DNA of 64,000 bases from a virus, in IMG/VR virus record IMGVR_UViG_3300020193_000005, positions 1-64,000 of that record. One strand, written 5' to 3'. How positions within the stretch are numbered: position 1 is the first letter of the stretch; each line of letters opens with the position of its first letter. The notes under the pieces are model-generated. The model made no database searches. It saw nothing but the letters and a program-made list of their open reading frames with translations, and was not told the origin of the DNA. The translations under genes and the position numbers were made by a program. Below are positions 1-64,000 of this stretch, in pieces.

Positions 1-81
1 CGCCACGACCCAGGCTCCCAGCCAGGCCTGCACGAATGTCTTGACCGCTCTTTCTGCGGATTGCTTGAGGTGATTTGTCAT
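1..81 (-). CDS. Holin, r1t family (partial, runs off the window start)
   Basis: Manual translation from ATG at 81: MTNHLKQSAERAVKTFVQAWLGAWVVA. AERAxKTFxQ is the r1t-holin signature. Not in the ORF track. Confidence 0.75.
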   Translation of the reverse strand, partial: MTNHLKQSAERAVKTFVQAWLGAWVVA

Positions 82-86
82 AGGGT

Positions 87-338
87 TTATACCTCCCCTT
101 CTTCACCATTATCCCGGATTTGCCACTTCCCGCGGGTAATCATGTTCGCCGCGGCGCGCAGGAGCCCGTCCGCCAACCATGGCGTCATTCCGTCCGAGAA
201 CGATATGGCTATGTCTGAGGATTTTCCGTCGACGACCTCGGCGACTACGACGAAGTTGGTGACTATCGCGCTTTCGCCGACGTTGCGCGTCATCTCCTCG
301 AACGACTTGCGCACGAAGGCGTCGAACTCCTCGTTCAT
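87..338 (-). CDS. Hypothetical protein (83 aa)
   Basis: C-terminal part of ORF 87..929 from ATG at 338 (MNEEFDAFVRKSF...). The upstream part overlaps the 344..1597 gene and looks like shadow frame. Confidence 0.65.
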   Translation of the reverse strand: MNEEFDAFVRKSFEEMTRNVGESAIVTNFVVVAEVVDGKSSDIAISFSDGMTPWLADGLLRAAANMITRGKWQIRDNGEEGEV

Positions 339-343
339 CCCGG

Positions 344-1597
344 TCAAGTCAGCTCGTGCGTTATCTTCACGCCGATCGGCCTTGCTCTTTCTATTGCCTC
401 CAGCACGACGGGGGAGGCTTCCCCGACGTCGTCCTCGCTCGCTCCGTACGTCTGTTCCCACGGCGTCCGGACGAGAACCGTGAAGGGACCGTCGTGTTGA
501 AGATCGATCGTGACCTCGCTCGGCTCCATCATCACGCGCTTGACGGAATCCCTCACCGCGGCGACGCTTCCCGCGTTCATCCCGTAGTAGCCGTACTCGG
601 CCTGCCACCTCAGGAAGTCCCTCGTCACCTCCAGCGTTCCCAGCGGCGGATCGTTGACGCCGGTGGTGGAGAATCTTAGGGTGTCCGTCCCGTTGAGGAC
701 GCTTGCGTCCAGGACGAACGGATCGGAGGGATCGAGCGTGGAACTCAGCTTGGCCACCGGTTCGGTCCCCGTGAATTGGGTTAGCCACTTGGCCTCGTTG
801 ATTTCCGTGTTCGACGGCCACACCAGACGACTTAGGGTTTCCGGATCGTTTTCGTTCCTGAACTCCAGCTTCGTTCTGAACCTGTAGGCGAGGAGAGTCT
901 TTATGGCTTTGTCCAAGCCCGTGAAACATACGTCGATGAATCGAGTGAGCGACTCCGTCGGATTGGTTTCGGAATAATCTTCATCCATGACGTGATCGGG
1001 CATGGATACGGACATCTGCAGAGCGGATTGCGAATACCTGAAGTGATCGACGTACCCGTAGATGGCGGGTCCGGCGAAATAAACCGCCGCTCCGGCGATG
1101 TTGGGTTTGAAATTTATTTGCGCCGTCAATCTCGGGGACGACAAGCTTCCTTTGACGACTTTCAAAGGATCGGCTCTGTAGGCCCTCCACGAGGGATTGG
1201 CGAGACCGTTCGCTTCCGGGGCGTCCACGACATCGCGGACGTTGAAAGTCGTTTCCTGTTCGGACGTCCCGGCGGCGACGGTATCGGTGATTTTGACTTC
1301 TATCGTTCCGCCGCCGTCTATTCTGGCGTAAAAAACCAATTCCATGAATTTTTCATGGTCGAAAGTCTCCAGGATGAGTTCGTCGAAAGAAATGGATATA
1401 CCGTTCGGGGTGGCGGGGACTCCGCTAATTTTTATTTGCTTTTTGTCCGGATCGGACGAGAATTCCGAGTCGAAAAACTCCACCGATCCGTATTGTCCGC
1501 TCAGCGCGGAGATGGACCATTTGCCGGTGGATCCGACCGAGTCGAGGTTCGCCCCGGAACCTACGAGTCTATTTACGACGGCTTTTTGCGTCGTCAC
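344..1597 (-). CDS. Putative baseplate wedge / tail protein (gpI-position)
   Basis: 417 aa directly after baseplate J with a 4-nt overlap; C-terminal RPIGVKITH resembles ends of gpI-like wedge proteins. Confidence 0.55.
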   Translation of the reverse strand: MTTQKAVVNRLVGSGANLDSVGSTGKWSISALSGQYGSVEFFDSEFSSDPDKKQIKISGVPATPNGISISFDELILETFDHEKFMELVFYARIDGGGTIEVKITDTVAAGTSEQETTFNVRDVVDAPEANGLANPSWRAYRADPLKVVKGSLSSPRLTAQINFKPNIAGAAVYFAGPAIYGYVDHFRYSQSALQMSVSMPDHVMDEDYSETNPTESLTRFIDVCFTGLDKAIKTLLAYRFRTKLEFRNENDPETLSRLVWPSNTEINEAKWLTQFTGTEPVAKLSSTLDPSDPFVLDASVLNGTDTLRFSTTGVNDPPLGTLEVTRDFLRWQAEYGYYGMNAGSVAAVRDSVKRVMMEPSEVTIDLQHDGPFTVLVRTPWEQTYGASEDDVGEASPVVLEAIERARPIGVKITHELT

Positions 1598-3096
1598 AAG
1601 GTGACCACTTCCACGGTTGCCCTAGGCAGGGTGCCGACGTAAAGCGACGAATACCCGGTTATTTGGGTTCCCACGACGTCCTCGTGTACCAACTTTTGAT
1701 TGCCGAAATTCGCGTCGGGGTACTCCGGTATCTCGGACTCTATGGAGGAAACGAAATTTACGCCGTTGACGTTGGACGCCGCCGCGACTATTTCGTAGAC
1801 GCGTACCTTATCGTTGAAATTCGGCCATTCGTTGGGCGAGACTAGGGTTTCTATTTCGTCTTTCACCTTTTCGCCGACGCTCGAGGCGTTGAAGCCCGGA
1901 GAAACACCGACGGTGATCGTGAAGGACAAATCGTACGTCCACGCGTCCAAAACCTTGAATTTCAAACCGGCCGGAACTTTTTCCGCGAGATCCTCCTCTA
2001 TCTCGGTTCTGACGCTTCGCCCCACGGGTTTCCCGTCTTCGCCGCACACGAACACCGCGAAGAATCCCGGTTCCTGGTTTTGGGAGACGTAGGAAGCGAG
2101 CAACGAATCCAACAACACGACGTCCACTTTCGGTCCGGCCGAAGCGGTATTGGTGACGCCGTCGGTGTAGGTTATCGATCCGGATGGGTTTATCGTCAAC
2201 GAATCGTCGCCCGTGGTGAAGGTTCCGGAGAGAAAGGTGTTCGCGAACGCCGCGTCGCCGTAGAATTGCGGCGTGATGATTCTGTACACGGTTCCCGGAT
2301 ACGCGTTGGCCGAGGCGTAAAAAGCCGACGAAGTGGTTACGTTCGCGGTGGTTCCCGAGTGGGAGCTATTCGAAGAGGCGGAAACCCTGAATTCCGTGGC
2401 GTCCACCAAATCGTAGGCTTTGCATCTCGTGACGTCCGAATAATTCAGCAACACGTAGTTCTCCACCTGGGTGGCGGTGTTGAGCGTCGCGCTCAGCGAT
2501 TGAAGGTAGGTCACGGCTCTGTTGAGAAACTCTTCGTCCGTTTCGCCGTTGACGCCCTGCGTCAATTCGGCGCTGGTTTGTACGGAGAAGACGATCGACG
2601 ACGGTTCGCTGGGAATCAATTGGGTTCCGACCGGCAGGGACGGAAGCGCACCCGATTGCAGGGATTTGAGGTTGGCGGACACCGTCGTGACCCCGGACGA
2701 CGCGGTTACTTCGTTCTCCAAACGAAATACGTAATTTATCGTCTCGATTCCGTCGAAATACGGGTACGAGTACGTGGTGTCGCCGCTTACCGTATCGCCC
2801 GCCGAGAAAAGGGTGAACTGCGCGTTCACGGATCCGAAGGTCGGCTCGTCCCTGACCACGCCCATCACCCTCAAAATTCCCTCCATGAGTCCGTCGGGCA
2901 ACCTGTTGACCGAACCCATCGTTCCCGCTCCGACGTACGCTCCGGCTTGCATGATGGCGTCTTCCAAGGTTCCGGGGCGAGGATCGAATTCGGGGATGGA
3001 CGTTCGCGCGTACTCGAGAGCGTCGCGATAAAGATCGCCCGGTTGAACGTCGAAGTCGGTTAGATCCACGTATTGACTGAAATCGGGGGACGGCAT
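1594..3096 (-). CDS. Baseplate J-like protein
   Basis: 500 aa; GVNGETDEEFLNRA motif typical of Baseplate_J; follows a gp25-like gene. Confidence 0.85.
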   Translation of the reverse strand: MPSPDFSQYVDLTDFDVQPGDLYRDALEYARTSIPEFDPRPGTLEDAIMQAGAYVGAGTMGSVNRLPDGLMEGILRVMGVVRDEPTFGSVNAQFTLFSAGDTVSGDTTYSYPYFDGIETINYVFRLENEVTASSGVTTVSANLKSLQSGALPSLPVGTQLIPSEPSSIVFSVQTSAELTQGVNGETDEEFLNRAVTYLQSLSATLNTATQVENYVLLNYSDVTRCKAYDLVDATEFRVSASSNSSHSGTTANVTTSSAFYASANAYPGTVYRIITPQFYGDAAFANTFLSGTFTTGDDSLTINPSGSITYTDGVTNTASAGPKVDVVLLDSLLASYVSQNQEPGFFAVFVCGEDGKPVGRSVRTEIEEDLAEKVPAGLKFKVLDAWTYDLSFTITVGVSPGFNASSVGEKVKDEIETLVSPNEWPNFNDKVRVYEIVAAASNVNGVNFVSSIESEIPEYPDANFGNQKLVHEDVVGTQITGYSSLYVGTLPRATVEVVTL

Positions 3097-3097
3097 G

Positions 3098-3394
3098 TTA
3101 CACCTCGTACTGCACGTTTATTTTTTTGATTCCTTCTGCCGTCGCTTCGCCCTCGACTATCTCGCCGACGACTATTTCGGGCCAGAAGGATCCGATCGTG
3201 ACCCTAAGACCGGATTGTTTGTTGGATTCGAAAACCGGGTTGGAACAACCGAAGGTCGGTTCCAGCGGTAATTCTCCGTTCTCCGTTCTGATGGCGAAAA
3301 AAATTACTTGATCGTAGAACTCTCTCGTGCCTTCAAAAACTGCGTCGGCCCTTCCGGAGTCTCCGAAGTTGAGGGGTGTCTTTAGGTACGGCAC
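3098..3394 (-). CDS. Baseplate wedge subunit, gp25/GPW-like
   Basis: 98 aa; TENGELPLEPTFG matches the gp25 family T-x-x-GE-x-x-x-x-P-x-FG pattern; position before J. Confidence 0.75.
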   Translation of the reverse strand: MPYLKTPLNFGDSGRADAVFEGTREFYDQVIFFAIRTENGELPLEPTFGCSNPVFESNKQSGLRVTIGSFWPEIVVGEIVEGEATAEGIKKINVQYEV

Positions 3395-3412
3395 GGTTCA
3401 ATTATCCCATCG

Positions 3413-3859
3413 TTAGTGACTGTGACCGGAAGACGCGTATTGATCGTGTGCGTGGGTCGGCGGGGCGTAGGAGAGCACGTAGCCCGCCGATTTCGCCAGC
3501 AATTTGGCGAGAAGATCGTCGATTTTGTCGTCGACGTACTTCTTGGTGGCCGCGTCCTGCGGGTCGATCGGGTCGTCCAATTGGACGATTCTGTGGTTTA
3601 GGTGGGCGGTTCCGATCACGGACAAACTGGCGGTTCTTCCCTCGACGAATCCAACCATCACCAAATCCCCGACTCTCGGTCTTTTGGTGAACACTTGACA
3701 CGGTCCGAAGTTTTGGTTGGGCGCGAGGGTCGGAACGTTGACGAAAATGCCACCGCTCGCCCTGACGACTTTCCCTATGTGTATTTGATTGGCGCCGAGT
3801 TGCGTCGACGAAGCCTTCGCCGGATTTCTCAGAGCGTATTTGGGTCTTGTCGGCTTCAT
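3413..3859 (-). CDS. Putative baseplate spike / gpV-like protein
   Basis: 148 aa; OB-fold-like N-terminus (GKVV...PRVGDLVMVGF), DPQDAATKKYVD repeat, His-rich C-terminus; sits between hub and gp25. Confidence 0.55.
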   Translation of the reverse strand: MKPTRPKYALRNPAKASSTQLGANQIHIGKVVRASGGIFVNVPTLAPNQNFGPCQVFTKRPRVGDLVMVGFVEGRTASLSVIGTAHLNHRIVQLDDPIDPQDAATKKYVDDKIDDLLAKLLAKSAGYVLSYAPPTHAHDQYASSGHSH

Positions 3860-3860
3860 T

Positions 3861-5405
3861 TTATTCCTCCGGTTTTTGTTGACTTTTCGGTTTTTGCGGC
3901 GTCACGAAACTTACGGTAGCCGGTTCCGAGCCGAACTCGTCGAACGATACGTCGCTGACGAGATATCCGCCGCGGAAATGATCCGGCAGGGAGCTAAGAA
4001 ACACCGTGTGTCCCGGTCTTATCAATTTACCATTCGGGGACATCACGTCGCACGAACCCTCGCCCTCGAGTCCGTCGTTCTCCGACATGCGCACCCGCGG
4101 CCACGTCGTCAACTCGAAAACGCCGTTGTCGGGTATCGTCTCGTACGGGTCGTCGACGCTCGGTACCGGCAGACCGGTCGCCACGTCCAGATCGACGTAG
4201 GCGAACTCCTTTTTGAGAACCCTTTGTTGAGTACGCGCTCCGTTGTTCTCCTGATTCGGATCGTAGCGAAGCTCCAGGTACTTCTGGGTGACTTTGGGAT
4301 CTTTGGGACTAGCCCTCGAGGTCAATCCGAATTTCCAGAGCATCCAGGTCATGCTTCCCCACACCAGGACTCCGTCGACCTCGAAAAACGACACCTGGGT
4401 GTCGCCGGAACTCCTACCGAGCAGGGACCACACGGACTCGTCGGTGGACGAGCCGGAACTTTTGAAAACCGCCTGTTGTTTATTGGATTTTTCCCCGACG
4501 AAGGCGAGACCCTTGGATAGCGCGACCCTTCTGGCGTACTCGTAACCGCTGGTTCCCCCGATGGATTCGGGTTTTTTGTCCCTTCTCAGCTCCTGCACGA
4601 CCTGCGGCTGAAACTGCACGTCCACCTGCGGCGATCCCCCGGAACCGGGTCCGGTCTGTACGCCGCTCACCTCGAAATTCCTACCCCTGTAGGAGAATAC
4701 TCTTCGTAAATCGAAGAACCCGGCGGACGTCAGGGAATAACCGTCGTCCAAAAAGACGGCCGACAGTTCGGTCGATTGATTCATGGAATAGCTAACCGAG
4801 AGCGTGCCCATTCTTTCGTTGATCGAACGTTTGGTTTCCGCGTCGACGCCGACCAGGGAAAAAATGGACGTCACGAATCCCACGTCGGAGGTGTTTGCTC
4901 CCCGGAATTCGTACCTCGAGGAGTCCCGGGCTTCCTCGGTGGCCAGCCTTTCCCTGTCTATCGCCAGTCTCTTGCGCTCGAGTTCGCTGAGTTTTTCGGC
5001 GTAGACGTCGGCCAGATACTTCCTGACGGCGGGAGTGGTCGTCTCCGTCGCGGTTCTGGTTATGTTCCTTTGGGTCGTGAATATCCCGAGGTGGCGACCG
5101 TCCTTGACGTATTGTTGCTCCGCCTCGGCTCCGGTCAGTATTCTCGTTCCGTCGTCGGATACGGTCGGAACCAGAATCATGCATTTTTGCCCGTGGGCAT
5201 CCACCTGGCGCGGACCTATCGTCACCGACAAAAGGGTCGCCCATTCGTAAGTACCCTCCTTGGCGGAGGGATCCAATTTGAACGTTCCCTTCGGCTTCTC
5301 CACCACCTTCACCGCTCGTCTGGCGAGAACGTTTATGTTTCCGTATTCGAGTGGCTCCGGGGCGTCTGGCGGAGTCGGGTAGCCCGAAAAAATTGGAGCA
5401 GGCAC
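3861..5405 (-). CDS. Putative baseplate hub (late control D / Mu gpP-like) with N-terminal extension
   Basis: 514 aa; C-terminal PNGKLIRPGHTVFL..F.GGYLVSDVSF beta-barrel pattern; position after the tape measure region. Confidence 0.6.
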   Translation of the reverse strand: MPAPIFSGYPTPPDAPEPLEYGNINVLARRAVKVVEKPKGTFKLDPSAKEGTYEWATLLSVTIGPRQVDAHGQKCMILVPTVSDDGTRILTGAEAEQQYVKDGRHLGIFTTQRNITRTATETTTPAVRKYLADVYAEKLSELERKRLAIDRERLATEEARDSSRYEFRGANTSDVGFVTSIFSLVGVDAETKRSINERMGTLSVSYSMNQSTELSAVFLDDGYSLTSAGFFDLRRVFSYRGRNFEVSGVQTGPGSGGSPQVDVQFQPQVVQELRRDKKPESIGGTSGYEYARRVALSKGLAFVGEKSNKQQAVFKSSGSSTDESVWSLLGRSSGDTQVSFFEVDGVLVWGSMTWMLWKFGLTSRASPKDPKVTQKYLELRYDPNQENNGARTQQRVLKKEFAYVDLDVATGLPVPSVDDPYETIPDNGVFELTTWPRVRMSENDGLEGEGSCDVMSPNGKLIRPGHTVFLSSLPDHFRGGYLVSDVSFDEFGSEPATVSFVTPQKPKSQQKPEE

Positions 5406-5417
5406 GATTGTGGTCTA

Positions 5418-6287
5418 CTAATCTGTTTTCCTGATTACGAAGTTTATGACGAAATCCACGAACTCTGACTTGGTAGGGTTTTTTGTGTAAAACTCAGATT
5501 GCTCATACCTAAAGGCCGCACTATAGCCGGAGGGTCCTGAGTTTTTAACGAGTGCGACGGCTCGCGCATCGTCTAAGTCTTGTTTCCTGACGGCGTCGGA
5601 AATTCGCTTTTGATCATCAAGCGAAAGCTCCCACTCCGCCGATAGGGCTAACATTTGATTCTTCAACACAGCTATCGTTCGTGACGCAAATTCGTCGTCT
5701 CCACCTTCTTTACCAGTGGATGAACCGTTCTTTCCCTTGGGCGTTGTGTACGAGAATTTCGGCAGTTTCAGGAATCTCTTGTTTGACGGAAACGAAGCTT
5801 CGACGAGCTGAATACCGCAGTTCGCTTGCGTCGCCTGCATGGACTCGTTGACCTTCGCTATTTCGAAAGAAAACGACTGGATCTGCCACGTGGTTTCCAT
5901 GAGCGCCTTGTGCGCGTCGGAAAATCCCACGATGTCGTCCGACGACGCGAAATCCTGCAACAGGGATATCTGGTCGTCGACCGATGCGATCAGCGAGTCG
6001 TTCGGTACTACGATCATGAACGAAAAATCGAGCTTGTGCAGGGTCGGCGCTACCGAATCGACCAAAGGCATGCTTCTGGGTCGATTCACCTCGCTGTATT
6101 CGACGACCGCGGAATCGTGATTTATGCCGGTTATTCCCATTGGGAAAACGTACGAAAGCGGCTGAGCGTAGCTCGTCGACACCTGGAACATTTTCGGCGT
6201 CTTCAATCTCGTCGAGGCGACCGTATTCGGTCTTCCGTTTATCTCGAACTGCGAGGAAAATCTCTTGGATCTACCTAATTGCGGCAT
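5418..6287 (-). CDS. Tail protein (putative tube initiator)
   Basis: 289 aa immediately after the tape measure gene; function assigned from synteny only. Confidence 0.45.
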   Translation of the reverse strand: MPQLGRSKRFSSQFEINGRPNTVASTRLKTPKMFQVSTSYAQPLSYVFPMGITGINHDSAVVEYSEVNRPRSMPLVDSVAPTLHKLDFSFMIVVPNDSLIASVDDQISLLQDFASSDDIVGFSDAHKALMETTWQIQSFSFEIAKVNESMQATQANCGIQLVEASFPSNKRFLKLPKFSYTTPKGKNGSSTGKEGGDDEFASRTIAVLKNQMLALSAEWELSLDDQKRISDAVRKQDLDDARAVALVKNSGPSGYSAAFRYEQSEFYTKNPTKSEFVDFVINFVIRKTD

Positions 6288-6288
6288 G

Positions 6289-9200
6289 TCAATTTCTCTC
6301 TCTCGCGCGTCGCTCGCGCTCCTCTATGGCCGCTACGACATGTCTGGCTATCGCCTTTTCCGACTGTCCCGGCGCCCCGTACACGTTGACGGTCACGGAC
6401 TGATTCACTCCGTTCTGGGCGGACGAGGAAGTGACCGACATCTTCCCCGCCCTGGATCCGTATACGTCCCCGATCGGCGGGACTACGTGCAAATGGCGGG
6501 ACGAAGCCACGCCGTGGAACTCGGCGAACCCTCCCGCCTTGTCGATCATTCGCTGGTATTGCCCGAGATTTTGTCCCGTTAGGTCGTACGCCCTTCCGGC
6601 GGCGTGATCCGAACTCGGCGAGCCGAGATTGTCGAACCTCAGGGAACTGGTTATTTGCCTCTTTCCGGTGAGCATGGAGTTGAAGTAGCTGTGCGCCCTC
6701 ATCGTTCCCGACAGAGCCCTGCTCGTCGGGGTGTCGCCGACCGCCCCCCTTCTCGGGGTCGTCGTGTCCGGGGTTCGAGGATTCATTTGCAATTTGTCGT
6801 CGACGAGCTGCCACTCGTGACCCAGCATCTGCGTCCACCACTCCGGAGCCGTTTCCCAGAACTCGGGTTTGTCTATGCCCAGCATGAATGACCGACCCAT
6901 CTCCTGAGCGAGTTTGTTGAACACATCTGCGTCCGCGCCCTGAATGTTGACCTGCATGACGTCCGTAGACTTCAGCGTGAAGTCGTCTTGATTTAGTAGT
7001 TTCACGAAGGCTGCTCCGGCCCCCTCGAGGTTTTCTATTTTTTTGAAGTTGATTTTACCCGTTGCCGGATCGAGCAACTGCGTGCTCAAAACGTTTAGTA
7101 GGTTATTTTTTGATTCGGACGAATATTGGTCGCTCTTGAATATGTCGGTTAGACCCTTCCGGAACTTCTCGTCGGCGGCGGTGTCTGCGAACAGGAAACC
7201 CGCGTTTACGAGGTTACCCATGACTTGTTGCGTCCCGAGTCGCGCGTACCCGGCGGCGGTTTCGTCCACGACTTGCGTGAGTTTCGCTCCGGCTCCGCTG
7301 GTTACGAGCCCGCTCTGCACGTCCGCGCCGAAGCCGGTTCCTTTCGAAAGTCCCGACAAATAATTCAGATACATGAACGGATTGTTCGGATCGGTGATCG
7401 CGAACAAGGCTTGAGCGGTTCGCGCCACGTCGACGAATTGATCGTAAGTTGCGCCTTTACCGGCATTCCTCATGGCGTTCTCCGAGGACGTGAACGCCGC
7501 GCCGGCTTCCCTGAGGGCGATCGGTTCGTCCAGTAACTTCAATGCGGCGATTTGAACGTCTATCACGGCGGCCCGCATTTCTTCGGCGGTTTTCGTGGTC
7601 GCCTTGCCGAGATCTCGTATCACGTCCGTCAAATCGGCGAAAGGATCCATTATGTTGACTTGTTTTTGCGCGGCGAGAGCCAGAACCTCTTCTCGGGCCA
7701 TGCCGAACAACGTCATTATGTTTTGTACGTTGGTTTGGGCTCTCCCCACTATGGCCGCCTCCGCAAATACGGAATCTGCTATTTCCGTAGTACCCGGTCT
7801 CAACCCGGTCGCGATCGGTTTATTCTTAAGGACCTCTTGTAACTGGGCGGGGGTTGGAACGCCGATGAAATCCACTCCGAGTTGCGCGGGAGTAAAACCC
7901 ATTTCCTCCAATTGCTTGAATCCGGTAATTCGCCCCCGCTTATCCGTCTTGAACATTCTCTGCGCATTTTTGAAAAGATTCTTTGCTCCGACGAGGTCGA
8001 TTAGGTTTCTCTTTTCATCGCCTTTTCCCGTCGTGGCTGGCATACCGGTCGACGGGTCGTAAATTATATTCCCGTTTATATCTGTTTTGTACCCACTACT
8101 GCCAACCATGAAGCTCCCGCCGAGCTGTGTCGTTATGCCCTCGAAATAGCCTTTGAAGGCATTCACGTCGTTCCTCGTATTTTTGTCGAGCCCGGGTATT
8201 CCGCTACTGGGTAACGCACCGGTGGCTATCAGTTTTTTCTCCATTGCCCGTGCGTCGGCGAGCGTCTTTATGGAGCTGACGCCCTGCGGGCCGAATAGAG
8301 GGCTCATTTTGTCCAGCTGTTTCGCCTTGAGACTGGCGTAATTCATGATGTTCGCTTTGCCCGTCTTGGTGAAAACGTTGATCATTTTTCCGGTTTTGAG
8401 GTCGAATTTTTGTGACTTCGTAAACCCCATCATGTCCAGCGCCAATTCCCCCATTTGGGCGTTGACGAAATCCTTCGCCGCGTTCGCCGCTTGTTTTCTT
8501 CTGTTTTCGCCGGCTTTTATCGCTCCGTAAACGGCGCCGCCGATCAACGCGACTCCCTGGATTATGGTGCCTATTACGGCGCCCTTGGGACCGAGAACTC
8601 CCTCGAGCACTTGTTTGATGGGTTTCGCGGCGCTATAACCGGCCAGGGCGCCGCCGAGACTGGCTTTCGTGGTGCTGGTGGAACCCATCAGGCTGATTCC
8701 GGCCATAATCCCCATTCCCGTAGTTCCGAACATGGATCCGATTCCGAGCGCTCTCTCCGCCGCCATCCTGGTGTCAGCGTCGCGTATTTTCGAGGTCACG
8801 CCGCTCGCGAGAATCATGCCTCCCATCATCCCCATCATCGGACTGAAAGATCTTCTTCCGACCGCCTGCGAAGCCTCGCCGAAGCCGCTGGCGCTCGCTC
8901 TTACTCTTTGTCCGCGCACGTGTCTCGCGAACGCCTTATACGAGGCGTCGGATCCTTCCGTATATTTCCCCCTGAGAGCCTTGTCCCTGGCCATGAAGTC
9001 TTTGTAGGCGGTCACCGTCTGTTGTTCCTTGACTGAAAGGTTCTGCTGACCTGCGTTGGATCTGGCCAGAGCTTGTCTTCCCCCGAGCATATTCTTGACG
9101 TCCTGGTAACCCTTGAAGGCCCTATTGCCGCCCATACCCACGCCGTAAACGGCTGCGTTCATTTGCGAATAGGCCGTTTTGTAATTCGAGTCTAGTTCCG

Positions 9201-11619
9201 CTAGCGCTACTTTTCTGTCGGTCGCCGACAAATTCGGATTATTGTAAATCTGTTGAGCTGCTCTGGCGTAGTGGGCGTCTATGGTTGATCCTGACACATT
9301 CGCATGCTGAACTCTGTAGGCCATTACTCCGGACGGATCCATGAAGTTTTTATTGGTGTACGGGTTTATCGCGAACTGATGGGCGTCGAACGCCCTGTTC
9401 TCTTGCTGTCTCCCGGTCGCCATGGCGTGATACGCCGCGGCTTCTCGCGCGGCCATCGTTCCGCTCGAGAAACGTCCTTTGGTCATGTAATTATTGGCGA
9501 AAGTTTGTGGGAAAGTTCTGACGGCCGAAATAGCCGACCCGAATACGCCCTGCCCGGGCACGCCACCCTGGCCGGCTCTCGCTTGCGCGTAGGCGCCCCT
9601 GAAGCCCCCAATCGTCGTCCCGAGTCCGGAGATGACCGGCAAGGGATTCAATCCCCCGCCCATCCCCGCAATTTTCGAGCCGAATCCGTATATTCCCCCC
9701 AATCCGTATCCCGCCCTCGCGGCGCTAGCCCCGGCTTGCGAGGCGTATCCGGGACTGCCGGTACCCATTCTGTAGTACCGATCTCGATAGGCGTATCTTC
9801 TTCCTTTGTAGAGCGACGCCAAAAGCGCCAGAGTCACGAGACCGCCGACGCCCGGTCCCATACCGCCGTCGACCATCCCGCTTTTTCCGCCGCCGGTGCC
9901 TACCACTCCTCCGCCGCCCAGGAAGCCCGGGAGACCGAGCTTGAGCGTTCCGACCATCCTTATGACGTAGCTCAATCCGTCTATGACAGTGGCTATGCCG
10001 TTGACGACCGCGGTAAGAACCGGTAGCGCTTCGGTAAAGGCGACTTTCAAAGCGCTGAACAGATCGCCTATGGAAAATATCAGTCTCTCCAGGGCCGAAC
10101 CCCATTTCAGATAGGCCTCTTCGTTATCCTCGGCCATGTAGGCGAGTTGCTCGGCGTTCCTACCGAATATTCTGAATATCGCCAGAAGCGGTTCGCCGAA
10201 CATGTCGACGATGATGTCGGAGCCTTTTCTGAACTTTTCCAAGGAATTGACGAAGGCGTTGAACGATTTCCCTATGTCGCGAAAGGTCTTCCTTAGCCAA
10301 TCCGCTCCGCCGGCTATCTTGGGTAGATATTCCCTGATTAGCTTTACGGAGAAATTTTCCATCCAGTTACCGAAAGTTATCAAACCCGGGGTAAGGGTTC
10401 CGTCGGCGAATCTAAAAACTTCGAGCCTCACCCTTCCGAAATAGTCCCTCATGTTTTCGTAGAACGACTTCAGGATCTTCTTGGCGTTGTTCATGAGTAA
10501 GTCGCCGAAGTCGGACAAATCCCTCGCCATGAACGTCACGTAGCGCTTGAATATCGCCACCAGAGTTTGCGTAACGTTTTGGAATCTTCCCTCGATGCCG
10601 GCGTCGGCGACCAGTTGTCCGGAAGCCATTTTGGAGAGTATCGCGCCGGCGCTTTTGTCCTTTTGTTTGCCTATCTCCTTGGCGAATTCCTTGCTAACCC
10701 CTTGAGCCGCGGCCGTGACCTCGGACGTGACTTTTTTGTTCTTGGAAAGCAGACCGACGAAGTTCGCCATCGCCTGGAAGGATTTGTTGACGTCCTCGGT
10801 TCCCATCAGGAAATCCATGGATCCGGAGAGAGCCCTCTGCTGATTGGCCGTAACCTTCGCGGATCTGGCCATCACGTTGTACGCCTGCGTCAGCTGAACG
10901 ACGCCCATCGTGGCGAGATTCGTATCGACGGTCATTCCCCTCATCGCCGAAGCGGACTGGTTGATCGAGTCGCCGTAGACGCTCTTTTGGTTGTACTGAA
11001 ACGCGGTCAGCGCGGCGTTGTACTCCTTGAACGTCGCCAGGGCGACGGCCGCGCCCGCCGTCAGAGAGGCGAGCGTCGCCCCGACCAAACCGAGCGTGGC
11101 GTTGTAGGTTTTTAGGGTCAAATTACCCAATTTGAAAGCCGCCGTCACGCTCGCGAGGGTTAGGGCGGTTATCACGAATTCGGCGACGAGGGCGATGACC
11201 ACGAAGAACAGGAACCTGAACGCTTTTCGCAGCTTCAGGGAGGCTCTCTGGAGAATGGTGAAATCCCTGTCGTTATTTTTGAGCGCCTTGGACATGGCTC
11301 CGGAATTTTGGGTCATGGTACGCATCGCCCCGGAGTTGCTGTTGAGCGAAACGACATTTCTGTTGACCGTTTTGTTCAGTCTCTGCGTTCTGTCGTCGAC
11401 GTCGGTCACGGATTTGCCGTGGGAGTTCAGTTTTTTGGAGTTTGTATCCAGGACTTGCCCGAAGTTTTCGTTCGAGTCGACCAGGTCGTCGAATGAACCG
11501 GCATTATCGTCGGCGGCCGCCTTGAGCGCCTCGATCTGCGCCAGGACCTTGCTCATGTCCTTTTTGTTTGACTTAAAGTCTACGCGTATCGTGACTATTT
11601 CGTCTGCGTTTACTGCCAC
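6289..11619 (-). CDS. Tape measure protein with C-terminal M15/LAS-type peptidase-like motif
   Basis: 1776 aa, Ala/Gly-rich, hydrophobic helices; follows the tail chaperone pair; C-terminal SSDHAAGRAYD...HLH. Confidence 0.9.
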   Translation of the reverse strand: MAVNADEIVTIRVDFKSNKKDMSKVLAQIEALKAAADDNAGSFDDLVDSNENFGQVLDTNSKKLNSHGKSVTDVDDRTQRLNKTVNRNVVSLNSNSGAMRTMTQNSGAMSKALKNNDRDFTILQRASLKLRKAFRFLFFVVIALVAEFVITALTLASVTAAFKLGNLTLKTYNATLGLVGATLASLTAGAAVALATFKEYNAALTAFQYNQKSVYGDSINQSASAMRGMTVDTNLATMGVVQLTQAYNVMARSAKVTANQQRALSGSMDFLMGTEDVNKSFQAMANFVGLLSKNKKVTSEVTAAAQGVSKEFAKEIGKQKDKSAGAILSKMASGQLVADAGIEGRFQNVTQTLVAIFKRYVTFMARDLSDFGDLLMNNAKKILKSFYENMRDYFGRVRLEVFRFADGTLTPGLITFGNWMENFSVKLIREYLPKIAGGADWLRKTFRDIGKSFNAFVNSLEKFRKGSDIIVDMFGEPLLAIFRIFGRNAEQLAYMAEDNEEAYLKWGSALERLIFSIGDLFSALKVAFTEALPVLTAVVNGIATVIDGLSYVIRMVGTLKLGLPGFLGGGGVVGTGGGKSGMVDGGMGPGVGGLVTLALLASLYKGRRYAYRDRYYRMGTGSPGYASQAGASAARAGYGLGGIYGFGSKIAGMGGGLNPLPVISGLGTTIGGFRGAYAQARAGQGGVPGQGVFGSAISAVRTFPQTFANNYMTKGRFSSGTMAAREAAAYHAMATGRQQENRAFDAHQFAINPYTNKNFMDPSGVMAYRVQHANVSGSTIDAHYARAAQQIYNNPNLSATDRKVALAELDSNYKTAYSQMNAAVYGVGMGGNRAFKGYQDVKNMLGGRQALARSNAGQQNLSVKEQQTVTAYKDFMARDKALRGKYTEGSDASYKAFARHVRGQRVRASASGFGEASQAVGRRSFSPMMGMMGGMILASGVTSKIRDADTRMAAERALGIGSMFGTTGMGIMAGISLMGSTSTTKASLGGALAGYSAAKPIKQVLEGVLGPKGAVIGTIIQGVALIGGAVYGAIKAGENRRKQAANAAKDFVNAQMGELALDMMGFTKSQKFDLKTGKMINVFTKTGKANIMNYASLKAKQLDKMSPLFGPQGVSSIKTLADARAMEKKLIATGALPSSGIPGLDKNTRNDVNAFKGYFEGITTQLGGSFMVGSSGYKTDINGNIIYDPSTGMPATTGKGDEKRNLIDLVGAKNLFKNAQRMFKTDKRGRITGFKQLEEMGFTPAQLGVDFIGVPTPAQLQEVLKNKPIATGLRPGTTEIADSVFAEAAIVGRAQTNVQNIMTLFGMAREEVLALAAQKQVNIMDPFADLTDVIRDLGKATTKTAEEMRAAVIDVQIAALKLLDEPIALREAGAAFTSSENAMRNAGKGATYDQFVDVARTAQALFAITDPNNPFMYLNYLSGLSKGTGFGADVQSGLVTSGAGAKLTQVVDETAAGYARLGTQQVMGNLVNAGFLFADTAADEKFRKGLTDIFKSDQYSSESKNNLLNVLSTQLLDPATGKINFKKIENLEGAGAAFVKLLNQDDFTLKSTDVMQVNIQGADADVFNKLAQEMGRSFMLGIDKPEFWETAPEWWTQMLGHEWQLVDDKLQMNPRTPDTTTPRRGAVGDTPTSRALSGTMRAHSYFNSMLTGKRQITSSLRFDNLGSPSSDHAAGRAYDLTGQNLGQYQRMIDKAGGFAEFHGVASSRHLHVVPPIGDVYGSRAGKMSVTSSSAQNGVNQSVTVNVYGAPGQSEKAIARHVVAAIEERERRARERN

Positions 11620-11645
11620 AAAAACTCCCGAGGATAATTAGGCGT

Positions 11646-11843
11646 TTAGCGGGTGCCTCGTTCGGACTCTTCGCGCTTGCGATCCGCTTCTATAACTTTA
11701 GCACAGGCGTAGCGGATGACCCATTCCTCGGTGCCGCTGTCCAGTAATCGAATCGGATCGGTTCCCCAAAGTTCGCCGAGTCTCGCCGCGGCTATGACCC
11801 TGTTGTCCTCGGACAACTCGTCGATTACTGATTCGTAGGGTTT
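11646..11843 (-). CDS. Tail assembly chaperone frameshift extension (gpT-like)
   Basis: -1 frame continuation (KPYESVIDELSEDNRVIAAARLGELWG...) with no obvious own start; lies between chaperone and tape measure. Confidence 0.7.
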   Translation of the reverse strand, partial: KPYESVIDELSEDNRVIAAARLGELWGTDPIRLLDSGTEEWVIRYACAKVIEADRKREESERGTR

Positions 11844-12298
11844 TCGGAAGACTCCGCCTGGATGGTGTCGCCGAATCCGCAAGCGTCGATGATCGCAAGA
11901 GCCGCGGCCTCGACGTGGGCGTCGAGTCCGAAGAACTTCTGCACGCAGTCGGGGACCGCCCTCTCGGCGCCGGTCATTTCGAGCATCGGCTTGGACGCGA
12001 ACGTCAACGGCCATTGGCCGTCCTCGAGGACTTCCTCCCCGTTCATGTACACGCCCTTGGACGTCTGTCCGACCACGGTGCAGGCGAACTTGGTGGCGTC
12101 GAGACCCTTCGGCGAGTCTCCTCCGCACTGTTTCTGCCACACCCTCACCTGTTGCTGGGTGATGTTCGGGCTGATCAACAACTTTACTCCCGGTCTATTC
12201 GGAACTTCGATGAAGACGTTCTTACGTTCGACCTTCTTCGACACGACTTCCTTGAGCTGGTTGAGCAACGATTCTGGATTTTCTGTTTTTTCTGCCAT
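11825..12298 (-). CDS. Tail assembly chaperone (gpG-like)
   Basis: 157 aa between tube and tape measure; ends ENPTNQ over the slippery site. Confidence 0.75.
   Translation of the reverse strand: MAEKTENPESLLNQLKEVVSKKVERKNVFIEVPNRPGVKLLISPNITQQQVRVWQKQCGGDSPKGLDATKFACTVVGQTSKGVYMNGEEVLEDGQWPLTFASKPMLEMTGAERAVPDCVQKFFGLDAHVEAAALAIIDACGFGDTIQAESSENPTNQ
11837..11843 (-). other. -1 programmed ribosomal frameshift slippery site A AAC CCT
   Basis: X XXY YYZ heptamer two codons before the chaperone stop; the -1 frame is open to 11646. Confidence 0.7.
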
Positions 12299-12354
12299 GG
12301 AGGTAAACCTAGCGCGTGGCCGGACGAACCGGCGGAACTATTGAAAATCTCTCG

Positions 12355-12374
12355 TTCTCCGAACGATCGGAGAA
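12355..12374 (-). terminator. Possible terminator hairpin after the tail tube gene
   Basis: 8-bp inverted repeat TTCTCCGA/TCGGAGAA with 4-nt loop; weak U-tract. Confidence 0.3.
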
Positions 12375-12392
12375 TGCCGTCTATCGATGACG

Positions 12393-12866
12393 TCAGTCGG
12401 CCGGTAGATCCGACGGCCTGCCGTTGATCGAGAAGGTCAGGGCGAAGGTCGCCGGAGCCCCGGACGACGAGTCTCCGTCCGGCTCGGAAATTCCCACGAG
12501 AAGGGCTTCGTTGTACTGCCTGTCCGGCTTGCCGTTGGCGACGTCGCAATCCAGGTAGTAAATGGTGATGTTGTAGAAGGCGCGACCGGTCCACGATCCG
12601 GTCCTAAGTGTGTTGAGTACGTCCCTCATTGCGTCGTCGTAGTGGGCGGTGATCGTCACGTCGCCCACCTCGGAAGGAGCGCACAGCAACTCCGGGAACT
12701 TCGCTCCGCCGACGTAGATCTTCTCCACCGCCGCCGTGATTTCTCCGCCCGACACTTGTGCGAAATAAAACAGATTCGGAAACGCCGGGGCGGTGGCGGC
12801 GGGGGAGGCCGCCTGTTTGGGCACGACCCTGGCGAGAAGCTGTCTTTGTGCGTACTTGGTTGCCAT
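12393..12866 (-). CDS. Tail tube protein
   Basis: 157 aa directly after the sheath; FAQVSGGEI...GDVTIT...D-SS pattern of T4 gp19-like tubes. Confidence 0.75.
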   Translation of the reverse strand: MATKYAQRQLLARVVPKQAASPAATAPAFPNLFYFAQVSGGEITAAVEKIYVGGAKFPELLCAPSEVGDVTITAHYDDAMRDVLNTLRTGSWTGRAFYNITIYYLDCDVANGKPDRQYNEALLVGISEPDGDSSSGAPATFALTFSINGRPSDLPAD

Positions 12867-12883
12867 TGTCTTTTACTCCTTCG

Positions 12884-14335
12884 TCAGGCCAACGAGGCCG
12901 TCAGATTTGATTTGCTTATTTCCACCTCGATGGTTTCGCCGATCGAAGAGACCCTCAGGCCGACCCTGGCTTTTATGGTGCCGGAAGCGAGTTGCGTAAC
13001 CGGGTTGAGAGCTTCGTTGACCGTGACCCTGTAACCGCTGTCTACCAGCTTGCCGGCCGAGTTGTATAGCGGGTACAGACCGCCGGCTTGCGCCAACGGA
13101 GCGACCACCGACGTTAGAGCGGCCGTAACGGCTCCGAACAAACCGCCTCTTCCGTCTATCACGCTGAAAACCAGATCTTCGAGAACGCTCTCCGATTCCG
13201 ATACGACGTAGTTGACGACTTCCCTGGAGGTGACGAATCTGTAGTTGTCGGTGTCCGACGAAGCGGATCTCGCTCCGTATATTCTGACGTCGCCGGCCAC
13301 GACGCGAATCGGGTTGACTCCGCCGTCGTTCAGGGAGTCGGCCTGAGCCGAGGTGACCGTAGCGTACGTACCGGTGACGAATTCGGAGTTCGTCCTGACG
13401 CCGGCGTACGGGTTCCACGGTCCGATCTCGTTGTGGGTCTTGGCTCTCTTCGCCGCCACGTAACCTTCGCACGGAATCGTGCTCGCGACCCCGTCTCTTA
13501 CGATTCTCACCCACGGGTAATACCAAGCGGAGTACTCGGCTCCATCGCTGGAGGCAAGCGCCGCGGCGTCCGAAATCGCTCCCGCGACCGTGTCCTCCTT
13601 ATCGAAACCGAGAAGGGCGATTCTGTTGTTCGCCTTCGCGTGACCCATGAGGGCCGTCCAGACGGTGTTTCCGGTCGAGCCCGGAATGCACACGGCACCG
13701 GTGCCGAGAGTCTTGACGAAGGAGCCGAGGGCCGCCGTGTAATCGGCGTCGACCAGGGTTGATCCGTTCGTTCCGCCCGAGAACGCGTAGGTTCCGGCGG
13801 CGGGAAGTCCGGTACCGGCACCGATAACGGCGTCGTATACGTAGGCTCTCGCCAAGTCGCTGGAAGTAAGCTCTTCTATCGCTTCCGCCGTGGTCGTAAC
13901 GACCGGCGTCGAGTAAACGATGTCGTCGTCGAGAAGAATTCTGATTCTGAAACCGCCCGTGGTCGAGGCGACCGTGGCCTCGAGCGAGGCGTTCGCCCAC
14001 GTTCCTTCGCCGCCGGCGATTATCGTCAACGCCGTACCCGAGGTGGCCGCGGTAATGGTCGCCGAAGCGGCGACGGCCGCGCTCTGGTCGATGACCCTGG
14101 AAACGTAGACCCTGGAACCACCCTCCTCGAAGAACGTTTGCACCGTCTGGTGAACGTACCCGGTGGAGACGTAGCCGCCGAAAATGTCCTGATAGTCGGA
14201 GAGACTCTGACATAGGAAAGCTTCTCCCTCGGGACCGCGTTCGGTTACGCCGGCGACGAAAAGGGTGGACGTCGGCGAGATGGTGAGGGTCGTCGGTCCC
14301 GTTACCACGGACGTCGTTAGAACTACTCCGGCCAT
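12884..14335 (-). CDS. Tail sheath protein
   Basis: 483 aa; FVAGVTERGP, FFEEGGSRVYVSRV, YYPWV, LNDGGVNPIR, IYGARS motifs. Confidence 0.93.
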   Translation of the reverse strand: MAGVVLTTSVVTGPTTLTISPTSTLFVAGVTERGPEGEAFLCQSLSDYQDIFGGYVSTGYVHQTVQTFFEEGGSRVYVSRVIDQSAAVAASATITAATSGTALTIIAGGEGTWANASLEATVASTTGGFRIRILLDDDIVYSTPVVTTTAEAIEELTSSDLARAYVYDAVIGAGTGLPAAGTYAFSGGTNGSTLVDADYTAALGSFVKTLGTGAVCIPGSTGNTVWTALMGHAKANNRIALLGFDKEDTVAGAISDAAALASSDGAEYSAWYYPWVRIVRDGVASTIPCEGYVAAKRAKTHNEIGPWNPYAGVRTNSEFVTGTYATVTSAQADSLNDGGVNPIRVVAGDVRIYGARSASSDTDNYRFVTSREVVNYVVSESESVLEDLVFSVIDGRGGLFGAVTAALTSVVAPLAQAGGLYPLYNSAGKLVDSGYRVTVNEALNPVTQLASGTIKARVGLRVSSIGETIEVEISKSNLTASLA

Positions 14336-14420
14336 TTAGATTTCCTCCAAGTGTCGTTTCCGACGTGGATACTTACCGTAAAGATAATAGCATCAACAGT
14401 ACTTATTAAGTGAATACGAC

Positions 14421-14720
14421 TCATATGGCTTCTTTTTCATCTTGGGCAACACGCCCTGATTTGCGTTTTGGGACTTTTGGGTCCTTCTTCAACCTCTCTC
14501 CCCCACGGGACACACCGTTTTCGCCGATTATTTGAGACACGGCGCCCTTTTCGATCGATCCCTTCAGGACGGGGTCGTCGTCGGATACGCACGCCGTTTG
14601 ACCGGAATTCAGGCGATGACCCTCCGAAGTGACCCTGACGGGTGCCAATCCGCCGTTCATCACCTTCGCGCATCCGTTCGGGCACGGGTCGCCGGGACTA
14701 CCCAAAAGCGAGAAAATCAC
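14421..14720 (-). CDS. Hypothetical protein (99 aa)
   Basis: Overlaps the stop of the upstream gene by 4 nt and fills the gap before the sheath. Confidence 0.45.
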   Translation of the reverse strand: MIFSLLGSPGDPCPNGCAKVMNGGLAPVRVTSEGHRLNSGQTACVSDDDPVLKGSIEKGAVSQIIGENGVSRGGERLKKDPKVPKRKSGRVAQDEKEAI

Positions 14721-15328
14721 GTCAAATTCTCTCCGATCTTGACGTTTTGATGCAGCACCTCGATTTTATCCAAATCCGCGATTTTCTCCCTGACGACGGC
14801 TTCCTCTATCTTTAGGTCGTACCCGATGTACCCTCCGCCGAGAAATCTGTCGCCTTTCAGGACGGTCAACTCGGAATATTGCTCGTTGAGCGACGACTCG
14901 TCGAGTACGGCCGTTCTTTCCACGTTGAATCTCTTGAAACACGGATGATCCATCAGCGCCGATCTGACGACGACTATGTACCTGTCCCTCATGACCGTAG
15001 TTTCTTCCGGACCCTCGGTTCTCGCCCAGACGTAGGTTCTCATCTGATAAGTGATGCTGTACTCGGGATCGCCGAGCGAAGTGTAGGAGATTCTTTCGAA
15101 TCTTTGGGCGGAGATCGAGACCGTTATGATCGCCGGCCACCTGTCCAGGGCCATCGGTTCGTATCCGATAATCTGCTCCGGATCGGGTATGTCGGCGTTG
15201 GAGATGCCCCAGTAATTTCTGTATTTGATCAGGCGTTTGGGAATATCCTCGGTCAGGTAATCCGTAACGTACTTTTTAGCGTACTGAGGACCGTACATCC
15301 CCTCGAATTCGCCGTCGCCGATCGCCAT
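14717..15328 (-). CDS. Putative tail completion / terminator protein
   Basis: 203 aa; WPAIITV motif; position between neck and sheath genes. Confidence 0.55.
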   Translation of the reverse strand: MAIGDGEFEGMYGPQYAKKYVTDYLTEDIPKRLIKYRNYWGISNADIPDPEQIIGYEPMALDRWPAIITVSISAQRFERISYTSLGDPEYSITYQMRTYVWARTEGPEETTVMRDRYIVVVRSALMDHPCFKRFNVERTAVLDESSLNEQYSELTVLKGDRFLGGGYIGYDLKIEEAVVREKIADLDKIEVLHQNVKIGENLT

Positions 15329-15332
15329 GACT

Positions 15333-16298
15333 TTATACGATATCCCAGTTCTCGATTTTGTTTGTGGCTATCCATTTTCCGATCATGCCCCCGAAAAAAT
15401 CCGCGGCGCCCTCGGGCTCGAATACTATTTTTCTCGCCGGCATTTCCCTGGTTCCGTACTGGTGGAACTTCGCGTACTCGACCCTGGTTCCGAACGATAC
15501 GCTGTTGCTGCTCACGTTGTCCACGAGTAGTCCGCCGGTGAGGCTGAATTTCAGTTTTCCCGTTCTCACCAGGGTGGTTGCCGGACCCCGAAACGCCCCG
15601 TACGTCGCGTCGTGGGGAGCCCATCCGCCGACCGGCAAACCCGAAGAATCGAAGTTGGCTTCGTTCATTGACGAGACGTACGCCCTCCACATCGGCCACA
15701 ACGGCGGGACTACGTACTTTGCCCGCACGCCCATTTGGTTCATTTTTTGGTATACCCCTTTGAAATGCTTGGCTTTATACCTGTCCCAAGTGTCGCCCTT
15801 GCCGGCCATGTTGAAATTTAATTTACTTTCAAAAGTAATGGCGTGAATCGCGCGTTCAAACGCCTCAATTTCAAGGTTGGTTCTGCTCCACGAAGCCGCG
15901 TTGAAATCGACCTCAACCGATAGGCTTATCAAATCCCCGGTCACATCCGGTTGATCGAGATCAACGTCACTGAGGTCGTTGGCATTAACGGAGCGACGGG
16001 AATATCCGCGCAAGGAGTCCACCTCGTAGGTGATCTCGCCCGTCTCTTTATTGATGACTCTTTTGCCAGTCGTCGGGGGTTTGTTCGGGTTTCTGTTTCT
16101 TCCCGCCTCGCGCATGCGTCGCAATATAGGGGCATCTTCCCAAGCCGTTGGTCTTTTAAACTCGTCGGGTTCCGCCGATCTGACTTCGCCCGTCCCTTGA
16201 TTGACTACCTTTTTGGAACGTTTTTTCGCATTCTCTTGGTTGATGCGATCCTGAATCCTTCTTATTCTTTCTTCCGGGGTTTCTCCGTTTCGGGCCAT
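15333..16298 (-). CDS. Neck / virion morphogenesis protein (Mu gpG-like) with N-terminal extension
   Basis: C-terminal WAP...LVRTGKLKFSL...GTRVEYAKFHQYGTREMPARK motif. Confidence 0.75.
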   Translation of the reverse strand: MARNGETPEERIRRIQDRINQENAKKRSKKVVNQGTGEVRSAEPDEFKRPTAWEDAPILRRMREAGRNRNPNKPPTTGKRVINKETGEITYEVDSLRGYSRRSVNANDLSDVDLDQPDVTGDLISLSVEVDFNAASWSRTNLEIEAFERAIHAITFESKLNFNMAGKGDTWDRYKAKHFKGVYQKMNQMGVRAKYVVPPLWPMWRAYVSSMNEANFDSSGLPVGGWAPHDATYGAFRGPATTLVRTGKLKFSLTGGLLVDNVSSNSVSFGTRVEYAKFHQYGTREMPARKIVFEPEGAADFFGGMIGKWIATNKIENWDIV

Positions 16299-17152
16299 CA
16301 GGTTATTCTCCTGCGCTTGAAATTGTTGAGAGCGAACAATTCCCTATCGCTCAACCCGACGTCCATGACCGAAACGCCGCGCGGATTCAGATCCTTGACT
16401 CCGACGACGTCGTCGTGCATGTTCTGCATTTCCCTCGTGGCCGCCCTGAGTATCGTCAGTTTGATGACGCTCGACTTCGATCCGTCCAGACCTCCCTCGT
16501 AAATTACCTCCACCGTGTCGTTGGGGAAACCGCGATACATCTCTATTCCGTAACGGTGAACCACGTAGTCGCTTCCGGTCGCGGTCGCCGATCCGCCCGA
16601 GACGTAGGTACCCGAGGCGGAGGAGTTTTTGACGGTAAATCCCGTCGCCGTAGCGGACGCCACCTGACCCGACGGCGTATTGAGCGTCGTCGGACTGATT
16701 CCGGTCACGTGCACGTGTTGCCCGACGGTGAAATCGTTGGTGGCCACGTAAGCGACGTTCTGTCCGGATACGGTCGCCCCGGTCACGGTCGCCGATCTGC
16801 GAAGCGCCTGCGCCAAATCGACGGGCGCCTGAGCCTGATTTCTTATGCTAACTTTTTTCACCTTCGTCACCGGACTATTGCGCAAAGAAATAATTTGAGA
16901 CGGCTGAATGTAGCCGACGCCCTGACCGGTCGAGTCCAAACCGTGATCGTAAAAGAAAGAATCGGCGGGAACTCCCTGAAAGTAGGTCGGAATCACGTGT
17001 TCCTCGGTGAACTCTTGGACTTCCACCGGTCTTCCGAGATACTGCTCTATTTCGTTTTGCAACCCCCGCAGAATAATCTCGGCGGCGTCGTGCTGACGGT
17101 TCGTCAGACTTATGTCCATGTAGCTTTTGAGTTCGCTTACGGTTACCAACAT
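16298..17152 (-). CDS. Head-tail connector/adaptor (HK97 gp6 / SPP1 gp15-like) with inserted beta domain
   Basis: MLVTVSELKSYM...IEQYLGR N-terminus, VEVIYEGG, LNNFKRRRI C-terminus. Confidence 0.75.
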   Translation of the reverse strand: MLVTVSELKSYMDISLTNRQHDAAEIILRGLQNEIEQYLGRPVEVQEFTEEHVIPTYFQGVPADSFFYDHGLDSTGQGVGYIQPSQIISLRNSPVTKVKKVSIRNQAQAPVDLAQALRRSATVTGATVSGQNVAYVATNDFTVGQHVHVTGISPTTLNTPSGQVASATATGFTVKNSSASGTYVSGGSATATGSDYVVHRYGIEMYRGFPNDTVEVIYEGGLDGSKSSVIKLTILRAATREMQNMHDDVVGVKDLNPRGVSVMDVGLSDRELFALNNFKRRRIT

Positions 17153-17164
17153 ACGGGACGATTC

Positions 17165-17545
17165 CTATCGATCCGTTTGCCCTGGTACCCCACCCGTTCC
17201 CCGTCGTCTGATTATCCTGTTGAGTACGTCTCTCGCCTGATCGGGAGATGGGGTGGAGCCGCCCTCGACTCTCTCGGCGAGTTTGTCCACGGCGTAGCCA
17301 GCGGCCTCCCGTGCCAAAGCGCTCTGGGTCGGATTGAGTGACGGCGGTCTTTCGGCGGCGGATCTTAAGAGACCTCCGACGGGAACTCCGACGCCGAGCG
17401 CTCTCTGAGCACCAATCGGTATAACGTCGGGAAGCGTGCTCGGCCTATTTCTTCTGTTCCTGAAACGATTGGCCAGAAGTCGACCAAGAATTCTCGCTGG
17501 TCTCGTGGCGTTGAGCCAGTCCGACATCAAAACTATCGGATTCAT
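17165..17545 (-). CDS. Hypothetical protein (126 aa)
   Basis: ATG with GGGAGG SD; first gene after a putative promoter. Confidence 0.55.
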   Translation of the reverse strand: MNPIVLMSDWLNATRPARILGRLLANRFRNRRNRPSTLPDVIPIGAQRALGVGVPVGGLLRSAAERPPSLNPTQSALAREAAGYAVDKLAERVEGGSTPSPDQARDVLNRIIRRRGTGGVPGQTDR

Positions 17546-17566
17546 AATCCTCCCGACTAAAACAAG

Positions 17567-17580
17567 ATTTTACACCACGG
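17567..17580 (-). promoter_or_regulatory. Putative extended -10 promoter CCGTGGTG-TAAAAT
   Basis: Intergenic, upstream of the neck/tail operon; a similar motif occurs at 27776. Confidence 0.45.
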
Positions 17581-17600
17581 GCGACTTTTGGGGGGAAAGT

Positions 17601-18134
17601 TCAGCCCTCGGGGTTCGGCGGACGCTCGGTGACTGGGGTTTCGTCCCGATCCGACTCGATGGGAACCCACGCCCTGGAGTAAGTATGTTGGGGTATCTTC
17701 CTCGATTTAAGCAACGATCCGTCGATTAGCACCGCGAACTCCGACGCGCCCATTCCCAGTCTCGCCGCCAACTCTTCCTGGTCGTATTTGCGCGAAAAAT
17801 GGACGTGTCGCAACAGTTTGGAAAGACGAGTGGCGACGACCTCGCCCCTTCCCCTGTTCAGCGCGACGTGCATTATCAGCGCGTCTATGTCGTCCACGTC
17901 CACCATTTTGACGGGGACGCCCCCGTCCATCAGTAGCTCCCTATTCGTAGCCGCCAAGGAGACCCTCTCGTGACCGTCGATGATCGTCATGTTTTTGGAT
18001 CTAACGACGACCGGACTAATCCAGCCGTAGGCGAATAGCGAGGTGGCGAGAACCGATAGATCCGGTTTCACCACGTAGGTGGATCTCATCGGAAGCGCCC
18101 GCAGGTCGTGGGGGTTTACGATTTCTATCTTCAT
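17601..18134 (-). CDS. ParB/Srx-like protein (IbrB/YbdM-like)
   Basis: GWISPVVV...IIDGHERV...LNRGRG; coupled to the PAPS reductase gene. Confidence 0.8.
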   Translation of the reverse strand: MKIEIVNPHDLRALPMRSTYVVKPDLSVLATSLFAYGWISPVVVRSKNMTIIDGHERVSLAATNRELLMDGGVPVKMVDVDDIDALIMHVALNRGRGEVVATRLSKLLRHVHFSRKYDQEELAARLGMGASEFAVLIDGSLLKSRKIPQHTYSRAWVPIESDRDETPVTERPPNPEG

Positions 18135-19261
18135 TTGTCTTCCTCGGTCGTCGCGCTTGATTCGATACTAGCCGTGGAAGTCCGCGGCCCAGCCGGCGTC
18201 GGAGTGGTTGCCGAAAAGTCGAGAAGCAACAAATTTCTTATGAGCCAGTGAATCGGGTACGAGGAGGGATCGTTGGCCCGTTTCGCCCTGAACTTCGCCG
18301 AATACGCCATCGCCGTCTGGTAGTTGTGCGCCGACATCATGTGGTCGTCTATGAACGTCCTCACCCCGTCCCACCCCTTCGAGGCGTAATTCATTATGAG
18401 TTTCTCCGTGTCGTAATCTCTCCACAGCCTTCTTTGAGCGTCTATCTGCGGGTACGCGTCGTACAGGGCGTCGTAAAACTCGGGCTCGGTGGCGACGACG
18501 TCGCCCAGCCTGCGCGAAGCCACGGCGTGCAGGGGAACGCCGACCCTGGTGTTGCTTCCGGTCATCGCCGCGGCGTCGTAGTACTCGCAGTATTCGGCTC
18601 CGTGTTCCTCCGATATGAACTTGAGCACGTCGTCGGTCGTCCAGTCGTATATGACCTTCGCGAATCTGAGCGGTATGTTTCTTTTCGCTTTGTACGGGAT
18701 GACTATGTAGTTTTCGTGCAATTTTTGAACGAGCGATCTGTACCTCATGATCGACTCGTTGGCTCTGACACCGGTGATGAACGCGACCTTCCCCTTCTTG
18801 CCCTGCATGGTGTAGTAGTCGATGGAGCTCGGCAGAGGGACGTCCCTGCTCAGTCCGAAGGATTCCGCCGTTATGGCCCACTCCGGCAAGGGTCTCATCA
18901 GTCTCCCTTCGTCCTCGCGTTTTTTGGACCACAACATCTCGGCCCATCGCAAGCCGAGCGAATAAACCTCGTTTCCGTACGGCATGCAGTACCACTCCAT
19001 GTCGACCCAATCGTAGTTTCTGACTTTTTCCACGAAATTGAGCGTCATGGGACTGACCAGCTCCTCGTCCCGAAAAATTACCCTTACTTTTCCGAGATTT
19101 CTTTCGTCGTGTACTTCCTTGGCGAGATAAAGAATCGCCGTCGAATCCTTACCGCCCGAAAATTGGACGCAGACAGTATCGAAGGTGTCGTAGACGTGTC
19201 GCATTCTCTCGCGCGCCGCGTCGACGCAACTCATGTTCAGGTAAAGTTTTTTCCTCGGCAT
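18131..19261 (-). CDS. PAPS reductase family protein (IbrA/YbdN-like)
   Basis: PP-loop FSGGKDS, GVRANES..R, IYDWTTDDV. Confidence 0.88.
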   Translation of the reverse strand: MPRKKLYLNMSCVDAARERMRHVYDTFDTVCVQFSGGKDSTAILYLAKEVHDERNLGKVRVIFRDEELVSPMTLNFVEKVRNYDWVDMEWYCMPYGNEVYSLGLRWAEMLWSKKREDEGRLMRPLPEWAITAESFGLSRDVPLPSSIDYYTMQGKKGKVAFITGVRANESIMRYRSLVQKLHENYIVIPYKAKRNIPLRFAKVIYDWTTDDVLKFISEEHGAEYCEYYDAAAMTGSNTRVGVPLHAVASRRLGDVVATEPEFYDALYDAYPQIDAQRRLWRDYDTEKLIMNYASKGWDGVRTFIDDHMMSAHNYQTAMAYSAKFRAKRANDPSSYPIHWLIRNLLLLDFSATTPTPAGPRTSTASIESSATTEEDK

Positions 19262-20049
19262 CAGAAGTCCGCGTGGAAATTTACGAAATCTATCAATTTC
19301 GCCGCCGTGGTTTCGCCGACGTACTTATGGTCGTTACGAACGTATCTTATGAAGTCGTACCATCTTTTCTGCTGATCGGCGCTGTCGAACACCAGTGTGT
19401 ATTGAACGACCGCTTTTTCCCCGCCCTTGACCCCTATGGCTACGCTACCCCTGGTTGCCGCGTCGCCGGAATCCACGTTGCCTCCGGCGACGATTATCTC
19501 CTCGTCCTCGTCGTCGAGTTCGGTTATTATTTCGGGATCCTCGCGTTGTTGAGCGGCGAAAGGATTGACGATGACCGGGGCGACGTACCCAGCGCGGTTG
19601 TCGCTGGCTTCGTTCATGGCGATGTCGGTGGATATTGACGCGATTTCGAAATCGTCCCAGCCGAGACCCAGCAATAGATCCTGGTACTCGGAGGAAACGT
19701 CCTGCAGTAGCTCCAGAACTAACTGCTGATCGGTGTTCCCCAACTCCGTGGTTCGATTGTCGGCTAGGGCGAATGCGTTGGCGCGCGTTTCGTCCACGTC
19801 GTAAACCACGACGGCGACTTGATCCCATCCGAGTTTTTTGGCGGCCGTCAGTTGATGGTTTCCGGCGACGACGGTGTATGTCCCGTTTCCGTTTGGTCTA
19901 ACCACGATTGGTTTTATCTGACCGAACTCGGCGTAGGAGGATACGATTGCGTCGACGTTGCCGATTCTGGGATTTTTTTCAAGCGGCACCAGGCAGTTGA
20001 CGTCGACGGCCAGGTGTTTGATCGATTCGTGAATGTTTTCCTTACTCAC
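19261..20049 (-). CDS. ParB/Srx-like nuclease domain protein
   Basis: NPRIGNV..I..S..EFGQ.KPIVV...VVAGNH...ALADNR. Confidence 0.85.
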   Translation of the reverse strand: MSKENIHESIKHLAVDVNCLVPLEKNPRIGNVDAIVSSYAEFGQIKPIVVRPNGNGTYTVVAGNHQLTAAKKLGWDQVAVVVYDVDETRANAFALADNRTTELGNTDQQLVLELLQDVSSEYQDLLLGLGWDDFEIASISTDIAMNEASDNRAGYVAPVIVNPFAAQQREDPEIITELDDEDEEIIVAGGNVDSGDAATRGSVAIGVKGGEKAVVQYTLVFDSADQQKRWYDFIRYVRNDHKYVGETTAAKLIDFVNFHADF

Positions 20050-20387
20050 GAGACGAGGGCCCTCACGTTGGCGTTGAGCGTCCTGAGAGCGTCTATCGAG
20101 GTGCGCAAGGAAAGCAGTTTTTCTCTTTTCGCCTTGACCAATCCTTCGGAAATTTTATAGTCGTAGTTCTCGTCGTTCATTTGATAGTCGGCCCAGGCTT
20201 CGCGCTCCTTGATGGAACCCTTGGCGGCGAGGTACGACTTCGCCCAGTTCGCCTTGTACATGGCTTCCTTTTTGGCGGCGTCCAACGAGAGCGTTTCGAA
20301 TGCCTCGGTCTCGTTCTCGAGCAACCCGAGCAGTCTCATCATTTCCTCTTCGACTTCTACCTGGCTAATCGGAGTATTTCGAGTCAC
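20046..20387 (-). CDS. Hypothetical coiled-coil protein (113 aa)
   Basis: Helical, overlapping both neighbours within the operon. Confidence 0.6.
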   Translation of the reverse strand: MTRNTPISQVEVEEEMMRLLGLLENETEAFETLSLDAAKKEAMYKANWAKSYLAAKGSIKEREAWADYQMNDENYDYKISEGLVKAKREKLLSLRTSIDALRTLNANVRALVS

Positions 20388-20925
20388 TGCACCTTCCTTC
20401 GTAGTTTTCCAACGAGGACCAGTCGACGCCGTTCGCCACGGTACGACTTGCCTCGGGCCAATCGTACCTCGGCTCCGACCATCTCATCAAGGCCATTTCC
20501 TCCAATATCCATGCGTCGCACATGTCGTCGGCACCGGGTCCCGACCATACGATTCCGGTTCTAGCGGAAACGGCCGAAACGACCTCGCTCTTGGAGGAAT
20601 TGCCTTTACCGGTGGCGAATTTCGCCCGGGTCGTGGGAGCGATCTCGGTGAATGGAATGTTACGGGTGCAAAGGCAGTATCTAACGACTCCGCCCAATTC
20701 CCCGATGGAAAAAGCCTGCCCGGATCGGGCGGCGTACGCGTAGCCCTCGACGACGACGGCTTCTACCTTGTGAAACCGAACGAGATCCATGACGCTCCTG
20801 GATATGTCGATCAGCCTTTGAGTGCCGCTGGTTTTCGGAGTTATTACGCCCCTTGCGTCGCCGACCGACCAGCCCGTGGACGATAGGGACAAATCCAACC
20901 CCATGAAGATTTTTGTTTTTTCCAC
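20365..20925 (-). CDS. RuvC-like Holliday junction resolvase
   Basis: GLDLSLSSTG, VVVEGY, KFATGKGN..K, DDMCDA catalytic pattern. Confidence 0.88.
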   Translation of the reverse strand: MEKTKIFMGLDLSLSSTGWSVGDARGVITPKTSGTQRLIDISRSVMDLVRFHKVEAVVVEGYAYAARSGQAFSIGELGGVVRYCLCTRNIPFTEIAPTTRAKFATGKGNSSKSEVVSAVSARTGIVWSGPGADDMCDAWILEEMALMRWSEPRYDWPEASRTVANGVDWSSLENYEGRCSDSKYSD

Positions 20926-20937
20926 GGATTGAAACTA

Positions 20938-21013
20938 CCGCGCTTGACGGGTTGCCCCCGGGGCCTGCACTCCCCGGGGGCGCGGCGCCCGATTGGGGCC
21001 GAACCCGTTGCGG
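20938..21013. ncRNA. Candidate structured RNA/DNA element (three-way junction)
   Basis: Intergenic: stem 20947-53/21002-08, 10-bp stem 20954-63/20972-81, and stem 20983-90/20995-21001 with one bulge. Confidence 0.4.
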
Positions 21014-21104
21014 AATTAACCGCCAGACCGGATCACCCCCCTCCCTTGTCGAGTTACCTGCCCCGATTGTATCCTCGTAGCCAATACAGAAATAGGTAAT
21101 AGTT

Positions 21105-21416
21105 TTACGACTTGTCTCTTTTCCAGCCTTCCTTGGCGAGACCGAGATCAAAAGAAATTTTCGGGTATTTTCCTATTCTTTCGTGACAGGCGCGACACAC
21201 GGCCATGAGATTTTGTTCGTCGAGTATCGAACCGCCCTGCGATCTTCGCACGATTTCGTGAACGTCCTGGGAGCGTTTTCTGAGGTAGGTTACGCGTCCG
21301 TCGTATTTTGCGAATACCGGACAAGCCTCGCACCAAGCCCTATTCGAAAGAATCCTCTCTACTATCCCCCTACGTTCTACGTAAATTTTTTCGGTTTTCT
21401 CCGATCTTTTCCTCAT
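21105..21416 (-). CDS. HNH endonuclease-like protein
   Basis: CEAC...DVHE..RRSQGGS...NL..VCRACH. Start taken at ATG 21416; ORF track extends to 21515. Confidence 0.8.
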   Translation of the reverse strand: MRKRSEKTEKIYVERRGIVERILSNRAWCEACPVFAKYDGRVTYLRKRSQDVHEIVRRSQGGSILDEQNLMAVCRACHERIGKYPKISFDLGLAKEGWKRDKS

Positions 21417-21942
21417 CGGAGATTTCTTCTTCCGGTTTTTTGATTTCGTCGAACGTCCAGATTCCGTCGAGCGCAAGGTAGAGCGCCTCATCGGCCGGCG
21501 TCGTCTCAATGTCATACTTCAAAAGATACATCTTGTGAGCGAGTATGGCGTCGCGGCAAATTAAAACCTTTTTCTCCTGATCCACCGATCCGACTTCGGA
21601 TTTCGCCTTGATTCCTTGGACCTCGGAGATTTTTCTCAGGACGTAGAAGCGAAACTTCTTGATCTTGGATATTTTTTGTTCGTAGTAATGCCTTGCCTCC
21701 GCCGCCAAACCGAGACCGTCCTCGCCCATGCCTTCGTATCTGCGGAGATCGCTCTCCATGTCCAGCTCGCACGATTCGATTTGTTCGTTCAGGTGCGCGC
21801 AAAGAGCGTCGAGGGCCCTCAGCCACCTTCCGATGTTCTGCGACTCCGCCAGGAACTGTCGCTCTTCCGCGGAGGCCTTGTTCTTCACCTCCTGCGAAAC
21901 CATGTGGGCAAATGCGTCGTCGCTGATTACGTGCGATCTCAT
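21370..21942 (-). CDS. Hypothetical protein
   Basis: Helical ORF; ATG at 21942 overlaps the upstream stop (ATGA). Confidence 0.6.
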   Translation of the reverse strand: MRSHVISDDAFAHMVSQEVKNKASAEERQFLAESQNIGRWLRALDALCAHLNEQIESCELDMESDLRRYEGMGEDGLGLAAEARHYYEQKISKIKKFRFYVLRKISEVQGIKAKSEVGSVDQEKKVLICRDAILAHKMYLLKYDIETTPADEALYLALDGIWTFDEIKKPEEEISDEEKIGENRKNLRRT

Positions 21943-22730
21943 TGCGGTTTTCCTTTCCAATATTCGCATATATTCGTTTTGTAGTGGCACCAGTAGCAAA
22001 GTTGGGTCGGATGCGCCGGCCAGGAGTTGTCGGAGAACGACTCCAGTATTCGGGAATAGGTCCCGCTCACCTCGTTCAGGACGGAGATCCTGGCGTCGTC
22101 GTCGAATTTCCTCGAGAATCTGGCCCCGTCCCTGAGATAAAGCAGTTCCACCAGGTTCACCTTGTTGGAATCGTCGTTTTCCAGTACGGCGGCGTATACG
22201 AACAACTGGACGAACTTATCCCCGACGTACCGCTCTTTCGGCGTTTTGCCGGTCTTGTAGTCGGATATTTTTATGACGCCGTCCTCGACGACCCACCTAT
22301 CGATGAATCCGCGAACTGGGACTTCGCCCACTTTTCCGTTCAACTCGGTCTCGACGCCGCCCGACGATACATTCACGTTGCTCGGTTTCTCGACGGAGAA
22401 GATGTTCTCGAGGCACCACCAGGCGTTCCAGCGAAAATCGTTTTTCTCCGACTGCGGAACTATTCCCGATATTTTTTGATCCCAGTCCCCCGACGCCCAC
22501 GTTGAGGTGCTGAGCGAGCGGAGCGAAAGAGCCGTTCTCTCTTCCGGTGCCAGTTGACCGTAAAAGCTCTCCAGTACGTCGTGGACGAAATTGCCCAAAA
22601 GGGTGGCCTTCGTCGGCGGTTCGGCTATTTTGTTGACCCTCGAATATTTGTATTTAAGCGGGCACTGCGAGTAGGTGGCAAGGGAGCTCGGCGAAACGTA
22701 TTCGGGAAGCTCGTACGGAAGATCGGTCAC
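21939..22730 (-). CDS. RecB-family PD-(D/E)xK exonuclease with 4-Cys cluster
   Basis: SPSS..YSQCP, GFIDR, DYKTG, QL..YA, CYWC...C. Confidence 0.9.
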   Translation of the reverse strand: MTDLPYELPEYVSPSSLATYSQCPLKYKYSRVNKIAEPPTKATLLGNFVHDVLESFYGQLAPEERTALSLRSLSTSTWASGDWDQKISGIVPQSEKNDFRWNAWWCLENIFSVEKPSNVNVSSGGVETELNGKVGEVPVRGFIDRWVVEDGVIKISDYKTGKTPKERYVGDKFVQLFVYAAVLENDDSNKVNLVELLYLRDGARFSRKFDDDARISVLNEVSGTYSRILESFSDNSWPAHPTQLCYWCHYKTNICEYWKGKPQ

Positions 22731-22736
22731 CTCGGA

Positions 22737-23375
22737 TCATTGTCCGGATTTGATTTTTTTGATTTCCGAAACTATGAATTCGAGGTCGTCCGTCGACACC
22801 GAATCCATCGACTGGGGCACCGGGGCTCCGTTCGTTCTCGCGTTCCATTTTTCTCGCATCGAGTTTTTCTGCTCGCCGTCGAGACTCTTGGCGAGCGTGA
22901 CGAAGGAACTCCACATTGACGACTTGATTTCGTGCTCCGATCCGGCGTCAAGATACTGCTCCGCCTCGATGGCGTCCTCGCTTCTAGCGAGATACAACCC
23001 GACGCCGAGCGTTTGCGCGGCTTTCTTCAGGGCGTCCGATATGGCGCCCTTGAACTCGTCACCGAGGTCGAGTATCTGGCCCTGCTTGGTTCGCTTGATC
23101 TTCTGCCCGCCGAAACCGTCGCGGGCGATCGGCTGGAAGTCCGTGACGAAGTACTCGATACGCACGTGGGCGACGACGAAGTCGGGGTCAATGGAGTCCC
23201 TCTCGCAACGAATTATCGTGAACGACCACTTGTCGACGCCGAGCACCTTGTTGAGACGATTGGTCACTTCGCTCACGGGTATGTACGTGAGGGCGGTTCC
23301 GCCCTTGTTGACGGTTCTTTCCATCCCGTCCGGGAAGTTCTCGGCGAGCTGTTGATAAAGGTTGTTGATGCTCAT
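22737..23375 (-). CDS. Rad52/Rad22-family single-strand annealing protein (Sak-like)
   Basis: LTYI...V..RLN.VLG...W, KGAISDALKKAA..LGVGLYL. Confidence 0.88.
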   Translation of the reverse strand: MSINNLYQQLAENFPDGMERTVNKGGTALTYIPVSEVTNRLNKVLGVDKWSFTIIRCERDSIDPDFVVAHVRIEYFVTDFQPIARDGFGGQKIKRTKQGQILDLGDEFKGAISDALKKAAQTLGVGLYLARSEDAIEAEQYLDAGSEHEIKSSMWSSFVTLAKSLDGEQKNSMREKWNARTNGAPVPQSMDSVSTDDLEFIVSEIKKIKSGQ

Positions 23376-23881
23376 TCTTTGGGTCTCCTTACGATGACGT
23401 TGGTTTTGGCTTCGCTTACCTCGCAGAACGAATCGGCGGAAACGCCTATTTTCGAGAGTTCCTTGACCCTCCAGTACGAGACCGCGGCGAAGTCGAGCAT
23501 TTTGATCATCATGTCTTGCGACGACATTATTACCTCGCCGGTGCTCAAGTCAACGGCCATGTCGTTGATTCGGCTCGCCACGTTCCTGGCCAAACCATCG
23601 TGATCCCACTTCTTGCGGTCGGAGCCGCTCTTTTTTTCGATCTTCGTGCCGTCCGCCAGGGTTATCTCGGGAACGTCGGCCATGGCGTCGGCTACGGCGG
23701 CGACGGCGGAATCGTAAACGACGGACATTTCCCCTTTGGCCCTGTGTAATTCGGCCAGCGAAAAACACCCGTCTTCGGCGGAAATCTTGGCGGAACGCTT
23801 GATTTCCTCGTCTATCGCGACGAGAAGAACGACCAATTGATCGACGAGCAAGGATATCTTGGTTTTTTCCTTGGTTTCCAT
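23372..23881 (-). CDS. Hypothetical protein (169 aa)
   Basis: SD AGAGGT and 4-nt overlap with the Rad52 gene. Confidence 0.65.
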   Translation of the reverse strand: METKEKTKISLLVDQLVVLLVAIDEEIKRSAKISAEDGCFSLAELHRAKGEMSVVYDSAVAAVADAMADVPEITLADGTKIEKKSGSDRKKWDHDGLARNVASRINDMAVDLSTGEVIMSSQDMMIKMLDFAAVSYWRVKELSKIGVSADSFCEVSEAKTNVIVRRPKE

Positions 23882-23905
23882 TAGCTACCTCTTTTCTAGG
23901 ATTAC

Positions 23906-25219
23906 CTAGGCGATGATAGCGGCTTTCCTTCGGAAAGGCAACCCCAATCCCGCCAGAAACGAGAAGGCTCCGACGGCGGAGTCGACCTGGTCGTCATGGT
24001 TGGCGGCTTCCGGAAAAGAGGAAAATTCGTCCAACCAGTCGCCCATCCACGGGGATCTGACTATTCGGACGTTTCCGTTCGCCACGGCGGCGGCGAATGG
24101 TCTCGCCCTGGTCACCTTGTCCCCGGTGGATCTAATCCCGATGAAATCGTAACCCGGCAGAACGTACCTGGAATACTGATCGATGAGCGCTTTACCCGAG
24201 GATCCTGGCTCCTGCTCCATTCTTATCGCCACCACCGGACCGTCCTCCGCCGCCGTCTGGGCGATCAGTTGTTCCACCTTGTCCCCCTTGACCCTGGCCC
24301 TTTTCACGTCGAGCACGTAGGAGACCCCGTTCTCGTAGACCACGAGCGTCCCCACCGTCCAGTCCGGATCGGGGTTGGATTGATTCGCCTCGGTCGCGGC
24401 CAAATCCCAAAACCTGCACGCCTTGGCGTTGGGACCGAGTTTGGGGACCTCGTGATCGTCGATGATGACGAAGGCCGTTCTGTCGAAAAGAGAGCCGAGC
24501 GTGGTCGCCCACCAATCTCCCTCCTCCAGCCTTTTTCTTTCTATGGGATCCAGCGCCGCCAACGCGAGACGATACGAATCGGCGTCTATGCCCGGATTGT
24601 CGGTCAGCTTCGAGGGCACGAAAACCCTCCCGTGCGTGACCCCTTCGACGATGAACCTTTGTCTCACCCAGTTGGGGGCGGGGTTCGACGCGGCTCTCAT
24701 CCTCAGCGGAACGGACGAGAGCGGTCCCGATGCCGGACGTCGCAACCGTGAGAATAGGTACCTGTAGTCGTTCTCCCTTATTTCCGTGACCTCGTCCATG
24801 CCTATGAATTGAAATTCCGAGCCTTTGTAGCGAAGGTAGTCGTTTTGGTTGTTGAGGTAACCGAACGAAATTCTCGCCCCCGAAGGAAAGGTGGCGACGT
24901 AGGTGTTGTTGTTCCAGTGAACCTGGTCGTGAATTGATATCCAGCCACGAAATCTGTCCATAAGAGCCCCGGGCAAGGAAAGATCGGCGAAAGTGCGCCT
25001 AAACAGGATCGCCGAATATCCGGGAACGTCCAAGTACTGCATCGCCGACATGAGTAGTGCCGAGGATTTGCCTCCTCCGGCCGCGCCTCCGAAGAGGGCC
25101 TCCAGCTGATTCGTTCTCAGGAACACCTTCTGCGTTATGGACGGACTCTCCGGGCAGAACAAAGAGTCCTTCGGGCGGAGAAACTCCAATACCTTGTCCC
25201 AGTCGGTTTGATCATTCAT
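23906..25219 (-). CDS. terL: Terminase large subunit
   Basis: Walker A GGAAGGGKS, Walker B FIGMDE, ASNP coupling motif, nuclease WDLA...HDDQVD. Confidence 0.95.
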   Translation of the reverse strand: MNDQTDWDKVLEFLRPKDSLFCPESPSITQKVFLRTNQLEALFGGAAGGGKSSALLMSAMQYLDVPGYSAILFRRTFADLSLPGALMDRFRGWISIHDQVHWNNNTYVATFPSGARISFGYLNNQNDYLRYKGSEFQFIGMDEVTEIRENDYRYLFSRLRRPASGPLSSVPLRMRAASNPAPNWVRQRFIVEGVTHGRVFVPSKLTDNPGIDADSYRLALAALDPIERKRLEEGDWWATTLGSLFDRTAFVIIDDHEVPKLGPNAKACRFWDLAATEANQSNPDPDWTVGTLVVYENGVSYVLDVKRARVKGDKVEQLIAQTAAEDGPVVAIRMEQEPGSSGKALIDQYSRYVLPGYDFIGIRSTGDKVTRARPFAAAVANGNVRIVRSPWMGDWLDEFSSFPEAANHDDQVDSAVGAFSFLAGLGLPFRRKAAIIA

Positions 25220-25248
25220 GCTATATATAAATTAGCCTGCGCGCTAGA

Positions 25249-25473
25249 TTGTGGCGGTCAGTAGTTCCGGAGGTCTCCTTGGGTTCCGAATTTTTGAGAA
25301 TTTTGTCGGCGGTCTGGTCAAATATGACCTCCAGGTCGACCATCGCTAATACGTTGATGGCTTCATTTATACTGTTTACTGGAATAGGTACGTTTTTGAT
25401 TAATCCGATCGTCGGCTTCATAACCCTTGGAGTCGTCTGCGGAGCCGTCGGATACCTGCTCGGAATGGAGTAA
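25249..25473 (+). CDS. Small membrane protein upstream of portal
   Basis: Two hydrophobic helices; such genes commonly precede HK97-type portals; start uncertain (ATG at 25323 possible). Confidence 0.6.
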   Translation: MWRSVVPEVSLGSEFLRILSAVWSNMTSRSTIANTLMASFILFTGIGTFLINPIVGFITLGVVCGAVGYLLGME

Positions 25474-25480
25474 ACCCTCA

Positions 25481-27715
25481 ATGGCCTGGAACACGACGTC
25501 GAATAAGAGCGCTGGCACGAGTGGCGTGAAAGCCCTGAACCCCGGGGCTCCCGTCGCATACAACCCGTCGCAGGTCGGCAAGCCGTACCGAGACGCCTGG
25601 GACATAGAGCGCGCCTACAGAGAGGGGTTTCAGAAAGTCACGTGGGTGAATAGATGCATAGACGCCATCGCCGGAAACCAGTCGCGTCTCCCGGTCGTAC
25701 TAAGAGAGAACAACGATCCCGCGGGAAGAATCGTAAGACAGTCGGACAGAAAAATCCTGGACATACTCAACACCAAATCGAACATGGGCGAGAACTCGTT
25801 CGTTTTCAGGTACCGGCTCTCATCGCAATTGCTGATGTCGTCGCGCGGGGCGTTCATCGAGAAGATTCGCGGTAGGGACGGCGAATTGATCGCCCTACAG
25901 CTACTTCCTCCGCAACACACCTCCCCGATACCGGATCCAAGGAGGTTCGTATCCGGTTTCGAGGTCGACATGAGGAACGGCACGAAGGTCGTTTTAAAGC
26001 CGCAGGACGTCGTGTGGATCAGGAAACCGCATCCCCTGGATCCGTATTTGTCGTTGACCCCGATGGAGGCCGCCGGAATCGCAATAGAAATAGAGAATTT
26101 GTCCAAGCTTTACAACAGGAATTTCCTTCTCAACGACGGAAGACCCGGCGGGTTGCTGGTCGTGCGCAGCGAAATAGACGACGACGACAAGGACGAACTG
26201 AGAAATCGTTTCAGGGGAAACGTCAGTAGGGCGGGAGCCGTCACCGTGATATCCGCCGACGAGGGAATAGATTTCGTGGACACCGGGCAGAGCCCCAGGG
26301 ACGCCAATTACGTACAAATGAGGCAAATTCAGAAAGAAGAGATACTCGCCGCTTTCGGGGTTCCGGAGTCCGTAATCGGGAACGCCGCCGGAAGAACTTT
26401 TTCCAACGCGGCGGAGGAGCACAAGGTTTTCTGGAACGAAACCATGCTTCCGCACCTCGAGACGATCGCCCGAGGACTCGACGAAGTCGACGACGATTAC
26501 TACATAGATTTCGACGTCACCGACGTTCCGGTTCTCGTGCTTTACAAACAGGAGCGAGATAGGTATCTGATGAACGAGTATCAAACCGGTCTCATCAGCG
26601 GCAACGAATACAGGGAGGGTGCGGGAAGAAAGAAAATAGATTCCGAATTGATGGACGCGATGTTGACGAACCCCAATCTCACGCCGATCGGATACACGAA
26701 TAAGAAGTTCGAACCGCAGGCGGCGATGGCCATGCCAGGGGGTTCCGTGCCCCCGGCTGGAGCCCCGGGCGGACCGATGATACCCGGTACGCAACCGGCT
26801 CTACCCATGGAACCGTCGATGGCCGCTCCCCAGGAGGGGATGACGGCGGCTCTCGCGGCCGAGGGAGAGGTGCCGATGCAGGTCAAGTCGGTCGAGATCG
26901 ACGAACTCTCGGAGACCGAGAATTTGATGAAGAGCGCCGTCGTCGACGACGAACAGATCCAAACCAAACTCCTCAACGACGAATGGAGCTACAAGGTGGA
27001 GGAGTCGCTGACCAGGTGGAGCGAAATCCTCGAGTCGTCGCTCGAGCGTTTCGTAGAAAGACAGCAACGCGTGGTGCTCGAGAAGGCGACCGGCTCCAAA
27101 TCCAGAAAATCGCTCGAGGCGAAATCCCTGGATTCCGAGACGATATTCGACCAAGCGGTATGGGACAAACAATTGAACGAGGATTTGCGTCCGATAATCA
27201 ACGGAATAATGAACGACGCCAGCATGTCGGTTACTCAGGATTTCGGCATGCAGGCGGAACCCGACGAGGAAGAAATCAAGACGCAGCTTGATTTACAAAT
27301 CGAGAGAATTCAAAAGATAAACGAAACCACGGCCAAGGAGGTTTCGGCCGCCGTTCTTATCGCGGTTTCCATGGAGGACGGCGAGGACAAACTCGGAATG
27401 CTCAAAGCCGCCCTCATAGCGGTCTTCGCCAACATGCTCGCCAAAAGAAAGAAGGTCATAGCGGAGAACGAGGCTTGGACGGCCTACAACACCGGATCCT
27501 TCTTGGCCGCTAAATCGGTCGGCGCATTCAAGAAAACTTGGATTTCCGAGAGGGATAAGAACGTGAGACCCGAGCACGCGGCGTTGGACGGACAAACCGT
27601 TCCGATAGGGGAACCGTTCGCGGTGATGGGGGAGAGCATCAAATACCCAGGAGATCCCTCGGCACCGCTGCATCTTACGATAAATTGTCGTTGCAAAGTT
27701 CGTTTTGCAATTTAG
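25481..27715 (+). CDS. HK97-type portal protein fused to a MuF (SPP1 gp7-like) head morphogenesis domain
   Basis: Portal motifs (F.NDGRPGG, EILAAFGVP, FSNAAE, GLISGNEYR); C-terminal KTW....D..VR..H..LDG...PGDP.....INCRC. Start taken at ATG 25481. Confidence 0.92.
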   Translation: MAWNTTSNKSAGTSGVKALNPGAPVAYNPSQVGKPYRDAWDIERAYREGFQKVTWVNRCIDAIAGNQSRLPVVLRENNDPAGRIVRQSDRKILDILNTKSNMGENSFVFRYRLSSQLLMSSRGAFIEKIRGRDGELIALQLLPPQHTSPIPDPRRFVSGFEVDMRNGTKVVLKPQDVVWIRKPHPLDPYLSLTPMEAAGIAIEIENLSKLYNRNFLLNDGRPGGLLVVRSEIDDDDKDELRNRFRGNVSRAGAVTVISADEGIDFVDTGQSPRDANYVQMRQIQKEEILAAFGVPESVIGNAAGRTFSNAAEEHKVFWNETMLPHLETIARGLDEVDDDYYIDFDVTDVPVLVLYKQERDRYLMNEYQTGLISGNEYREGAGRKKIDSELMDAMLTNPNLTPIGYTNKKFEPQAAMAMPGGSVPPAGAPGGPMIPGTQPALPMEPSMAAPQEGMTAALAAEGEVPMQVKSVEIDELSETENLMKSAVVDDEQIQTKLLNDEWSYKVEESLTRWSEILESSLERFVERQQRVVLEKATGSKSRKSLEAKSLDSETIFDQAVWDKQLNEDLRPIINGIMNDASMSVTQDFGMQAEPDEEEIKTQLDLQIERIQKINETTAKEVSAAVLIAVSMEDGEDKLGMLKAALIAVFANMLAKRKKVIAENEAWTAYNTGSFLAAKSVGAFKKTWISERDKNVRPEHAALDGQTVPIGEPFAVMGESIKYPGDPSAPLHLTINCRCKVRFAI

Positions 27716-27775
27716 TTTCAGTAAATTCAGCTAGTTTCTTCAAACCGTTTCAAAAACTTCCCGCGGATAACGATT

Positions 27776-27789
27776 CCGTGGTTTATGAT
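27776..27789 (+). promoter_or_regulatory. Putative extended -10 promoter CCGTGGTT-TATGAT
   Basis: Intergenic, 14 nt before ATG 27804; matches the 17567 motif. Confidence 0.45.
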
Positions 27790-27803
27790 TGACGAAGGCA
27801 CTG

Positions 27804-30800
27804 ATGAAAAACACGCAAATCACAGAAGACTCTTCGTACTTGTACAAGTCCCTAAACGGACAGATCAACATAGACGAAGCCAAGGGCGTGGTGGAGGCGT
27901 TCGTCGCCGGAATCGGTAACAAGGATTCTGTAAACGACATATGTTTACCCGGTTGCTTCACCAATTCCCTCGCCAGACGAAAACCCAGAGTCGTGTGGGG
28001 TCACGACTGGAATTCCCCCATCGGCAAAGTTTTGGAGATATACGAAGTAGGACCGAACGATCCGCGACTGCCGGCGAGAATGAGAAAAGCCGGCGTCGGC
28101 GGTTTGTACGTCAAGGTTCAATTCAACCTGAAGGCGGAGAAGGGTAGGGAGGCTTTCGCCAACGTTTCGTTTTTCGACATGGAGCAGGAATGGTCGATCG
28201 GGTACAAGACCCTCGACGCGGTATTCGATCCGGTGCAAAACGCGAATCTCCTCAAGGAGGTGGAGCTGTACGAAGTCTCTCCCGTGTTGCACGGCGCCAA
28301 TCAACTCACCGGAACCATATCCATCAAAGCCGACGGGACCGAAACGCAGATCAAGGACGGGCAGGGTCCTTGCTGGCCCGGATACAAACAGGTCGGCACG
28401 AAGAAGGGCAAGGGCGGGAAGATGGTTCCCAACTGCGTGCCAGTCGACGGCAAATCGCTCGAGGACGAGTGTTGCCCTGACGAAAAAGCGGCCGATAAAC
28501 CGGTCCTACGCGATCCCAAGGGTGGATTGACGGCCGCCGGGAGGGCCCATTTCAAGAGAACCGAGGGCGCGAATCTGAAACCGGGCGTGAAGGGCGCGGC
28601 CGACACGCCGGAGAAAATGCGCAGGAAGGGTTCCTTCCTCACGCGCTTCTTCACCAATCCCAGCGGTCCGATGAAGAAACCGAACGGCAAGCCCACCAGG
28701 CTCGCCCTCTCCGCCGCCGCCTGGGGGGAGCCGGTACCCCAGGACGCGTCCGATGCCGCGAAATTGGCGGCAAAGGGTAGAAGATTGCTGGAGAGATACG
28801 AAAAGACCAAGAAGAAAAAGAAAGACGATTCCGATTCGACGCAAAACAAAAATCACGTAGAGGCGATTTATTCCGCCTACAATTCGCAAAGCAACGAAAG
28901 CTTCGGCAGAGCCTCCATGTTGACCAGGTCCCTGGCGAAACATTTCGGCGGAGCGGTAAGACTCGTGAAAGCCGACAATGACATAGCGATTTTCGAAATG
29001 GGTGCCGGTACCGGGACGGAAATGCTGAGAGTCGCCTACCACTACGACGGCGACGAGTTCATGTTCGGGACTGCGCAAAAAGTAAAGCCCGAAACCGTGT
29101 TCATCCCGATCGGTAGCGAGGGCGCTCCTACGGGCGGGATCGTCACCTCGCCGTCCGCCACGACTCCGCAGACCCCGATGCTCGCCGCGGGCGTTCCCTC
29201 GGCATCGTGTTGCGATTCGTGCGCCGCCGGGAAGAACGTTTGCGCAAGTCCGAAATCTTTGGCGACTTGGGAAGAATTCACGGAAAAAAACGACGGTAAT
29301 CATTCGTTGTTCGTTCTCGAAAGAGGGGACGACCCGACGGAGATTTTTGACGCGTTGTCCGCCGTAGGCGAATATCACGGATTTTCTGTCAAGACCCTCA
29401 ACGACGGATTCCTCATCGAGGACTACGACTCCCTTTCGGACGAAGCCGTGGAGGCGGTGGGGACGCTGGGTCGCGCGATGGAGCAAAAAGCTTTACGCAG
29501 ACTGAGGGGGCGAGGCTCACGAGGGAACATGGATCCGCGAACGGCCATAGACGCCGATCTGGACAGACTCGTGCTCGAGGGAATACCGATGATCAACCTC
29601 GGTCGCGGCGTACCGGATCCCACGCCTTTCGGGAATGTTCCCGATGTGGGAGGGGGTCGTGCCGAGAGGCTTGCGCGAACTCTTTCTCCGAGGGTGCGAC
29701 GTAACCAGCAGAGGACGATGGGACAACTTGAAGGTGCAATAGAGCCTTCGCTCATGGATAGGGCCACGGAGAGGGTCGCTAGGGGAATGGACGCCGCCGA
29801 GACCAGAATCAGCGATCAAATGGGTCGTTTCGTTGGCGATTTAAGGGAGGAGCGAGACGCGAGAAAGGCGAGAAGGTTCGAAAAGGCGAAGAAGAGGGCT
29901 CAAAAGAGGGGTTGGTTGCCCACCGAAGAACAACTCGCCCGAAAGAGGTCGGCGGAAGAAGCGCTTTTCGACTTGGATGATCAGGAGGACATGCTTCTCG
30001 CGATGGAGCAAACGAGACGATCCCGGATGGGTCTTCCGGCGATGTCGCGAGAAGAGTCGGCAAGAATGCTCGACAGGAACATTCCCGATCGCCACGAAAA
30101 ACGCAAGAAACTTTACGACGAGCTTTACGGCGACAGCGGAGCGATGCGAAGCGAAATGCCGGCCGTACCCTACCCGCAACGACAACCAGAGAAAGTTCCC
30201 GAGCGCGTCCCCGAGAAAGTTCCAGAGAAAGTTCCCGAGAAAGTTCCCGAGAAAGTTCCCGAGAAAGTTCCCGAGAAAGTTCCCGAGAAAGTTCCCGAGA
30301 AAGTTCCCGTAAAACCGACGCGCGTCCCCGAGAAAGTTCCCACGAAGCCGCAACGCGTCCCCGAGAAAGTTCCCACGAAGCCGCAACGCGTCCCCGCCAA
30401 GCCGCAACGCGTCCCCGAGAAGGTTCCAGTGAAACCAGCGCGGGTCCCCAGGAAGGTTCCAGCACGCACCTCCGCCGACTCCGGGGCGATGTCGAAGGAG
30501 CCCGAGAAAGGCGATCAAATTAGATTTTACGGAAGCTCGGATCCTTACACGAAACTACAGCCCGGAACGATGGGCAGGGTGACGAGAGTCGCTCCGGACG
30601 GAACGATTTCGGTGGAGTGGGAAGACGGAAGTTCTTTGAAGATGATTCCCGGCGAGGACGTCTTCCAAATCATGCCGCCGGCTAAAACCTACGCAGACTT
30701 GAATCAACTCATAGAAAGCCCTTGGCGCTTTGACGAAAACATAAGTCTTCACCTGGATCCGAAAACCGGAGTTATTTATGAAGCCGACGCCTACGGTCAA

Positions 30801-33800
30801 TTGGTCGAACGACTCGGAGACGGGGCGAAGCTGACCCAATTGAACGAGTTCAACATCGATGATACCGACTCCGTCGGCTACGACGACGCAGGCAATCTGG
30901 TCAATCGCGGACCGGACGGGGACGAAATAATCTTCACGGCGGAGCAGCTCGGCGATTCGGGTGCGATGACTCGTCCGTTGCCGGGAATGTCCGAAGAAGA
31001 ATACGAGGCATGGCTCGCGGAACATCGCGCAAAGAGCAAGTGGAAGGGGCGGAGGGGCACCGGGATCTTCGTGGACCCCGACACGGGCAAGCCGGCGAGT
31101 CCGAAAGACAAAGAAGTCCTCGACAAAGTGATGGAACAAATGCTGGCTGCCATAGAAAGCGACGATCCCGACTCAATTCACTCCATGGAAGATCTTACGA
31201 ACGCTACAAGGAATCCGGACGGAAGCTGGTCCTTTGACTCTCCCGAGGCCGTCATAGAAATAATAGAGGGAGAGGCGGCCGGGGATACGCCAGAAGAAAT
31301 TCTGGACAGAATTCGCCGCGCCAACGGCGAAGTGGACGACGAAGCGGAAGGCGATTCGGGTGAAATGACCGTGAATCGCGGGGTTCCGGACGACGTGCGT
31401 AGGGTCGTACAGGGAACGGACAGAAGCAATTTGGTCGGCGGGCGTGCCGAGCCGATGAGGAGAGCCAACGAAGCCCTCGTTTCCGCGGCCAACCGCACGA
31501 TTCGTCCGGAATCGAGCGGAGACACCACGGATCCCGCATCTCGGGCGGCCAGCGACATCATTAAAACTTTTGATCAGTTCAAGCTTTCTCAGGCGGAAGT
31601 GGACGATCACATCGAGAGAATCAAGGCGTCCATGGGTCGGATGGTCGGCGAGGTCGGTAATTCCGAGTCGAGAGAAAAAATCATCGACACCTTCAATAGG
31701 GTGCTCGGAAAACTCACTCCGGAACAGATCGCCTTCGAGCGATCGAGGATAAGGGAGAGAATAAAGAACGCCGGGTTCGACGAAATGCGCCGTATGTTCG
31801 GATTGGACGACGAATCCAATTCCGGAGCCATGGCGAAAAGAGCCGCCAAAACCCCGGAAAAACTGGAACGATTCGAAAGGGAAGATCTCGGAAGGCGCAT
31901 ATGGCTGGAGCGAACCTACGACGGCAAGACGCTCGACGACGTAGCCAGAAAACACAGAATGAGTCGGGAAGCCGCGCGTCAACTGGAGATTATGCACGCC
32001 AGAAAACTGAACGGAATGGATCCCTCATCGGACAACAGGGTAGGTAGATCGACCATAGAAAGAGTCGTGTCGAGATCCGCAATCGGGCTCTCTGATCAGG
32101 AAGCCGACCTCCTACGCAGAAGATTCGACGGAGAACTCCTTGAAGAGTCGGCCAGGAGAATGAGGATGGACAAAAACGCCGTTCGGAGAATGGAACAGCT
32201 CGCTCTCAGAAAGATGCGGGATTTCATCGTGGCGGCGGAAAAATTCGAAAACGAAGCGGATTCCGGCGCGATGCGTCGCGGATCTGGAGGCACGGCGGCA
32301 GACGCCGACCGCCCAAAAGGTCGTAGGTTTCCGGGGCGTAGAGCCCGGAAGACACCAGGTTTCACGATTCCCGAAATGGTGGAGTCGCTAAGCGACAGTT
32401 ACGGCAGCGACATGTCCAGATCCGACATCATCGCCGCCGCCGTACTGATGCGCATAAGAAGATCGATGACCGACAAAATAGACTATCTACTGGCGAAGGG
32501 AGCGAGAAGTAGGAGATTCTCCGCCCTGGCCGACGAAATAACCAAAGCCGACGCCGTCTACAAAGACGGCTCGACCACCGGATCCGCTTTCGTCAAGACC
32601 GTTTTCGGCTCCAGCGCTGAATTGAAAAAACTGATCCAGAGAAGAGCGAACAGAATCGACGAGGTAAAAGACGTTGACGGAATAGTGAACGCAAGAACCG
32701 CCGTAACCCTCGAGGAGGTCGGCGGCGACGTGAGGGAAGCCGCGCAAAAATTGGGCATTGATCCCAAGGTCGTGGAGAGACGGGCTATCGCTCACTCGAT
32801 CATCGCCCAAGCGATAGCGACTCCGGAAACGCTGAAAATAGCGTCGCAGATAGATTCGCAATTCGCTTACGGGATCCTGTCGCCGAAACAAAAAACGCTT
32901 ATCAAATTATGGTTGGCCGGTTTCAGCCCCGAGGAAATAGCCGAGACGCTAAACATGACGAGAGCCGACGCATGGAGGGATCTCGGAAGAGCGGTAAGAC
33001 GAATGTCCATGGGCAACCCCGAATGGGTGAGCGAAAAAAACAGAAGAACCATCGCTTCCGTTGATTTGGCCAGCGACGAAGCCGGAGTTTTCTCGGAGTT
33101 GACGCTTTCCGACGGATCGAAACACAGGAACTACCTATCAAAGAGCCCCATCGGTAGCGGAGCAAGCGGAGCAATGGCCAGGGCCGAGGTGGTGAGCGTC
33201 GCCACGGACGCCGGCGAGGAAAGTTACGTGATGGTTCCGGCGAGAGGGGACAGGAATCCTTCATCCTTCTCGCTCTTCCCGTTGAGAACCAGGAACGAGG
33301 ATTTGATTTACGAAGCCGTCGCGGCGGAGGCGAGCGGGATGCTCAATTCCGGTTTGTTCGCGAGAATAGTCACGGACGAATCCGGTGATCAGAAATTGTT
33401 CGCCGGATCCCTCGGAAAGAATTCGATAAAAACGCTATCGGAGATCGGAACCGTCAACGAGAGAACTCCGTTCGTGACGTCTCTCGCTTCGGACGAAAGG
33501 TACGGAAAAGCCCTTCTAGCGAAGTACGACGATCTAAGGAACGTCCTATCCGATACTCCGTTCTCGGAGAATCTGGGCGTGGACGACCGTCGTCTTTCCA
33601 GACTGTCGGAAATCTCGGAAAAAATAAGGAACTCGGCCGCCGTAACGCCGGAAGAAATAGTCGTCATGGATTCCATATTGTCCGAAATCGACGACTCGAG
33701 GCGATCGGCCATACGTCGCCTACCCCACGATTTCGACGAGGAGACGACCGATTCCTTCGTCAACGCCGCCGACGATAGGAGATTTTCGTACGCAGAAAAC

Positions 33801-36800
33801 GACGGCGGAAAAACTGTTCCGTACGCCAAAAGAATGCTCGGGTTGGGTTCGCCGAACGCGAGAGAATTTTACCTACGCGTCGGCAAAGACGGAAAACTTT
33901 ACAAGTGGAATCATCCGAACAATCTCGAAAACGACATAGGATCCTGGGCGGATTCCGCGGTCGGGGAGGAATTCATTCCGTCGAGAGACGACGTCAGGGC
34001 GATTGCTTACGACTCGACCGGCGTTACGAGATCCCTCGTTGGCGACGGAGATTCCGGGGCGATGAGTCTTCCCGGAGAGGGAACCGAGTACCGAGAGGAC
34101 GACAACGAAGTCGTCATAATTTCTGACGGTATTTCGGAAGCATCCATCGGCGGGGCGGCGTATTTGGCCATCGGTCAGAATAAACCCCTGTCTTTTGCGT
34201 ACTACAAGAAGGGATCGGGATGGGAAAAAAGATCGGTCGTTCCGAGGGATCTGGTCAGAGGGGTGTACAAAGCCGTGAAACGCGACGACGGATCAACCGT
34301 CTTCGTTTTCCATAAAGCCGACGCCCCGAAAGGATATTTGTTCCTTAGGGCTTTCGATCCGAATAGGAACGAGGCGAGAGAATTCAGGCTGGACAGAATC
34401 GGCGGAATCGGCAACCTGACGTCTCAACCCAAATCCACGAACGCCGCGCCGTCCGGAACTCCGCAGGGCAATACCCCGACGGGTTCGACGCCGCCGAAAC
34501 AAGTTTTCCCGAAACAAATTTTCACTCGTGCCGGCAAAGTCGGACAAGCGACCGTGTGGGTTGATCAACATCCGGTCAGACCGAGCGCCAGACAATCCGC
34601 GTACGAAAAGACGATCGTGGTCGCCGATGCCCCGGTGGCCGGCTATCTCGACGAAGCCTTGAAAGAAATCGGGGAAGGGAGTTTCTTGGAGGGTTATCAG
34701 GGCGACGCTTCGGTGGTGCTTTCGGTCCTGATGGACGCGCTCGGCGACGAAAAACATCCGTTGCACGACAGAGCCAACAAATACATGCTCGCCATGGAAT
34801 CGAAAAAATTAGGCAAACTCCTCGGTAGGACGGCATACAGAAAATCCGGCCTGCAAGGTCCTCCGCTCAGAAGAAGGGCCAAACCGTGGGGTGGCGACCG
34901 GGGAAATACCAAGTTGGCGGATTTCGAGTCGTGGACCGATCCGCAGCAGATGTACGACTGGGCGCGAACCGGGGACTATGTCCTTTTCGACGTGGAAACG
35001 ACCGGATCCCCGGGACTCGATGCATCCGCCGCCGAGATAGCGAGAAAAACCCCGCAGGGAAGGGTCGTTCAAATTGCCATGACCCCCGTAAAGAACGGAG
35101 TCCCGGGACAAACGAAAATTTGGTGGGTCAAACCATTGGACGACGACGGCAACGCAGTGGAGATGAGCGACTGGACGAAGGAAAACGTGCCCGGTCCCGA
35201 CGGTGCAAGAACGCTAACCGACCAGTTGGCGATGAACGATCCGAGATTCGTGGATCCCGCGGTCGCGTGGAGGGAGGTGTCCGATTGGCTCAAATCGGAA
35301 TTCGGGGATTCTCCGATTCTGGTCGGATACAATTCGGCCAACTTCGACATGCCGATCGCCGAAAGAATGATCGACGACCGAGATCTCAAAATTGGTTGGT
35401 TCGACGTCATGGTCCTCGCGGATCAGGTTCTGTACGCGGAAAGCCAGGCCTTCGACGACCTTAGCAAGATTTCCGTAGATAGAAGGAAATCCGGTCGGGT
35501 CGTACCCGGTTTCGCGGCGGGAACCGTGATTAGCATGGCCGGGTTTTCTAAGCGTCATAAAGCGAACCGAGGTTCCAGACTGATATTCGGACCCGCCAAC
35601 TTTCATCCGGTACTCGACGGCAGCGGGAAGCCCACGTTCAAGCCGGACGGCAAACCGAAGATGCAACCTAAGTTCAGGATAAACCTCGAGAGTCTCAAAG
35701 AGTGGGCCGGGGTGAAAACACGAAGAGCCGCCCACGCCGCCGACGTCGACAACGACGTCACGCACAGGGTGATGCTAGCCCTGACCGAACATCAAACGAA
35801 ACGCGGCAGGGCTCTTCACATGTTCGACAAAGACTTGCGAAATCAATTGGAAAGATACCTACGGGAAGAGTACGAATTCAGGGCGAGTACGCACGAAGCG
35901 AGGAAAAACCAGGGTTCTTTCTTCGGATTCAATTCGCCCAGAGCCGATAGCGGCGGCGCGAGACCGAATGAACCGGCCGACGTCGGGGACGCTACGACCG
36001 GTTACGCCGAATCGTACGGAAATGTCGTCGGCTCTCGGGAGACCGGGAGAAGAGTTGTGGGTAGACCGTCCGTAAGGGTAATCGGCGATTATCCGGGATT
36101 GCCGTTTTACGTCGTCTCCTCGAACGGGGAGGAAACAATCTTGATAGGACCGGAATTCTGGACGGACGGAATAGACCCGGACACGAGAGAACCGTTACTG
36201 CTTAGAAACCAGAAAGCTCTGATCCCGATGATCGGACAAGCCAGAAAATCCGGACGCGGTATTCAATTCGTCTACGGGAGGCGCGACGACGGATCACCGG
36301 TCAACTACGAAATATTCGCCCTCGAACTGGTGCCCGACGACGGCATGACGATGGAGGAGGCGAGAATAGCAACCGAACGAGATCGAAGAATCAGATTTAG
36401 TCTTGCCGGAACCCTAAGAAACGGAATGTCGTTTGAATTTTCTTTCAAGGACATAGGCAATCCCGACGCTCCACCGCCCAGAGCGAGCGAATACGTTCCA
36501 ATGACGGGCGAGGAAGTTTCGGGAGTCACGGACGCGATTCTCATGACTCCGGCCCAATACTCCGATCAGTTGATGAGAAAACGCGTCATTGCGTTGCGTA
36601 ATAGTCGTAGCGGGGGCTCCGGGTCGTCGACGTCGGGGACCGATTCCGGCGCGATGTCCGGTTTGACGAATCGCTACGGCGGTTCGGGGGGATTGGAAGC
36701 GTGGATACCCGACGAGAAATATAAGTCCTTCTCCTCCATGGACGAATCTCAGCTAAGAGCGATAGTCGAACGAACCAGGAGATCCGTGAACGATTTGATT

Positions 36801-39041
36801 CTCGCCGACAAGCTGAGAGGAGTCGCCGTCAACGAGGCGCTCGACAGGCTGAGAAACGCCGAGGCGGTTTTGGCACTTTCGCGCGGTCCGGTGATCGACG
36901 ACGCCGGTTTCTCCGTTTCGAGAGGACCCGACGGAACCGTTTCCGTTTCCGGATTCACGAATTTCTCTCCGTTCAAAGCGAGATCGTCCTACGCGTTGCC
37001 GACCGGAAGGAGTCGGCGAAAGGAGATGAACAAAAACGCGCAAATATCCCTGAAATTCGACAGGGAGATCGAGAACTCCCCCAAGGGAATGGCTCTCAGG
37101 ACTTTGGCGAGAAATTTGCGAATGGATCTTGACGAACTTGGATCTCGCCTCGAGTCCCACGATTTCGGCACGTATTCGGACGCCATCTATTCGTCAGAAA
37201 TGAGAAGGAACAAAAAGCTGTTCGATAACGGTTCTCTGACGCCGGAAAACTCTGGATTGTTCCTGCCGAGAGGTGCGAGTCGAATCGAAATGACCGCGAG
37301 AATGTCGAGCGCCGCTTCCTCCATCGGGTTGGGTTTCGGCGATTCCGGAGCGATGGCCATAGAAGGACCGTACACGAAAGACACCTCGAAATACGCGGGA
37401 ATGACCGACGACGAGCTGATCGACTCGTGGAACAAAACGCTTGCCGACCTGTTCGGCGTGACGGTGGAGGGAATTTCGCCGGAACGGATCGCAGAAACGA
37501 GCAGAGGTCGTTACGGCGACAGAAACTTCAACGCCAGGGCTCATTTGATCAAATCCCACCTGGAGGCGATAGCGAGCGAAATACGAAGAAGATTCTTCGC
37601 CAGCGAGGAAGGGAAAGCCGCGATAGATCAAATCCTCGAGGAAGGAAACGACTCCGGCGCCATGTCGTTGGATCCAGACAATAAACCGTTCTCGGGATCG
37701 TTGTGGCTGGATTCGAGACTACGGGAGATGTACGGAAGTCGCTGGCAAGAGATAGCCGCCGGGATAGGTAGACGATTTGCCAACTTCGGCGACAGGAATT
37801 GGAGCGACCCGACGGACGACGACGCGGTCGATCTTTATCACTACGCGGCCATGCTGCAACACGACGCTGTCGTGAGCGTGATGAAATCGGTCTCTGGCGC
37901 GGAAGATCGCTCCGAACTTGCGCGGAGGCTTACGAACAGCGCGGTGGGCGTAGTTGCTTTTATCTCGTTGCAAATACCGCTGACGACGGAGCAGATAGAG
38001 GATCAGATACAAAGAGGACGAATGATATCCAACATGCGAGAGCTCGCGGCGCTTGATCCGTACTCCAGGGTGGAGGCGATGATCGAAAAACGAAACGCGG
38101 AGATAGTGCAGAGAGTGATGGACGCAAAGAGGAGCACGCTGACCCCCGAGGAGTTTTCCGATTGGTACAAGGGAGTCATCGAAAGACTGGCCAGAAGCGA
38201 GACGACCTTGGCCGAATCTCCGGAGGGGTTATTCGGAGAGCCGGGGGATCAAGAAGCCCTGGATCAATTCATTGATTTCTACGAAAAAGACGCGGGAGTC
38301 TCCGGGAGGACTGGCGGAACCGACGACGGGGATTCCGGGAAAATGAGCAAGTCCTCGCGCCGTTCTTCGCCCAAAGCCGTTTACGATGCCAGGAGGATCT
38401 ACGGAGAGACTCCCGAAGAGATAGCCAAGCGACTCGGAATTGGAAAGGAAAAAGTACTGGAGCTGGAACAGCGATACGTCGACCAGGTCAACGCCAGAAT
38501 ATCCGCCGCGATTGATATCAAGAAAATGAAACTGAACCGCGAGAACTATTGGCCGGTGGAAGGAGTTCAAGAAGGCGCCATAAATCGAGTATACGATGAC
38601 GACACCTCCGTAGCTTTTTACACAATGTTTGACACGCTTCTGGGGCGAAGGAGCCGTGGCGGTCACTGGTGGTCTCCGCTCAACAAAGAAGGCGTGGCAA
38701 TTACCGAAAGAGAACTCAAGGGGTACCTCGCTTATCTTTCCCGGGTCGTCGACGTTTTGGATGATGAATACAAGGATCAGGAAGCCGCGAATTTGTTCAG
38801 GAGGAGCATAAAGATTCTTTCGGAAACTCTCAAAGACGGTTCGTACGGCGACGTCACTGGTGACTCCGGGGCTATGCGCAGGAACTTCGTAGAGCCCAGA
38901 TACGACATAAAACCACATCAGGGGGGGTGGGTCATCATAGACACGAAGAACAGAAACGCCATATCCAGCAGGGTTTTTAGCGACAGGCTCGAAGCGCTCA
39001 GGGGCGCGAAGCGAATGGACAGGGGGGAATCCGTCAATTAG
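27804..39041 (+). CDS. Giant polyprotein (about 3745 aa): HK97-type prohead protease plus cargo modules (DUF6321-like, DUF4314, sigma70-r4-like HTHs, WYL, DEDDh exonuclease)
   Basis: N-terminal S78 protease (WGHDW His, WSIGY Ser, LYEVSPV..GAN); 13 DSGAM-type linkers; one uninterrupted frame. Confidence 0.9.
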   Translation: MKNTQITEDSSYLYKSLNGQINIDEAKGVVEAFVAGIGNKDSVNDICLPGCFTNSLARRKPRVVWGHDWNSPIGKVLEIYEVGPNDPRLPARMRKAGVGGLYVKVQFNLKAEKGREAFANVSFFDMEQEWSIGYKTLDAVFDPVQNANLLKEVELYEVSPVLHGANQLTGTISIKADGTETQIKDGQGPCWPGYKQVGTKKGKGGKMVPNCVPVDGKSLEDECCPDEKAADKPVLRDPKGGLTAAGRAHFKRTEGANLKPGVKGAADTPEKMRRKGSFLTRFFTNPSGPMKKPNGKPTRLALSAAAWGEPVPQDASDAAKLAAKGRRLLERYEKTKKKKKDDSDSTQNKNHVEAIYSAYNSQSNESFGRASMLTRSLAKHFGGAVRLVKADNDIAIFEMGAGTGTEMLRVAYHYDGDEFMFGTAQKVKPETVFIPIGSEGAPTGGIVTSPSATTPQTPMLAAGVPSASCCDSCAAGKNVCASPKSLATWEEFTEKNDGNHSLFVLERGDDPTEIFDALSAVGEYHGFSVKTLNDGFLIEDYDSLSDEAVEAVGTLGRAMEQKALRRLRGRGSRGNMDPRTAIDADLDRLVLEGIPMINLGRGVPDPTPFGNVPDVGGGRAERLARTLSPRVRRNQQRTMGQLEGAIEPSLMDRATERVARGMDAAETRISDQMGRFVGDLREERDARKARRFEKAKKRAQKRGWLPTEEQLARKRSAEEALFDLDDQEDMLLAMEQTRRSRMGLPAMSREESARMLDRNIPDRHEKRKKLYDELYGDSGAMRSEMPAVPYPQRQPEKVPERVPEKVPEKVPEKVPEKVPEKVPEKVPEKVPEKVPVKPTRVPEKVPTKPQRVPEKVPTKPQRVPAKPQRVPEKVPVKPARVPRKVPARTSADSGAMSKEPEKGDQIRFYGSSDPYTKLQPGTMGRVTRVAPDGTISVEWEDGSSLKMIPGEDVFQIMPPAKTYADLNQLIESPWRFDENISLHLDPKTGVIYEADAYGQLVERLGDGAKLTQLNEFNIDDTDSVGYDDAGNLVNRGPDGDEIIFTAEQLGDSGAMTRPLPGMSEEEYEAWLAEHRAKSKWKGRRGTGIFVDPDTGKPASPKDKEVLDKVMEQMLAAIESDDPDSIHSMEDLTNATRNPDGSWSFDSPEAVIEIIEGEAAGDTPEEILDRIRRANGEVDDEAEGDSGEMTVNRGVPDDVRRVVQGTDRSNLVGGRAEPMRRANEALVSAANRTIRPESSGDTTDPASRAASDIIKTFDQFKLSQAEVDDHIERIKASMGRMVGEVGNSESREKIIDTFNRVLGKLTPEQIAFERSRIRERIKNAGFDEMRRMFGLDDESNSGAMAKRAAKTPEKLERFEREDLGRRIWLERTYDGKTLDDVARKHRMSREAARQLEIMHARKLNGMDPSSDNRVGRSTIERVVSRSAIGLSDQEADLLRRRFDGELLEESARRMRMDKNAVRRMEQLALRKMRDFIVAAEKFENEADSGAMRRGSGGTAADADRPKGRRFPGRRARKTPGFTIPEMVESLSDSYGSDMSRSDIIAAAVLMRIRRSMTDKIDYLLAKGARSRRFSALADEITKADAVYKDGSTTGSAFVKTVFGSSAELKKLIQRRANRIDEVKDVDGIVNARTAVTLEEVGGDVREAAQKLGIDPKVVERRAIAHSIIAQAIATPETLKIASQIDSQFAYGILSPKQKTLIKLWLAGFSPEEIAETLNMTRADAWRDLGRAVRRMSMGNPEWVSEKNRRTIASVDLASDEAGVFSELTLSDGSKHRNYLSKSPIGSGASGAMARAEVVSVATDAGEESYVMVPARGDRNPSSFSLFPLRTRNEDLIYEAVAAEASGMLNSGLFARIVTDESGDQKLFAGSLGKNSIKTLSEIGTVNERTPFVTSLASDERYGKALLAKYDDLRNVLSDTPFSENLGVDDRRLSRLSEISEKIRNSAAVTPEEIVVMDSILSEIDDSRRSAIRRLPHDFDEETTDSFVNAADDRRFSYAENDGGKTVPYAKRMLGLGSPNAREFYLRVGKDGKLYKWNHPNNLENDIGSWADSAVGEEFIPSRDDVRAIAYDSTGVTRSLVGDGDSGAMSLPGEGTEYREDDNEVVIISDGISEASIGGAAYLAIGQNKPLSFAYYKKGSGWEKRSVVPRDLVRGVYKAVKRDDGSTVFVFHKADAPKGYLFLRAFDPNRNEAREFRLDRIGGIGNLTSQPKSTNAAPSGTPQGNTPTGSTPPKQVFPKQIFTRAGKVGQATVWVDQHPVRPSARQSAYEKTIVVADAPVAGYLDEALKEIGEGSFLEGYQGDASVVLSVLMDALGDEKHPLHDRANKYMLAMESKKLGKLLGRTAYRKSGLQGPPLRRRAKPWGGDRGNTKLADFESWTDPQQMYDWARTGDYVLFDVETTGSPGLDASAAEIARKTPQGRVVQIAMTPVKNGVPGQTKIWWVKPLDDDGNAVEMSDWTKENVPGPDGARTLTDQLAMNDPRFVDPAVAWREVSDWLKSEFGDSPILVGYNSANFDMPIAERMIDDRDLKIGWFDVMVLADQVLYAESQAFDDLSKISVDRRKSGRVVPGFAAGTVISMAGFSKRHKANRGSRLIFGPANFHPVLDGSGKPTFKPDGKPKMQPKFRINLESLKEWAGVKTRRAAHAADVDNDVTHRVMLALTEHQTKRGRALHMFDKDLRNQLERYLREEYEFRASTHEARKNQGSFFGFNSPRADSGGARPNEPADVGDATTGYAESYGNVVGSRETGRRVVGRPSVRVIGDYPGLPFYVVSSNGEETILIGPEFWTDGIDPDTREPLLLRNQKALIPMIGQARKSGRGIQFVYGRRDDGSPVNYEIFALELVPDDGMTMEEARIATERDRRIRFSLAGTLRNGMSFEFSFKDIGNPDAPPPRASEYVPMTGEEVSGVTDAILMTPAQYSDQLMRKRVIALRNSRSGGSGSSTSGTDSGAMSGLTNRYGGSGGLEAWIPDEKYKSFSSMDESQLRAIVERTRRSVNDLILADKLRGVAVNEALDRLRNAEAVLALSRGPVIDDAGFSVSRGPDGTVSVSGFTNFSPFKARSSYALPTGRSRRKEMNKNAQISLKFDREIENSPKGMALRTLARNLRMDLDELGSRLESHDFGTYSDAIYSSEMRRNKKLFDNGSLTPENSGLFLPRGASRIEMTARMSSAASSIGLGFGDSGAMAIEGPYTKDTSKYAGMTDDELIDSWNKTLADLFGVTVEGISPERIAETSRGRYGDRNFNARAHLIKSHLEAIASEIRRRFFASEEGKAAIDQILEEGNDSGAMSLDPDNKPFSGSLWLDSRLREMYGSRWQEIAAGIGRRFANFGDRNWSDPTDDDAVDLYHYAAMLQHDAVVSVMKSVSGAEDRSELARRLTNSAVGVVAFISLQIPLTTEQIEDQIQRGRMISNMRELAALDPYSRVEAMIEKRNAEIVQRVMDAKRSTLTPEEFSDWYKGVIERLARSETTLAESPEGLFGEPGDQEALDQFIDFYEKDAGVSGRTGGTDDGDSGKMSKSSRRSSPKAVYDARRIYGETPEEIAKRLGIGKEKVLELEQRYVDQVNARISAAIDIKKMKLNRENYWPVEGVQEGAINRVYDDDTSVAFYTMFDTLLGRRSRGGHWWSPLNKEGVAITERELKGYLAYLSRVVDVLDDEYKDQEAANLFRRSIKILSETLKDGSYGDVTGDSGAMRRNFVEPRYDIKPHQGGWVIIDTKNRNAISSRVFSDRLEALRGAKRMDRGESVN
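29529..29633 (+). repeat. 35-aa shared tag, copy 1
   Basis: MDPRTAIDADLDRLVLEGIPMINLGRGVPDPTPFG. Confidence 0.95.
30186..30465 (+). repeat. 12-bp coding tandem repeat (PEKV)n with degenerate KPQRVP tail
   Basis: CCCGAGAAAGTT repeated about 10 times in frame. Confidence 0.95.
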
Positions 39042-39116
39042 GTCTTACCGAACGAACCGCTATTTTTTGATAAGTTTCCTACAAATGAGCTAAGACGTCT
39101 TAGAATAGGAGTTGCG

Positions 39117-39488
39117 ATGAAGCAAATTTTCTCATACGAAACCAAGTCGGCCAGCGGGCGCCTCTTCCTCGATATGCAGGAAAGCGGGGAGCTTTTCGGG
39201 GAGGATCCAGAAGAGGAGGATTCCTACGAATACGACGAACCCGAGGACGAGGACGAGGATTACGCGTCGGGTATCACCTTGCCCGCCAAGGTGGAGGATA
39301 TGTTTCGCGTAAAGTCGGCCATCGATCCGGTGTTGGAAAAGTACGGATTTGAGAGTTTCGCCGACGTCACCGGGATACACATTCCGAGAGCCAAAATGAT
39401 GGGACCGATACTGGTTGGGGAAATCAACGCCGCCCTGGATCGGGTTTACGCAAACCAGCCCAAAACCCCGAACGACGATTCCGTCTAG
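39117..39488 (+). CDS. Acidic hypothetical protein (123 aa)
   Basis: TAGAAT then AGGAG SD then ATG. Confidence 0.7.
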   Translation: MKQIFSYETKSASGRLFLDMQESGELFGEDPEEEDSYEYDEPEDEDEDYASGITLPAKVEDMFRVKSAIDPVLEKYGFESFADVTGIHIPRAKMMGPILVGEINAALDRVYANQPKTPNDDSV

Positions 39489-39544
39489 TCAAAGGTTGTA
39501 AGAACGTGGCCCGCAACCAGAGGTATTCCCGTAAAAAGCCAGTT

Positions 39545-39691
39545 ATGAGTTATCCTAATTCTGCACAACAAAACGGTTTGAGAACGAAATATCAATGCAT
39601 GACGACTGGCGAAAAACGTCCGTCGCCGTGCGGCAGTTGCGTTAAACCAAAAAACTGTCTCTCGACCGCAATGCAATACAAGGAGCGTTAA
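39545..39691 (+). CDS. Small Cys-rich protein (48 aa)
   Basis: YQCMTTGEKRPSPCGSCVKPKNC resembles the Cys motifs of the next gene; stop abuts the next ATG. Confidence 0.5.
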   Translation: MSYPNSAQQNGLRTKYQCMTTGEKRPSPCGSCVKPKNCLSTAMQYKER

Positions 39692-39692
39692 A

Positions 39693-41717
39693 ATGGCGTC
39701 AGACAAACAGGCAACTTTGAAAATCGACGCCGACGGCAACGTCATGAGTTGCGCCAATGGTGCGATGACATCCGAATGCGGATACAAGGCTGGTTCTCTG
39801 GTTTGCGGTAAGTGCGGAGCGATGGCGGTGGAAGTCAAATACGGGATGATGCCGCAGGCCCAGGGATTCGAATGCAAGGCGAGCGGGAAGACGGTCATGG
39901 AGGCGTGCGAAGCTTGCCCGGGCGGTTGCGCCCCGATGGGGATGAAGCAAGAAGAAATGCCCGAAGAAGTTCTCGCCATGTTCAAAAAGAAAAAGCGGAA
40001 GAAAAAGATGGGTGCCGATGCCGAGGAAAAAGCCGCAGTACGGGCTTACGGCGACGTTTACGAAGACGACGAGGAAGAGGAAGAGGAAGAGGAAGAGGAA
40101 GAGATTGAGGACGGCGAAGAGGTCGAATACGAAGACGAGCCAACCCTTGCCGGTATGAGAGCTCCCGCTCCAGAGATGCAAGCCGAAGAGAGCGAGACTC
40201 CCGAGATGCAGGAGGAGGAGGGCGAGGACGAGGATCTCGTCGAGTCTCTCGCAATGGCCAGACCCCCCATGAGGAAGCGCAGAGCACCGATGATGCCTGC
40301 CCGCAGACCGATGAATGAGGAAGACTCGGAAATGATGCCTGCCCGCAGACCGATGAATGAGGAAGACTCGGAAATGATGCCTGCCCGCAGACCGATGGAT
40401 GAGGAAGACTCGGAAATGATGCCGGTCCGCAGACCGATGGATGAGGAAGACTCGGAAATGATGCCGGTCCGCAGACCGATGAATGAGGAAGACTCGGAAA
40501 TGATGCCAGCCGCCCGATCCATGCGGATGCCGGAAGAGGATGAAGAAGAAATGCCCGACAGATCCATGATGAGAAATCGTCGTCTTGCGACCATGGGATT
40601 CAAGGACGGCGAATTCGGAAATACCCCGTTCGTATGCTCAATCGAGCGCAAGGTTTATCCGGGAAACGCAAAAGTATGCGAGAACTGCCCGGGTGGATGC
40701 GTATCGGAGGGCGACATGCCGGCCCTTCTCGAGATCGAAGGAATCGCGGAGGACACTTTCGGGGGCAAGGTCCTGGATTCGGGATACTCCGACAGCGCGG
40801 ACGTCTTCGTGGTCGACATAGAACGCAAGGACGGCAAGCCGGTCGAGGCGTTTTTTGACGGCACCACAGGGGAATGTATGGGATGGCATCTTCTCAACGA
40901 AGAGGTCATGCAAGTCAAGTCCGCTTTTGAGGCTCCGCAAATGGTCAGTTTCTCGGACGCGGCGGAGATAGCCACCAAGAGCATCGCGGGGGACGTCGTC
41001 TCGATAGAAGCCGACCTGTTCGAGGGTTACGACGCCTATGCCGTGGAAATAGAGGGAGTGGACGGCAAGTCCTACGACGTGTTCGTGTCGCTTGACGGAG
41101 AAATACTCGGCTACGACACCTACACCCAGGAAGAGGCATCGGCGATCGAGTCGGAGGCGGCCGAACTCGCCCTCAAGAGGGCTCACGACGAGGTCGAGCG
41201 TAAGGAGATGGCGAGTAACGGAGAGGCCATGGACGACGGGGAAATGCCGATCAAAAACTCGGCGGATCTCAGGAACGCGATCATGTCCTGGCCGCGTTCG
41301 GCCAATAGGGACGCCGCCAAGCTTCATATCATGAGACGAGCGGCGGCGCTCGGTCTCGAGTCTTCGTTGCCGGCGGATTGGGTCGCTCAGGAGCTCGAGC
41401 AAGAGAAGTCCGACGCCAACTTCATGTCCTCTCTTCTTGAGTTCGAGATGATCGAAGCCGAATCCTCGGGAGACGATCCGGAGAGAATGGCCGAGATCTA
41501 TTTCAAGAAGATGTTCAGCGAGGAACGCAGGGGCGAACTCGCTAAGCGAGGAATGGCTCTCCCCGACGGTTCATATCCGATCGAGTCGGAAGAGGATCTA
41601 AAGAACGCGATTCAGGCGTACGGAAGAGCCAAGGACAAGGACAAAGCCAAGGCACATATTATGAAGAGGGCCAAGGCACTCGGCAAGGACGATCTAATTC
41701 CGGACAACTGGCGTTAG
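39693..41717 (+). CDS. Acidic head-associated / scaffold-like protein with Cys-rich motifs, 2 PepSY-like and 2 DUF6582-like domains
   Basis: AGGAG SD; CxxCPGGC twice; Glu-rich region; VSFSDAAEIA...YAVEI...DVFVSLDGEIL; duplicated DGxxPI...DL.NAI....R.......HIM.RA.ALG.....P..W. Confidence 0.75.
   Translation: MASDKQATLKIDADGNVMSCANGAMTSECGYKAGSLVCGKCGAMAVEVKYGMMPQAQGFECKASGKTVMEACEACPGGCAPMGMKQEEMPEEVLAMFKKKKRKKKMGADAEEKAAVRAYGDVYEDDEEEEEEEEEEEIEDGEEVEYEDEPTLAGMRAPAPEMQAEESETPEMQEEEGEDEDLVESLAMARPPMRKRRAPMMPARRPMNEEDSEMMPARRPMNEEDSEMMPARRPMDEEDSEMMPVRRPMDEEDSEMMPVRRPMNEEDSEMMPAARSMRMPEEDEEEMPDRSMMRNRRLATMGFKDGEFGNTPFVCSIERKVYPGNAKVCENCPGGCVSEGDMPALLEIEGIAEDTFGGKVLDSGYSDSADVFVVDIERKDGKPVEAFFDGTTGECMGWHLLNEEVMQVKSAFEAPQMVSFSDAAEIATKSIAGDVVSIEADLFEGYDAYAVEIEGVDGKSYDVFVSLDGEILGYDTYTQEEASAIESEAAELALKRAHDEVERKEMASNGEAMDDGEMPIKNSADLRNAIMSWPRSANRDAAKLHIMRRAAALGLESSLPADWVAQELEQEKSDANFMSSLLEFEMIEAESSGDDPERMAEIYFKKMFSEERRGELAKRGMALPDGSYPIESEEDLKNAIQAYGRAKDKDKAKAHIMKRAKALGKDDLIPDNWR
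40290..40508 (+). repeat. 42-bp coding tandem repeat x5 (MMP[AV]RRPM[ND]EEDSE)
   Basis: Directly visible; no spacers. Confidence 0.95.
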
Positions 41718-41728
41718 GAGTAGCCGCC

Positions 41729-44700
41729 GTGATCGGCGAAGAAAATAACGACCGCAAGGAGAACCCGAGAAGCAGGGTGTACTTGCCGTTCGGATTCAGG
41801 AAAAAATCCATCCCGAATCCCTATACGGCACGCGACGCCGACCTGGACAGACTCGTCCTCGAAGGGATACCGACCGTCAATCTGGGTCGCGGAATTCCGG
41901 ATCCGACGCCGTTCGGCGCGGATTCGGGGCTGATGCGGAGCCAATCGCGCAGGCGCTTGGCCAGAACTATCGGAAGATTGATTCCGAAAAATCGATCCGA
42001 CTCCGGGGCGATGGCGGACGAAAAAAAGCCCACGACCCCCTCGAGGAACGAAACTCCCTACGGCGGAGATCAGACGATAATCGAGCAAGTGGTCAGCGAG
42101 GCTCGTTTTCAAAAAGATTTGGCCTCCAGGGGGGAATGGAAGGAAATTCACTACGACCACTACGACTGGTGGGCTTACCCGATCGATAGGGGAAGTGCCC
42201 AGTACGGTGATTTCTACAACGTCGCCGGCGAACCCGTAAAGAGATTAAGAAACAACATGGATTTCATAAAGGCGCTCACGGATACGATTTTGGTTCAAAC
42301 CAGGGCGCTCGGATACAACCTTTACGAAAAAACTTGGATGCAGGATCCCGAGTGGGAAAAGGGTCAGGACTGGGGTCTTGCCTATCCCACGAGAATATGG
42401 AAGATGACCAGATCCGCCCAAATTTTCGGTTTGGAGGAGGAATTTGAATCGCTGATAAACATGCAAAAGGTTTTGCAGGAGAGCGGAATCCGATTCAACC
42501 ATCGCAAGTATTGGGAAAGCCCCGGAACGGTGGACGATGTTCCGCCCATCGAGAGTTACGACGAGCCGAAAACATACTTCCGTGACTACTCGTTGGGCGC
42601 GAAACCGCGAACCCCATACGGAGAAGGAGGGGGTTCGTCCCCGTATTATCCGACGGAATACGATGAATGGGAGGCGGGAATAGACACGGAGCCCAGAGTC
42701 GGCGAATTGGAGCCCGACGACTTCGAGTCGGCGGTCGCCGGGGCTTTCGAGTTGGCGGATTTACTCAGGGAAAAATCCGAAATCGGCGACCTGGAATATC
42801 CGTACCACCACATCTCGCCGGATCGGAGGGAAGACATTGCCGATACGATAGATTTCGCGCTCACCCTGATCCCGATCGTCGACGGAGACGGATTCGACAC
42901 GGACAGAAAAGAGACGGCCGACGCCCTGGAAAAATTCGTAGTCGGCGACGATTTGTATCGAGATGACTCCGAGCTGTTGGACGAATTGATTTTACAGTTG
43001 AGAGATTCGACATACGACGGATTCTTTTCGTTCGACGAAGACAGCGGGAGGATGTCCGTTGAGCCGAAAATGAATAGGTTCAATGATCGGGTGACGACTT
43101 TGTACAACGAAGGCAAGACCCGCGAAGAGATCGCCAAGGAGCTCGACCTAAGCGTCCGTCAAGTTGATTACCTCCTAAACAAGCTCTTCGCCGGCGGGTT
43201 GGCGAAATCCCGCCACACACAGCGGGAAAAGACGGAGGAACTCATCGAACGGGTGGTGACCATGCACAACGAGGGGAAACGCACCACGGAAATCGCCGAG
43301 GAGTTGGGGCTCACCAACAACAGGGTGCAAAGATACCAATACATTGCGAGACGACGGGGATTGCTGACGACGCCCCGGAAACGCACTACGGCAGAAACGG
43401 ATGAGTTGATGAACGAGGCCGCGAGGTTGTACAACGAGGGGAAACCCCGGATGGACATAGCGAAGGAAATGAATCTTCCCGGGGAAAAAATTGGCACTCT
43501 TCTGCAACGAGCGAACGAGCGCAAGCTGATTCGCGACTACAACCCTCAAGGATTGGGAAAATTCGGGAAAACCACACTGACCCCCGAAAAAATCTCCGCC
43601 GCCGCCGACGGGTACAGGCAGGGAAAGACGTTCGCGCAGATCGCGGAAGAACTCGCGGTCACGGAAACCGCCGCCCGCAAACTCGTTGTGCAGGCGAGAC
43701 GCTTGGGGCTGGACACGGGCTCCCCTCGCAGGCGAACTCCGTCCCAGATGGAGGAATTGCTTTTGGAGGTGGCGGTCAGATACGAGGAAGGAAAGACATT
43801 CGCCGAAATCGGTCAAGAACTGGACGTTACTCCGTCGGCTATCAGGGATATGGTCGACAGGGCCGTCACGCTCGGTTTGATTCGGAGACGCGAGCGAACG
43901 CGCAGCGACACGGACGAGTTGATGAACCAGGTCATGGCCAAGCGCAAGGAGGGCAAGACCAGACGAGAAATCGCGCAGGAACTGAACGTCCCCGAAAATC
44001 GGGTCGCATACTTGGTCCAGAGGGCCAGGTTGATGAAAGCATCCGAATCGACTTCGACCGACGGATTCGACGGCGAGACGGGGAGAATGTCGAGAGAACC
44101 GGAGAGAGGCGATCTGGTCAGATTCGGTAGAAGCTCAAATAATCGGTACGTAGATGAACCCGGATCGCTCGGCAGGGTGGTGAAGGTCGCCCGTGACGGA
44201 ACCATCTCCGCGGATTTTGGAAATGGTCCGATAAAGCTGATCCCCGGCGAGGACGATTTCCTAGTGATCCCGAGACAAGTCGACGCGCTGTACGAGCTGA
44301 CGGACAACGACGGCAACGTGATGTACCTACCGGTCGAGGACGTGACGTACCCCAAGATCACCCGCGCCATGGAGGAAGCGATGAAAGCCGGGTACAGAGA
44401 AACAGGAATCATCCGAGGAAACATGCGAACATTTTTCGACGAAGCCACGGGAACCTTCAAGACATCCAGAATCGAGTCGAGGATTCTCAACGCGGAGAAC
44501 ATTGCGCCGGAAACGACGGCACCGGTTCCCCCTCAACCCGGATACCCCGAGTTCACTCGAATCGTCGGTACCGACCGAGCGCGAGGCGGGGGCGTCGACT
44601 CCGGCGCGATGGAACTGCCGGACGGAATAGACGAGGAACTTGAGGATTACGTTTACGACGATCCGCTGTTCGGTCCATCCATAAAGCATCCTCTCTTTTT

Positions 44701-47700
44701 TTGGATAGCCCCGATCACCCCGGAAGTGACCGACCTGATAAACGCGTCTTTCGCGCAAAAACGAGCGTCCGCGGATGAAGCTTTGGCAAAAAAGAATTGG
44801 GGCAAATACATATACCTGCACGAACGCCCCTACCGTATCGACGCCTTCGAGGACGTCATGGACGAGATGACGGATCAGGAGTACTGGAGCCGACTCTCGG
44901 ACATATGGGTGGACAGCGAGAACATCGGGGCGCAACCGAGTCGCTGGAGAGAGCTGCTACTAAGCGACCGCGGTTCGCGCGAGTCCTTCATGAACGAGAA
45001 CGAACGCGCGGAACTGGCGAAATTGCCGCAAAAGTTCACCGTATACCGCGGTTATTCGGAAAACGATCAGGAAGAATTCGGGATGTCGTGGAGCACCGAC
45101 GCGGAAGTGGCGGAATGGTTCGCCAGAAGATTCGCCAGAGACGACGAAAAGATCATCATGGAGAGCTTGGAGATCTCCAAGGACGAAGTCTTCGCTTACG
45201 TCACGCGACGTGGCGAGGACGAAATAATACTGGACATACGCAACGTCGTGGAGAGAACGGCGAAGAAACAACAGTTGCCACGGAAACCAAAGACGAGAAT
45301 ACCCTCCAAAAATAGGAACCTGACTCCCCCCGGCGACAGCGGAGCGATGAGTTCGCTAAGCAAGGAACAGATCGACGAAATGACGCAAAGATACAAAGAC
45401 GGAGATTCCGTTCTGGAGTTGGCTAACGATTACTCAGTAACCCAGGGCACCGTCTACTATCACCTGAGAAGAAAAGGCGTCGCCAGAAGGCCGGTCGGAA
45501 GGCGGAAAAAGCCCGGGGGATTTTCTGCCATAAAACGAAGATTGAAGGATTCCCTGGGACAAATCGGACTATTCGCCGCCTTCTCCAACGATCCGCAAAA
45601 AACTCTGAGATCTTCCAACCAAATGAAAACTTACTTGCTTTCCGAACCCGTCCGAACACCGGACGACCTACATCCGGACGAGTTCGCATTGCGTCCGAAT
45701 TTCGTTCGAGCCGCGATAGCCGCCGGATTGGGACTATTCAAGGCATTGAACCATAAAACCTTCAAAGTTCAGGGTCCGATAGCTAGGGAATTCACGGAAC
45801 TAATGGTCGGACCCAAGATGGTCAACGACGCCATCGGAACGACGTACCCGACGCTCCAGGAATTGGGGGAAATATTCGCGGCCAACGCAATCGTCAGGGC
45901 GCGAATCAGGTCTCTTTTCGGAATCAATGATCCGACCGCGCTCGCGTGGGCGATCCAATCGGGAGCTCCACTCCGCGAAGGCGGAGAGAGGATATTCGAC
46001 ATACCCGAATCGCCTCCGTACACAAGAAACCTGGTGGGGGGTGGCTATGTCTATTTCGAGGGAATCGACAATAGAAGACCGTTCGTTCTATCGGTCATGG
46101 CGAATATGCCCGAAGCGGTGAGGAGCAAGTTGTACTGGGATAGTGACAAGATTCCGTGGAGCAAGAGAGACGTGCCCATAACTGTGGAGAAGGGGGAACT
46201 ACCAGGCGGTAGGAAATACGAACGATCGCCCGTGGACGAAGTTTTACCGCTTTTTGTTCCCGGTCACGATACGAGTCGATTGGATTTAATCAAGACGAAT
46301 CACTCTTCGCCGGACGGAGCGAGGCTGGCCCAATACGTGGAAATGGCGAAGGAAGAAATACGACAGTGGGCGGCGGATCACGACGAATGGGCCAGGAGAT
46401 GGGCACAAAGCGTATATCGAATCATGAGCGAAGCTGGTCTGAGCGACGACGAAATAGCGGAAGTGATAAACAGGGACTGGTTGCAAAACATAACTTTCGG
46501 AATCGGAGATGCGGGAGACATATTGCAAAACGCCATGTTTATGGCACTCCTTATGACGAGATCCAAGTTCGCCCCGGTGGTGCATCTAGAAAACGGATTT
46601 GACGATCCGAATTTGGCTCTTCATGAGTTCTTTCACGTCCACCTCGGTCAAGGCTTCACGAGACACGGCGAGTACGTCGCCTTCAGGGGACCCGCGGAAG
46701 TTTACGACTCCTGGTATCCCCACACGCTATTCGCCTTAACCTTCAACAGCGCTTTTTGGCAAAACGTAGTGAAAGAGTCGGGAGGAACGGAAGAGCTCAG
46801 GAAAGAAATGCGAAAAGCCGTCGAAAAAATGCTCGCCCCGGAGTACGACTCGGACGTTCGTCTTCTTTTTGAGCTTTTCCCGGAATATCAGCGCGCCTCG
46901 GCGGAAATCAGAAAGAAACTCAACGAAATGATCATGGCGGAAATAATTGAGGACTTCGAAGACTCCACGGGATTCAGGAGGGTAGCGGGAATGCCCAGAG
47001 CAACCGAAATAATAAATGCTCCTGGTTTCAGGATTCCCAAAAGACTATGGCCGTGGGGTTCCAGCTACGGAGGCAAGGAAAGAATCGCCGACGTCCAGGG
47101 TAAAACATACGCGAAGTTCGAGGAGAGAATTTTCGGGGTTCCGGATCCGACGTCCGGCGACGGCGGGAATACGGGGAAAATGTCGCTGGAAAGAACTCCG
47201 AAATTCGACGGCGGTCACAGTAGTAGGGGAAGGGGAACTCCGTTGGGTGACGGAAAGGACGTCGCAATGAGGGAGGTCGCCGACAGCGCGATCGTCGAGC
47301 TGGTCGGCAACCGAGGAAGTAGCTCGCTCACGACCCTAAGATTTCTCGGACCCTATAGGGCTGGAAGCAGGGTCGTGATGCTTGCGAGGAACGGCGAGTT
47401 ACGTGGCGTGCCGTTGAAGAACGAAACCAGATCGGCGATAGCCAACGCCCAGAGGAACGGAGCGAGATTCGTCGTGGGGGACATGCCCGACGTGGATTCT
47501 CAGTTCGTGGACTTTTTGGAGGAGATCGGAGCCGACTACACGATTTATCACGCCGGAAACTCCCCGAGATTCCGTCCCGGATCGAAAATCCCCGGGACGA
47601 ACGCGGGAACATTGTCCGAGACGAGAGCCGGCGAATCGGATTCTCCGAGTAGGTTGGAGACGATCGGAAGAAACTTGGCCACGGCGGCCGCCGAAGTGGT

Positions 47701-48271
47701 CGCCGCCGGTTTCGAAGTCAAGGTGTACGGAGGGCGATCCGACTCCCAGTCTGGCTCGAATCCGATCGGCGGGATGCTCTCCGCCCTGAACAAAATGAGG
47801 GAAAACCCCGATGCTCCTACGGGAAGAAAATTGGCGGGGTTGACGATGATGATGAGCGCTATGGAAAAATACCTGACGGATTCAACGAACCAACGCCTAG
47901 TCGTCGTCTCGAGGGGAGATCGGGTCGTCGGGGCGTCGTTGATCAAATTCCCGGAAAAGGACTCCGTGGCCGAACTCAGATACGCCGGTTCGTTGTCTCC
48001 CGTGAGGGGGGTCGGTAGCGCCATGGTCGCCGAAATCATGAGGCTCGCGGCGGACTCGGGCAGATCCATAATCGGAACTTCGTCTCAAGATTCGGTATCC
48101 TTTTGGAGAGGGGTCGGCGGGAAAGACGCCGATTGGGACGGTCCATATCGCGGAAATACGATATTTGAAATCGACGACGTGAGAAAGGTCGTCGCCGCGA
48201 TAGACGCCCGTCGCAAGGAATTGAGAGCCCAAAAACTACTAGGCACGACCGACGGGGGGAACCCTAGATGA
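41729..48271 (+). CDS. Giant polyvalent protein (2180 aa): tag, OGFr/DUF1810-like, 6x HTH, DUF4314, ART-like, HExxH, SLOG-like, GNAT
   Basis: AGGAG SD plus GTG; 7 DSGAM-type linkers; motifs detailed in findings. Confidence 0.85.
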   Translation: MIGEENNDRKENPRSRVYLPFGFRKKSIPNPYTARDADLDRLVLEGIPTVNLGRGIPDPTPFGADSGLMRSQSRRRLARTIGRLIPKNRSDSGAMADEKKPTTPSRNETPYGGDQTIIEQVVSEARFQKDLASRGEWKEIHYDHYDWWAYPIDRGSAQYGDFYNVAGEPVKRLRNNMDFIKALTDTILVQTRALGYNLYEKTWMQDPEWEKGQDWGLAYPTRIWKMTRSAQIFGLEEEFESLINMQKVLQESGIRFNHRKYWESPGTVDDVPPIESYDEPKTYFRDYSLGAKPRTPYGEGGGSSPYYPTEYDEWEAGIDTEPRVGELEPDDFESAVAGAFELADLLREKSEIGDLEYPYHHISPDRREDIADTIDFALTLIPIVDGDGFDTDRKETADALEKFVVGDDLYRDDSELLDELILQLRDSTYDGFFSFDEDSGRMSVEPKMNRFNDRVTTLYNEGKTREEIAKELDLSVRQVDYLLNKLFAGGLAKSRHTQREKTEELIERVVTMHNEGKRTTEIAEELGLTNNRVQRYQYIARRRGLLTTPRKRTTAETDELMNEAARLYNEGKPRMDIAKEMNLPGEKIGTLLQRANERKLIRDYNPQGLGKFGKTTLTPEKISAAADGYRQGKTFAQIAEELAVTETAARKLVVQARRLGLDTGSPRRRTPSQMEELLLEVAVRYEEGKTFAEIGQELDVTPSAIRDMVDRAVTLGLIRRRERTRSDTDELMNQVMAKRKEGKTRREIAQELNVPENRVAYLVQRARLMKASESTSTDGFDGETGRMSREPERGDLVRFGRSSNNRYVDEPGSLGRVVKVARDGTISADFGNGPIKLIPGEDDFLVIPRQVDALYELTDNDGNVMYLPVEDVTYPKITRAMEEAMKAGYRETGIIRGNMRTFFDEATGTFKTSRIESRILNAENIAPETTAPVPPQPGYPEFTRIVGTDRARGGGVDSGAMELPDGIDEELEDYVYDDPLFGPSIKHPLFFWIAPITPEVTDLINASFAQKRASADEALAKKNWGKYIYLHERPYRIDAFEDVMDEMTDQEYWSRLSDIWVDSENIGAQPSRWRELLLSDRGSRESFMNENERAELAKLPQKFTVYRGYSENDQEEFGMSWSTDAEVAEWFARRFARDDEKIIMESLEISKDEVFAYVTRRGEDEIILDIRNVVERTAKKQQLPRKPKTRIPSKNRNLTPPGDSGAMSSLSKEQIDEMTQRYKDGDSVLELANDYSVTQGTVYYHLRRKGVARRPVGRRKKPGGFSAIKRRLKDSLGQIGLFAAFSNDPQKTLRSSNQMKTYLLSEPVRTPDDLHPDEFALRPNFVRAAIAAGLGLFKALNHKTFKVQGPIAREFTELMVGPKMVNDAIGTTYPTLQELGEIFAANAIVRARIRSLFGINDPTALAWAIQSGAPLREGGERIFDIPESPPYTRNLVGGGYVYFEGIDNRRPFVLSVMANMPEAVRSKLYWDSDKIPWSKRDVPITVEKGELPGGRKYERSPVDEVLPLFVPGHDTSRLDLIKTNHSSPDGARLAQYVEMAKEEIRQWAADHDEWARRWAQSVYRIMSEAGLSDDEIAEVINRDWLQNITFGIGDAGDILQNAMFMALLMTRSKFAPVVHLENGFDDPNLALHEFFHVHLGQGFTRHGEYVAFRGPAEVYDSWYPHTLFALTFNSAFWQNVVKESGGTEELRKEMRKAVEKMLAPEYDSDVRLLFELFPEYQRASAEIRKKLNEMIMAEIIEDFEDSTGFRRVAGMPRATEIINAPGFRIPKRLWPWGSSYGGKERIADVQGKTYAKFEERIFGVPDPTSGDGGNTGKMSLERTPKFDGGHSSRGRGTPLGDGKDVAMREVADSAIVELVGNRGSSSLTTLRFLGPYRAGSRVVMLARNGELRGVPLKNETRSAIANAQRNGARFVVGDMPDVDSQFVDFLEEIGADYTIYHAGNSPRFRPGSKIPGTNAGTLSETRAGESDSPSRLETIGRNLATAAAEVVAAGFEVKVYGGRSDSQSGSNPIGGMLSALNKMRENPDAPTGRKLAGLTMMMSAMEKYLTDSTNQRLVVVSRGDRVVGASLIKFPEKDSVAELRYAGSLSPVRGVGSAMVAEIMRLAADSGRSIIGTSSQDSVSFWRGVGGKDADWDGPYRGNTIFEIDDVRKVVAAIDARRKELRAQKLLGTTDGGNPR
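41813..41917 (+). repeat. 35-aa shared tag, copy 2
   Basis: PNPYTARDADLDRLVLEGIPTVNLGRGIPDPTPFG. Confidence 0.95.
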
Positions 48272-48516
48272 AATCAGACGACAAGAAAATTGGACAACTT
48301 CCGTCCCTGGAATGGTTGGACGAGGCGGCCGACGGAGCGGATGTTCCGATCGTGAAGGTAGTTCCGGATCCCAGGCACAGGGAGGCCGCCCTAAGGGAGG
48401 CTTATGCGTTGCTCGGCGAGATGAAACCCTACTTTGAGGCGGTTCGGGAGGATTTTTTGTCCGAGTCCAATGCCGTCGGCAAGATGATCAAAGATCGTAA
48501 ATATTCGGTTAGCTAA
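48268..48516 (+). CDS. Hypothetical protein (82 aa)
   Basis: ATGA overlap with the upstream giant gene. Confidence 0.65.
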   Translation: MKSDDKKIGQLPSLEWLDEAADGADVPIVKVVPDPRHREAALREAYALLGEMKPYFEAVREDFLSESNAVGKMIKDRKYSVS

Positions 48517-48586
48517 GTTGATTATGTCTATAATTGTTGAAGTAGATCGCCAGAACCTCCCCCGCCAAGCAGAGGAACGACGCTAA

Positions 48587-51500
48587 ATGTCGCCGATATT
48601 CGAGAACATACCACCCAACTCAAAGGTGATAGCCAAGCACGGGTCGAAGGTCCTTTTCGGTCTTAGGAACGGGTCAACCGCCTTATACGATTCGAAAAGC
48701 GGATCCTTCAGGCGAGGGGACGACGCGGATTTGATGGCCATGGACGACTTTTCGTCGTCGCACAACGGCGAATGGGCGGACGACAGATTGAGGAGATTCG
48801 CCGCTTCTCGAAAAACCCTGAACCTGGGCTCCGATATTTCCTTCAAGGTGGTTCAAAAGCCTAGAAAAAGTTCCTCCCGAGACGACGTCGCACAACCACA
48901 AGACCTGGCCAACATGCTCCCCAGGGAGTTCGTCAACTGGGCCAGATCGTACGTTCCCGGGCAACGTTTACCGATCTCTCCCCCGGGTTACAGCGGAACC
49001 GATTCGTGTCTGGGTCAGAACGCCGGCGGTCGATCCTCCGCAAAAATGCCGAACGCCGACGAGTTGACTTCGATGATTCTGAGAACTTACGGTTTTCCGC
49101 AAACGGCGCCGGTCGACGCCACGAAGGAAATGCGCTCCGCTTACGAAAAGGGTCTCCTGGGCAGAACGATTAGGGAAATGGCGACCCCGAACATTCTCTC
49201 GATGGTCGCCGCGGCCAGGGGATTATGGGTTGACAGGTTGAACAAGATTCGCTGTTTGGGCGGACCCGCGGCGAACAGATTCACGAATATCTTCGGGGTC
49301 GGTTGCGACATTCCGTCGTCCCCGGCGGAATTGGCGCGCGACGCGGCTTCCGCGGCGAGAGAAGCGGCCGGAGACGCCTCTCGCGCCGTCGGCGAGGCAA
49401 TGGAGAGAGTCGGAGAAGCGCGAGCCGGAGTGGGAATAGCCAAAGAAAGAGTCGGCGAGACGATAGAAGCGACCGACGAGATTCCGGGCGATCTCTCCGT
49501 GACCAGAATGATCGGAGAGCTCCGACAGTCCGAACAAACGTTATTCGATACCGATACGGGACAAATGACCAGGCGCGCAGGGGGAAACCAACCGCTCCTC
49601 ATCAACTCGGCGAACGCGGTCGCCGATGAGACGAACAAGAAAGCCACGCGTCGCGTGCTTATTCACGAGGGCGCCCGCAGATGGATAAATTCCTGGGTCG
49701 AAAGACAAAAGGGCGAAGATCCGTCCAACCCCCTCGGCGTTATCAGATCGGCCATACGCAGACGCAGGAGTCGTCAACAGGCGACGACCACGGGAGCGCT
49801 GACGCCACAGCAGCTCAACGAGCAGGAAGTGAAGTTGTACGCACAGGGAGTGATTGAACTCATCAGACTAACGGATCCGGAGCTGGCGGACGAATTGAGC
49901 GAACCAAGCCATCTTTTGAACGACATCAACGATCCGGTCGCAGTGCGTAACGCAGGTAACCAAAATAGCAAAAACGTAATAGAAATGATGCTGACCGACG
50001 CCCTCGGCCCAGACGCCGGAAGGGACAGAGCGAAGCTACAGCGCTACGCGGCGAATTTATTCGCCATCTATCAGCCGTACATCGAAGATAGGCAAAATCA
50101 TCCCGAATTGAAACAAACTCCCGTCAACTTTGCGCCGCAGAAAAATTTGTGGGAAACATCGAACGTCGTAGCTTTCTTTACGGTTCCGGGTTTCGGCGGA
50201 GGCAGAAATCAGCCTCTTAGCAACTACGTCGCCCCAACGCCGACGAATCCAGGATATGCGGGTTCTGGGATGCTTGACCTTTTGGACAGGGGAGAGTTTC
50301 CCTTATTCGGAATGGGTTATCCGGGCAACAACGTCGTCGAGGCGGTAACGAGGAGCGGCGTAACCCCGCTGGACGGATACAAGCACACCACGGATTCGTT
50401 CTACAACAAAGTGGTCAAAAATATTGGATCAGGAAACGCTCCGTTTCACGGCGTGTACCTTTTTGACTCGAGACTCATAACCGAGCCCGAAAGTTTGATG
50501 CGACTATTCGATTCCCCGGACGGACATTTGCCCGTTTCGGGTTTGTCGCCGGCGGCGGTCCTCCAGCACACCTTGGAACACGAACCCAAACACTTGGTCG
50601 CGTTTTCGCAGAGGTTGAGATCGAATCTCGGATACACGGAAGCCGAATGGGCGGAAAGACTCGGAAGACAGTTCAAACTCGGGGGATCGGGATTGGAGGA
50701 CTCGAGGTTCGGCGATCCCATTCTGGGAGAGAATCCGGATCACGTTTACGGACCGATAGATCTTTTTAGGGACGCTAGGAGCGGGACTTTCATTCGTAGG
50801 CAGGTGGACGAACTGATGATAGCGCTACGACATCCGGACTACGAGGGGGTGGTTTTGCCCGACGGCCTGCGGGGGTGGAAAAGTACGGATCCGGTCCTCA
50901 ACGGAGCTCAAAAAATTGCGCTTCTATGGAAATTTTACGCCAACAACATATCCTGGGATCGCACTACGGCCCAAAACGTCCAGAACTTATACGCGTTGAA
51001 AGCCGGCAAGCAAGCGGCGGCGCAACTCGTTGCGGAAATAGACGAATCGCTCAAGAGACGCGGGTTCGACGACGGCGTTCGGCGAATACTCCAGCAAGCG
51101 ATCAGAGAAGATTTGATGTATTACGAAGACGGTCCCCTTGACCGAAGACGGATACTCGGTAGTTCCAGCGAAGACGCGTTGCATCAATCAATAAACGAAG
51201 CCGCCATCGACGCCGAGATAGCCCAACGAATCAGCGCGGGAACGCCCAATCCCGACAGAGATCAGGTAATAAACGATTTGATAGCGCAAGGAAGGGTGAT
51301 TCCGCTCGGCAGTCGACCGGATCCCGGTCGACCAGTAACGGGGCCACTGTCGCAACACAATCGACTTTCGGGACAGAACAGGTTGACGGAAAAGCAAATA
51401 GTGCTGGCGCAGAATTTCGTCGGCGACGCCTACGCCATGTCCTCGGCGATCGAGTTGGACGCCGAATTCAACACGGCCATTGCGCAACCCGATGCCCCGG

Positions 51501-54500
51501 AAAGAGTAAAACAATTTATCGCCGCTTACAGAGCAGTCGACCCGAACTTTACCGATAACGATTTTTACGACATCATAGAATTGATGGCCGGAAGAGAAGC
51601 CAGATACAGGTTGCAACATCCGAATCGGCCGAGTCCACCTCGGGCATCGGCCGCGCCGAATAGAAATTTGATCGGTGCGCCACCCGCTCAAGCGCGACAG
51701 GCATCCCCGCCCCAGGCACCCCCTGCGCTGGGCGGAGGATTGGGTCCGGGCGGAACTCCGCCGCCACCCGGTGGTGGTGGTGGTGGTGGTGGTGGTGGTG
51801 GTGGTGGTGTTACGCCGTCGCCTGGAGGAGGCACGCCGTCGCCTGGTACGCCGTCGCCTGGTACGCCGTCGCCCGGAGGAGGCACGCCGTCGCCTGGTAC
51901 GCCGTCGCCTGGGGGCGGTACGCCGTCGCCTGGTACGCCCGCCAAAAAACCTCGCAAAAAAAGAACGCCGAAACCCAAGCCGGGCGCGCAAACTCCCCCC
52001 GCTTCGCCGACACCTGGCGGGCAAACTCCCCCCGCTTCGCCGACACCTGGCGGGCAAACTCCCCCCGCTTCGCCGACACCTGGCGCTACGCCGGCGACCC
52101 CTAATCAGTCGCCGCTGCCTCAAGGCGGATCACCCGTTCCGAGACCCAGACCCACGACTCAACGCCCGCCGCAGGCGAAGAGAACCGGTCCGAAACCTTC
52201 CTCAAAGGCGGATACAACTACGGTGCAGAAAGCCGGAGCCTTGTCTGCCGATATAGTACAAACGATAGCGGTCGGCGACCCGAACGATTCGCAGTGGTTG
52301 CAGAAATCTCTCGACTCGTTGGACTCCGACGATCAAGCCGCCTCGGATCATAGGGCAAGGGCCGTTCAGAAAGTCGATCGAGCGTTGGACGATGTTGTCG
52401 CGTGGGCGAACGGTCGGCTGCTGCCGAAACCGGTCGGAATCCATCCCCATTACCCCATACAAATAGTTGCCGGTCCGGACGACAACCCGGCCGTGCGAGA
52501 GCTTAGACAGTCGACCGGTCCAAAAGACTTGTTGGACAGAATGGATCGACTCGGATACATCGTTCTCGATACCGAAACGGCGGGTCCCGACCTCGAGATT
52601 CACGGCGGAGCAATATTCCATTTCTACGCCAAAAAAAGAAATCCGGACGGCACCGTCGAGGAGCTTGATCTCTACATCAAACCGACCGTCACTCCGGCGA
52701 TGCCAGTCGATCGCTATCCGGACGCTTTCGAAACCCTTCCCGACGGAACGAGGATAGCGCGACTCTCCGAGGAGTTGACGAGCGGTCCCCAAAAAATGCT
52801 CGACAGAGCCGAATACGACAGAGCCGTAAGCCAGGGAATCGACAGAACCGAAGCGGCGGCGAGAATAGCCGCGTTTTTGAATCCCGATATGCCGGTCGTG
52901 ACGATGAACGGAAACAACTTCGATCTTCCGTTGCTGGACGAAATGCTCGACGAAGGCAGGGCGGCCGGAACCGTCGACAACGACTTCGGGCTTATCGATC
53001 TAGCCAGCGTCGACTTGTTGGCGATAGGTCACAACCTTCTTCGGGGTCGCCACGAACGTCACGATAGAAATCGCAAAGTTGCCGACTTGGCGAGACGTCT
53101 ATATAACGGGGATAAGATCCCGAGCGGACCAGAACTAATCGGTCCGTGGATGACTTCCAAAATAGGATCTCCAAAAGGAAGCGTGGAAGGTTACAATCCC
53201 GCGACTGCGGATATAAAAGAATTTTGGTCGGAAGACGGAGTCAAACACTTCGTAGAAACCCTTCCGGACGGGACGAAAATCAAGGGCGAGGCCATGACGA
53301 TGCTCAAGACGAACAACAAATTGGACGCTCTCGCCAACTACGCGGGAGTCCGCGCCCGCGCGACGCACGACGCCAAGGTGGACGTGGGCAAAACCGAAGA
53401 AACGATGAGAGCACTTCTCGAGCAAGGCGAAATACAAGGAATGAGCAAATACGCCTTCGATCACGAGGCGGCCGCCAAGGCCCAGGAGGCGCTCGGAATG
53501 GGCCCACCGCAGGGAGGAACCCTAGACAGGAAACGTCCGGGAGACGTAAGAAAAGCCAAGGGGACGGCGCAGAGACTCGCCGGTGGTCCGGGAACGAGAT
53601 CGTCCCGGACGGACACCGATCTCGACTTGGAACAAGACGAAAGAGTCGACGCGTTCGCTCCGTGGCCGGATGCCGCCTCGCGGACGGGAATGTCGGCTAA
53701 CCCCAATCTCCAGGTCATCGAACCGCAAGACGGAATGACCTCCGCGGAGAAAAATGAAATGACTACGTTGCTGGAAAAGCTCGAGGGATTGGATCAAATC
53801 AAGCAAGTAAGAAAAGCGACGAACCTCACCCCGGAGGAGAGACAACGACTAAAAATTCTCCTGACCAAAGCCGCGGACGCCTACAAAAAAGCGAAAACTC
53901 GCATCAGTGATTCGCAAGGAGATTTGACCGATGACGAAGGAATCCGAGCTTGGTTGGCCCAACTTGCGAAAATGGAAAAATTCATGAAGGAAAATCCGGA
54001 TTTGTACAGCGAGGAGGCGATACAGCTGATGGTCGACGGCGTCATCAACGGGGCGGGAAACCTAACCCCGGAATCGCTCGTGGCGATGGAAAGACGCGTG
54101 AACGATTTGATTACGAAGCTCGGATATCAGGGAGAATTTTTTCAAGATATGGTCGCGGCTCATTTGTCCGTCGCGCTCGACAGGGCCGTGCGGGAAATGC
54201 GTCGCCGAAACCCGTCGCTTAGCGCGAACGAAATCCGCGAACTTCTAGGCATGGATCCCGACGATACTCCGTTGGTTGTGGCCATACTCGGCGACTCTGG
54301 GGCGATGCGATCGGCGCGAAGAATCGCCGGAACACGCAGAATCGACGATATCGCTCCAGACTCGGGGGCGATGCGATCGACGCCGGTAGTCGCCAGAAAC
54401 CCCGACTCCTCCAGAAAGACGGCGGAAAAGACGGCGTCGATCCTGGGGAGAGCCGAATCCGTCGGGGTGGATATCGACAGACAAGAAAGAGAAGTAGTCC

Positions 54501-56170
54501 CCCGAATGGCTCAGAATAGAAAAAATGAGATTTTGAATCCTCAAATACTGGAAAGAAACAAACAAGACATCATCCAGGGACAAAATTTGCCGGATCACGT
54601 TGACAAATTCGTCGATCGTGCGGTCGGCGAGGGGAAAACCGATTTAGAAATACTCCAAGATCCTATTTTGAAAAGCGCAAATTCCAAGGATAGCTACGGC
54701 AAGCGTTTGGGGTTGGCTAGGCGAATAGCTATCGCCCGCGGCGACGAGAAACTCGTCGAACAAATAGACGAGTTCGTGGACGAGTTGCAGCGTTTCACGC
54801 CCGAACAGTACAACTCGGCGCTAGAGGAGGCCGTCGAAAAATTCAATAGCCCGTTCGACGAGCGACCGGTAGTCCTCGTACAAAGCCCGCTGGAAATAGT
54901 TTCCTCCGGCAGATATCGGACCGTTCACGACGGGATGTCTTCGCAGAACAACGAGAACCCCATGACCCGCGGAACGAACGTCCCGGAATTACGGAGGACA
55001 GCCGAGTCGATGACTTTGAACATTCCCTTCGAGGACGACGAACAAATCAGGTCGCTCAGACCCGCGTCGGCGATGGTGGCGCAAAGAACATCCAGCGAGG
55101 CCAGAAACGCGAAACTGCGCGAAATTTACGGCGACGACGTGGAGATCATGCACGACGGCCCCTCGATCGGGAAAGAAGCAAACTTGGAAATCACGGAGGG
55201 AACCAGCGCAGAACAAAAAGGGCAAGGGCGGCAGTACGGATTCAGCTCCATCATTCTCCGCCCCGAAACGGCGAACAGAACGCTCGCCGTCGACGGGGAC
55301 GTGATAAGCGATCAGGGCGAATCTGGCGGCAGAATCTCCGCCGCTGGCGCAAGACTGACGAATCTTTCCCGAAAAGGCGAAATCGCCTCGCTGTTCTTCG
55401 ATCCGCTGGCGCTACTGTTCGAGGAGAGAACCGGAAGAAGGGACACCGTCGCCAGCGTAAGAAACAGTCAAAACAAAAGATACGTAGAGGGTATGGTTCT
55501 TGGGTCTTTCGAGGTTTCCGACATCGAATCGGTGGTGGCTAATCCGTTATACCTTCGCGGATCCGGCAAAATTTGGGATTTCGATAAGAAAAAAACGAAC
55601 TTGGTCGGAGTTACTCCGCAGGCTAGTTTCACGAACCTAATCGCCGCCGCCAGACAGCGCGAAGACCTGGTTGACCGGTACGGAATAGACGTGGTGATCG
55701 ATTCGCCGTATCTGCCGTTGGACGAGGTCGAACCGTTCAACGCCCAAATGACCGAAACCTGGGTGGGCAGAAAAATCGCAAACGGGGATTGGACAGGGGT
55801 CACGAAGTCGGATCTCATAAAAAACAGACGAACCACCCCGTACGAAGCGTTGTTGAGATATCGAAAAGTGTTGGCGGAACGAGAGGGAACAATGGGGCTT
55901 CCGATTTTTGATCACCCCGACAACGACTTCAGGGACGAACCAGGACAAGTCAAAAATTTCGTCTCCATGATTGACGAAGAGTTGGCGAGAATCGGCGGGT
56001 TTGGCGGGGTTTCGGATTCGGGAGCGATGCGAAGCGCACGGGTAAAGATGCTCATTCAAAGAATAAAAATGGGACAAATGAGCGTAGGTGAAGCGGCCGA
56101 GCAACTGGGCGTATCGCCGTCGACCATTTACGCGTTGATGAGGAAGCCCGCCGAAGCGGTCGGGAGGTGA
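48587..56170 (+). CDS. Giant polyvalent protein (2527 aa): zincin-like HExxH, Pro/Gly linker, DEDDh exonuclease, DUF3626-like, HTH
   Basis: TATAAT and GAGG upstream; 4 DSGAM-type linkers; HEPKH; LDTET...NGNNFD...HDAKVD. Confidence 0.85.
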   Translation: MSPIFENIPPNSKVIAKHGSKVLFGLRNGSTALYDSKSGSFRRGDDADLMAMDDFSSSHNGEWADDRLRRFAASRKTLNLGSDISFKVVQKPRKSSSRDDVAQPQDLANMLPREFVNWARSYVPGQRLPISPPGYSGTDSCLGQNAGGRSSAKMPNADELTSMILRTYGFPQTAPVDATKEMRSAYEKGLLGRTIREMATPNILSMVAAARGLWVDRLNKIRCLGGPAANRFTNIFGVGCDIPSSPAELARDAASAAREAAGDASRAVGEAMERVGEARAGVGIAKERVGETIEATDEIPGDLSVTRMIGELRQSEQTLFDTDTGQMTRRAGGNQPLLINSANAVADETNKKATRRVLIHEGARRWINSWVERQKGEDPSNPLGVIRSAIRRRRSRQQATTTGALTPQQLNEQEVKLYAQGVIELIRLTDPELADELSEPSHLLNDINDPVAVRNAGNQNSKNVIEMMLTDALGPDAGRDRAKLQRYAANLFAIYQPYIEDRQNHPELKQTPVNFAPQKNLWETSNVVAFFTVPGFGGGRNQPLSNYVAPTPTNPGYAGSGMLDLLDRGEFPLFGMGYPGNNVVEAVTRSGVTPLDGYKHTTDSFYNKVVKNIGSGNAPFHGVYLFDSRLITEPESLMRLFDSPDGHLPVSGLSPAAVLQHTLEHEPKHLVAFSQRLRSNLGYTEAEWAERLGRQFKLGGSGLEDSRFGDPILGENPDHVYGPIDLFRDARSGTFIRRQVDELMIALRHPDYEGVVLPDGLRGWKSTDPVLNGAQKIALLWKFYANNISWDRTTAQNVQNLYALKAGKQAAAQLVAEIDESLKRRGFDDGVRRILQQAIREDLMYYEDGPLDRRRILGSSSEDALHQSINEAAIDAEIAQRISAGTPNPDRDQVINDLIAQGRVIPLGSRPDPGRPVTGPLSQHNRLSGQNRLTEKQIVLAQNFVGDAYAMSSAIELDAEFNTAIAQPDAPERVKQFIAAYRAVDPNFTDNDFYDIIELMAGREARYRLQHPNRPSPPRASAAPNRNLIGAPPAQARQASPPQAPPALGGGLGPGGTPPPPGGGGGGGGGGGGGVTPSPGGGTPSPGTPSPGTPSPGGGTPSPGTPSPGGGTPSPGTPAKKPRKKRTPKPKPGAQTPPASPTPGGQTPPASPTPGGQTPPASPTPGATPATPNQSPLPQGGSPVPRPRPTTQRPPQAKRTGPKPSSKADTTTVQKAGALSADIVQTIAVGDPNDSQWLQKSLDSLDSDDQAASDHRARAVQKVDRALDDVVAWANGRLLPKPVGIHPHYPIQIVAGPDDNPAVRELRQSTGPKDLLDRMDRLGYIVLDTETAGPDLEIHGGAIFHFYAKKRNPDGTVEELDLYIKPTVTPAMPVDRYPDAFETLPDGTRIARLSEELTSGPQKMLDRAEYDRAVSQGIDRTEAAARIAAFLNPDMPVVTMNGNNFDLPLLDEMLDEGRAAGTVDNDFGLIDLASVDLLAIGHNLLRGRHERHDRNRKVADLARRLYNGDKIPSGPELIGPWMTSKIGSPKGSVEGYNPATADIKEFWSEDGVKHFVETLPDGTKIKGEAMTMLKTNNKLDALANYAGVRARATHDAKVDVGKTEETMRALLEQGEIQGMSKYAFDHEAAAKAQEALGMGPPQGGTLDRKRPGDVRKAKGTAQRLAGGPGTRSSRTDTDLDLEQDERVDAFAPWPDAASRTGMSANPNLQVIEPQDGMTSAEKNEMTTLLEKLEGLDQIKQVRKATNLTPEERQRLKILLTKAADAYKKAKTRISDSQGDLTDDEGIRAWLAQLAKMEKFMKENPDLYSEEAIQLMVDGVINGAGNLTPESLVAMERRVNDLITKLGYQGEFFQDMVAAHLSVALDRAVREMRRRNPSLSANEIRELLGMDPDDTPLVVAILGDSGAMRSARRIAGTRRIDDIAPDSGAMRSTPVVARNPDSSRKTAEKTASILGRAESVGVDIDRQEREVVPRMAQNRKNEILNPQILERNKQDIIQGQNLPDHVDKFVDRAVGEGKTDLEILQDPILKSANSKDSYGKRLGLARRIAIARGDEKLVEQIDEFVDELQRFTPEQYNSALEEAVEKFNSPFDERPVVLVQSPLEIVSSGRYRTVHDGMSSQNNENPMTRGTNVPELRRTAESMTLNIPFEDDEQIRSLRPASAMVAQRTSSEARNAKLREIYGDDVEIMHDGPSIGKEANLEITEGTSAEQKGQGRQYGFSSIILRPETANRTLAVDGDVISDQGESGGRISAAGARLTNLSRKGEIASLFFDPLALLFEERTGRRDTVASVRNSQNKRYVEGMVLGSFEVSDIESVVANPLYLRGSGKIWDFDKKKTNLVGVTPQASFTNLIAAARQREDLVDRYGIDVVIDSPYLPLDEVEPFNAQMTETWVGRKIANGDWTGVTKSDLIKNRRTTPYEALLRYRKVLAEREGTMGLPIFDHPDNDFRDEPGQVKNFVSMIDEELARIGGFGGVSDSGAMRSARVKMLIQRIKMGQMSVGEAAEQLGVSPSTIYALMRKPAEAVGR
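51770..52085 (+). repeat. (GGT)~13 poly-Gly, TPSPG repeats and 33-bp (QTPPASPTPG[GA]) x3
   Basis: Directly visible low-complexity coding repeats. Confidence 0.95.
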
Positions 56171-56174
56171 CGAA

Positions 56175-59045
56175 ATGATTGAATCCGCCACGCAAAGATT
56201 CATTTCGGCGATGGGCGAAATCGACGCGACCAGAATGGAATCCAAGAAAAAGTCTCTCGGTCGGGACATGAATCCGTACACCGCCAGGGACGCCGATTTG
56301 GACAGATTGGTCCTCGAGGGAATAGCACGCGTAAACATGGGTAGGGGCATCCCCGATCCGACGCCGTTCGGAAACGTCGGAGCGATGACGCGGAATCAAC
56401 CCCCCCCGGCGAGACCCGAGAACAGATTGCGCAGGGCGGTCAGGCGTTCCATGCGCGACACCCCGAAGAGGGTCGCGAGGGGAACCAGCTCATTGCGACG
56501 ATACCTCGAGTCGAGCGACGGCGTCTCGGGGAGGATGGCCTCGGAAAGACCGATCGATCAAATTTTCCAGAATTTCAAAAGGGTGTCCATCGACGAGATA
56601 CGAAGCGGCGTAAATTCAGTCGTCGGGAAAGTCGATTCAGTCATGGGGCAACGACCGAGAACGATCGGCGAAATATTGAGAAATCTGAAAAGTTTGGAAA
56701 ATCTCATCAACGGAATGAATCCGGACGGATCGCCGACCCCGAACGGAGAGAATAGGAATTTTCGTTTGCTTCCCCTTTTTTTCATGGCGTCCACACAGAA
56801 TGCTCTTAGGGAAGCGATGGGAGATAGATTCGACGGAGAAAAAACGATTCCGTCGAAGCACGACATCGGCGTGTACTACGCGACGGCGTACTCGATGCTG
56901 GAGAATCCGGAGGCTTTTCGGGACGTCGATTTCATAATTCAGCCGATGTCCATGCCCGACATCTTCGGTCATCCGGGCGCAGAAGGATCAGTTTCGATGG
57001 TTCCGTCGTATTACTCCTTCCACGCGCGGCCGCCGAAAAGCAGCGTTAGGCGTGAAAGGGGCGGCGGGTTCGATACCTCCGGAGTAGCCGACACCTACGT
57101 GGCGTTCTCGCCGGTCAAGGACTATAGCGAAGGTCTAATGATAAACGTGACCCATAATCCAAGGATCGTCGGCGGTCGACTGCCGGTGCTCATGAGATTG
57201 GCGATGTACGGAGAAGAAGGGGACAAAGAAACGGTCGTCAAGGGTTTCATTGTGCCGAAGTCGCAAACCGGAAAACGATCCGTTACCGAGAAGTTTCAGG
57301 AGACGGAATTCGTGCACGAACGGCGGACCGGCGAAAGGGCGACGTTTCAGAGACTTTTGAAGGAAGCCAACGATTTCATGGATGCCTATTCGGAAGAAAT
57401 TTCTCCGTCGTTCGTTGTGGAGACGACGGGACTTGACATAGTGCTTTCGCTGATCGAAGAGGCTCAACGAATTTTCAAAAAAGCGAACGACGCGTTGGCC
57501 GAAGATCCATCCGTTTCGCCGTCAATGGTGGAAGCCATGCGCGACGAGGGCAAGCGGCTTATTGATCTGGCCGACATGACGGCCTCCATGGCTTTGGCTT
57601 TTCACGAATTCGGTCACTTTTTTGACAAAGTTGGCGACTACAAAAATAGTCCCGCCTACCCGGAGGCGTCCGATACGGGGGGTAGGGGTTTGAATACCGC
57701 GTACGAGTACAGAAGGGATCTGGCGATACTCGAATCGCTGAAAAAGGGAGAACCTTCGCCGTATCTTGAATCCGTCGCCGAAGAGCTTATGCACGGCAAA
57801 GTGAAGAACATTTTGAAAAACTTTTTGACCACGTACGTCGATATGACGGCCGCCCTAACGGCAATGGAGAGATTGTCGCTGGTCAGATCCTCCCTGAATC
57901 CGTTGATCGGCGACGTGGCGAAATTGGTAAACGACAACGACGGTTTAGCCGGCTGGGCCTGGGTGAAAATGGTAGTGACCGGACAAACCAAAACGGTCGA
58001 AGACGCGGTTTCTACGATCAAAATGGCGGGGCTCGTCAAAGTAAACCCGGATAATTCGCCCTCCAGGGTCGAAGCGGAGGCAAGGCGAATCATAGGGGAA
58101 TTGCGAAAAATATTCAGCTACGGGGCGGCCCGTGGCGTCGCTTGGGATATGCGCTCGCGCGCGTCGCGCCTGTTGACCCCCTCGGCTTTTGCCGCGCAAG
58201 CTATGGATAACGAAAATTTTAATTCCCTTTTGGCCAAGGCGGACGATCGGCAAAGAGCGATGATGCTCGCAGTGATGGCGGACGCCCTGGTTCGCGGCTA
58301 CGACAACCAACTAAAAACATCCATAGAAGCCACGAAAGAGCGAATCATCGAAAACGAAAGGTTGTTCAAGGGTGAAGGAGAGGTGCCCGATAAATACATG
58401 GGACTAAGAAGAAACGCGTGGCTTTCGGAGTGGCTGTCCGGGCAGTCGTTCAACGTCGACGGGTATGCGACGGGCTGGAGTAGTCTCATGTCCGAATTGA
58501 TTTCATCCAATCCCGACGTCGTCGTTGAGTTTCTGGAACTATTCGGCAGAAAGAACGCGATAGACGGTTGGTTTGACGCCGACGGCTCCTTCAGTAAAAA
58601 AGAATTCGTCAAAAGGGAAATAACAAGAAAACACGTAGACCAACCCAGTTCGTATAGTCCGATTCTTCACGCCATAAATAACGCCGTAAACGGCAGGGGT
58701 TATTCCGGATGGAAGGATCTGACCGACGACGAATCGGCGACTTTGGCCGCCGTGATCGGGAAAATAACTCAGTATGCGGATCAAACGGATTACGACATGG
58801 CGAATCCGAGACCCAAGCACGTTCAGGTCTCAAACGCCGAAACTTACGCGGAACTCAACGCCATCCTAAGCCTGAATATTCTTTCCTTCCTGAATGGGTT
58901 GACGCAAAGAGAGAGGGACATCGCCCTAAAATTGCGTTCGCAGATGATGTCAAGAGTAAACGAAATGCGAGGACGAATGTTGCGTAATTCCAGGCGATTG
59001 CGAACCCCCGAGGAACAAATGCGAACCCCCAAGGAGCAAAGATGA
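56175..59045 (+). CDS. Large tagged protein (956 aa) with zincin-like HExxH metallopeptidase motif
   Basis: GGAGGTGA SD; tag at N-terminus; AFHEFGH and downstream YA...AETYAE. Confidence 0.8.
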   Translation: MIESATQRFISAMGEIDATRMESKKKSLGRDMNPYTARDADLDRLVLEGIARVNMGRGIPDPTPFGNVGAMTRNQPPPARPENRLRRAVRRSMRDTPKRVARGTSSLRRYLESSDGVSGRMASERPIDQIFQNFKRVSIDEIRSGVNSVVGKVDSVMGQRPRTIGEILRNLKSLENLINGMNPDGSPTPNGENRNFRLLPLFFMASTQNALREAMGDRFDGEKTIPSKHDIGVYYATAYSMLENPEAFRDVDFIIQPMSMPDIFGHPGAEGSVSMVPSYYSFHARPPKSSVRRERGGGFDTSGVADTYVAFSPVKDYSEGLMINVTHNPRIVGGRLPVLMRLAMYGEEGDKETVVKGFIVPKSQTGKRSVTEKFQETEFVHERRTGERATFQRLLKEANDFMDAYSEEISPSFVVETTGLDIVLSLIEEAQRIFKKANDALAEDPSVSPSMVEAMRDEGKRLIDLADMTASMALAFHEFGHFFDKVGDYKNSPAYPEASDTGGRGLNTAYEYRRDLAILESLKKGEPSPYLESVAEELMHGKVKNILKNFLTTYVDMTAALTAMERLSLVRSSLNPLIGDVAKLVNDNDGLAGWAWVKMVVTGQTKTVEDAVSTIKMAGLVKVNPDNSPSRVEAEARRIIGELRKIFSYGAARGVAWDMRSRASRLLTPSAFAAQAMDNENFNSLLAKADDRQRAMMLAVMADALVRGYDNQLKTSIEATKERIIENERLFKGEGEVPDKYMGLRRNAWLSEWLSGQSFNVDGYATGWSSLMSELISSNPDVVVEFLELFGRKNAIDGWFDADGSFSKKEFVKREITRKHVDQPSSYSPILHAINNAVNGRGYSGWKDLTDDESATLAAVIGKITQYADQTDYDMANPRPKHVQVSNAETYAELNAILSLNILSFLNGLTQRERDIALKLRSQMMSRVNEMRGRMLRNSRRLRTPEEQMRTPKEQR
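56268..56372 (+). repeat. 35-aa shared tag, copy 3
   Basis: MNPYTARDADLDRLVLEGIARVNMGRGIPDPTPFG. Confidence 0.95.
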
Positions 59046-59344
59046 CCGAAACGAACGAAATGCCCCCGAAAGAAGAGATTGATCCGCTCAAGCAGAGGGA
59101 GATGGACGTCGCCGACGACATGTTCGGTTTTGGCAGAAAGAGCGCTAAAAAGGTTTTCCTTTCACTATTGACGGACAAAATGATGGAAAATGGAGTAAAG
59201 CCGGAATTAGCGAAGGACGTGGTGCTCTCGTTGTTGCCGGATTTGACCGAAATCGAAAAAGCCATCAGCGAAAATATAAGCTTTGCCGATCTGGCGAAAA
59301 GATACGAAAATTTCATGGATGGGGAATTGAGGGAAAATGAATGA
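59042..59344 (+). CDS. Hypothetical acidic protein (100 aa)
   Basis: AAGGAG SD and ATGA overlap. Confidence 0.7.
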   Translation: MTETNEMPPKEEIDPLKQREMDVADDMFGFGRKSAKKVFLSLLTDKMMENGVKPELAKDVVLSLLPDLTEIEKAISENISFADLAKRYENFMDGELRENE

Positions 59345-59906
59345 GTTCTTGAACTCAAAAGCCGATCCGCTCGGAGGTCTTTTGCCCCAGGAGGTCGTAA
59401 CCGGCGACGTCATGCGCGGATACGGTCCCAGAAGGGGAAATCTGGAGAGATTGCTTCGCTACTGGAGACCGATCATGAAGAAGCCCGGCGGATTCAGGAG
59501 GTGCAGGGTCATTCTCGCCGATCATCCCGAGCTGTATCCGCTCAACAACATATGCGCCTGGTTGCATCACGAAACGACCGGATTATGGCCGAACGAAGGC
59601 TGTCACCACCCGGGCATGAAAAACTGCAGAAGAAAACTGCGCGGCGTCGTCAACGGATCGATCTGGAGCGACTCGGATTTCAACGACAGGCTCAAGAAAA
59701 TTACGAGGAGAAGGGGAAAGAAGGATCTCAGATCCAGTGGCGGTATCGACGCGGCCCAGACCTACGATCCGTTCGTGCCGGTCATAACGGACGACGACTG
59801 GAATCACGCCTGGGTGGTTTTGGACGACTTCGTAAAGATGGAACCGACCTTCGTCGCGTACGTTTGCTCGGACGATAACTGGGAGATGTTCGATTCGGAT
59901 GTCTGA
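59337..59906 (+). CDS. Hypothetical head-module protein (189 aa)
   Basis: GNLERLLRYW..PGGFRRC...CAWLH..TTGLWP resembles a Cys/His module recalled from actinophage head genes. Confidence 0.65.
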   Translation: MNEFLNSKADPLGGLLPQEVVTGDVMRGYGPRRGNLERLLRYWRPIMKKPGGFRRCRVILADHPELYPLNNICAWLHHETTGLWPNEGCHHPGMKNCRRKLRGVVNGSIWSDSDFNDRLKKITRRRGKKDLRSSGGIDAAQTYDPFVPVITDDDWNHAWVVLDDFVKMEPTFVAYVCSDDNWEMFDSDV

Positions 59907-61992
59907 CGCTATGGGCAACGACGACTGTTGCGGGAGTAGAACTCTCGTCAAGAGGACAATTTCGCCGGCGCTCGCCGTCATGCGAACAAACGTATACGAC
60001 GTGCCGCTGTATTTTTTTCGCAATAGACAGAAAACCGTGGACTACAAGTGTCTGATGACGAAATCCATATCCGAGAGAAGGACGACGAGTCATCAAATCA
60101 GCGTCAAGTCGGGGATAATTTCGTCGGACGACCCGGTCTCCAGGGCGGTTCAAACCGTGGGCGGAATTTTGATTCCGGGGAATATGTCCAGGATCAGGAG
60201 GCCTTTCAGATCCACCATCGGTTCGGCCGTGGTTACGGGACCACGGGGTCTGATTCCGTCCACGGTTTCCAGACTTTCGCCGGGAATGATCCCGAAACCG
60301 GACAGGGGATTTAGGTGTCCGGAGGGTTTTCAATTCGGGGGACAATTCACGGACAAGTACTACTCGACGTGCGGGAAAAAACTCTTTCAGCTAGCCCTGA
60401 CCGTGGGAGCGAATTTCGACAGATACGTAAAGCTGTCCTCCGCGGGCGCCCTGAGAAAATTCAGGATAAACGGATTCGAATTGTCTCCCATCTCCAGGGA
60501 GAGACAAATATCGGCATCGGATCAAATCTCGACCATTCGGAATCCCCAAATTGATATACCCGAAGTCGGCTCGTATAGCGTGTCCAAATTCAGGGAAGCA
60601 TTGCAATCCGTCGTGAAGGATATGACGGACAGGGGAGAGTCCTTGTCCCGCCTGGTGAGAAGGGACGGGTTGGTCCTGGAACCGCTCGTATCCGCCAAAG
60701 TCCTGAGGACGGTTCCGGACAACAAAAGCATGGAGGAATCCGCCTACGTGACGTTCGCTAAAAATCCCGCATACATAGGCGGAGACGAAATGTGGATGTT
60801 CTCCAACAGCGGAGTGAATTCGCTCGTTTACGTACTCCCCAACGGCGGAACCCTGACACTAAGAAAGAAAAGGAATCTATCGAACGGGGAACGAAGGAAG
60901 CTCGGGAGAACGATATCCGACGCCAGGAAAATGACCCTGTCCGACAATCCAGCGATCAGGTTGGAACACGTTTCCTCGGAAATGGACGGACCGATAGCGT
61001 ACGAACAAAATTTTAGCGACATAGATTTTCCCAACGATATGGTGATCGTGTTCGACGCGAAGACCAAAAAACAACGCCAGGTTCGCAAATGGCACAGGGA
61101 CGCATATCTTCTGGATCCGAAAAAGAGAGTGATCTCCGAAAGGTCTACGCAGATAGAGGACGTCGCCGGGATGCAGGACGATCTCGGCGAGGCCGTTTCC
61201 ATGCTGAACGACGGAGGGCAAATCGGAAACATAAGTCCGGAAATACGGATACCGGCTATGGAAAGATCCGGGGTTTTTAGAGCCAGGCGCGCCGGCGACC
61301 GCGCCACGGAGTATTACAACGGTCGGCAAAAACTCGTCGCCATGAGTTCCAGGGTCGAATTCGAGCACATCGGAGCAATGACGACCGCAGAAATACAGTC
61401 GCAATTGGGGGCGGTCGCTCCGTACGTTTGGTTCGCCGGATCGGGGATAAGAAGACCCTACATATATTCGATGCCCGACGGCGACAAGAACGCAACCAGA
61501 ACCTCGAGGGTAAGCGACGAAAGTTTCGCAAACGCGGAAGATATGACTCGACTGATGATCGCCGACATCCTCACCGATTCTCTGTCGAGAAATCCTTCGC
61601 TGATATACACCTCGCAGTTCGACGGAAAAAACAGGACCTATTCGGCGCCTCTTTCGCTGTCGGCGATGTCGGGAATGAACAGGAAGGAAAAAGAGAAGAG
61701 AATATCCGAGACTTCCGCGGAGGTAATGCGCGATCTTCGGGTCTCCATATATTCGGATTACTTCCGTTCGTTGAGGGCAGCTCAAAGAAAAAGATCCCTG
61801 TCGTTGCTGGAGGAACTCCTAGAGAGAGCTAAAATGTTCTCGTTCGCCGATTTTGCGAGAAGAATGGCCATAGACGGAAAAATGTCGGAAGCCGAACGCA
61901 TTCATCTCGAATCGGTGAAAAGACTCTACGAAAATAGGGTTCAACATCTGTACTCGGGCATAAAGACGATCAGGGAGATAATCGGTGAATAA
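59899..61992 (+). CDS. Hypothetical protein (697 aa) with RC..GGQFTD..C motif and possible degenerate HipA/PI3K-like kinase fold
   Basis: Long ORF overlapping both neighbours by 8 nt. Confidence 0.7.
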   Translation: MSDAMGNDDCCGSRTLVKRTISPALAVMRTNVYDVPLYFFRNRQKTVDYKCLMTKSISERRTTSHQISVKSGIISSDDPVSRAVQTVGGILIPGNMSRIRRPFRSTIGSAVVTGPRGLIPSTVSRLSPGMIPKPDRGFRCPEGFQFGGQFTDKYYSTCGKKLFQLALTVGANFDRYVKLSSAGALRKFRINGFELSPISRERQISASDQISTIRNPQIDIPEVGSYSVSKFREALQSVVKDMTDRGESLSRLVRRDGLVLEPLVSAKVLRTVPDNKSMEESAYVTFAKNPAYIGGDEMWMFSNSGVNSLVYVLPNGGTLTLRKKRNLSNGERRKLGRTISDARKMTLSDNPAIRLEHVSSEMDGPIAYEQNFSDIDFPNDMVIVFDAKTKKQRQVRKWHRDAYLLDPKKRVISERSTQIEDVAGMQDDLGEAVSMLNDGGQIGNISPEIRIPAMERSGVFRARRAGDRATEYYNGRQKLVAMSSRVEFEHIGAMTTAEIQSQLGAVAPYVWFAGSGIRRPYIYSMPDGDKNATRTSRVSDESFANAEDMTRLMIADILTDSLSRNPSLIYTSQFDGKNRTYSAPLSLSAMSGMNRKEKEKRISETSAEVMRDLRVSIYSDYFRSLRAAQRKRSLSLLEELLERAKMFSFADFARRMAIDGKMSEAERIHLESVKRLYENRVQHLYSGIKTIREIIGE

Positions 61993-64000
61993 CGATCTCG
62001 TTTTCGCCCCGATTCGCGACGTCTATACGGATCTGATATTTTCCGTGCTGCTGAGCGACGGAATAAAGTGCAAGGCGATAGGAAACATGAACCAGGGCGA
62101 CGACTGGGCGCGTTGGGCGAACGGGTCGGGCCTGAGTAGTTCGCTAATACTGGATTCGCTCGACTACACGTTACGAGCCGACGAGTTCTCTCCCCTAACG
62201 GAGTCGTCCCTGATCTCCGTCAAGTCGATCCTCACGGCGGACGCATACGACGCGCTTTCCGTTTCGCTGGATGGCATTTCCATCAAGTCTCAACCCGACG
62301 ACGACGAATCGCAAGCCGACGAGGATCTCCCGGAGCCCGAACAGGAGCCCGTTTCCGCCATATCGGTGATCGAGGTGGGGATGTCGTTGTTCGACGCCCA
62401 ATTCAAGAAATTGGCGGTCGACTACAAGGCGAATTATCAGAATACGAAGATAGACGTGTCCTCCTTGGCGCTGAGCGTAAAAGCCACCAAGTCCGTGTGG
62501 GCAAATAAAGCGGACGGCGTCGCTTGGAAATCATTGGTCAGCAACTCCTACTCCGACGATCCTGGCAAATTGATTTACGGAAAGATGTACGGGCGCGGTC
62601 TATCGCGGCGTTTCGCCATGTCCGTAAAAGCGGTTTCCAACATGGATCCGCGAACGGCGAGGGACGCCGATTCGGACAGATTGGTCCTCGAGGGCATTCC
62701 CACAGTGAACTTGGGTAGGGGGGTTCCCGATCCGACCCCGTTCGGTGCAGCGAGGCTCGCCAGAAGAACCAGAAAAAACCGAGATTACGCCGTAGCCGAC
62801 GGTAAAAACAGAAAGCGAAGAATGGAGTCCCGTTTCTCCGCCGAAATCAGGACGGGCGGATTGGATTCAACAGCCGTCGGAGGGCGCGATTACTTAAAAG
62901 ACGACGAATCCGATTCCGGAAAAACGACGTTGAACAGAAGAATGAATCGCAGAACCGCGGGAAGCTCGACGAGCGCGACCGCGAGAGGAACGAGCGCTTC
63001 GTTCGATTCGGGCAATCCGGCCCAGTCGGCGACGCGCTCAACTAGAGGAAGGTTTCCGAAGACTTCCAGGATCATTCAAAAAATAAGGAACAATCCTCCG
63101 GTGAGGAGATTGTCGGAAAACGTTTTCGGGGATCGCAAGATTTCGGGAAAGAAGCCGAGACTCGACAAAAGGACGATGGCCAATCGATCGACCGGGTGGC
63201 TGAATAAACTTTCCGAGAGAATAGCCTCCGCCAGTCCCCCGAAAATGGACACCGGTTCGCCGATAAGGGAAAATAGAAGAAGAAAATCGCCCTTCGCCGG
63301 CGAGAGCGACACCGGTCGGATGAGGCGCGTCGTCTACAGCCAGACGACACCGATGAGGAGTTTGTTCGGATTGAGAAACTCAATGGACGACGATTCCGCC
63401 AACAGAAAGAATCTCTCCGAATATACGCCGACCGAAAGGGCGCTGATACTCGGAGAGGCGAAAAAGGTCAGAAGCGACCTTCTCTCGCAATGGAGATCGC
63501 GTTTGGGTCTATCCGAAGACGCCGACGTACTCGAAGACGGAATTTTGACCTATATCCAGGATCAGGAAGCACGTGGAAAAAACGTCTATCCGCTCCAGGT
63601 TCAGGCACATAATTTGCTGATCCTCGACGAAATGCTCTGGGATGCGGAAACGAAACCCGACAAGAACATGGACAACATGTGGTGGAACCTCAAGGAAAAC
63701 GCTAGAGCCAGAATAGTTTCCGATTCTGGCGTTCTCGTTCCTAGCGCCCAAAAACAGGGGGACAACGATCTTTCCAGGCCACCGGCTCGTCCGGTAAAAA
63801 CCCCGATAACCGCTCCTCCTCCGAAGAGCGCCGACGAAATCGTCAAAACTCAGGTCGCGGCAAACGACAATCCCTGGAAGATGGATAAAAATACGAGAGA
63901 TCAGGTCATGTCGGATCTGGGCGAATGGTTGAAAAACTCTCCGGAATTCCTAACGTTTAGCGATAGGTTCGGCGAAAACGAAACCGAGTGGGACGAATTC
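61985..64000 (+). CDS. Large tagged protein, partial (>672 aa, runs off the window end)
   Basis: Manual translation from GTG 61985 (GGGAG upstream) is stop-free to 64000; contains tag copy 4 and DTGRM at 63308. Missing from the ORF track. Confidence 0.85.
   Translation, partial: MNNDLVFAPIRDVYTDLIFSVLLSDGIKCKAIGNMNQGDDWARWANGSGLSSSLILDSLDYTLRADEFSPLTESSLISVKSILTADAYDALSVSLDGISIKSQPDDDESQADEDLPEPEQEPVSAISVIEVGMSLFDAQFKKLAVDYKANYQNTKIDVSSLALSVKATKSVWANKADGVAWKSLVSNSYSDDPGKLIYGKMYGRGLSRRFAMSVKAVSNMDPRTARDADSDRLVLEGIPTVNLGRGVPDPTPFGAARLARRTRKNRDYAVADGKNRKRRMESRFSAEIRTGGLDSTAVGGRDYLKDDESDSGKTTLNRRMNRRTAGSSTSATARGTSASFDSGNPAQSATRSTRGRFPKTSRIIQKIRNNPPVRRLSENVFGDRKISGKKPRLDKRTMANRSTGWLNKLSERIASASPPKMDTGSPIRENRRRKSPFAGESDTGRMRRVVYSQTTPMRSLFGLRNSMDDDSANRKNLSEYTPTERALILGEAKKVRSDLLSQWRSRLGLSEDADVLEDGILTYIQDQEARGKNVYPLQVQAHNLLILDEMLWDAETKPDKNMDNMWWNLKENARARIVSDSGVLVPSAQKQGDNDLSRPPARPVKTPITAPPPKSADEIVKTQVAANDNPWKMDKNTRDQVMSDLGEWLKNSPEFLTFSDRFGENETEWDEF
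62642..62746 (+). repeat. 35-aa shared tag, copy 4
   Basis: MDPRTARDADSDRLVLEGIPTVNLGRGVPDPTPFG. Confidence 0.95.

Follow-up and report, generated by a model that had tools for sequence, protein, structure and literature searches.

The giant proteins encoded between the capsid protease and capsid genes of an uncultured lake myovirus (~19,000 residues in total) are punctuated by a short junction peptide, (G)-D-S-G-A-M-[S/R/A/T]. Relatives have versions of their own at equivalent joints, and the peptide is therefore most likely a signal for cutting by a protease. According to the best explanation, to which we assign a probability of about 0.65, the motif represents cleavage sites of a phage-encoded protease, which would cut polyvalent cargo packaged in the head into modules; packaging, cleavage, the enzyme, and the place and time of cutting are what we infer. 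No description of this junction motif was found in the literature, and its genome-specific “dialects”, as read from the sequences compared here, are a new observation.

Giant ORFs between protease and capsid genes

The window analysed comprises bases 1–64000 of a 109,136-bp IMG/VR viral contig. Giant ORFs of 3750, 2180, 2527, 956, 2040 and 6466 aa fill ~61 kb between the genes of an S78 (HK97 gp4-type) prohead protease and an HK97-like major capsid protein, so that the gene order is portal-MuF, protease–polyprotein B fusion, remaining giant ORFs and capsid gene:

25427..27715, +, portal protein fused to MuF-like head-morphogenesis domain (Pfam Phage_portal 4.7e-51, Phage_Mu_F 5.1e-09; phrog_2662 8e-104)
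27789..39041, +, giant ORF B, 3750 aa; N-terminal S78 protease, DUF6321, then 13 motif-delimited modules
39693..41717, +, ORF C, 674 aa; Cys-rich N-terminus, acidic tract; kept in relatives; junction motif absent
41729..48271, +, giant ORF D, 2180 aa; several HTH modules, phrog_4776 module (residues 969–1179), conserved HEFFH module (nt 46622)
48587..56170, +, giant ORF E, 2527 aa; exonuclease-like module (phrog_192), conserved HExxH (nt 50579), C-terminal HTH
56175..59045, +, ORF F, 956 aa; putative targeting module, two junction sites, HExGHxxD...GLNxxxE module (HEFGH nt 57603)
59899..61992, +, ORF H, 697 aa; kept even in distant relatives; junction motif absent
61985..64000 in the window, +, giant ORF I, 2040 aa; continues to contig position 68107

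The S78 domain covers residues 32–177 of ORF B, with His72 and Ser136 (Pfam Peptidase_S78 4e-11; phrog_80 8e-26), and DUF6321 residues 241–312 (Pfam 4e-28). Gordonia phage Hanem has a protease 40% identical to this one and the capsid gene directly after it. The giant ORFs are strings of unrelated small modules (HTH, sigma-like, DUF4314, exonuclease-like, NUDIX, zeta-toxin-like kinase, and many unknowns) and are therefore polyvalent proteins. Their frames are real: independent contigs from lake metagenomes span them in colinear order, and differences in a variant strain are in-frame or compensated indels.

Junction motif and its frequency

The 15 exact DSGAM and 12 variants noticed in the preliminary description all proved to be in frame in plus-strand ORFs of the window. 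They are given below with the residue number and with the corresponding peptides of relatives (G003 and G004 are two of the four syntenic genomes described further on):

30132..30146, +, DSGAM, B 782
30477..30491, +, DSGAM, B 897; DUF4314 begins 5 aa downstream
30954..30968, +, DSGAM, B 1056
31353..31367, +, DSGEM, B 1189; aligned with ADAGM in G004
31818..31832, +, NSGAM, B 1344; aligned with xxAGM in six relatives; AF2 coil, pLDDT <50
32259..32273, +, DSGAM, B 1491; SGAM, DAGM or SAGM in relatives; AF2 coil, pLDDT <50
33162..33176, +, ASGAM, B 1792; SGGM, SAGM or LAGM in relatives; AF2 coil, pLDDT <50
34050..34064, +, DSGAM, B 2088
36642..36656, +, DSGAM, B 2952; 4/4 relatives align (FAGM, MAGM, SAGM, SGSM)
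37341..37355, +, DSGAM, B 3185; aligned with PSGSM in G003
37650..37664, +, DSGAM, B 3288
38331..38345, +, DSGKM, B 3515; HTH begins 11 aa downstream
38862..38876, +, DSGAM, B 3692; aligned with DAGM, EAGM, PSGSM
41921..41935, +, DSGLM, D 65; directly after 35-aa module copy
41999..42013, +, DSGAM, D 91
43040..43054, +, DSGRM, D 438; in variant-strain contigs 51 different letters stand in place of the 207 nt that follow its ATG
44075..44089, +, ETGRM, D 783; aligned with GEAGM in G004
44597..44611, +, DSGAM, D 957; phrog_4776 module begins 8 aa downstream
45335..45349, +, DSGAM, D 1203; end of phrog_4776 module, start of HTH module
47168..47182, +, NTGKM, D 1814
49553..49567, +, DTGQM, E 323; weak variant
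54293..54307, +, DSGAM, E 1903
54359..54373, +, DSGAM, E 1925
56015..56029, +, DSGAM, E 2477; HTH begins 17 aa downstream
56373..56387, +, NVGAM, F 67; directly after 35-aa module copy
56523..56537, +, VSGRM, F 117; small-small-M site at ~residues 100–130 in every F-family relative
63308..63322, +, DTGRM, I 442; weak variant

DSGAM is the most frequent 5-mer of the 20,071-aa giant-ORF block. Composition predicts only 0.023 copies there, which bears out the earlier estimate of far fewer than one and corresponds to ~900-fold enrichment. Extension of the search to the whole contig raised the count from 15 to 21, all six additional copies lying within the 6466-aa ORF beyond the window. Six-frame counting in the window gave 6 and 9 DSGAM in the two coding plus frames and none in the remaining four, and a degenerate DNA pattern had 21 matches in the contig, all on the plus strand, with 0 on the reverse strand and 0 for a reversed-pattern control. 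DSGA precedes M in 21 of 21 cases, and neither GTG nor TTG stands in place of ATG in any of them. Synonymous variation was registered at every motif position (Ser as AGC, TCC, TCG and TCT, i.e. including AGC versus TCN; all four codons of Gly; Ala as GCG, GCC, GCA and GCT), thus confirming selection on the peptide, which had been supposed from the Ser codons.

Cutting at all sites would divide ORF B into fragments of 786, 115, 159, 133, 155, 147, 301, 296, 864, 233, 103, 227, 177 and 54 residues. Site-free stretches reach 864–1657 aa, and processing, if it takes place, would therefore not go down to single domains everywhere.

Location of the sites relative to domains

Junction sites are located in disorder-prone linkers. 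The disorder propensity of their flanks exceeds that of random positions (TOP-IDP z ~3.3; the observed value was reached in 4 of 5000 resamplings), and no Pfam or PHROG domain of the giant ORFs was found to be cut by a site, just as the preliminary description had it; a rough estimate puts the chance of no domain being interrupted at ~0.005. Sites 957 and 1203 of ORF D enclose the whole phrog_4776 family (profile positions 26–235 of 237). The AlphaFold overlay on domain borders is in line with this location, since in the AF2 model of B 1321–1860 all three sites are predicted in low-confidence coil (pLDDT <50) flanking a confident helical domain (pLDDT 84–88), modelled between sites 1344 and 1491. 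The assertion that recognisable domains begin shortly after the motif stood for DUF4314 and HTHs, while the SLOG domain named along with them was not found by Pfam and WYL fell just below the cut-off.

Dialects of the junction peptide in relatives

Four syntenic relatives (G001–G004) each possess a dialect of their own: EAGM 29 times in G001, mostly as D-[AG]-E-A-G-M; EAGM 18 times in G002, plus SAGM and DAGM; PSGSM 15 times in G003, plus PTGSM and VSGSM; and [DSNE]AGM 29 times in G004. Each genome uses its own dialect at orthologous joints, which implies a trans-acting reader. Dialect change is genome-wide and concerns all joints together, leaving small-small-Met as the sole constant part. 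Linker location, intact domains, positional conservation and the dialect switch all fit the reading of the motif as a processing signal, suggested from the outset. The distribution of the motif outside the polyproteins is less favourable to this reading:

6289..11619, −, tape-measure-like protein, 1776 aa; hydrophobic helices; downstream of tail sheath gene
11323..11337, −, NSGAM, tape-measure residue 95; relatives have SGAM, LAAM or MAAM there
11293..11307, −, NSGAM, tape-measure residue 105

Two NSGAM in a minus-strand tape-measure-like ORF show that the motif extends beyond head genes, contrary to what had been supposed. The tape-measure protein is not prohead-internal, so its sites count against cleavage in the prohead. 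The major capsid protein, a close HK97 gp5 homologue (it matches HK97 gp5 chains, E 1e-49), has a conserved GRNGANM ~50 residues upstream of the RVRDLF block. It contains no DSGAM-type site, and hence the motif cannot be linked to what the S78 enzyme is known to do. A motif present in the tape measure and absent from the capsid protein is not predicted by a simple “cut inside the prohead” picture.

Proposed processing and candidate enzymes

According to the cleavage model, the giant chains would enter the prohead, with B fused to the protease itself, and a 35-residue module that the contig encodes five times (in B, D, F, I and J) could serve as the capsid-targeting signal. Its consensus is xDPxTAxDADLDRLVLEGIPxxNLGRGxPDPTPFG, with 70–88% identity in relatives, and four copies are in the window:

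29529..29633, +, copy in B
41813..41917, +, copy in D; DSGLM directly downstream
56268..56372, +, copy in F; NVGAM directly downstream
62642..62746, +, copy in I

This module may thus be a candidate capsid-targeting or packaging signal, and where the motif follows immediately (D, F) the pair looks like a removable targeting leader. Gene position and the common 35-aa module are the sole basis on which these proteins can be regarded as probable virion cargo. The protease would then cut every flexible joint at the small-small-Met signature, and the ~19,000 polyprotein residues would yield some 40 products the size of a module, able to exit through the tail with DNA; the figure of about 30 released proteins in the preliminary description is a guess. 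A cut before Met would give products starting with Met-Ser/Ala/Thr, like a natural N-terminus; alternatively, a cut after Met would make it the P1 residue.

The most likely enzyme is the N-terminal S78 domain of B; otherwise it would be one of the conserved HExxH modules, which remain candidates. To our knowledge, HK97 gp4 has no strict site motif. The S78 domain is 85–90% identical among phages of differing dialects, which seems to be little divergence for altered specificity. It is rather unlikely, within the same explanation, that the sites are cut instead by a cargo-borne zincin-like metallopeptidase, with HExGHxxD...GLNxxxE in F, or HExxH in D and E, as the candidate modules. Zincins select mainly at P1', and in this case a hydrophobic S1' pocket would accommodate Met as P1'. 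For polyvalent proteins in general, Iyer et al. 2017 (PMC5512222) proposed processing by zincins. All three modules are conserved in relatives, those of F and E in 5/5 genomes and that of D in 4/5, although the one lacking it, G003, has the full motif array. The residues H, E, G, H, D and a Glu 30 positions further downstream do not vary among 11 F-family sequences; a profile search of 1.84 billion proteins found 9 representatives, confined to this clade, and identity between genomes is only ~20%, so the family diverges as fast as the dialects. However, Pfam found none of the encoded zincins assumed earlier, the candidate modules have no Pfam, PHROG or PDB sequence match, and HExxH by itself is a weak signature. 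The AF2 model of the F candidate is all-helical with a mean pLDDT of 50, and its zincin fold is therefore only putative.

Comparison with known systems

HK97 gp4 is a stand-alone protein of ~225 aa, which adjoins gp5 and removes its delta domain. The present phage shares with HK97 the Pfam S78 protease domain and a capsid protein matching gp5 chains, but has 61 kb of cargo ORFs between the two genes.

In eukaryotic viruses one frame gives many products, and the same short motif with small residues beside the scissile bond marks each joint for a virus-encoded protease, for instance Q-G for picornavirus 3C, G-G-X in African swine fever virus pp220/pp62 and A-G-X in poxvirus core proteins. Those proteases and viruses are unrelated to ours; their products are replication or core-structure proteins and their cleavage has been shown, whereas here we have a sequence pattern from which we infer the rest.

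The prohead proteases of T4, phiKZ and SPN3US belong to the T4 gp21 family, not to S78. Many head/ejection proteins are cut by T4 gp21 at I/L-x-E (bioRxiv 10.64898/2026.03.04.709575) and by SPN3US gp245 at A-x-E (PMC10052503). These two enzymes and phiKZ gp175 resemble the proposed system as phage capsid proteases with a short motif in several virion proteins, in the order of N-terminal leader and site, and in substrates destined for ejection with DNA (PMC10052503; bioRxiv 10.64898/2026.03.04.709575); T4 internal proteins have capsid-targeting leaders. They differ in Glu at P1 and mostly remove N-terminal propeptides from proteins of ordinary size, while here small-small-Met marks up to 13 module-border sites per chain of 2000–6500 aa, the protease is fused to one chain and the capsid protein is free of the motif.

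Polyvalent proteins, as presented in passages of Iyer, Burroughs, Anand, de Souza and Aravind 2017 (PMC5512222), likewise combine many unrelated effector and DNA-binding domains (2–15 per polypeptide) in a MuF head-module context, with NUDIX, zeta-toxin-like and HTH content, and their processing by an embedded peptidase is predicted there. In the searched passages of that paper no junction motif was found and the word “linker” is absent. Relative to those passages, the present case differs in a defined junction peptide, its positional conservation, genome-specific dialects and a total of ~19,000 aa within a single operon; the capsid protease, not a recognised MPTase, would be the best candidate for the enzyme.

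Alternatives to cleavage in the head

It is improbable that the motif stays uncut and serves for docking, as a short linear motif within the flexible linkers that is recognised by a partner of all tail-travelling proteins, such as portal-MuF, the capsid inner surface or an ejection/unfolding factor. The dialect data need no more than a trans-acting reader and the tape-measure protein, which also exits through the tail, carries the motif; but docking does not need up to 13 copies per chain at module borders, the separate 35-aa module already resembles a targeting signal, and small-small-Met followed by Ser/Ala/Thr would be closer to protease sites than to binding motifs. Highly improbable is cutting that depends on a host protease, or that takes place only once the proteins have been ejected into the host cell, rather than during head maturation. 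The tape-measure sites fit a location outside the prohead and dialects could track different hosts, but close phages from similar lake samples would then need host proteases differing at P3–P6, the protease-polyprotein fusion is conserved, and we know of no host protease with small-small-Met specificity. Finally, it is scarcely credible that the motif ATGs are internal translation starts or relics of gene fusion with modules made separately: Met is invariant, the next residues are typical of second positions and some modules occur on their own as proteins of other phages, but with stop codons lacking, starts there would give nested products rather than modules, the four amino acids ahead of Met are kept while their codons vary, ATG never gives way to GTG or TTG, and AGGAG stands 7–8 nt upstream at true gene starts, a properly spaced Shine-Dalgarno-like core preceding 13% of motif ATGs, 16% of other internal ATGs and 36% of ORF starts.

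Organization of the giant reading frames

The contig of the lake phage (109,136 bp, linear, classified as viral in IMG/VR, with a completeness estimated at about 73%) is contained in lake-water metagenomes of many studies, and no RNA run was found among the sequencing runs listed for it. The phage is a myovirus, and its head and tail modules are arranged as follows.

Head and tail features of the lake phage
Minus strand: tail sheath gene, baseplate wedge gene and a tape-measure-like protein of 1776 aa
23906-25219, minus strand: large terminase
Directly upstream of the giant ORFs, plus strand: portal-MuF fusion
Plus strand: ORF B, 3750 aa, with an S78 prohead protease in the first ~190 residues
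Plus strand: ORF C, 674 aa, without the junction motif
Plus strand: ORF D, 2180 aa
Plus strand: ORF E, 2527 aa
Plus strand: ORF F, 956 aa
Plus strand: ORF H, 697 aa, without the junction motif
Plus strand: ORF I, 2040 aa, extending beyond the window
Contig 69475-88875, outside the window, plus strand: ORF J (locus L089), 6466 aa, the largest cargo chain
Contig 89204-90637, after the giant ORFs: HK97-like major capsid protein, matching HK97 gp5 chains (E 1e-49)

Independent metagenome contigs cover the giant frames colinearly, while the differences found in a variant strain are in-frame or compensated indels, and the long frames are therefore real. The protease of Gordonia phage Hanem is 40% identical, and there the capsid gene directly follows the protease gene; thus about 61 kb of ORFs were placed between these two genes in the lake-phage clade. 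ORFs G (189 aa) and H (carrying a GFRCPEGFQFGG motif), at positions 59337-61992, are kept even in distant relatives without motif arrays and are probably core head-module proteins. The N-terminus of ORF C (39693-39830) has a Cys-rich stretch CxxGxxxxECGYKxGxxxCGKCGA, which is kept in relatives, resembles a zinc ribbon and is followed by long acidic tracts; the protein might perhaps be considered as a candidate scaffold. Just past the capsid gene, on the minus strand outside the window, locus L090 (contig 91791-97271) encodes two DNA methyltransferases and a SNF2-like helicase.

A short peptide repeated across the giant chains

All 27 sites listed in the preliminary description were found again and are in frame, including the 15 exact copies of DSGAM counted there in the window; over the whole contig this number rises to 21. 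Every copy lies on the plus strand in a coding frame, while none was registered on the reverse strand or with a reversed-pattern control. The earlier estimate that far fewer than one copy is expected by chance is borne out, since composition predicts 0.023 in the 20,071-aa block of giant ORFs, where DSGAM is the commonest 5-mer. Methionine follows DSGA in 21 of 21 cases, and the consensus extends to G-D-S-G-A-M-[S/R/A/T]-[R/S/K]. Codons vary synonymously, as had been claimed, at every position of the motif, including AGC versus TCN for serine and all four codons of glycine, which means that selection acts on the peptide and not on a DNA element.

One may suppose that the ATG triplets of the motif serve as internal translation starts, so that each giant frame would yield several shorter proteins. 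This is unlikely: AGGAG stands 7-8 nt before true starts, whereas a Shine-Dalgarno-like core precedes only 13% of motif ATGs, as compared with 16% of other internal ATGs and 36% of ORF starts, and the ATG after DSGA is never swapped for GTG or TTG. A Shine-Dalgarno element, a recombination linker and gene conversion were set aside as causes of the repetition because of the degenerate codons.

Location of the sites relative to domains

Compared with random positions in the same proteins, the 12 residues on either side of the sites tend more strongly to disorder and are more hydrophilic (TOP-IDP, z about 3.3; the observed value was reached in 4 of 5000 resamplings). The previous assertion that no domain is interrupted by a site holds for all Pfam and PHROG matches, and domains do start shortly after the sites: DUF4314, three HTH domains and phrog_4776 begin 5-17 residues downstream, the latter (profile length 237 positions) fitting between sites 957 and 1203 of ORF D. 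In ORF J, which has six DSGAM and four variant sites, NUDIX (residues 5887-6012) and a zeta-toxin-like kinase (6204-6384) lie near the C-terminus, between sites. An AlphaFold2 model of residues 1321-1860 of ORF B, built on an 8-row alignment with mean pLDDT of 54, has all three sites in coil with pLDDT below 50, and a helical domain with pLDDT of 84-88 between sites 1344 and 1491. Thus, one short motif recurs across several predicted virion proteins at protease-accessible positions.

Several similar peptides were rejected as junction sites: QSGKMPH in ORF J and VVGDMP in ORF D lie within domains and are conserved there, CGKCGAM in ORF C lacks conservation, and GSM near the N-terminus of H-family proteins of distant relatives is not conserved in the lake phage.

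Junction peptides of related phages

A related protease region is encoded in 206 viral contigs, and four syntenic relatives (G001-G004) were compared whole. The series of giant ORFs is the same in all four, and each has its own junction peptide.

Junction peptides of the lake phage and its syntenic relatives
G000 (lake phage): DSGAM, 21 copies
G001: D-[A/G]-E-A-G-M, with 29 copies of EAGM
G002: [T/A/P]-E-A-G-M, also SAGM and DAGM
G003: P-S-G-S-M, 15 copies, also PTGSM and VSGSM
G004: [A]-[D/S/N/E]-A-G-M

In alignments each genome shows its own dialect at the orthologous joints. Thus, sites 2952 and 3696 of ORF B and 3818, 5475, 5647 and 6133 of ORF J correspond to AGM-type sites in G001, G002 and G004, and G003 has PSGSM there, while sites 1344, 1491 and 1792 of ORF B align to AGM, GAM or GGM in six relatives, with variable, indel-rich linkers around them. 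Only the order small-small-Met and a small residue after it are constant across dialects. The D-A-E-A-G-M dialect, which has no serine before methionine, rules out serine modification as the role of the motif. The position of the motif is therefore conserved in relatives while its letters co-vary genome-wide, as in the junction code of a viral polyprotein. Since dozens of sites switch together within a genome, a single putative trans-acting partner must, judging from these alignments, read them all.

Candidate enzyme and scissile bond

The head module contains a capsid maturation protease (Pfam Peptidase_S78, 4e-11; phrog_80, 8e-26) with conserved His72 and Ser136, and this domain is the obvious candidate for the reader of the motif. 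Against this, it is 85-90% identical across phages of differing dialect, a small divergence for an altered specificity. Three HExxH modules, in ORFs D, E and F, are also conserved in relatives. In the module of ORF F both HExGHxxD and a glutamate 30 residues downstream are invariant, and its family is confined to the lake-phage clade and fast-diverging; a homologue search with residues 330-700 returned two proteins only. A zincin fold of the HExxH modules is not backed by any family or structure match: sequence searches of PDB were empty for the modules of ORFs F and D, a search of ESM Atlas with the F module gave no usable match, and its AlphaFold2 model (11-row alignment, mean pLDDT 50) was too poor for a fold search. 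A complex predicted from a 37-row alignment of the S78 domain and a 41-residue alignment of the linker scored 0.00, which gives no verdict either way.

Cleavage before methionine would give every product a Met-Ser/Ala/Thr start, and cleavage after it would leave N-terminal arginine on a third of lake-phage products. N-terminal arginine is destabilising in many bacteria.

Candidate leader module, tape measure and capsid protein

ORFs B, D, F, I and J share a 35-residue module with the consensus xDPxTAxDADLDRLVLEGIPxxNLGRGxPDPTPFG. Its position is near the N-terminus, except in ORF B, where it comes after the protease region, and in ORFs D and F the junction motif stands directly after it, so that module and motif together resemble a removable capsid-targeting leader. 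The tape-measure-like protein has NSGAM at residues 95 and 105, just ahead of hydrophobic helices; SGAM, LAAM or MAAM takes this place in relatives. The T4 prohead protease gp21 was shown to act on cytoplasmic targets too (bioRxiv 10.64898/2026.03.04.709575), and by analogy such activity could explain the sites in the tape measure. No DSGAM-type site is present in the capsid protein, where the sole similar stretch is GRNGANM, which is conserved and lies about 50 residues ahead of the RVRDLF block, and ORF C, compared with relatives, has no conserved junction site. Judging from these two proteins, the motif does not mark a maturation site in the major capsid protein or in the scaffold.

Cleavage as the proposed function and its relation to known systems

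Taken together, the sequence data favour the motif as a putative cleavage code of a phage-encoded protease in polyvalent chains, to which we assign a probability of about 0.65. This reading is the best one because it explains the peptide-level conservation, the linkers at module borders, the high copy number and the leader-plus-site arrangement, as well as the dialects and the fusion of a capsid protease to one of the chains. A broader scheme is tentative, and we would put it somewhat below even odds: tailed phages of the lake clade would use a true polyprotein strategy, in which more than half of the sequenced genome would encode head-delivered effector chains, a phage protease would cut about 40 joints, private lineage dialects would co-evolve with this protease, the tape measure would be processed by the same code, and cleavage before methionine would give native-like N-termini escaping the host N-degron pathway.

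T4 gp21 and S78 are different protease families. The lake phage is like the prohead-protease systems of T4 (gp21), phiKZ and SPN3US in having an encoded capsid protease and a recurrent short motif, but it differs from the T4/phiKZ type in the family of its protease and in a capsid protein devoid of the motif, and is therefore not a plain member of this type. In T4 head and ejection proteins are cut by gp21 at I/L-x-E (bioRxiv 10.64898/2026.03.04.709575), and in SPN3US by gp245 at A-x-E (PMC10052503). The giant proteins are polyvalent proteins in the sense of Iyer et al. 2017 (PMC5512222), who predicted processing of such proteins. In the terms of that paper, many unrelated conflict-type domains are combined per chain (HTH and sigma-like, DUF4314, exonuclease-like, NUDIX and Zeta_toxin in the lake phage), and the link to head packaging is provided by the portal-MuF gene directly upstream. 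The embedded zincin-like MPTase described there has its possible counterpart in the conserved HExxH modules, with no family or structure match and a low-confidence model. A literature search found no paper describing a junction motif in phage polyvalent proteins. As read from sequence alone, the system would work like both viral polyproteins and the processing of ejection proteins by prohead proteases.

Should the joints be cut, sequence alone would suffice to split thousands of residues of phage dark matter into single injected proteins, the 2017 proposal that polyvalent proteins are processed would receive a ready test, and a tailed dsDNA phage would be seen to follow, at very large scale, a polyprotein strategy like that of RNA viruses. 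Genome-specific dialects would then amount to a natural experiment on how protease and substrate co-evolve. Orthogonal protease/site pairs could be drawn from them as tools, and the shared 35-residue module is a candidate tag to load foreign proteins into capsids.

Structural variation at module borders

A Pro-rich repeat of the (VPEK)n type, about 110 residues long, occupies one entire inter-motif segment of ORF B (30147-30470, residues 787-895) and may serve as an extended spacer instead of being a module. In comparison of positions 30900-31600 with locus L010, residues 966-1058 and 1082-1275 of ORF B appear in reversed order with breakpoints at junction sites, which points to probable module shuffling at the joints. 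At 43054-43262, variant-strain contigs from two runs have 51 other letters in place of the 207 nt that directly follow the ATG of DSGRM; here strains differ by a replaced module edge, and the replacement begins exactly at a junction. After the protease domain, DUF6321 (28509-28724, residues 241-312 of ORF B) contains a conserved TNPSGPMKKPNG stretch that resembles the PSGSM dialect of G003, a genome without DUF6321; PSGPM at residue 291, inside DUF6321, was rejected as a junction site because it is conserved as part of this domain.

Follow-up and report, generated by a model that had tools for sequence, protein, structure and literature searches.

A conserved peptide common to a prohead-protease protein and giant polyproteins of an uncultured myovirus, a putative label for prohead incorporation

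It is not settled how giant polyvalent proteins get into phage heads, and a recent study of phi24B asks how an ejection protein of about 2,800 aa (elsewhere given as '>3,000') is organised in the capsid (bioRxiv 10.64898/2026.04.10.717836). The capsid-targeting signals that are known are short and phage-specific. The question is raised anew by a window of 64,000 nucleotides (positions 1 to 64,000 of IMG/VR record IMGVR_UViG_3300020193_000005), in which very large proteins have one short peptide in common (here called the tag) that an earlier note had proposed to be a capsid-targeting signal. The window is the head module of an uncultured contractile-tailed myovirus of ~150 kb, a distant relative of actinobacteriophages, and all five tag carriers sit between the portal-MuF gene and the gene for the HK97-fold capsid protein. 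The N-terminal part of this HK97-type protein is a coiled-coil delta domain, and we identified no separate scaffold protein in this phage. The features are as follows:

25427..27715, + strand: portal protein with a C-terminal MuF-like domain (Pfam Phage_portal 4.7e-51, Phage_Mu_F 5e-9; phrog_2662 8e-104)
27789..39041, + strand: gA, polyprotein of 3750 aa (Pfam Peptidase_S78 4e-11, DUF6321 4e-28, DUF4314 and sigma70_r4; AF2 model of aa 1-786)
29487..29639, + strand: tag copy 1 in gA, aa 567-617 (Lys-Ala site, basic spacer, then core)
30132..30146, + strand: first DSGAM motif of gA, aa 782-786 (motif list, AF2 model)
41729..48271, + strand: gC, polyprotein of 2180 aa with many HTH domains
41804..41920, + strand: tag copy 2 in gC, aa 26-64
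41921..41935, + strand: DSGLM motif, directly adjoining tag copy 2
48587..56170, + strand: gD, polyprotein of 2527 aa with three DSGAM motifs and without the tag
56175..59045, + strand: gE, 956 aa, with no known domain
56250..56375, + strand: tag copy 3 in gE, aa 26-67
56373-56387: NVGAM motif in gE, overlapping the last residue of tag copy 3
61985..64000 and on to genome position 68107, + strand: gG, 2040 aa, without a DSGAM motif
62627..62749, + strand: tag copy 4 in gG, aa 215-255

The gA protein consists of an S78 prohead protease (aa 32-177), DUF6321, the tag, and then cargo with about 10 DSGAM motifs. Cargo content includes a zeta-toxin kinase, NUDIX, many HTH and sigma-r4 units, and DUF4314, and this domain content matches that of virion-delivered polyvalent proteins (PMC5512222). 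Translation of the tagless gD by read-through from gC was considered and rejected, as six in-frame stops (the gC stop and five more) lie between them.

The earlier note had placed copies of the tag at 29529, 41813, 56268 and 62642, and translation puts all four on the + strand as described. With a profile built from these four, exactly five copies are found in the 109,136-bp record, the fifth lying just outside the window (genome 69829-69945) in an open frame of 6494 aa. The description of the carriers as four giant proteins is thus correct as to the four copies but not as to the proteins, of which there are five, one of them (gE) being only 956 aa. They are otherwise unrelated, as had been claimed, in that pairwise BLAST of the five carriers finds the tag as the sole similarity, except for a DUF4314-like module common to gA and gC. 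Among the aligned copies, 25 of 50 columns are invariant. Pairs of tags differ synonymously at 8-19 of 35 codons, with identities of ~0.9 at second codon positions and 0.40-0.69 at third positions, and the DNA flanking the tags has an identity of 0.18-0.35, which is at chance level, in agreement with the synonymous DNA differences and unrelated flanks reported previously. These values show protein-level selection and not recent gene conversion, and purifying selection on the tag peptide alone is strong.

The Lys-Ala/Ser dipeptide ahead of each copy is real, and has the family-wide form [EK]-K-[SA]-L-G. The idea that K-[SA]-[LIV]-G recurs generally as a cleavage motif was rejected, with 17 instances seen and 8 expected; it is the N-terminal edge of the tag. 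An Arg-rich stretch was said to follow the tag, and the R+K content there is indeed 0.20-0.28 compared with 0.12-0.15 for the whole proteins, although the enrichment is modest.

Conservation of short motifs can have many causes, and packaging is itself a deduced function, so the tag could have no addressing role and be a structural or regulatory element (such as a hinge, a chaperone site or a modification site) spread with mobile cassettes. We regard this as very unlikely, because the tag is the only element common to otherwise unrelated proteins, because both its position and its number of copies are under strict control, and because the near saturation of its synonymous sites excludes a recent spread by recombination. 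Across related genomes the tags do not simply track orthology: all those of paralogues are 68-84% alike in G000 and G001, some pairs inside G004 are only 43-55% identical, and in both G004 and G019 a distinct subtype is made up of the tags of gE and gG. The pattern is suggestive of homogenisation, which it fits without being decisive.

An HMM search of the kind proposed earlier recovered 36 true carrier clusters among 1.84 billion protein representatives, each with one copy of the tag in the first 17% of a protein of 850-6391 aa. Four further profile matches to Kelch-repeat proteins were discarded as spurious, with only a 14-19-residue stretch aligned. IMG/VR contains 44 tag loci in about 25 contigs, often 3-5 per genome. 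The tag occurs only in phage contigs, and none was found among 185,579 cellular species genomes. It is absent from gp27 of Gordonia phage DalanDe, a cultured relative, and in relatives with about 70% identical capsid proteins the tags are very divergent or none is detectable.

Sequence comparison shows that the tag originated in the prohead-protease protein, as part of its post-catalytic extension, and that it was copied onto cargo polyproteins in this lineage; this ancestry is what is new here. In gA the tag (aa 567-617) belongs to a non-catalytic segment C-terminal to the S78 domain (aa 32-177). In stand-alone proteases of 750-1050 aa from the wider clade, a conserved E-[EQ]-K and a basic stretch are followed by a homologous motif in the corresponding place, often of the DxDxDG type; it takes the canonical form, a FDPDAxDADxD...VQEGT type or a DGDGDGF type. 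In genomes G007, G008, G009 and G010 a divergent tag is present inside the protease giant, and the second giant in G007 and G018 has no tag match. The complete genome G014 combines a DGDSDGF variant in the protease protein with near-canonical tags in two cargo proteins.

When folded alone using AF2, the tag is predicted to be disordered (pLDDT 55). In the model of gA aa 1-786, residues 572-657 have pLDDT <50 (except aa 590-592) and constitute an ~85-aa segment between folded domains, there is no cis docking of the tag on any domain in this 786-aa protease module, and aa 658-784 form a confident helical domain that ends at the first DSGAM. Profile searches with the tag gave no significant match in the PDB (best E 0.27), and in Pfam a best E of 0.071 (in one of 23 members) with no EF-hand or dockerin match. 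A trans-acting linear motif would be expected to behave in this way, disordered, undocked in cis and without a Pfam or PDB family.

The DADxD element had been likened to a degenerate Ca-binding loop. D1, D3, D5 and V8 of such a loop are present, Glu is at position 10 and not 12, and all five copies have Arg at position 6; divergent relatives carry Gly there, like true DxDxDG loops, which lends some support to the putative resemblance. An alternative role is a homotypic, possibly Ca2+-dependent co-assembly, in which tags would bind each other through the DxDxDG-type loop to form an internal core around the protease, and would not bind the shell directly. Such a role would accommodate the D-x-[DN]-x-[DN] pattern followed by a hydrophobic pair and E-G, the Gly at position 6 in divergent relatives, and the occurrence of the tag on both protease and cargo. 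However, the Arg at position 6 and the misplaced acidic residue, the lack of EF-hand or dockerin matches in Pfam, the predicted disorder of the lone tag, and the dissimilarity of protease and cargo variants in G014 make it quite unlikely.

Candidate cleavage motifs are found near many of the tags. Of 37 tags, 17 have a small-small-Met motif within 45 aa on the downstream side, compared with 19% of background windows, and DSGAM occurs 21 times versus 0.02 expected. Related lineages each have their own recurrent variant (such as AEAGM, PSGSM, PTASM, DTGRM, ISGNM or R[FL]SSG). The statement that the tag occurs once per protein and upstream of the first DSGAM-type linker holds wherever such a motif exists, but gG has none. 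Copies 2 and 3 were described as immediately upstream, and we find that DSGLM abuts the tag in gC and that NVGAM overlaps the tag end in gE; in gA and gH the DSGAM-type motif is 170-390 aa downstream of the tag.

The co-occurrence of the tag with DSGAM-type motifs, often directly ahead of one, is in keeping with a protease-recruitment exosite, whereby the tag would bind the protease domain and bring polyproteins for processing whether encapsidated or not, and the protease's own copy would serve self-association or autoinhibition. The protease domain is also highly conserved where canonical cargo tags persist, with 80% identity between G000 and G014. We nonetheless consider an exosite unlikely, since tag and DSGAM motifs do not always go together (gD has only the latter, gG only the former), and the AF2 model of the protease module does not dock the tag on the protease domain in cis. 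Moreover, the prohead proteases that have been characterised (HK97, T4) work inside the prohead, such that recruitment and encapsidation would coincide anyway. The composition of gD implies either that the tag is not needed by every such protein, or that gD is loaded another way.

The abutting motifs also bear on whether the tag could be an exit signal, engaging the portal or tail channel and ordering cargo ejection into the host rather than loading. The tag is N-proximal in basic disordered surroundings and the phage is a myovirus with a MuF-fused portal, as such a signal would suit, but cutting at the abutting motif of gC and gE during maturation would remove the tag before ejection, and the protease, as the ancestral carrier, is not expected to be ejected. 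We regard an exit signal as highly improbable.

A capsid-loading label fits the location of the carriers between portal and capsid genes and the identity of one of them as an S78 protease, which must enter the prohead. It also fits a tag that is single-copy, N-proximal, disordered, restricted to phage contigs, and often followed by a cleavage-type motif. We judge the chances to be about even that the tag is a prohead-incorporation label which is cut off at the abutting DSGAM-type site in two of the five carriers (gC and gE). The motif, where it occurs, the selection on it, its origin in the protease protein and its disorder are shown by the results above, and we infer the course of tag binding, encapsidation and cleavage to be as follows. 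The tag would serve as a signal for incorporation into the prohead, being a short docking peptide that is intrinsically disordered. It originated in the prohead-protease protein, in the segment beyond the catalytic and accessory domains, a type of location that also holds the capsid-targeting region of the HK97-family protease gp4, and the motif was then copied to the N-proximal part of four more giant multi-domain proteins of the polyvalent type. In head assembly it would bind an internal prohead component. The HK97-type capsid protein is the most plausible partner, through its scaffolding (delta) domain or its inner face, and the portal or the protease core are less plausible. Such binding would enclose the protease together with about 15,400 aa of cargo. 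Cutting by the protease at the DSGAM-type motifs particular to the lineage would follow, freeing domain-sized effectors and, in gC and gE, also severing the tag. Counting against a packaging label are gD with its DSGAM motifs and no tag, the internal position of the tag, the lack of visible similarity to the HK97 gp4 tail and the divergent or undetectable tags beside ~70% identical capsid proteins, and both the tag divergence in G004 and the protease and cargo variants of G014 imply that one shared receptor must tolerate much variation.

It is conceivable, though doubtful, that the tag and the lineage-specific cleavable linker make up a modular 'address and release' system, perhaps with a Ca2+-dependent DxDxDG-type contact. 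If so, any protein with the ~40-aa label would ride the protease's receptor into the prohead and then be cut free, and the clade could load >1.5 MDa of interchangeable effectors. One strongly conserved, sequence-defined peptide marks the maturation protease and five cargo families across a large uncultured phage clade, and recurrent candidate cleavage motifs adjoin it; should its function be confirmed, virion cargo could be predicted from sequence by a rule that can be tested, and the peptide would be a candidate for a portable tag with which to load proteins into HK97-type shells.

In phage T4, the CTS of IPI-III and Alt is near the N-terminus of these ejected internal proteins, targets them to the prohead, and is cleaved off by the prohead protease (PMC7411985, PMC9024508). 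The earlier analogy with T4 is loose, the tag being longer, internal, and derived from the protease's post-catalytic extension. The T4 CTS, of about 10-20 aa, is confined to the N-terminus and has a separate scaffolding core as its binding partner, whereas the tag is about 40-55 aa with a core of about 35-40 aa that starts at aa 17-569 of the carriers, and is also on the protease; there is no sequence similarity between the two. At ~40 aa and 17-570 residues in, the tag is not a 10-aa terminal propeptide. In phage P1, the first 30 residues of DarB (a 250-kDa polyvalent-type protein) load it and suffice for a reporter, and the Dar proteins have no common N-terminal consensus (PMC9024508), unlike the one near-identical motif common to five proteins here. 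SPN3US and phiKZ-like phages have N-terminal propeptides on cargo, a C-terminal propeptide on the protease and one cleavage motif, with a proposed targeting role (PMC7411985), but the protease is T4-like, the cleavage motif is x-x-E, and no protease-cargo targeting consensus is described.

Polyvalent proteins, as described by Iyer et al. 2017 (PMC5512222), are giant proteins that have 2-15 or more effector domains, are encoded beside portal-terminase genes and are predicted to be virion-delivered, and their assemblin-like peptidases are always C-terminal. The carriers resemble them as proteins of 956-6494 aa encoded between portal and capsid genes, and the domain types that overlap include a zeta-like kinase, MuF and HTH. 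A word search of that paper gave nothing about a shared tag, and the passages on cleavage and processing that it listed concern other proteins. Unlike the polyvalent pattern, the gA protease is N-terminal (aa 32-177 of 3750). In DalanDe gp27 the protease is near the C-terminus.

Encapsulin cargo-loading peptides are short and disordered and dock cargo inside an HK97-fold shell; they are C-terminal, about 10 aa long and involve no cleavage, and their consensus is different from that of the tag. For HK97 itself, Duda, Oh and Hendrix (2013, J Mol Biol 425:2765; cited in PMC9024508) reportedly found that the non-catalytic segment of gp4 C-terminal to the S78 domain takes the protease into the prohead. 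The C-terminal tail in the gp4 translation has no DADxD, EG or PDPTP elements and no visible similarity to the tag, and the present system differs further in the about 390 aa of extra domains that separate protease from tag and in the copying of the tag to cargo. The two are alike in their S78 protease family, in a capsid protein with a delta domain, and in a tag or segment positioned C-terminal to the protease domain.

The four copies of the tag, a peptide of about 40 aa, that the earlier note placed at 29529, 41813, 56268 and 62642 each yield the described peptide on translation, and 25 of the 50 columns in their alignment are invariant. The window covers the initial 64 kb of an IMG/VR record of 109,136 bp (completeness ~73%, CheckV), and a search of the whole record with a profile of the four copies found exactly five. 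All four tagged proteins claimed previously are real, and the count of carriers now rises to five, the additional copy lying just outside the window at genome positions 69829-69945, in the 6494-aa open frame of gH. The tag carriers are:

27789-39041, plus strand: gA, 3750 aa
41729-48271, plus strand: gC, 2180 aa
56175-59045, plus strand: gE, 956 aa
from 61985, plus strand: gG, 2040 aa
outside the window, plus strand: gH, about 6466 aa

Pairwise BLAST bears out the claim that the carriers are otherwise unrelated, the tag being their sole common segment bar one DUF4314-like module in gA and gC. The flanks are unrelated too, as had been proposed, with the 105 nt on each side of the copies being 18-35% identical, which is chance level. 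Per 35 codons the copies differ by 8-19 synonymous and 4-8 non-synonymous codon changes, and their identity falls from about 0.9 at second codon positions to 0.40-0.69 at third ones. Because second positions are conserved, third positions are diverged and flanks are at chance level, the tag copies are old, and selection on the peptide rather than recent gene conversion maintains them.

Other genes of the record are as follows:

1594-3096, minus strand: baseplate J, a tail gene
6289-11619, minus strand: ORF of 1776 aa among the tail genes, no Pfam match
12884-14335, minus strand: tail sheath, a tail gene
18131-20049: PAPS-reductase-like and ParB-N genes
23906-25219: large terminase subunit
genome 89264-90637 (locus L016:5264-6634): HK97-fold capsid protein with an N-terminal coiled-coil delta domain

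The phage is contractile-tailed, since baseplate J and tail sheath genes are present. Its closest cultured phages are the contractile-tailed actinobacteriophages Gordonia DalanDe and Gordonia GMA6, and Brevibacterium Cantare (capsid identity 45-47%), and no tag was found in the 1633-aa 'capsid maturation protease' of DalanDe. One protease homologue is labelled as from an Ilumatobacteraceae MAG, which is only a weak hint as to the host. Beyond the terminase, the plus strand encodes a portal with a fused MuF-like domain and then the giant genes. Near its start gA has an S78 (HK97-type) prohead protease domain (aa 32-177), then DUF6321; HTH units are abundant in gC, and NUDIX and zeta-toxin kinase domains are found in gH. 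Orthologues of gH (P0011, P0014, P0021, P0022, P0030, P0037) have a conserved G-D-C-C-P within the first 15-20 residues (the gH N-terminus is at genome 69475 onward), a possible metal or acylation site. Three proteins of the cluster are tagless. The gD protein (48587-56170, 2527 aa) contains three motifs of the type DSGAM, the recurrent inter-domain linker of these giants, and an exonuclease-like region (phrog_192). The gB (39693-41717) and gF (59899-61992) proteins, each about 680 aa long, keep their place even in the distantly related genomes G007 and G018, match nothing in Pfam or PHROG, and may be structural or core proteins of the head; the gB N-terminus has a four-Cys cluster holding two G-A-M triplets, and that of gF a Cys-Cys pair.

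Modelled alone (AlphaFold2, 23-sequence alignment), the tag has no secondary structure and a pLDDT of 55. For gA aa 1-786, an AlphaFold2 model based on 38 homologues comprises the protease domain, the helical DUF6321 region and two small alpha/beta domains, with low confidence for aa 572-657, which contain the tag (pLDDT below 50 except aa 590-592), and no docking of the tag on any domain. Directly after this segment, aa 658-784 (window 29760-30146) are confidently predicted as a long-helix, coiled-coil-like domain that terminates exactly at the first DSGAM and may serve the protease module as a scaffold-like element. Profile searches found neither a Pfam family nor a PDB relative for the tag. 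Being disordered in prediction, undocked in cis and without such relatives, the tag looks like a linear motif that would fold on a partner in trans.

The capsid protein family spans 320 IMG/VR contigs, with genomes of about 140-170 kb and terminal repeats, and canonical tags are confined to part of it. In the related genomes G008, G009 and G010 a divergent tag (e.g. DANLNG...EG...PDPTP) is located in the protease-fused giant, and in G007 in the first giant; no tag match was found in the second giant of G007 or G018, and in the G018 protease giant the place homologous to the tag is taken by a DPDNDGW motif. A protease-cargo protein of 4580 aa was confirmed in G004. In many relatives the protease protein stands alone, with 750-1050 aa (1565 matches), and its homologous position takes one of three forms: the canonical tag (homologues P0168 and P0169), FDPDAxDADxD...VQEGT, and DGDGDGF. 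These tag-like motifs are preceded by a conserved E-[EQ]-K and a basic stretch. Downstream of all three forms are R-M-M-P, itself a further conserved linear motif, and a long proline-rich spacer, an arrangement common to homologues P0170-P0270. Since divergent giants and stand-alone proteases carry homologous forms at the same place, the motif has long belonged to the protease protein, C-terminal to its catalytic and accessory domains, and it was copied onto cargo proteins in the lineage of this window. Its position is the kind of place at which the capsid-targeting region of HK97 gp4 reportedly lies, C-terminal to the protease domain. SPN3US gp245 likewise has a propeptide at its C-terminus, with a proposed targeting role (PMC7411985).

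A profile from 11 tags gave 40 matches among 1.84 billion representative proteins, 36 of them true tag carriers; the other four, Kelch-repeat proteins with similarity confined to a short stretch, were rejected. Each carrier has one tag (36/36), within the first 17% of proteins of 850-6391 aa, the exceptions in size being two fragmentary gene calls (220 and 496 aa), of which the latter gives the sole value above 17%. Tag position groups by orthologous set (about aa 17-60, 107-138 and 193-286, and 522-569 for protease-fused proteins). Orthologues of gA, gC, gE, gG and gH are all represented, and no homologue of gB, gD or gF was found among the carriers. A looser pattern scan recovered 44 tag loci in about 25 IMG/VR contigs, often three to five per genome. 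Occurrence mainly in cellular proteins, which the earlier note would have counted against its proposal, is not seen, as no copy was found among 185,579 prokaryote species (one genome each).

The best-supported reading, to which we give roughly an even chance, is that the tag is a putative prohead-incorporation label common to protease and cargo. Against this stand gD, with DSGAM motifs yet without a tag; genome G004, in which some pairs of tags are only 43-55% identical; the complete genome G014, in which the protease variant is unlike the cargo variant; and relatives whose capsid proteins are about 70% identical and whose tags are very divergent. Rival readings make the tag a putative protease-recruitment exosite, a putative exit signal, or a segment without any addressing role. 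In a further one it is a putative homotypic core-forming motif, possibly Ca2+-dependent; the Ca-binding loop suggested previously is somewhat favoured by the Gly that divergent relatives carry at position 6 of the D-x-D-x-D motif, although all five copies here have Arg there and the acidic residue is at position 10, not 12.

DSGAM was counted 21 times in 19,507 aa, against 0.02 expected; it recurs over window 27789-59045 and genome 69391-88875, and P0014 uses it too. Other lineages have their own recurrent motif (AEAGM, PSGSM, PTASM, DTGRM, ISGNM or PVGAM in relatives P0011-P0038), and G007 and G018 use R-[FL]-S-S-G, with 12 and 7 copies in two G007 giants; Met is the last residue of most recurrent variants. 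This lineage specificity suggests recognition sites that co-evolve with a processing enzyme, for which the prohead protease is the simplest candidate. Of 37 family members, 17 have a small-small-Met motif, a loose pattern counted over non-independent sequences, <=45 aa downstream of the tag, versus 19% of background windows. In gC and gE it adjoins the tag, so that processing there would free the tag as a ~70-aa peptide, in parallel with the T4 CTS, which is likewise released by processing. In the capsid protein, the delta domain (about 70 aa, highly conserved) precedes a variable linker. Just past the domain's variable end stands [KR]-[ST]-[IV]-G, and about 120 residues into the protein there is a G-A-N-M that is nearly invariant, its Asn and Met entirely so. 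Both are candidate maturation cleavage sites. The former resembles K103/S104 in the HK97 capsid protein (HK97 sequence checked), which we take to be the cleavage site there, and is also like the K-[SA]-L-G upstream of tags.

The giant carriers fit the class of 'polyvalent proteins' that Iyer et al. predict to be packaged and injected (PMC5512222). In that paper the assemblin-like peptidase is C-terminal, whereas gA has its protease at the N-terminus. Searching its text by word revealed no shared tag: 'linker' is absent, and the 'cleavage' and 'processed' passages listed are about other proteins. The putative role of the tag is functionally like that of the T4 CTS, the P1 DarB signal, the SPN3US propeptides and the HK97 protease tail; in sequence it is a member of none of these, and it is not a short, strictly N-terminal signal of the T4 type. 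What is new relative to these systems is a long, strongly conserved consensus common to a protease and several cargo families, its origin in the protease protein, and its pairing with lineage-specific linker motifs.

Follow-up and report, generated by a model that had tools for sequence, protein, structure and literature searches.

A single stop-free gene of an uncultured dsDNA tailed phage from a lake opens with a prohead protease and continues into a chain of unrelated modules, which 13 G-D-S-G-A-M linkers split into 14 units. The gene lies in a 64,000-nucleotide stretch (positions 1 to 64,000 of IMG/VR virus record IMGVR_UViG_3300020193_000005, hereafter the window). We lean towards reading it as a true polyprotein, whose chain would be loaded into the procapsid and cut at its linkers by the S78 protease before the products are ejected. 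We infer the linker cutting, S78 as its enzyme, its site within the head, and the ejection of products. The 13 linkers with their 14 units, the fusion of a protease gene to a tagged cargo gene, and the giant relatives with lineage-specific linkers are new here, and a literature search found no description of protease-headed phage polyproteins.

The gene forms one open frame of 3745 codons, running without a stop from ATG 27804 to 39041 on the plus strand. An alternative upstream start at TTG 27789 would give 3750 codons, likewise stop-free to 39041. Because the relatives begin at a Met aligned with 27804, we consider the start at 27804 correct. Residue numbers (aa) of polyprotein features count from the upstream TTG 27789. 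The ORF begins 88 nt downstream of the portal gene end, so both its coordinates and its position right after the portal agree with an earlier, sequence-only reading of this DNA. In the portal, Pfam identified Phage_portal at aa 74-397 (E 5e-51) and Phage_Mu_F at aa 670-758 (E 5e-9). The HK97-type capsid gene is found at contig positions 89144-90634 on the same strand, placing the polyprotein gene between the portal-MuF and capsid genes of the head module, with 50 kb of giants before the capsid gene.

25427-27715, plus strand: portal protein with a C-terminal MuF domain, immediately upstream (Pfam Phage_portal and Phage_Mu_F; PHROG 2662)
27804-39041, plus strand: protease-headed polyprotein, whole gene (ORF list; start by alignment with relatives)

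The first unit starts with an S78-family protease that looks active. Pfam Peptidase_S78 (PF04586) matched aa 32-177 at 43.7 bits against a cut-off of 21, and PHROG 80, head maturation protease, matched at E 1e-25. NCBIfam proheadase_HK97 (TIGR01543) scored 50.5 bits, under its equivalog cut-off of 59, and we therefore regard the enzyme as a member of the S78 family rather than a close HK97 equivalog. The catalytic residues His72 (28002-28004), Ser136 (28194-28196), and His168 (28290-28292) are each at least 96% conserved across 150 relatives and invariant in alignment A1; the intact protease at the ORF start, with His at 28002 and Ser at 28194, is exactly where the sequence-only reading had placed it. 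A search of PDB sequences with the protease domain returned no match. An AF2 model of the protease (pLDDT 79.5) predicted an assemblin-like fold, with T4 gp21 (5jbl) as the best structural match (Z 10.8, rmsd 2.8 A over 127 residues) and herpesvirus assemblins next (Z 5-6.7).

The remainder of the first unit shows that the protease protein does not end with its catalytic domain. Stand-alone protease proteins of 525-590 aa share the module that follows and stop exactly at the beginning of a short tag. Four further giants encoded on the contig, all of them without a protease, have this tag close to the N-terminus as well. The first ~575 aa thus correspond to a complete stand-alone relative with the tag directly after it, which indicates that a protease gene was fused to a tagged cargo gene. 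Features of this unit are as follows.

27804-28343, plus strand: S78/HK97-type prohead protease catalytic domain, aa 6-185 (Pfam, PHROG, conservation, AF2 fold)
28377-28484, plus strand: variable Cys-rich mini-domain CWPGY...VPNCVP...CCP, aa 197-232 (alignment)
28509-28724, plus strand: DUF6321 domain, aa 241-312 (Pfam E 4e-28)
28851-29510, plus strand: conserved post-protease module, common to the stand-alone 525-590-aa protease proteins
29526-29639, plus strand: 36-38-aa shared tag NMDPRTAIDADLDRLVLEGIPMINLGRGVPDPTPFG, aa 580-617 (BLAST and HMM)
29646-30131, plus strand: basic helical stretch closing the first unit, aa 620-781 (alignment; partly shared with P0003 only)

The Cys-rich mini-domain is present in some close relatives and missing from others, and loose contig ends fall inside it at 28423 and 28484. 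DUF6321 also occurs in relatives L009 and L014. The post-protease module comprises an alpha+beta domain (aa ~375-445), a Cys cluster, and a ferredoxin-like domain (aa ~505-570). The predicted structure of aa 355-640 contains two small domains with generic matches only (cystatin/VirB8-like, Z 7.7; ferredoxin-like, Z ~6), and an ESM Atlas search with aa 355-584 gave no match at 0.9 or above. The tag occupies the same position in close relatives and has low pLDDT in isolation. The sequence-only reading had confined the protease to the first ~180 aa and counted about 3560 aa as cargo. The former holds for the catalytic domain, but because ~390 aa past that domain are common to stand-alone homologues, the protease protein proper is ~575 aa and the cargo ~3130 aa. 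No linker lies between catalytic domain and tag, and the protease would therefore remain on a 786-aa unit, which counts against the polyprotein reading.

The linker motif occurs at 13 sites in the polyprotein compared to 0.04 expected from residue shuffles, and PSSM scores are bimodal, with the linkers at 20-30 bits and the next best site at -2.3. All 21 motif matches in the window are in frame within giant ORFs, and the linker peptide is present in 27 copies across five proteins. The 13 sites sit exactly at module boundaries, bearing out the earlier suggestion of a likeness to RNA-virus polyproteins, in which recurrent specific sites are likewise characteristic. At three homologous boundaries, close relatives hold their own variant ([DE]AGM, SGAM, SGGM, or GM) at the same joint.

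30132-30146, plus strand: linker 1, DSGAM, aa 782-786 (PSSM 30.5 bits)
30477-30491, plus strand: linker 2, DSGAM, aa 897-901 (PSSM 24.2 bits)
30954-30968, plus strand: linker 3, DSGAM, aa 1056-1060 (PSSM 26.6 bits)
31353-31367, plus strand: linker 4, DSGEM, aa 1189-1193 (PSSM 20.0 bits)
31818-31832, plus strand: linker 5, NSGAM, aa 1344-1348 (PSSM; aligned joint in relatives [DE]AGM)
32259-32273, plus strand: linker 6, DSGAM, aa 1491-1495 (PSSM; aligned joint in relatives DAGM, SGAM or SAGM)
33162-33176, plus strand: linker 7, ASGAM, aa 1792-1796 (PSSM; aligned joint in relatives GM or SGGM)
34050-34064, plus strand: linker 8, DSGAM, aa 2088-2092 (PSSM 28.2 bits)
36642-36656, plus strand: linker 9, DSGAM, aa 2952-2956 (PSSM 24.9 bits)
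37341-37355, plus strand: linker 10, DSGAM, aa 3185-3189 (PSSM 25.3 bits)
37650-37664, plus strand: linker 11, DSGAM, aa 3288-3292 (PSSM 23.9 bits)
38331-38345, plus strand: linker 12, DSGKM, aa 3515-3519 (PSSM 23.8 bits)
38862-38876, plus strand: linker 13, DSGAM, aa 3692-3696 (PSSM 26.0 bits), followed by a 54-aa C-terminal unit

Many unrelated effector-type domains share one polypeptide, as is characteristic of polyvalent proteins. The exonuclease domain sits in the 864-aa unit 9, which also has a weak WYL-like match (aa 2181-2207), and it has a paralogue in the giant at 48587-56170. A DUF4314 paralogue was found by BLAST in the giant at 41729-48271. The identifiable cargo and two of the neighboring giants are listed below.

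30186-30428, plus strand: PEKVP-type Pro-rich repeat spacer, unit 2, aa ~800-880 (relatives have Pro-rich spacers at the same place)
30504-30671, plus strand: DUF4314 domain, unit 3, aa 906-961 (Pfam E 8e-12)
32088-32219, plus strand: sigma-70 region-4-like HTH, unit 6, aa 1434-1477 (Pfam Sigma70_r4 E 1e-4, below cut-off; PHROG 1740 sigma factor E 1e-6)
32877-33005, plus strand: sigma-70 region-4_2 HTH, unit 7, aa 1697-1739 (Pfam E 5e-8, 33 bits against a cut-off of 25.7; NCBIfam sigma70-ECF weak)
34968-35462, plus strand: DnaQ-like DEDDh 3'-5' exonuclease domain, aa ~2394-2558 (PHROG 192 E 1e-11; PADLOC DEDDh E 2e-6)
38376-38465, plus strand: weak HTH, unit 13, aa 3530-3559 (Pfam HTH_23 and Sigma70_r3, both below cut-off)
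41729-48271, plus strand: giant B, 2180 aa, with the tag near its N-terminus, three DSGAM linkers, and no protease
48587-56170, plus strand: giant C, 2527 aa, with three DSGAM linkers and the paralogous exonuclease

The tag was not detected in giant C. Half of the known sequence of this phage is devoted to the putative polyprotein system.

This architecture is common among relatives and recurs in many uncultured phages. We surveyed the 150 nearest protease relatives among 1.84 billion representatives, and 84 of them exceeded 1000 aa, with a maximum of 5358. The protease was N-terminal (residues 1-190) in all 150. This length survey, which had been proposed as a check, shows that giant protease-headed forms are common and that the fusion is real and conserved. 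In place of DSGAM, other lineages carry EAGM, GMRS, G[LF]AS, or [LF]SSG at the same joints, and linker types follow the protease tree, a pattern that is also expected from shared descent alone. In remote giants, the first linker lies at aa 536-870, directly past the protease module, and in several relatives it coincides with the natural C-terminus of stand-alone protease proteins. Module order varies, with units 3 and 4-5 swapped in L004 and L005. Cultured relatives, such as Gordonia phage Hanem, encode a 454-aa protease immediately upstream of the capsid gene, and the ORFs after short proteases in relatives are acidic scaffold-like proteins rather than capsid homologues. In the large ORFs of stand-alone-protease phages, a crude count of 4-mer recurrence revealed no G-hydrophobic-[AS] code and no 4-mer in more than four copies, but this measure overlaps the lower half of the giants and is too noisy to rely on.

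Under the polyprotein reading, the gene would yield one 3745-aa chain consisting of a complete prohead protease of ~575 aa, a 36-aa loading tag, and cargo modules. The chain would enter the assembling procapsid either via the protease module, given that prohead proteases are normally procapsid components, or via the tag shared with the four giants. Inside, the serine protease would cut the 13 linkers of its own chain and those of the other giants in trans, releasing ~14 products, several of them units with no assigned fold. The nameable products would be protease-plus-tag, the Pro-rich spacer, DUF4314, two or three sigma-region-4/HTH DNA-binding proteins, and the DEDDh exonuclease; these would stay in the head, be ejected into the host with the DNA, and act early. 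A co-fold prediction that paired protease domain A1 with a 36-aa peptide containing a linker (aa 1480-1515), run without controls, scored 0.00 and speaks neither for nor against this reading.

Two ideas from the sequence-only reading change in light of the other giants. Fusion had been thought to guarantee encapsidation of the cargo, but it is not needed for loading because the four protease-less giants carry the same 36-aa tag as the polyprotein. Processing in cis had also been proposed, but the same linkers occur in giants without a protease, and some of the processing must therefore be in trans. The complete phage G001 and other lineages lack the tag and have almost all of their cargo attached to the protease; for these, loading by fusion to it remains the simplest reading.

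The best-surviving alternative, which we consider unlikely, is that the linkers are cut by another enzyme, either a host protease or a zincin-like domain carried by one of the other giants, perhaps in the cytoplasm and before or without encapsidation. The S78 fusion would then be incidental, for example, through loss of a stop codon between head genes. Giants B, C, and D contain HExxH motifs, and that of D (56175-59045), LAFHEFGHFFD, looks zincin-like, although Pfam gave no match for this protein. Protease-headed giants of other lineages carry MPTase-PolyVal zincins, which have been proposed as autoprocessing peptidases (Iyer et al. 2017, PMC5512222). The capsid protein, as the canonical substrate of S78, would be expected to covary with linker type but does not, which also weighs against the polyprotein reading: it contains no DSGAM or recognizable linker-type site, that of phage G001 is ~70% identical with no linker-type change, and its conserved stretch GRNGANMP is identical in a relative with DGFAS linkers. 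By contrast, no MPTase or other Pfam peptidase was detectable on this contig; S78 is the sole peptidase that Pfam detects in its head region, and a relaxed HMM search for MPTase gave a best E of 0.74. Among 62 linker-rich giant relatives of the same architecture, 24 carry the ArdC-N+MPTase pair and 38 have no MPTase, leaving N-terminal S78 as the only peptidase constant across linker-bearing lineages. Moreover, deep protease clades share the fusion, which is therefore not a one-off stop-codon loss.

Less probable still is that the chain remains uncut as an intact giant polyvalent protein, with DSGAM serving as flexible hinges or as docking or modification sites. There is precedent in the N4 virion RNA polymerase, a polyvalent protein that is packaged unprocessed (Iyer et al. 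2017, PMC5512222). However, 27 copies of a five-residue sequence across five proteins, replaced lineage by lineage with another fixed sequence at the same joints, go beyond what a hinge requires. The coincidence of the first linker with the C-terminus of stand-alone proteases in several relatives also argues against an uncut chain.

A further possibility is that the linker Mets act as internal translation starts, yielding a short protease and separate downstream proteins. Each linker here does end in Met, codon ATG, but there are no stop codons to finish the upstream products. Shine-Dalgarno pairing at linker Mets averages -4.4 kcal/mol, compared to -3.3 +/- 2.8 for other in-frame ATGs and -6 to -14.6 for most real starts, and relatives with G[LF]AS and [LF]SSG linkers have Leu or Phe at the Met position. 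The residues upstream of the Met are kept as amino acids while third codon positions are free, with all four Gly codons used, indicating that constraint acts on the peptide. We accordingly regard a stand-alone protease made from internal starts, an outcome that the sequence-only reading had said would refute it, as very improbable. The varying third positions also rule out a DNA-level origin of the linkers as a recombination cassette or ribosome-binding site.

Finally, the ORF could be a chimera created by assembly or a pseudogene fusion in decay, given that the contig is metagenomic and that Logan contigs are fragmented, with no single independent piece among those listed spanning the whole ORF, but we dismiss this as negligible in view of the intact catalytic residues, the dozens of relatives at 2000-5358 aa, and the independent coverage. 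In IMG/VR contigs from other samples (L003, L004, and L007), co-linear ORFs reach at least 3600 aa and continue past the edge of the retrieved flank. Four other lake metagenomes supply contigs at 95-100% identity for every one of the 30 bins in 27000-39500, and three other runs fully tile the ORF at 99-100%. A diverged strain in run X8 has indels of -15, +18, +3, and -93 nt, every one frame-preserving. The misassembly check that had been called for thus excludes an artefact, based on the long ORFs elsewhere and the frame-preserving indels. In one X4 contig, 241 nt are missing (31017 to 31259), and this contig may derive from a related phage.

The polyprotein reading finds partial parallels in known systems. 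Nested or fused protease-scaffold genes are found in lambda (C/Nu3), Mu (I/Z), and P2 (gpO), and HK97 gp4 has a C-terminal targeting peptide. In these phages, the protease likewise has a C-terminal extension that directs it into the procapsid, but the lambda, Mu, and P2 extensions are scaffolds of ~100-300 aa, whereas here kilobases of sequence encode unrelated modules that resemble effectors. Positive-strand RNA viruses and retroviruses also make polyproteins that combine a protease and a virus-specific cleavage motif in one product, and cuts both in cis and in trans are plausible here. Still, the two are not homologous: the phage here is tailed, has a dsDNA genome, and uses ordinary operons, and its polyprotein is accessory cargo, not the core of replication or structure.

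In T4 and SPN3US, ejected head proteins lose their targeting propeptides when the prohead protease cleaves at short motifs (PMC7411985). T4 (gp21, with IPI-III and Alt) and SPN3US/phiKZ-like phages (gp245) thus share a Ser/His protease of the same fold and targeting-peptide-loaded, later-ejected substrates (PMC7411985). In those phages, however, the protease is separate and small, and each cargo protein has its own gene and loses one propeptide at (L/I)xE or AxE motifs. In the present phage, protease and cargo form one chain with the protease in front, and cuts at 13 internal sites would give many products.

Closest in content are the polyvalent proteins, likewise giant, multidomain, and virion-associated, with unrelated effector domains and embedded peptidases proposed as their releasers (PMC5512222). 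Iyer, Burroughs, Anand, de Souza, and Aravind (2017, PMC5512222) liken them to RNA-virus polyproteins; the word "linker" is absent from that paper. Their assemblin-like peptidases were found only at C-termini (Iyer et al. 2017, PMC5512222), whereas the prohead protease here is always N-terminal and the form common. No hallmark polyvalent domains (MuF, MPTase zincin, ArdC-N, ART, and others) were found in the polyprotein, with MuF on the portal instead. Because some relatives carry the hallmark ArdC-N+MPTase pair, the family is nevertheless linked to polyvalent proteins, and the contrast with MuF-linked polyvalent proteins drawn by the sequence-only reading is less sharp than supposed.

More tentatively, and at slightly less than even confidence, we suggest that protease-headed polyproteins with up to ~20 swappable modules are a widespread strategy among tailed dsDNA phages in lakes and other waters. 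A cut-site code specific to the lineage (DSGAM, EAGM, GMRS, G[LF]AS, or [LF]SSG) would evolve with the protease and also be read in trans on tagged giants, such that dozens of injected proteins might depend on one enzyme and one code for their loading and release.

If linker cleavage does occur, this would be a polyprotein system of dsDNA phages in which one protease and a short peptide code serve both packaging and release, delivering a large, fast-evolving set of proteins together with the DNA. It would also give the polyvalent-protein concept a defined processing code and a defined enzyme. Free module shuffling between phages would be explained because any module flanked by the linker of its lineage is released. 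The linkers already delimit a set of modules, mostly without a known fold, that are candidates for anti-host or anti-defence proteins acting early, and the combination of tag and linkers might offer a natural blueprint for packaging foreign proteins in capsids.

The open reading frame (ORF) at 27804-39041, which encodes the protease-headed giant protein P0001, is almost certainly a single, real gene. It lies on a linear IMG/VR viral contig of 109,136 bp (completeness 73%, CheckV); the window covers its first 64 kb. The large terminase gene is upstream on the opposite strand, and five more large ORFs stand between P0001 and the capsid gene:

25427-27715, + strand: portal gene with a C-terminal MuF domain, upstream neighbour of the P0001 ORF
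27804-39041, + strand: P0001 ORF
41729-48271: giant B
56175-59045: giant D
contig 89144-90634 (locus L086), far downstream: HK97-type capsid gene (Phage_capsid, E 7e-43)

The portal gene ends 88 nt before the P0001 ORF, whose frame stays open to 39041. Because aligned relatives begin at the Met of 27804, P0001 has 3745 residues; they are numbered here from an upstream TTG at 27789. Misassembly, which the sequence-only reading had asked to exclude, is countered by other samples. In the closest relatives (L003, L004 and L007, from other IMG/VR samples), the protease region is 78-90% identical, and the ORFs are co-linear with P0001, measure at least 3600 aa and extend past the 10-kb flank examined. 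The stretch was present in 24 lake-water metagenome runs, and contigs of four runs besides the likely source covered all 30 bins of 27000-39500 at 95-100% identity, in short pieces of which, among those listed, none covers the whole ORF. A diverged strain in lake run X8 carried indels of -15, +18, +3 and -93 nt, all of which keep the frame. In another lake run (X4), one contig (depth 32.8) ran straight from 31017 to 31259 and so lacked 241 nt, a length not divisible by three; its source may be a related phage that has a different module there.

Judged from profiles, conserved residues and predicted structure, the N-terminal domain of P0001 is a prohead protease, intact and with the assemblin fold. 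It matched Pfam Peptidase_S78 at aa 32-177 (43.7 bits, cut-off 21) and PHROG 80, head maturation protease, at aa 6-182 (E 1e-25); the NCBIfam HK97 equivalog model scored 50.5 bits, under its cut-off of 59. The sequence-only reading had placed this protease at the head of a long ORF after the portal, correctly to the residue: His72 (nt 28002) and Ser136 (nt 28194), the two it named, are, like His168, at least 96% conserved across 150 relatives. An AlphaFold2 model from a 36-sequence alignment (pLDDT 79.5) best matched T4 gp21 (Z 10.8, rmsd 2.8 Å, 127 residues), followed by herpesvirus assemblins (Z 5-6.7). Just after the domain, a Cys-rich mini-domain (CWPGY...VPNCVP...CCP, window 28377-28484) is inserted in this phage and in relatives L003 and L004, and is absent from relatives L005, L007, P0003, P0004 and P0008. 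At this very point independent contigs from lakes fork (loose ends 28423 and 28484), showing that relatives carrying the insert live alongside others that lack it.

In more distant relatives the protease protein is complete at 525-590 aa; it matches P0001 at aa 1-190 and in a second block at ~aa 360-480, and ends in a small alpha/beta domain matching aa ~505-570. Directly past this end point, at aa 580-617, P0001 carries the peptide NMDPRTAIDADLDRLVLEGIPMINLGRGVPDPTPFG, hereafter the tag. Four other giants of the contig carry it near their N-termini at 60-76% identity, close relatives have it at the same position as P0001, and the stand-alone protease proteins compared lack it. P0001 thus joins, in one frame, a whole protease protein to a tagged cargo chain. 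Modelled on its own, the tag region had low confidence, as a docking peptide would.

A recurrent peptide, G-D-S-G-A-M, divides P0001 into 14 units. A pattern covering its observed variants found 13 copies, whereas residue shuffles gave 0.04 on average and never more than 2, and all 21 matches in a six-frame search of the window were in frame within giant ORFs. With a weight matrix built on 27 sites from five giant ORFs of the contig, the 13 linkers scored 20-30.5 bits and the next best P0001 position -2.3, a gap indicating that P0001 holds no degenerate copies. The first linker is at aa 782, with none between catalytic domain and tag. The best sub-threshold sites across the contig's giants directly follow the tag in giant B (ADSGLMR, 11.7 bits) and in the 956-aa giant D (NVGAMT, 10.4 bits); no such near-linker directly follows it in P0001 or in giants E and F, further large ORFs of the contig.

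Linker Gly codons in P0001 (GGA 4, GGG 4, GGC 3, GGT 2) vary freely at third positions, so the constraint acts on the peptide rather than on DNA or RNA, and we consider it very likely that the linkers function at the peptide level. Internal initiation at the linker Met codons was unsupported: anti-Shine-Dalgarno pairing before them averaged -4.4 kcal/mol (other in-frame ATGs, -3.3 ± 2.8), weaker than at most real starts (-6 to -14.6). Three module boundaries (units 6 and 7) could be aligned with close relatives, whose sequences each time show a variant of their own in the corresponding column:

NSGAM in P0001, [DE]AGM in relatives
DSGAM in P0001, DAGM, SGAM or SAGM in relatives
ASGAM in P0001, GM or SGGM in relatives

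Invariant in all is a core of Gly, 0-1 residue and Met, followed by either Arg or a small residue. The order of modules varies too, with units 3 and 4-5 in exchanged places in relatives L004 and L005. Unit 2, from linker 1 to linker 2, consists entirely of PEKVP/PxRVP repeats (window 30186-30428; 12 exact PEKV), in whose place relatives have other Pro-rich spacers. The linkers are probably cleavage sites, and the likeness to RNA-virus polyproteins proposed earlier is well supported by this anatomy of linkers and modules. Outside the head operon, a 1776-aa ORF (6289-11619, - strand; no Pfam match) has two NSGAM near its N-terminus, 10 residues apart, and the linker code may thus reach beyond the portal-to-capsid block.

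A phmmer search with aa 6-325 against 1.84 billion cluster representatives gave 4821 matches, of which the best 150, all with identities of 58% or more across the matched part, were surveyed for length.

Lengths of the best 150 of 4821 matches (lower bounds, as many entries are possibly truncated)
below 650 aa: 42
650-1000 aa: 24
1000-2000 aa: 39
2000-3000 aa: 21
3000-4000 aa: 17
4000-5358 aa: 7

This is the length survey called for earlier, and in it forms of at least 1000 aa (the last four classes) are common. The protease occupied residues ~1-190 in all 150. Relatives' giants have recurrent peptides of their own (DGFAS(R) up to 21 times, GMRS 14, GLAS 13, RLSSG 12, KLSSG 10), the first copy at aa 536-870, just past the protease module, and later ones spaced ~50-900 aa, typically 100-300. 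On a protease-domain tree (FastTree, 190 rows), the complete short forms are split between two clades, two changes suffice between giant and complete short forms, and 57 giants sit in one clade of 64 rows that is supported at 99%. Linker types group by clade, which is not proof of co-evolution, as shared descent would give the same pattern.

One relative is encoded by G001, a complete phage genome of 150,897 bp with terminal repeats, in the order portal, 4905-aa protease-headed giant, five ORFs of at least 200 aa, capsid. This giant has 19 linkers of G[FLM][AS]S type and contains ArdC-N and MPTase-PolyVal (E 2e-29), five KTSC and DUF2958 domains, which make it a polyvalent protein as defined by Iyer et al. 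2017 (PMC5512222). In the polyvalent proteins described there, assemblin-like peptidases are C-terminal, whereas here the protease is N-terminal. Likeness to P0001 is confined to the protease domain (62.6%); the cargo is unrelated, and the tag is absent. Of 62 giants with 1500 aa or more, 24 had ArdC-N with MPTase; these belong without exception to G[LF]AS and [LF]SSG lineages, with none in GM or G-x-M lineages and none on this contig (best E-value 0.74). After the protease or giant, G001 (24744-26174) and relative L014 (9771-11261) have a gene for a possible scaffold of ~480-500 aa, Cys-rich at the N-terminus and strongly acidic in its middle part. Nothing recognisable as its counterpart follows P0001, whose next genes encode 123-aa and 674-aa proteins of no known family.

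Which enzyme would cut the linkers is a closer call, and we favour S78 only slightly. It is the sole peptidase found by Pfam in the contig's head region and the sole one constant across linker-bearing lineages. Against it, three other giants have HExxH motifs, one zincin-like: giant D, without a Pfam family, has LAFHEFGHFFD at ~aa 477 (488 in the stop-to-stop frame from 56142) and could be a second peptidase. The capsid protein, with an N-terminal helical delta-like region of ~115 aa, contains no DSGAM. A candidate capsid maturation site, the stretch GRNGANMP, lies ~53 aa ahead of the conserved KRVRDLFP; this stretch is identical in distantly related G001 though the linker code differs, which also counts against S78.

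A literature search found no description of protease-headed phage polyproteins or their linker codes; new here are the protease-anchored survey, the fusion anatomy, the tree, the ArdC-N/MPTase polyvalent link and the negative capsid test. Under the mechanism we propose, the P0001 chain would enter the procapsid via protease module, tag or both, and S78 would cut linkers both in the chain that it heads and, acting in trans, in the other giants. The sequence-only reading had loading guaranteed by fusion and processing in cis. Both ideas fit tag-less relatives such as G001 but are too narrow for this phage, because tagged, protease-less giants carry the same linkers. The cargo among P0001 products includes sigma-region-4/HTH proteins and a DEDDh exonuclease (profile matches). 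A 6493-aa giant (contig 69391-88872, locus L085) ends in NUDIX (E 1e-7) and Zeta_toxin (E 7e-9) domains, kinase/hydrolase effector types typical of conflict systems. Cleavage products would remain in the head and be ejected along with the DNA, for which T4 and SPN3US, whose prohead proteases trim ejected proteins at short motifs (PMC7411985), are a precedent; on balance, we lean towards P0001 products being encapsidated and ejected.
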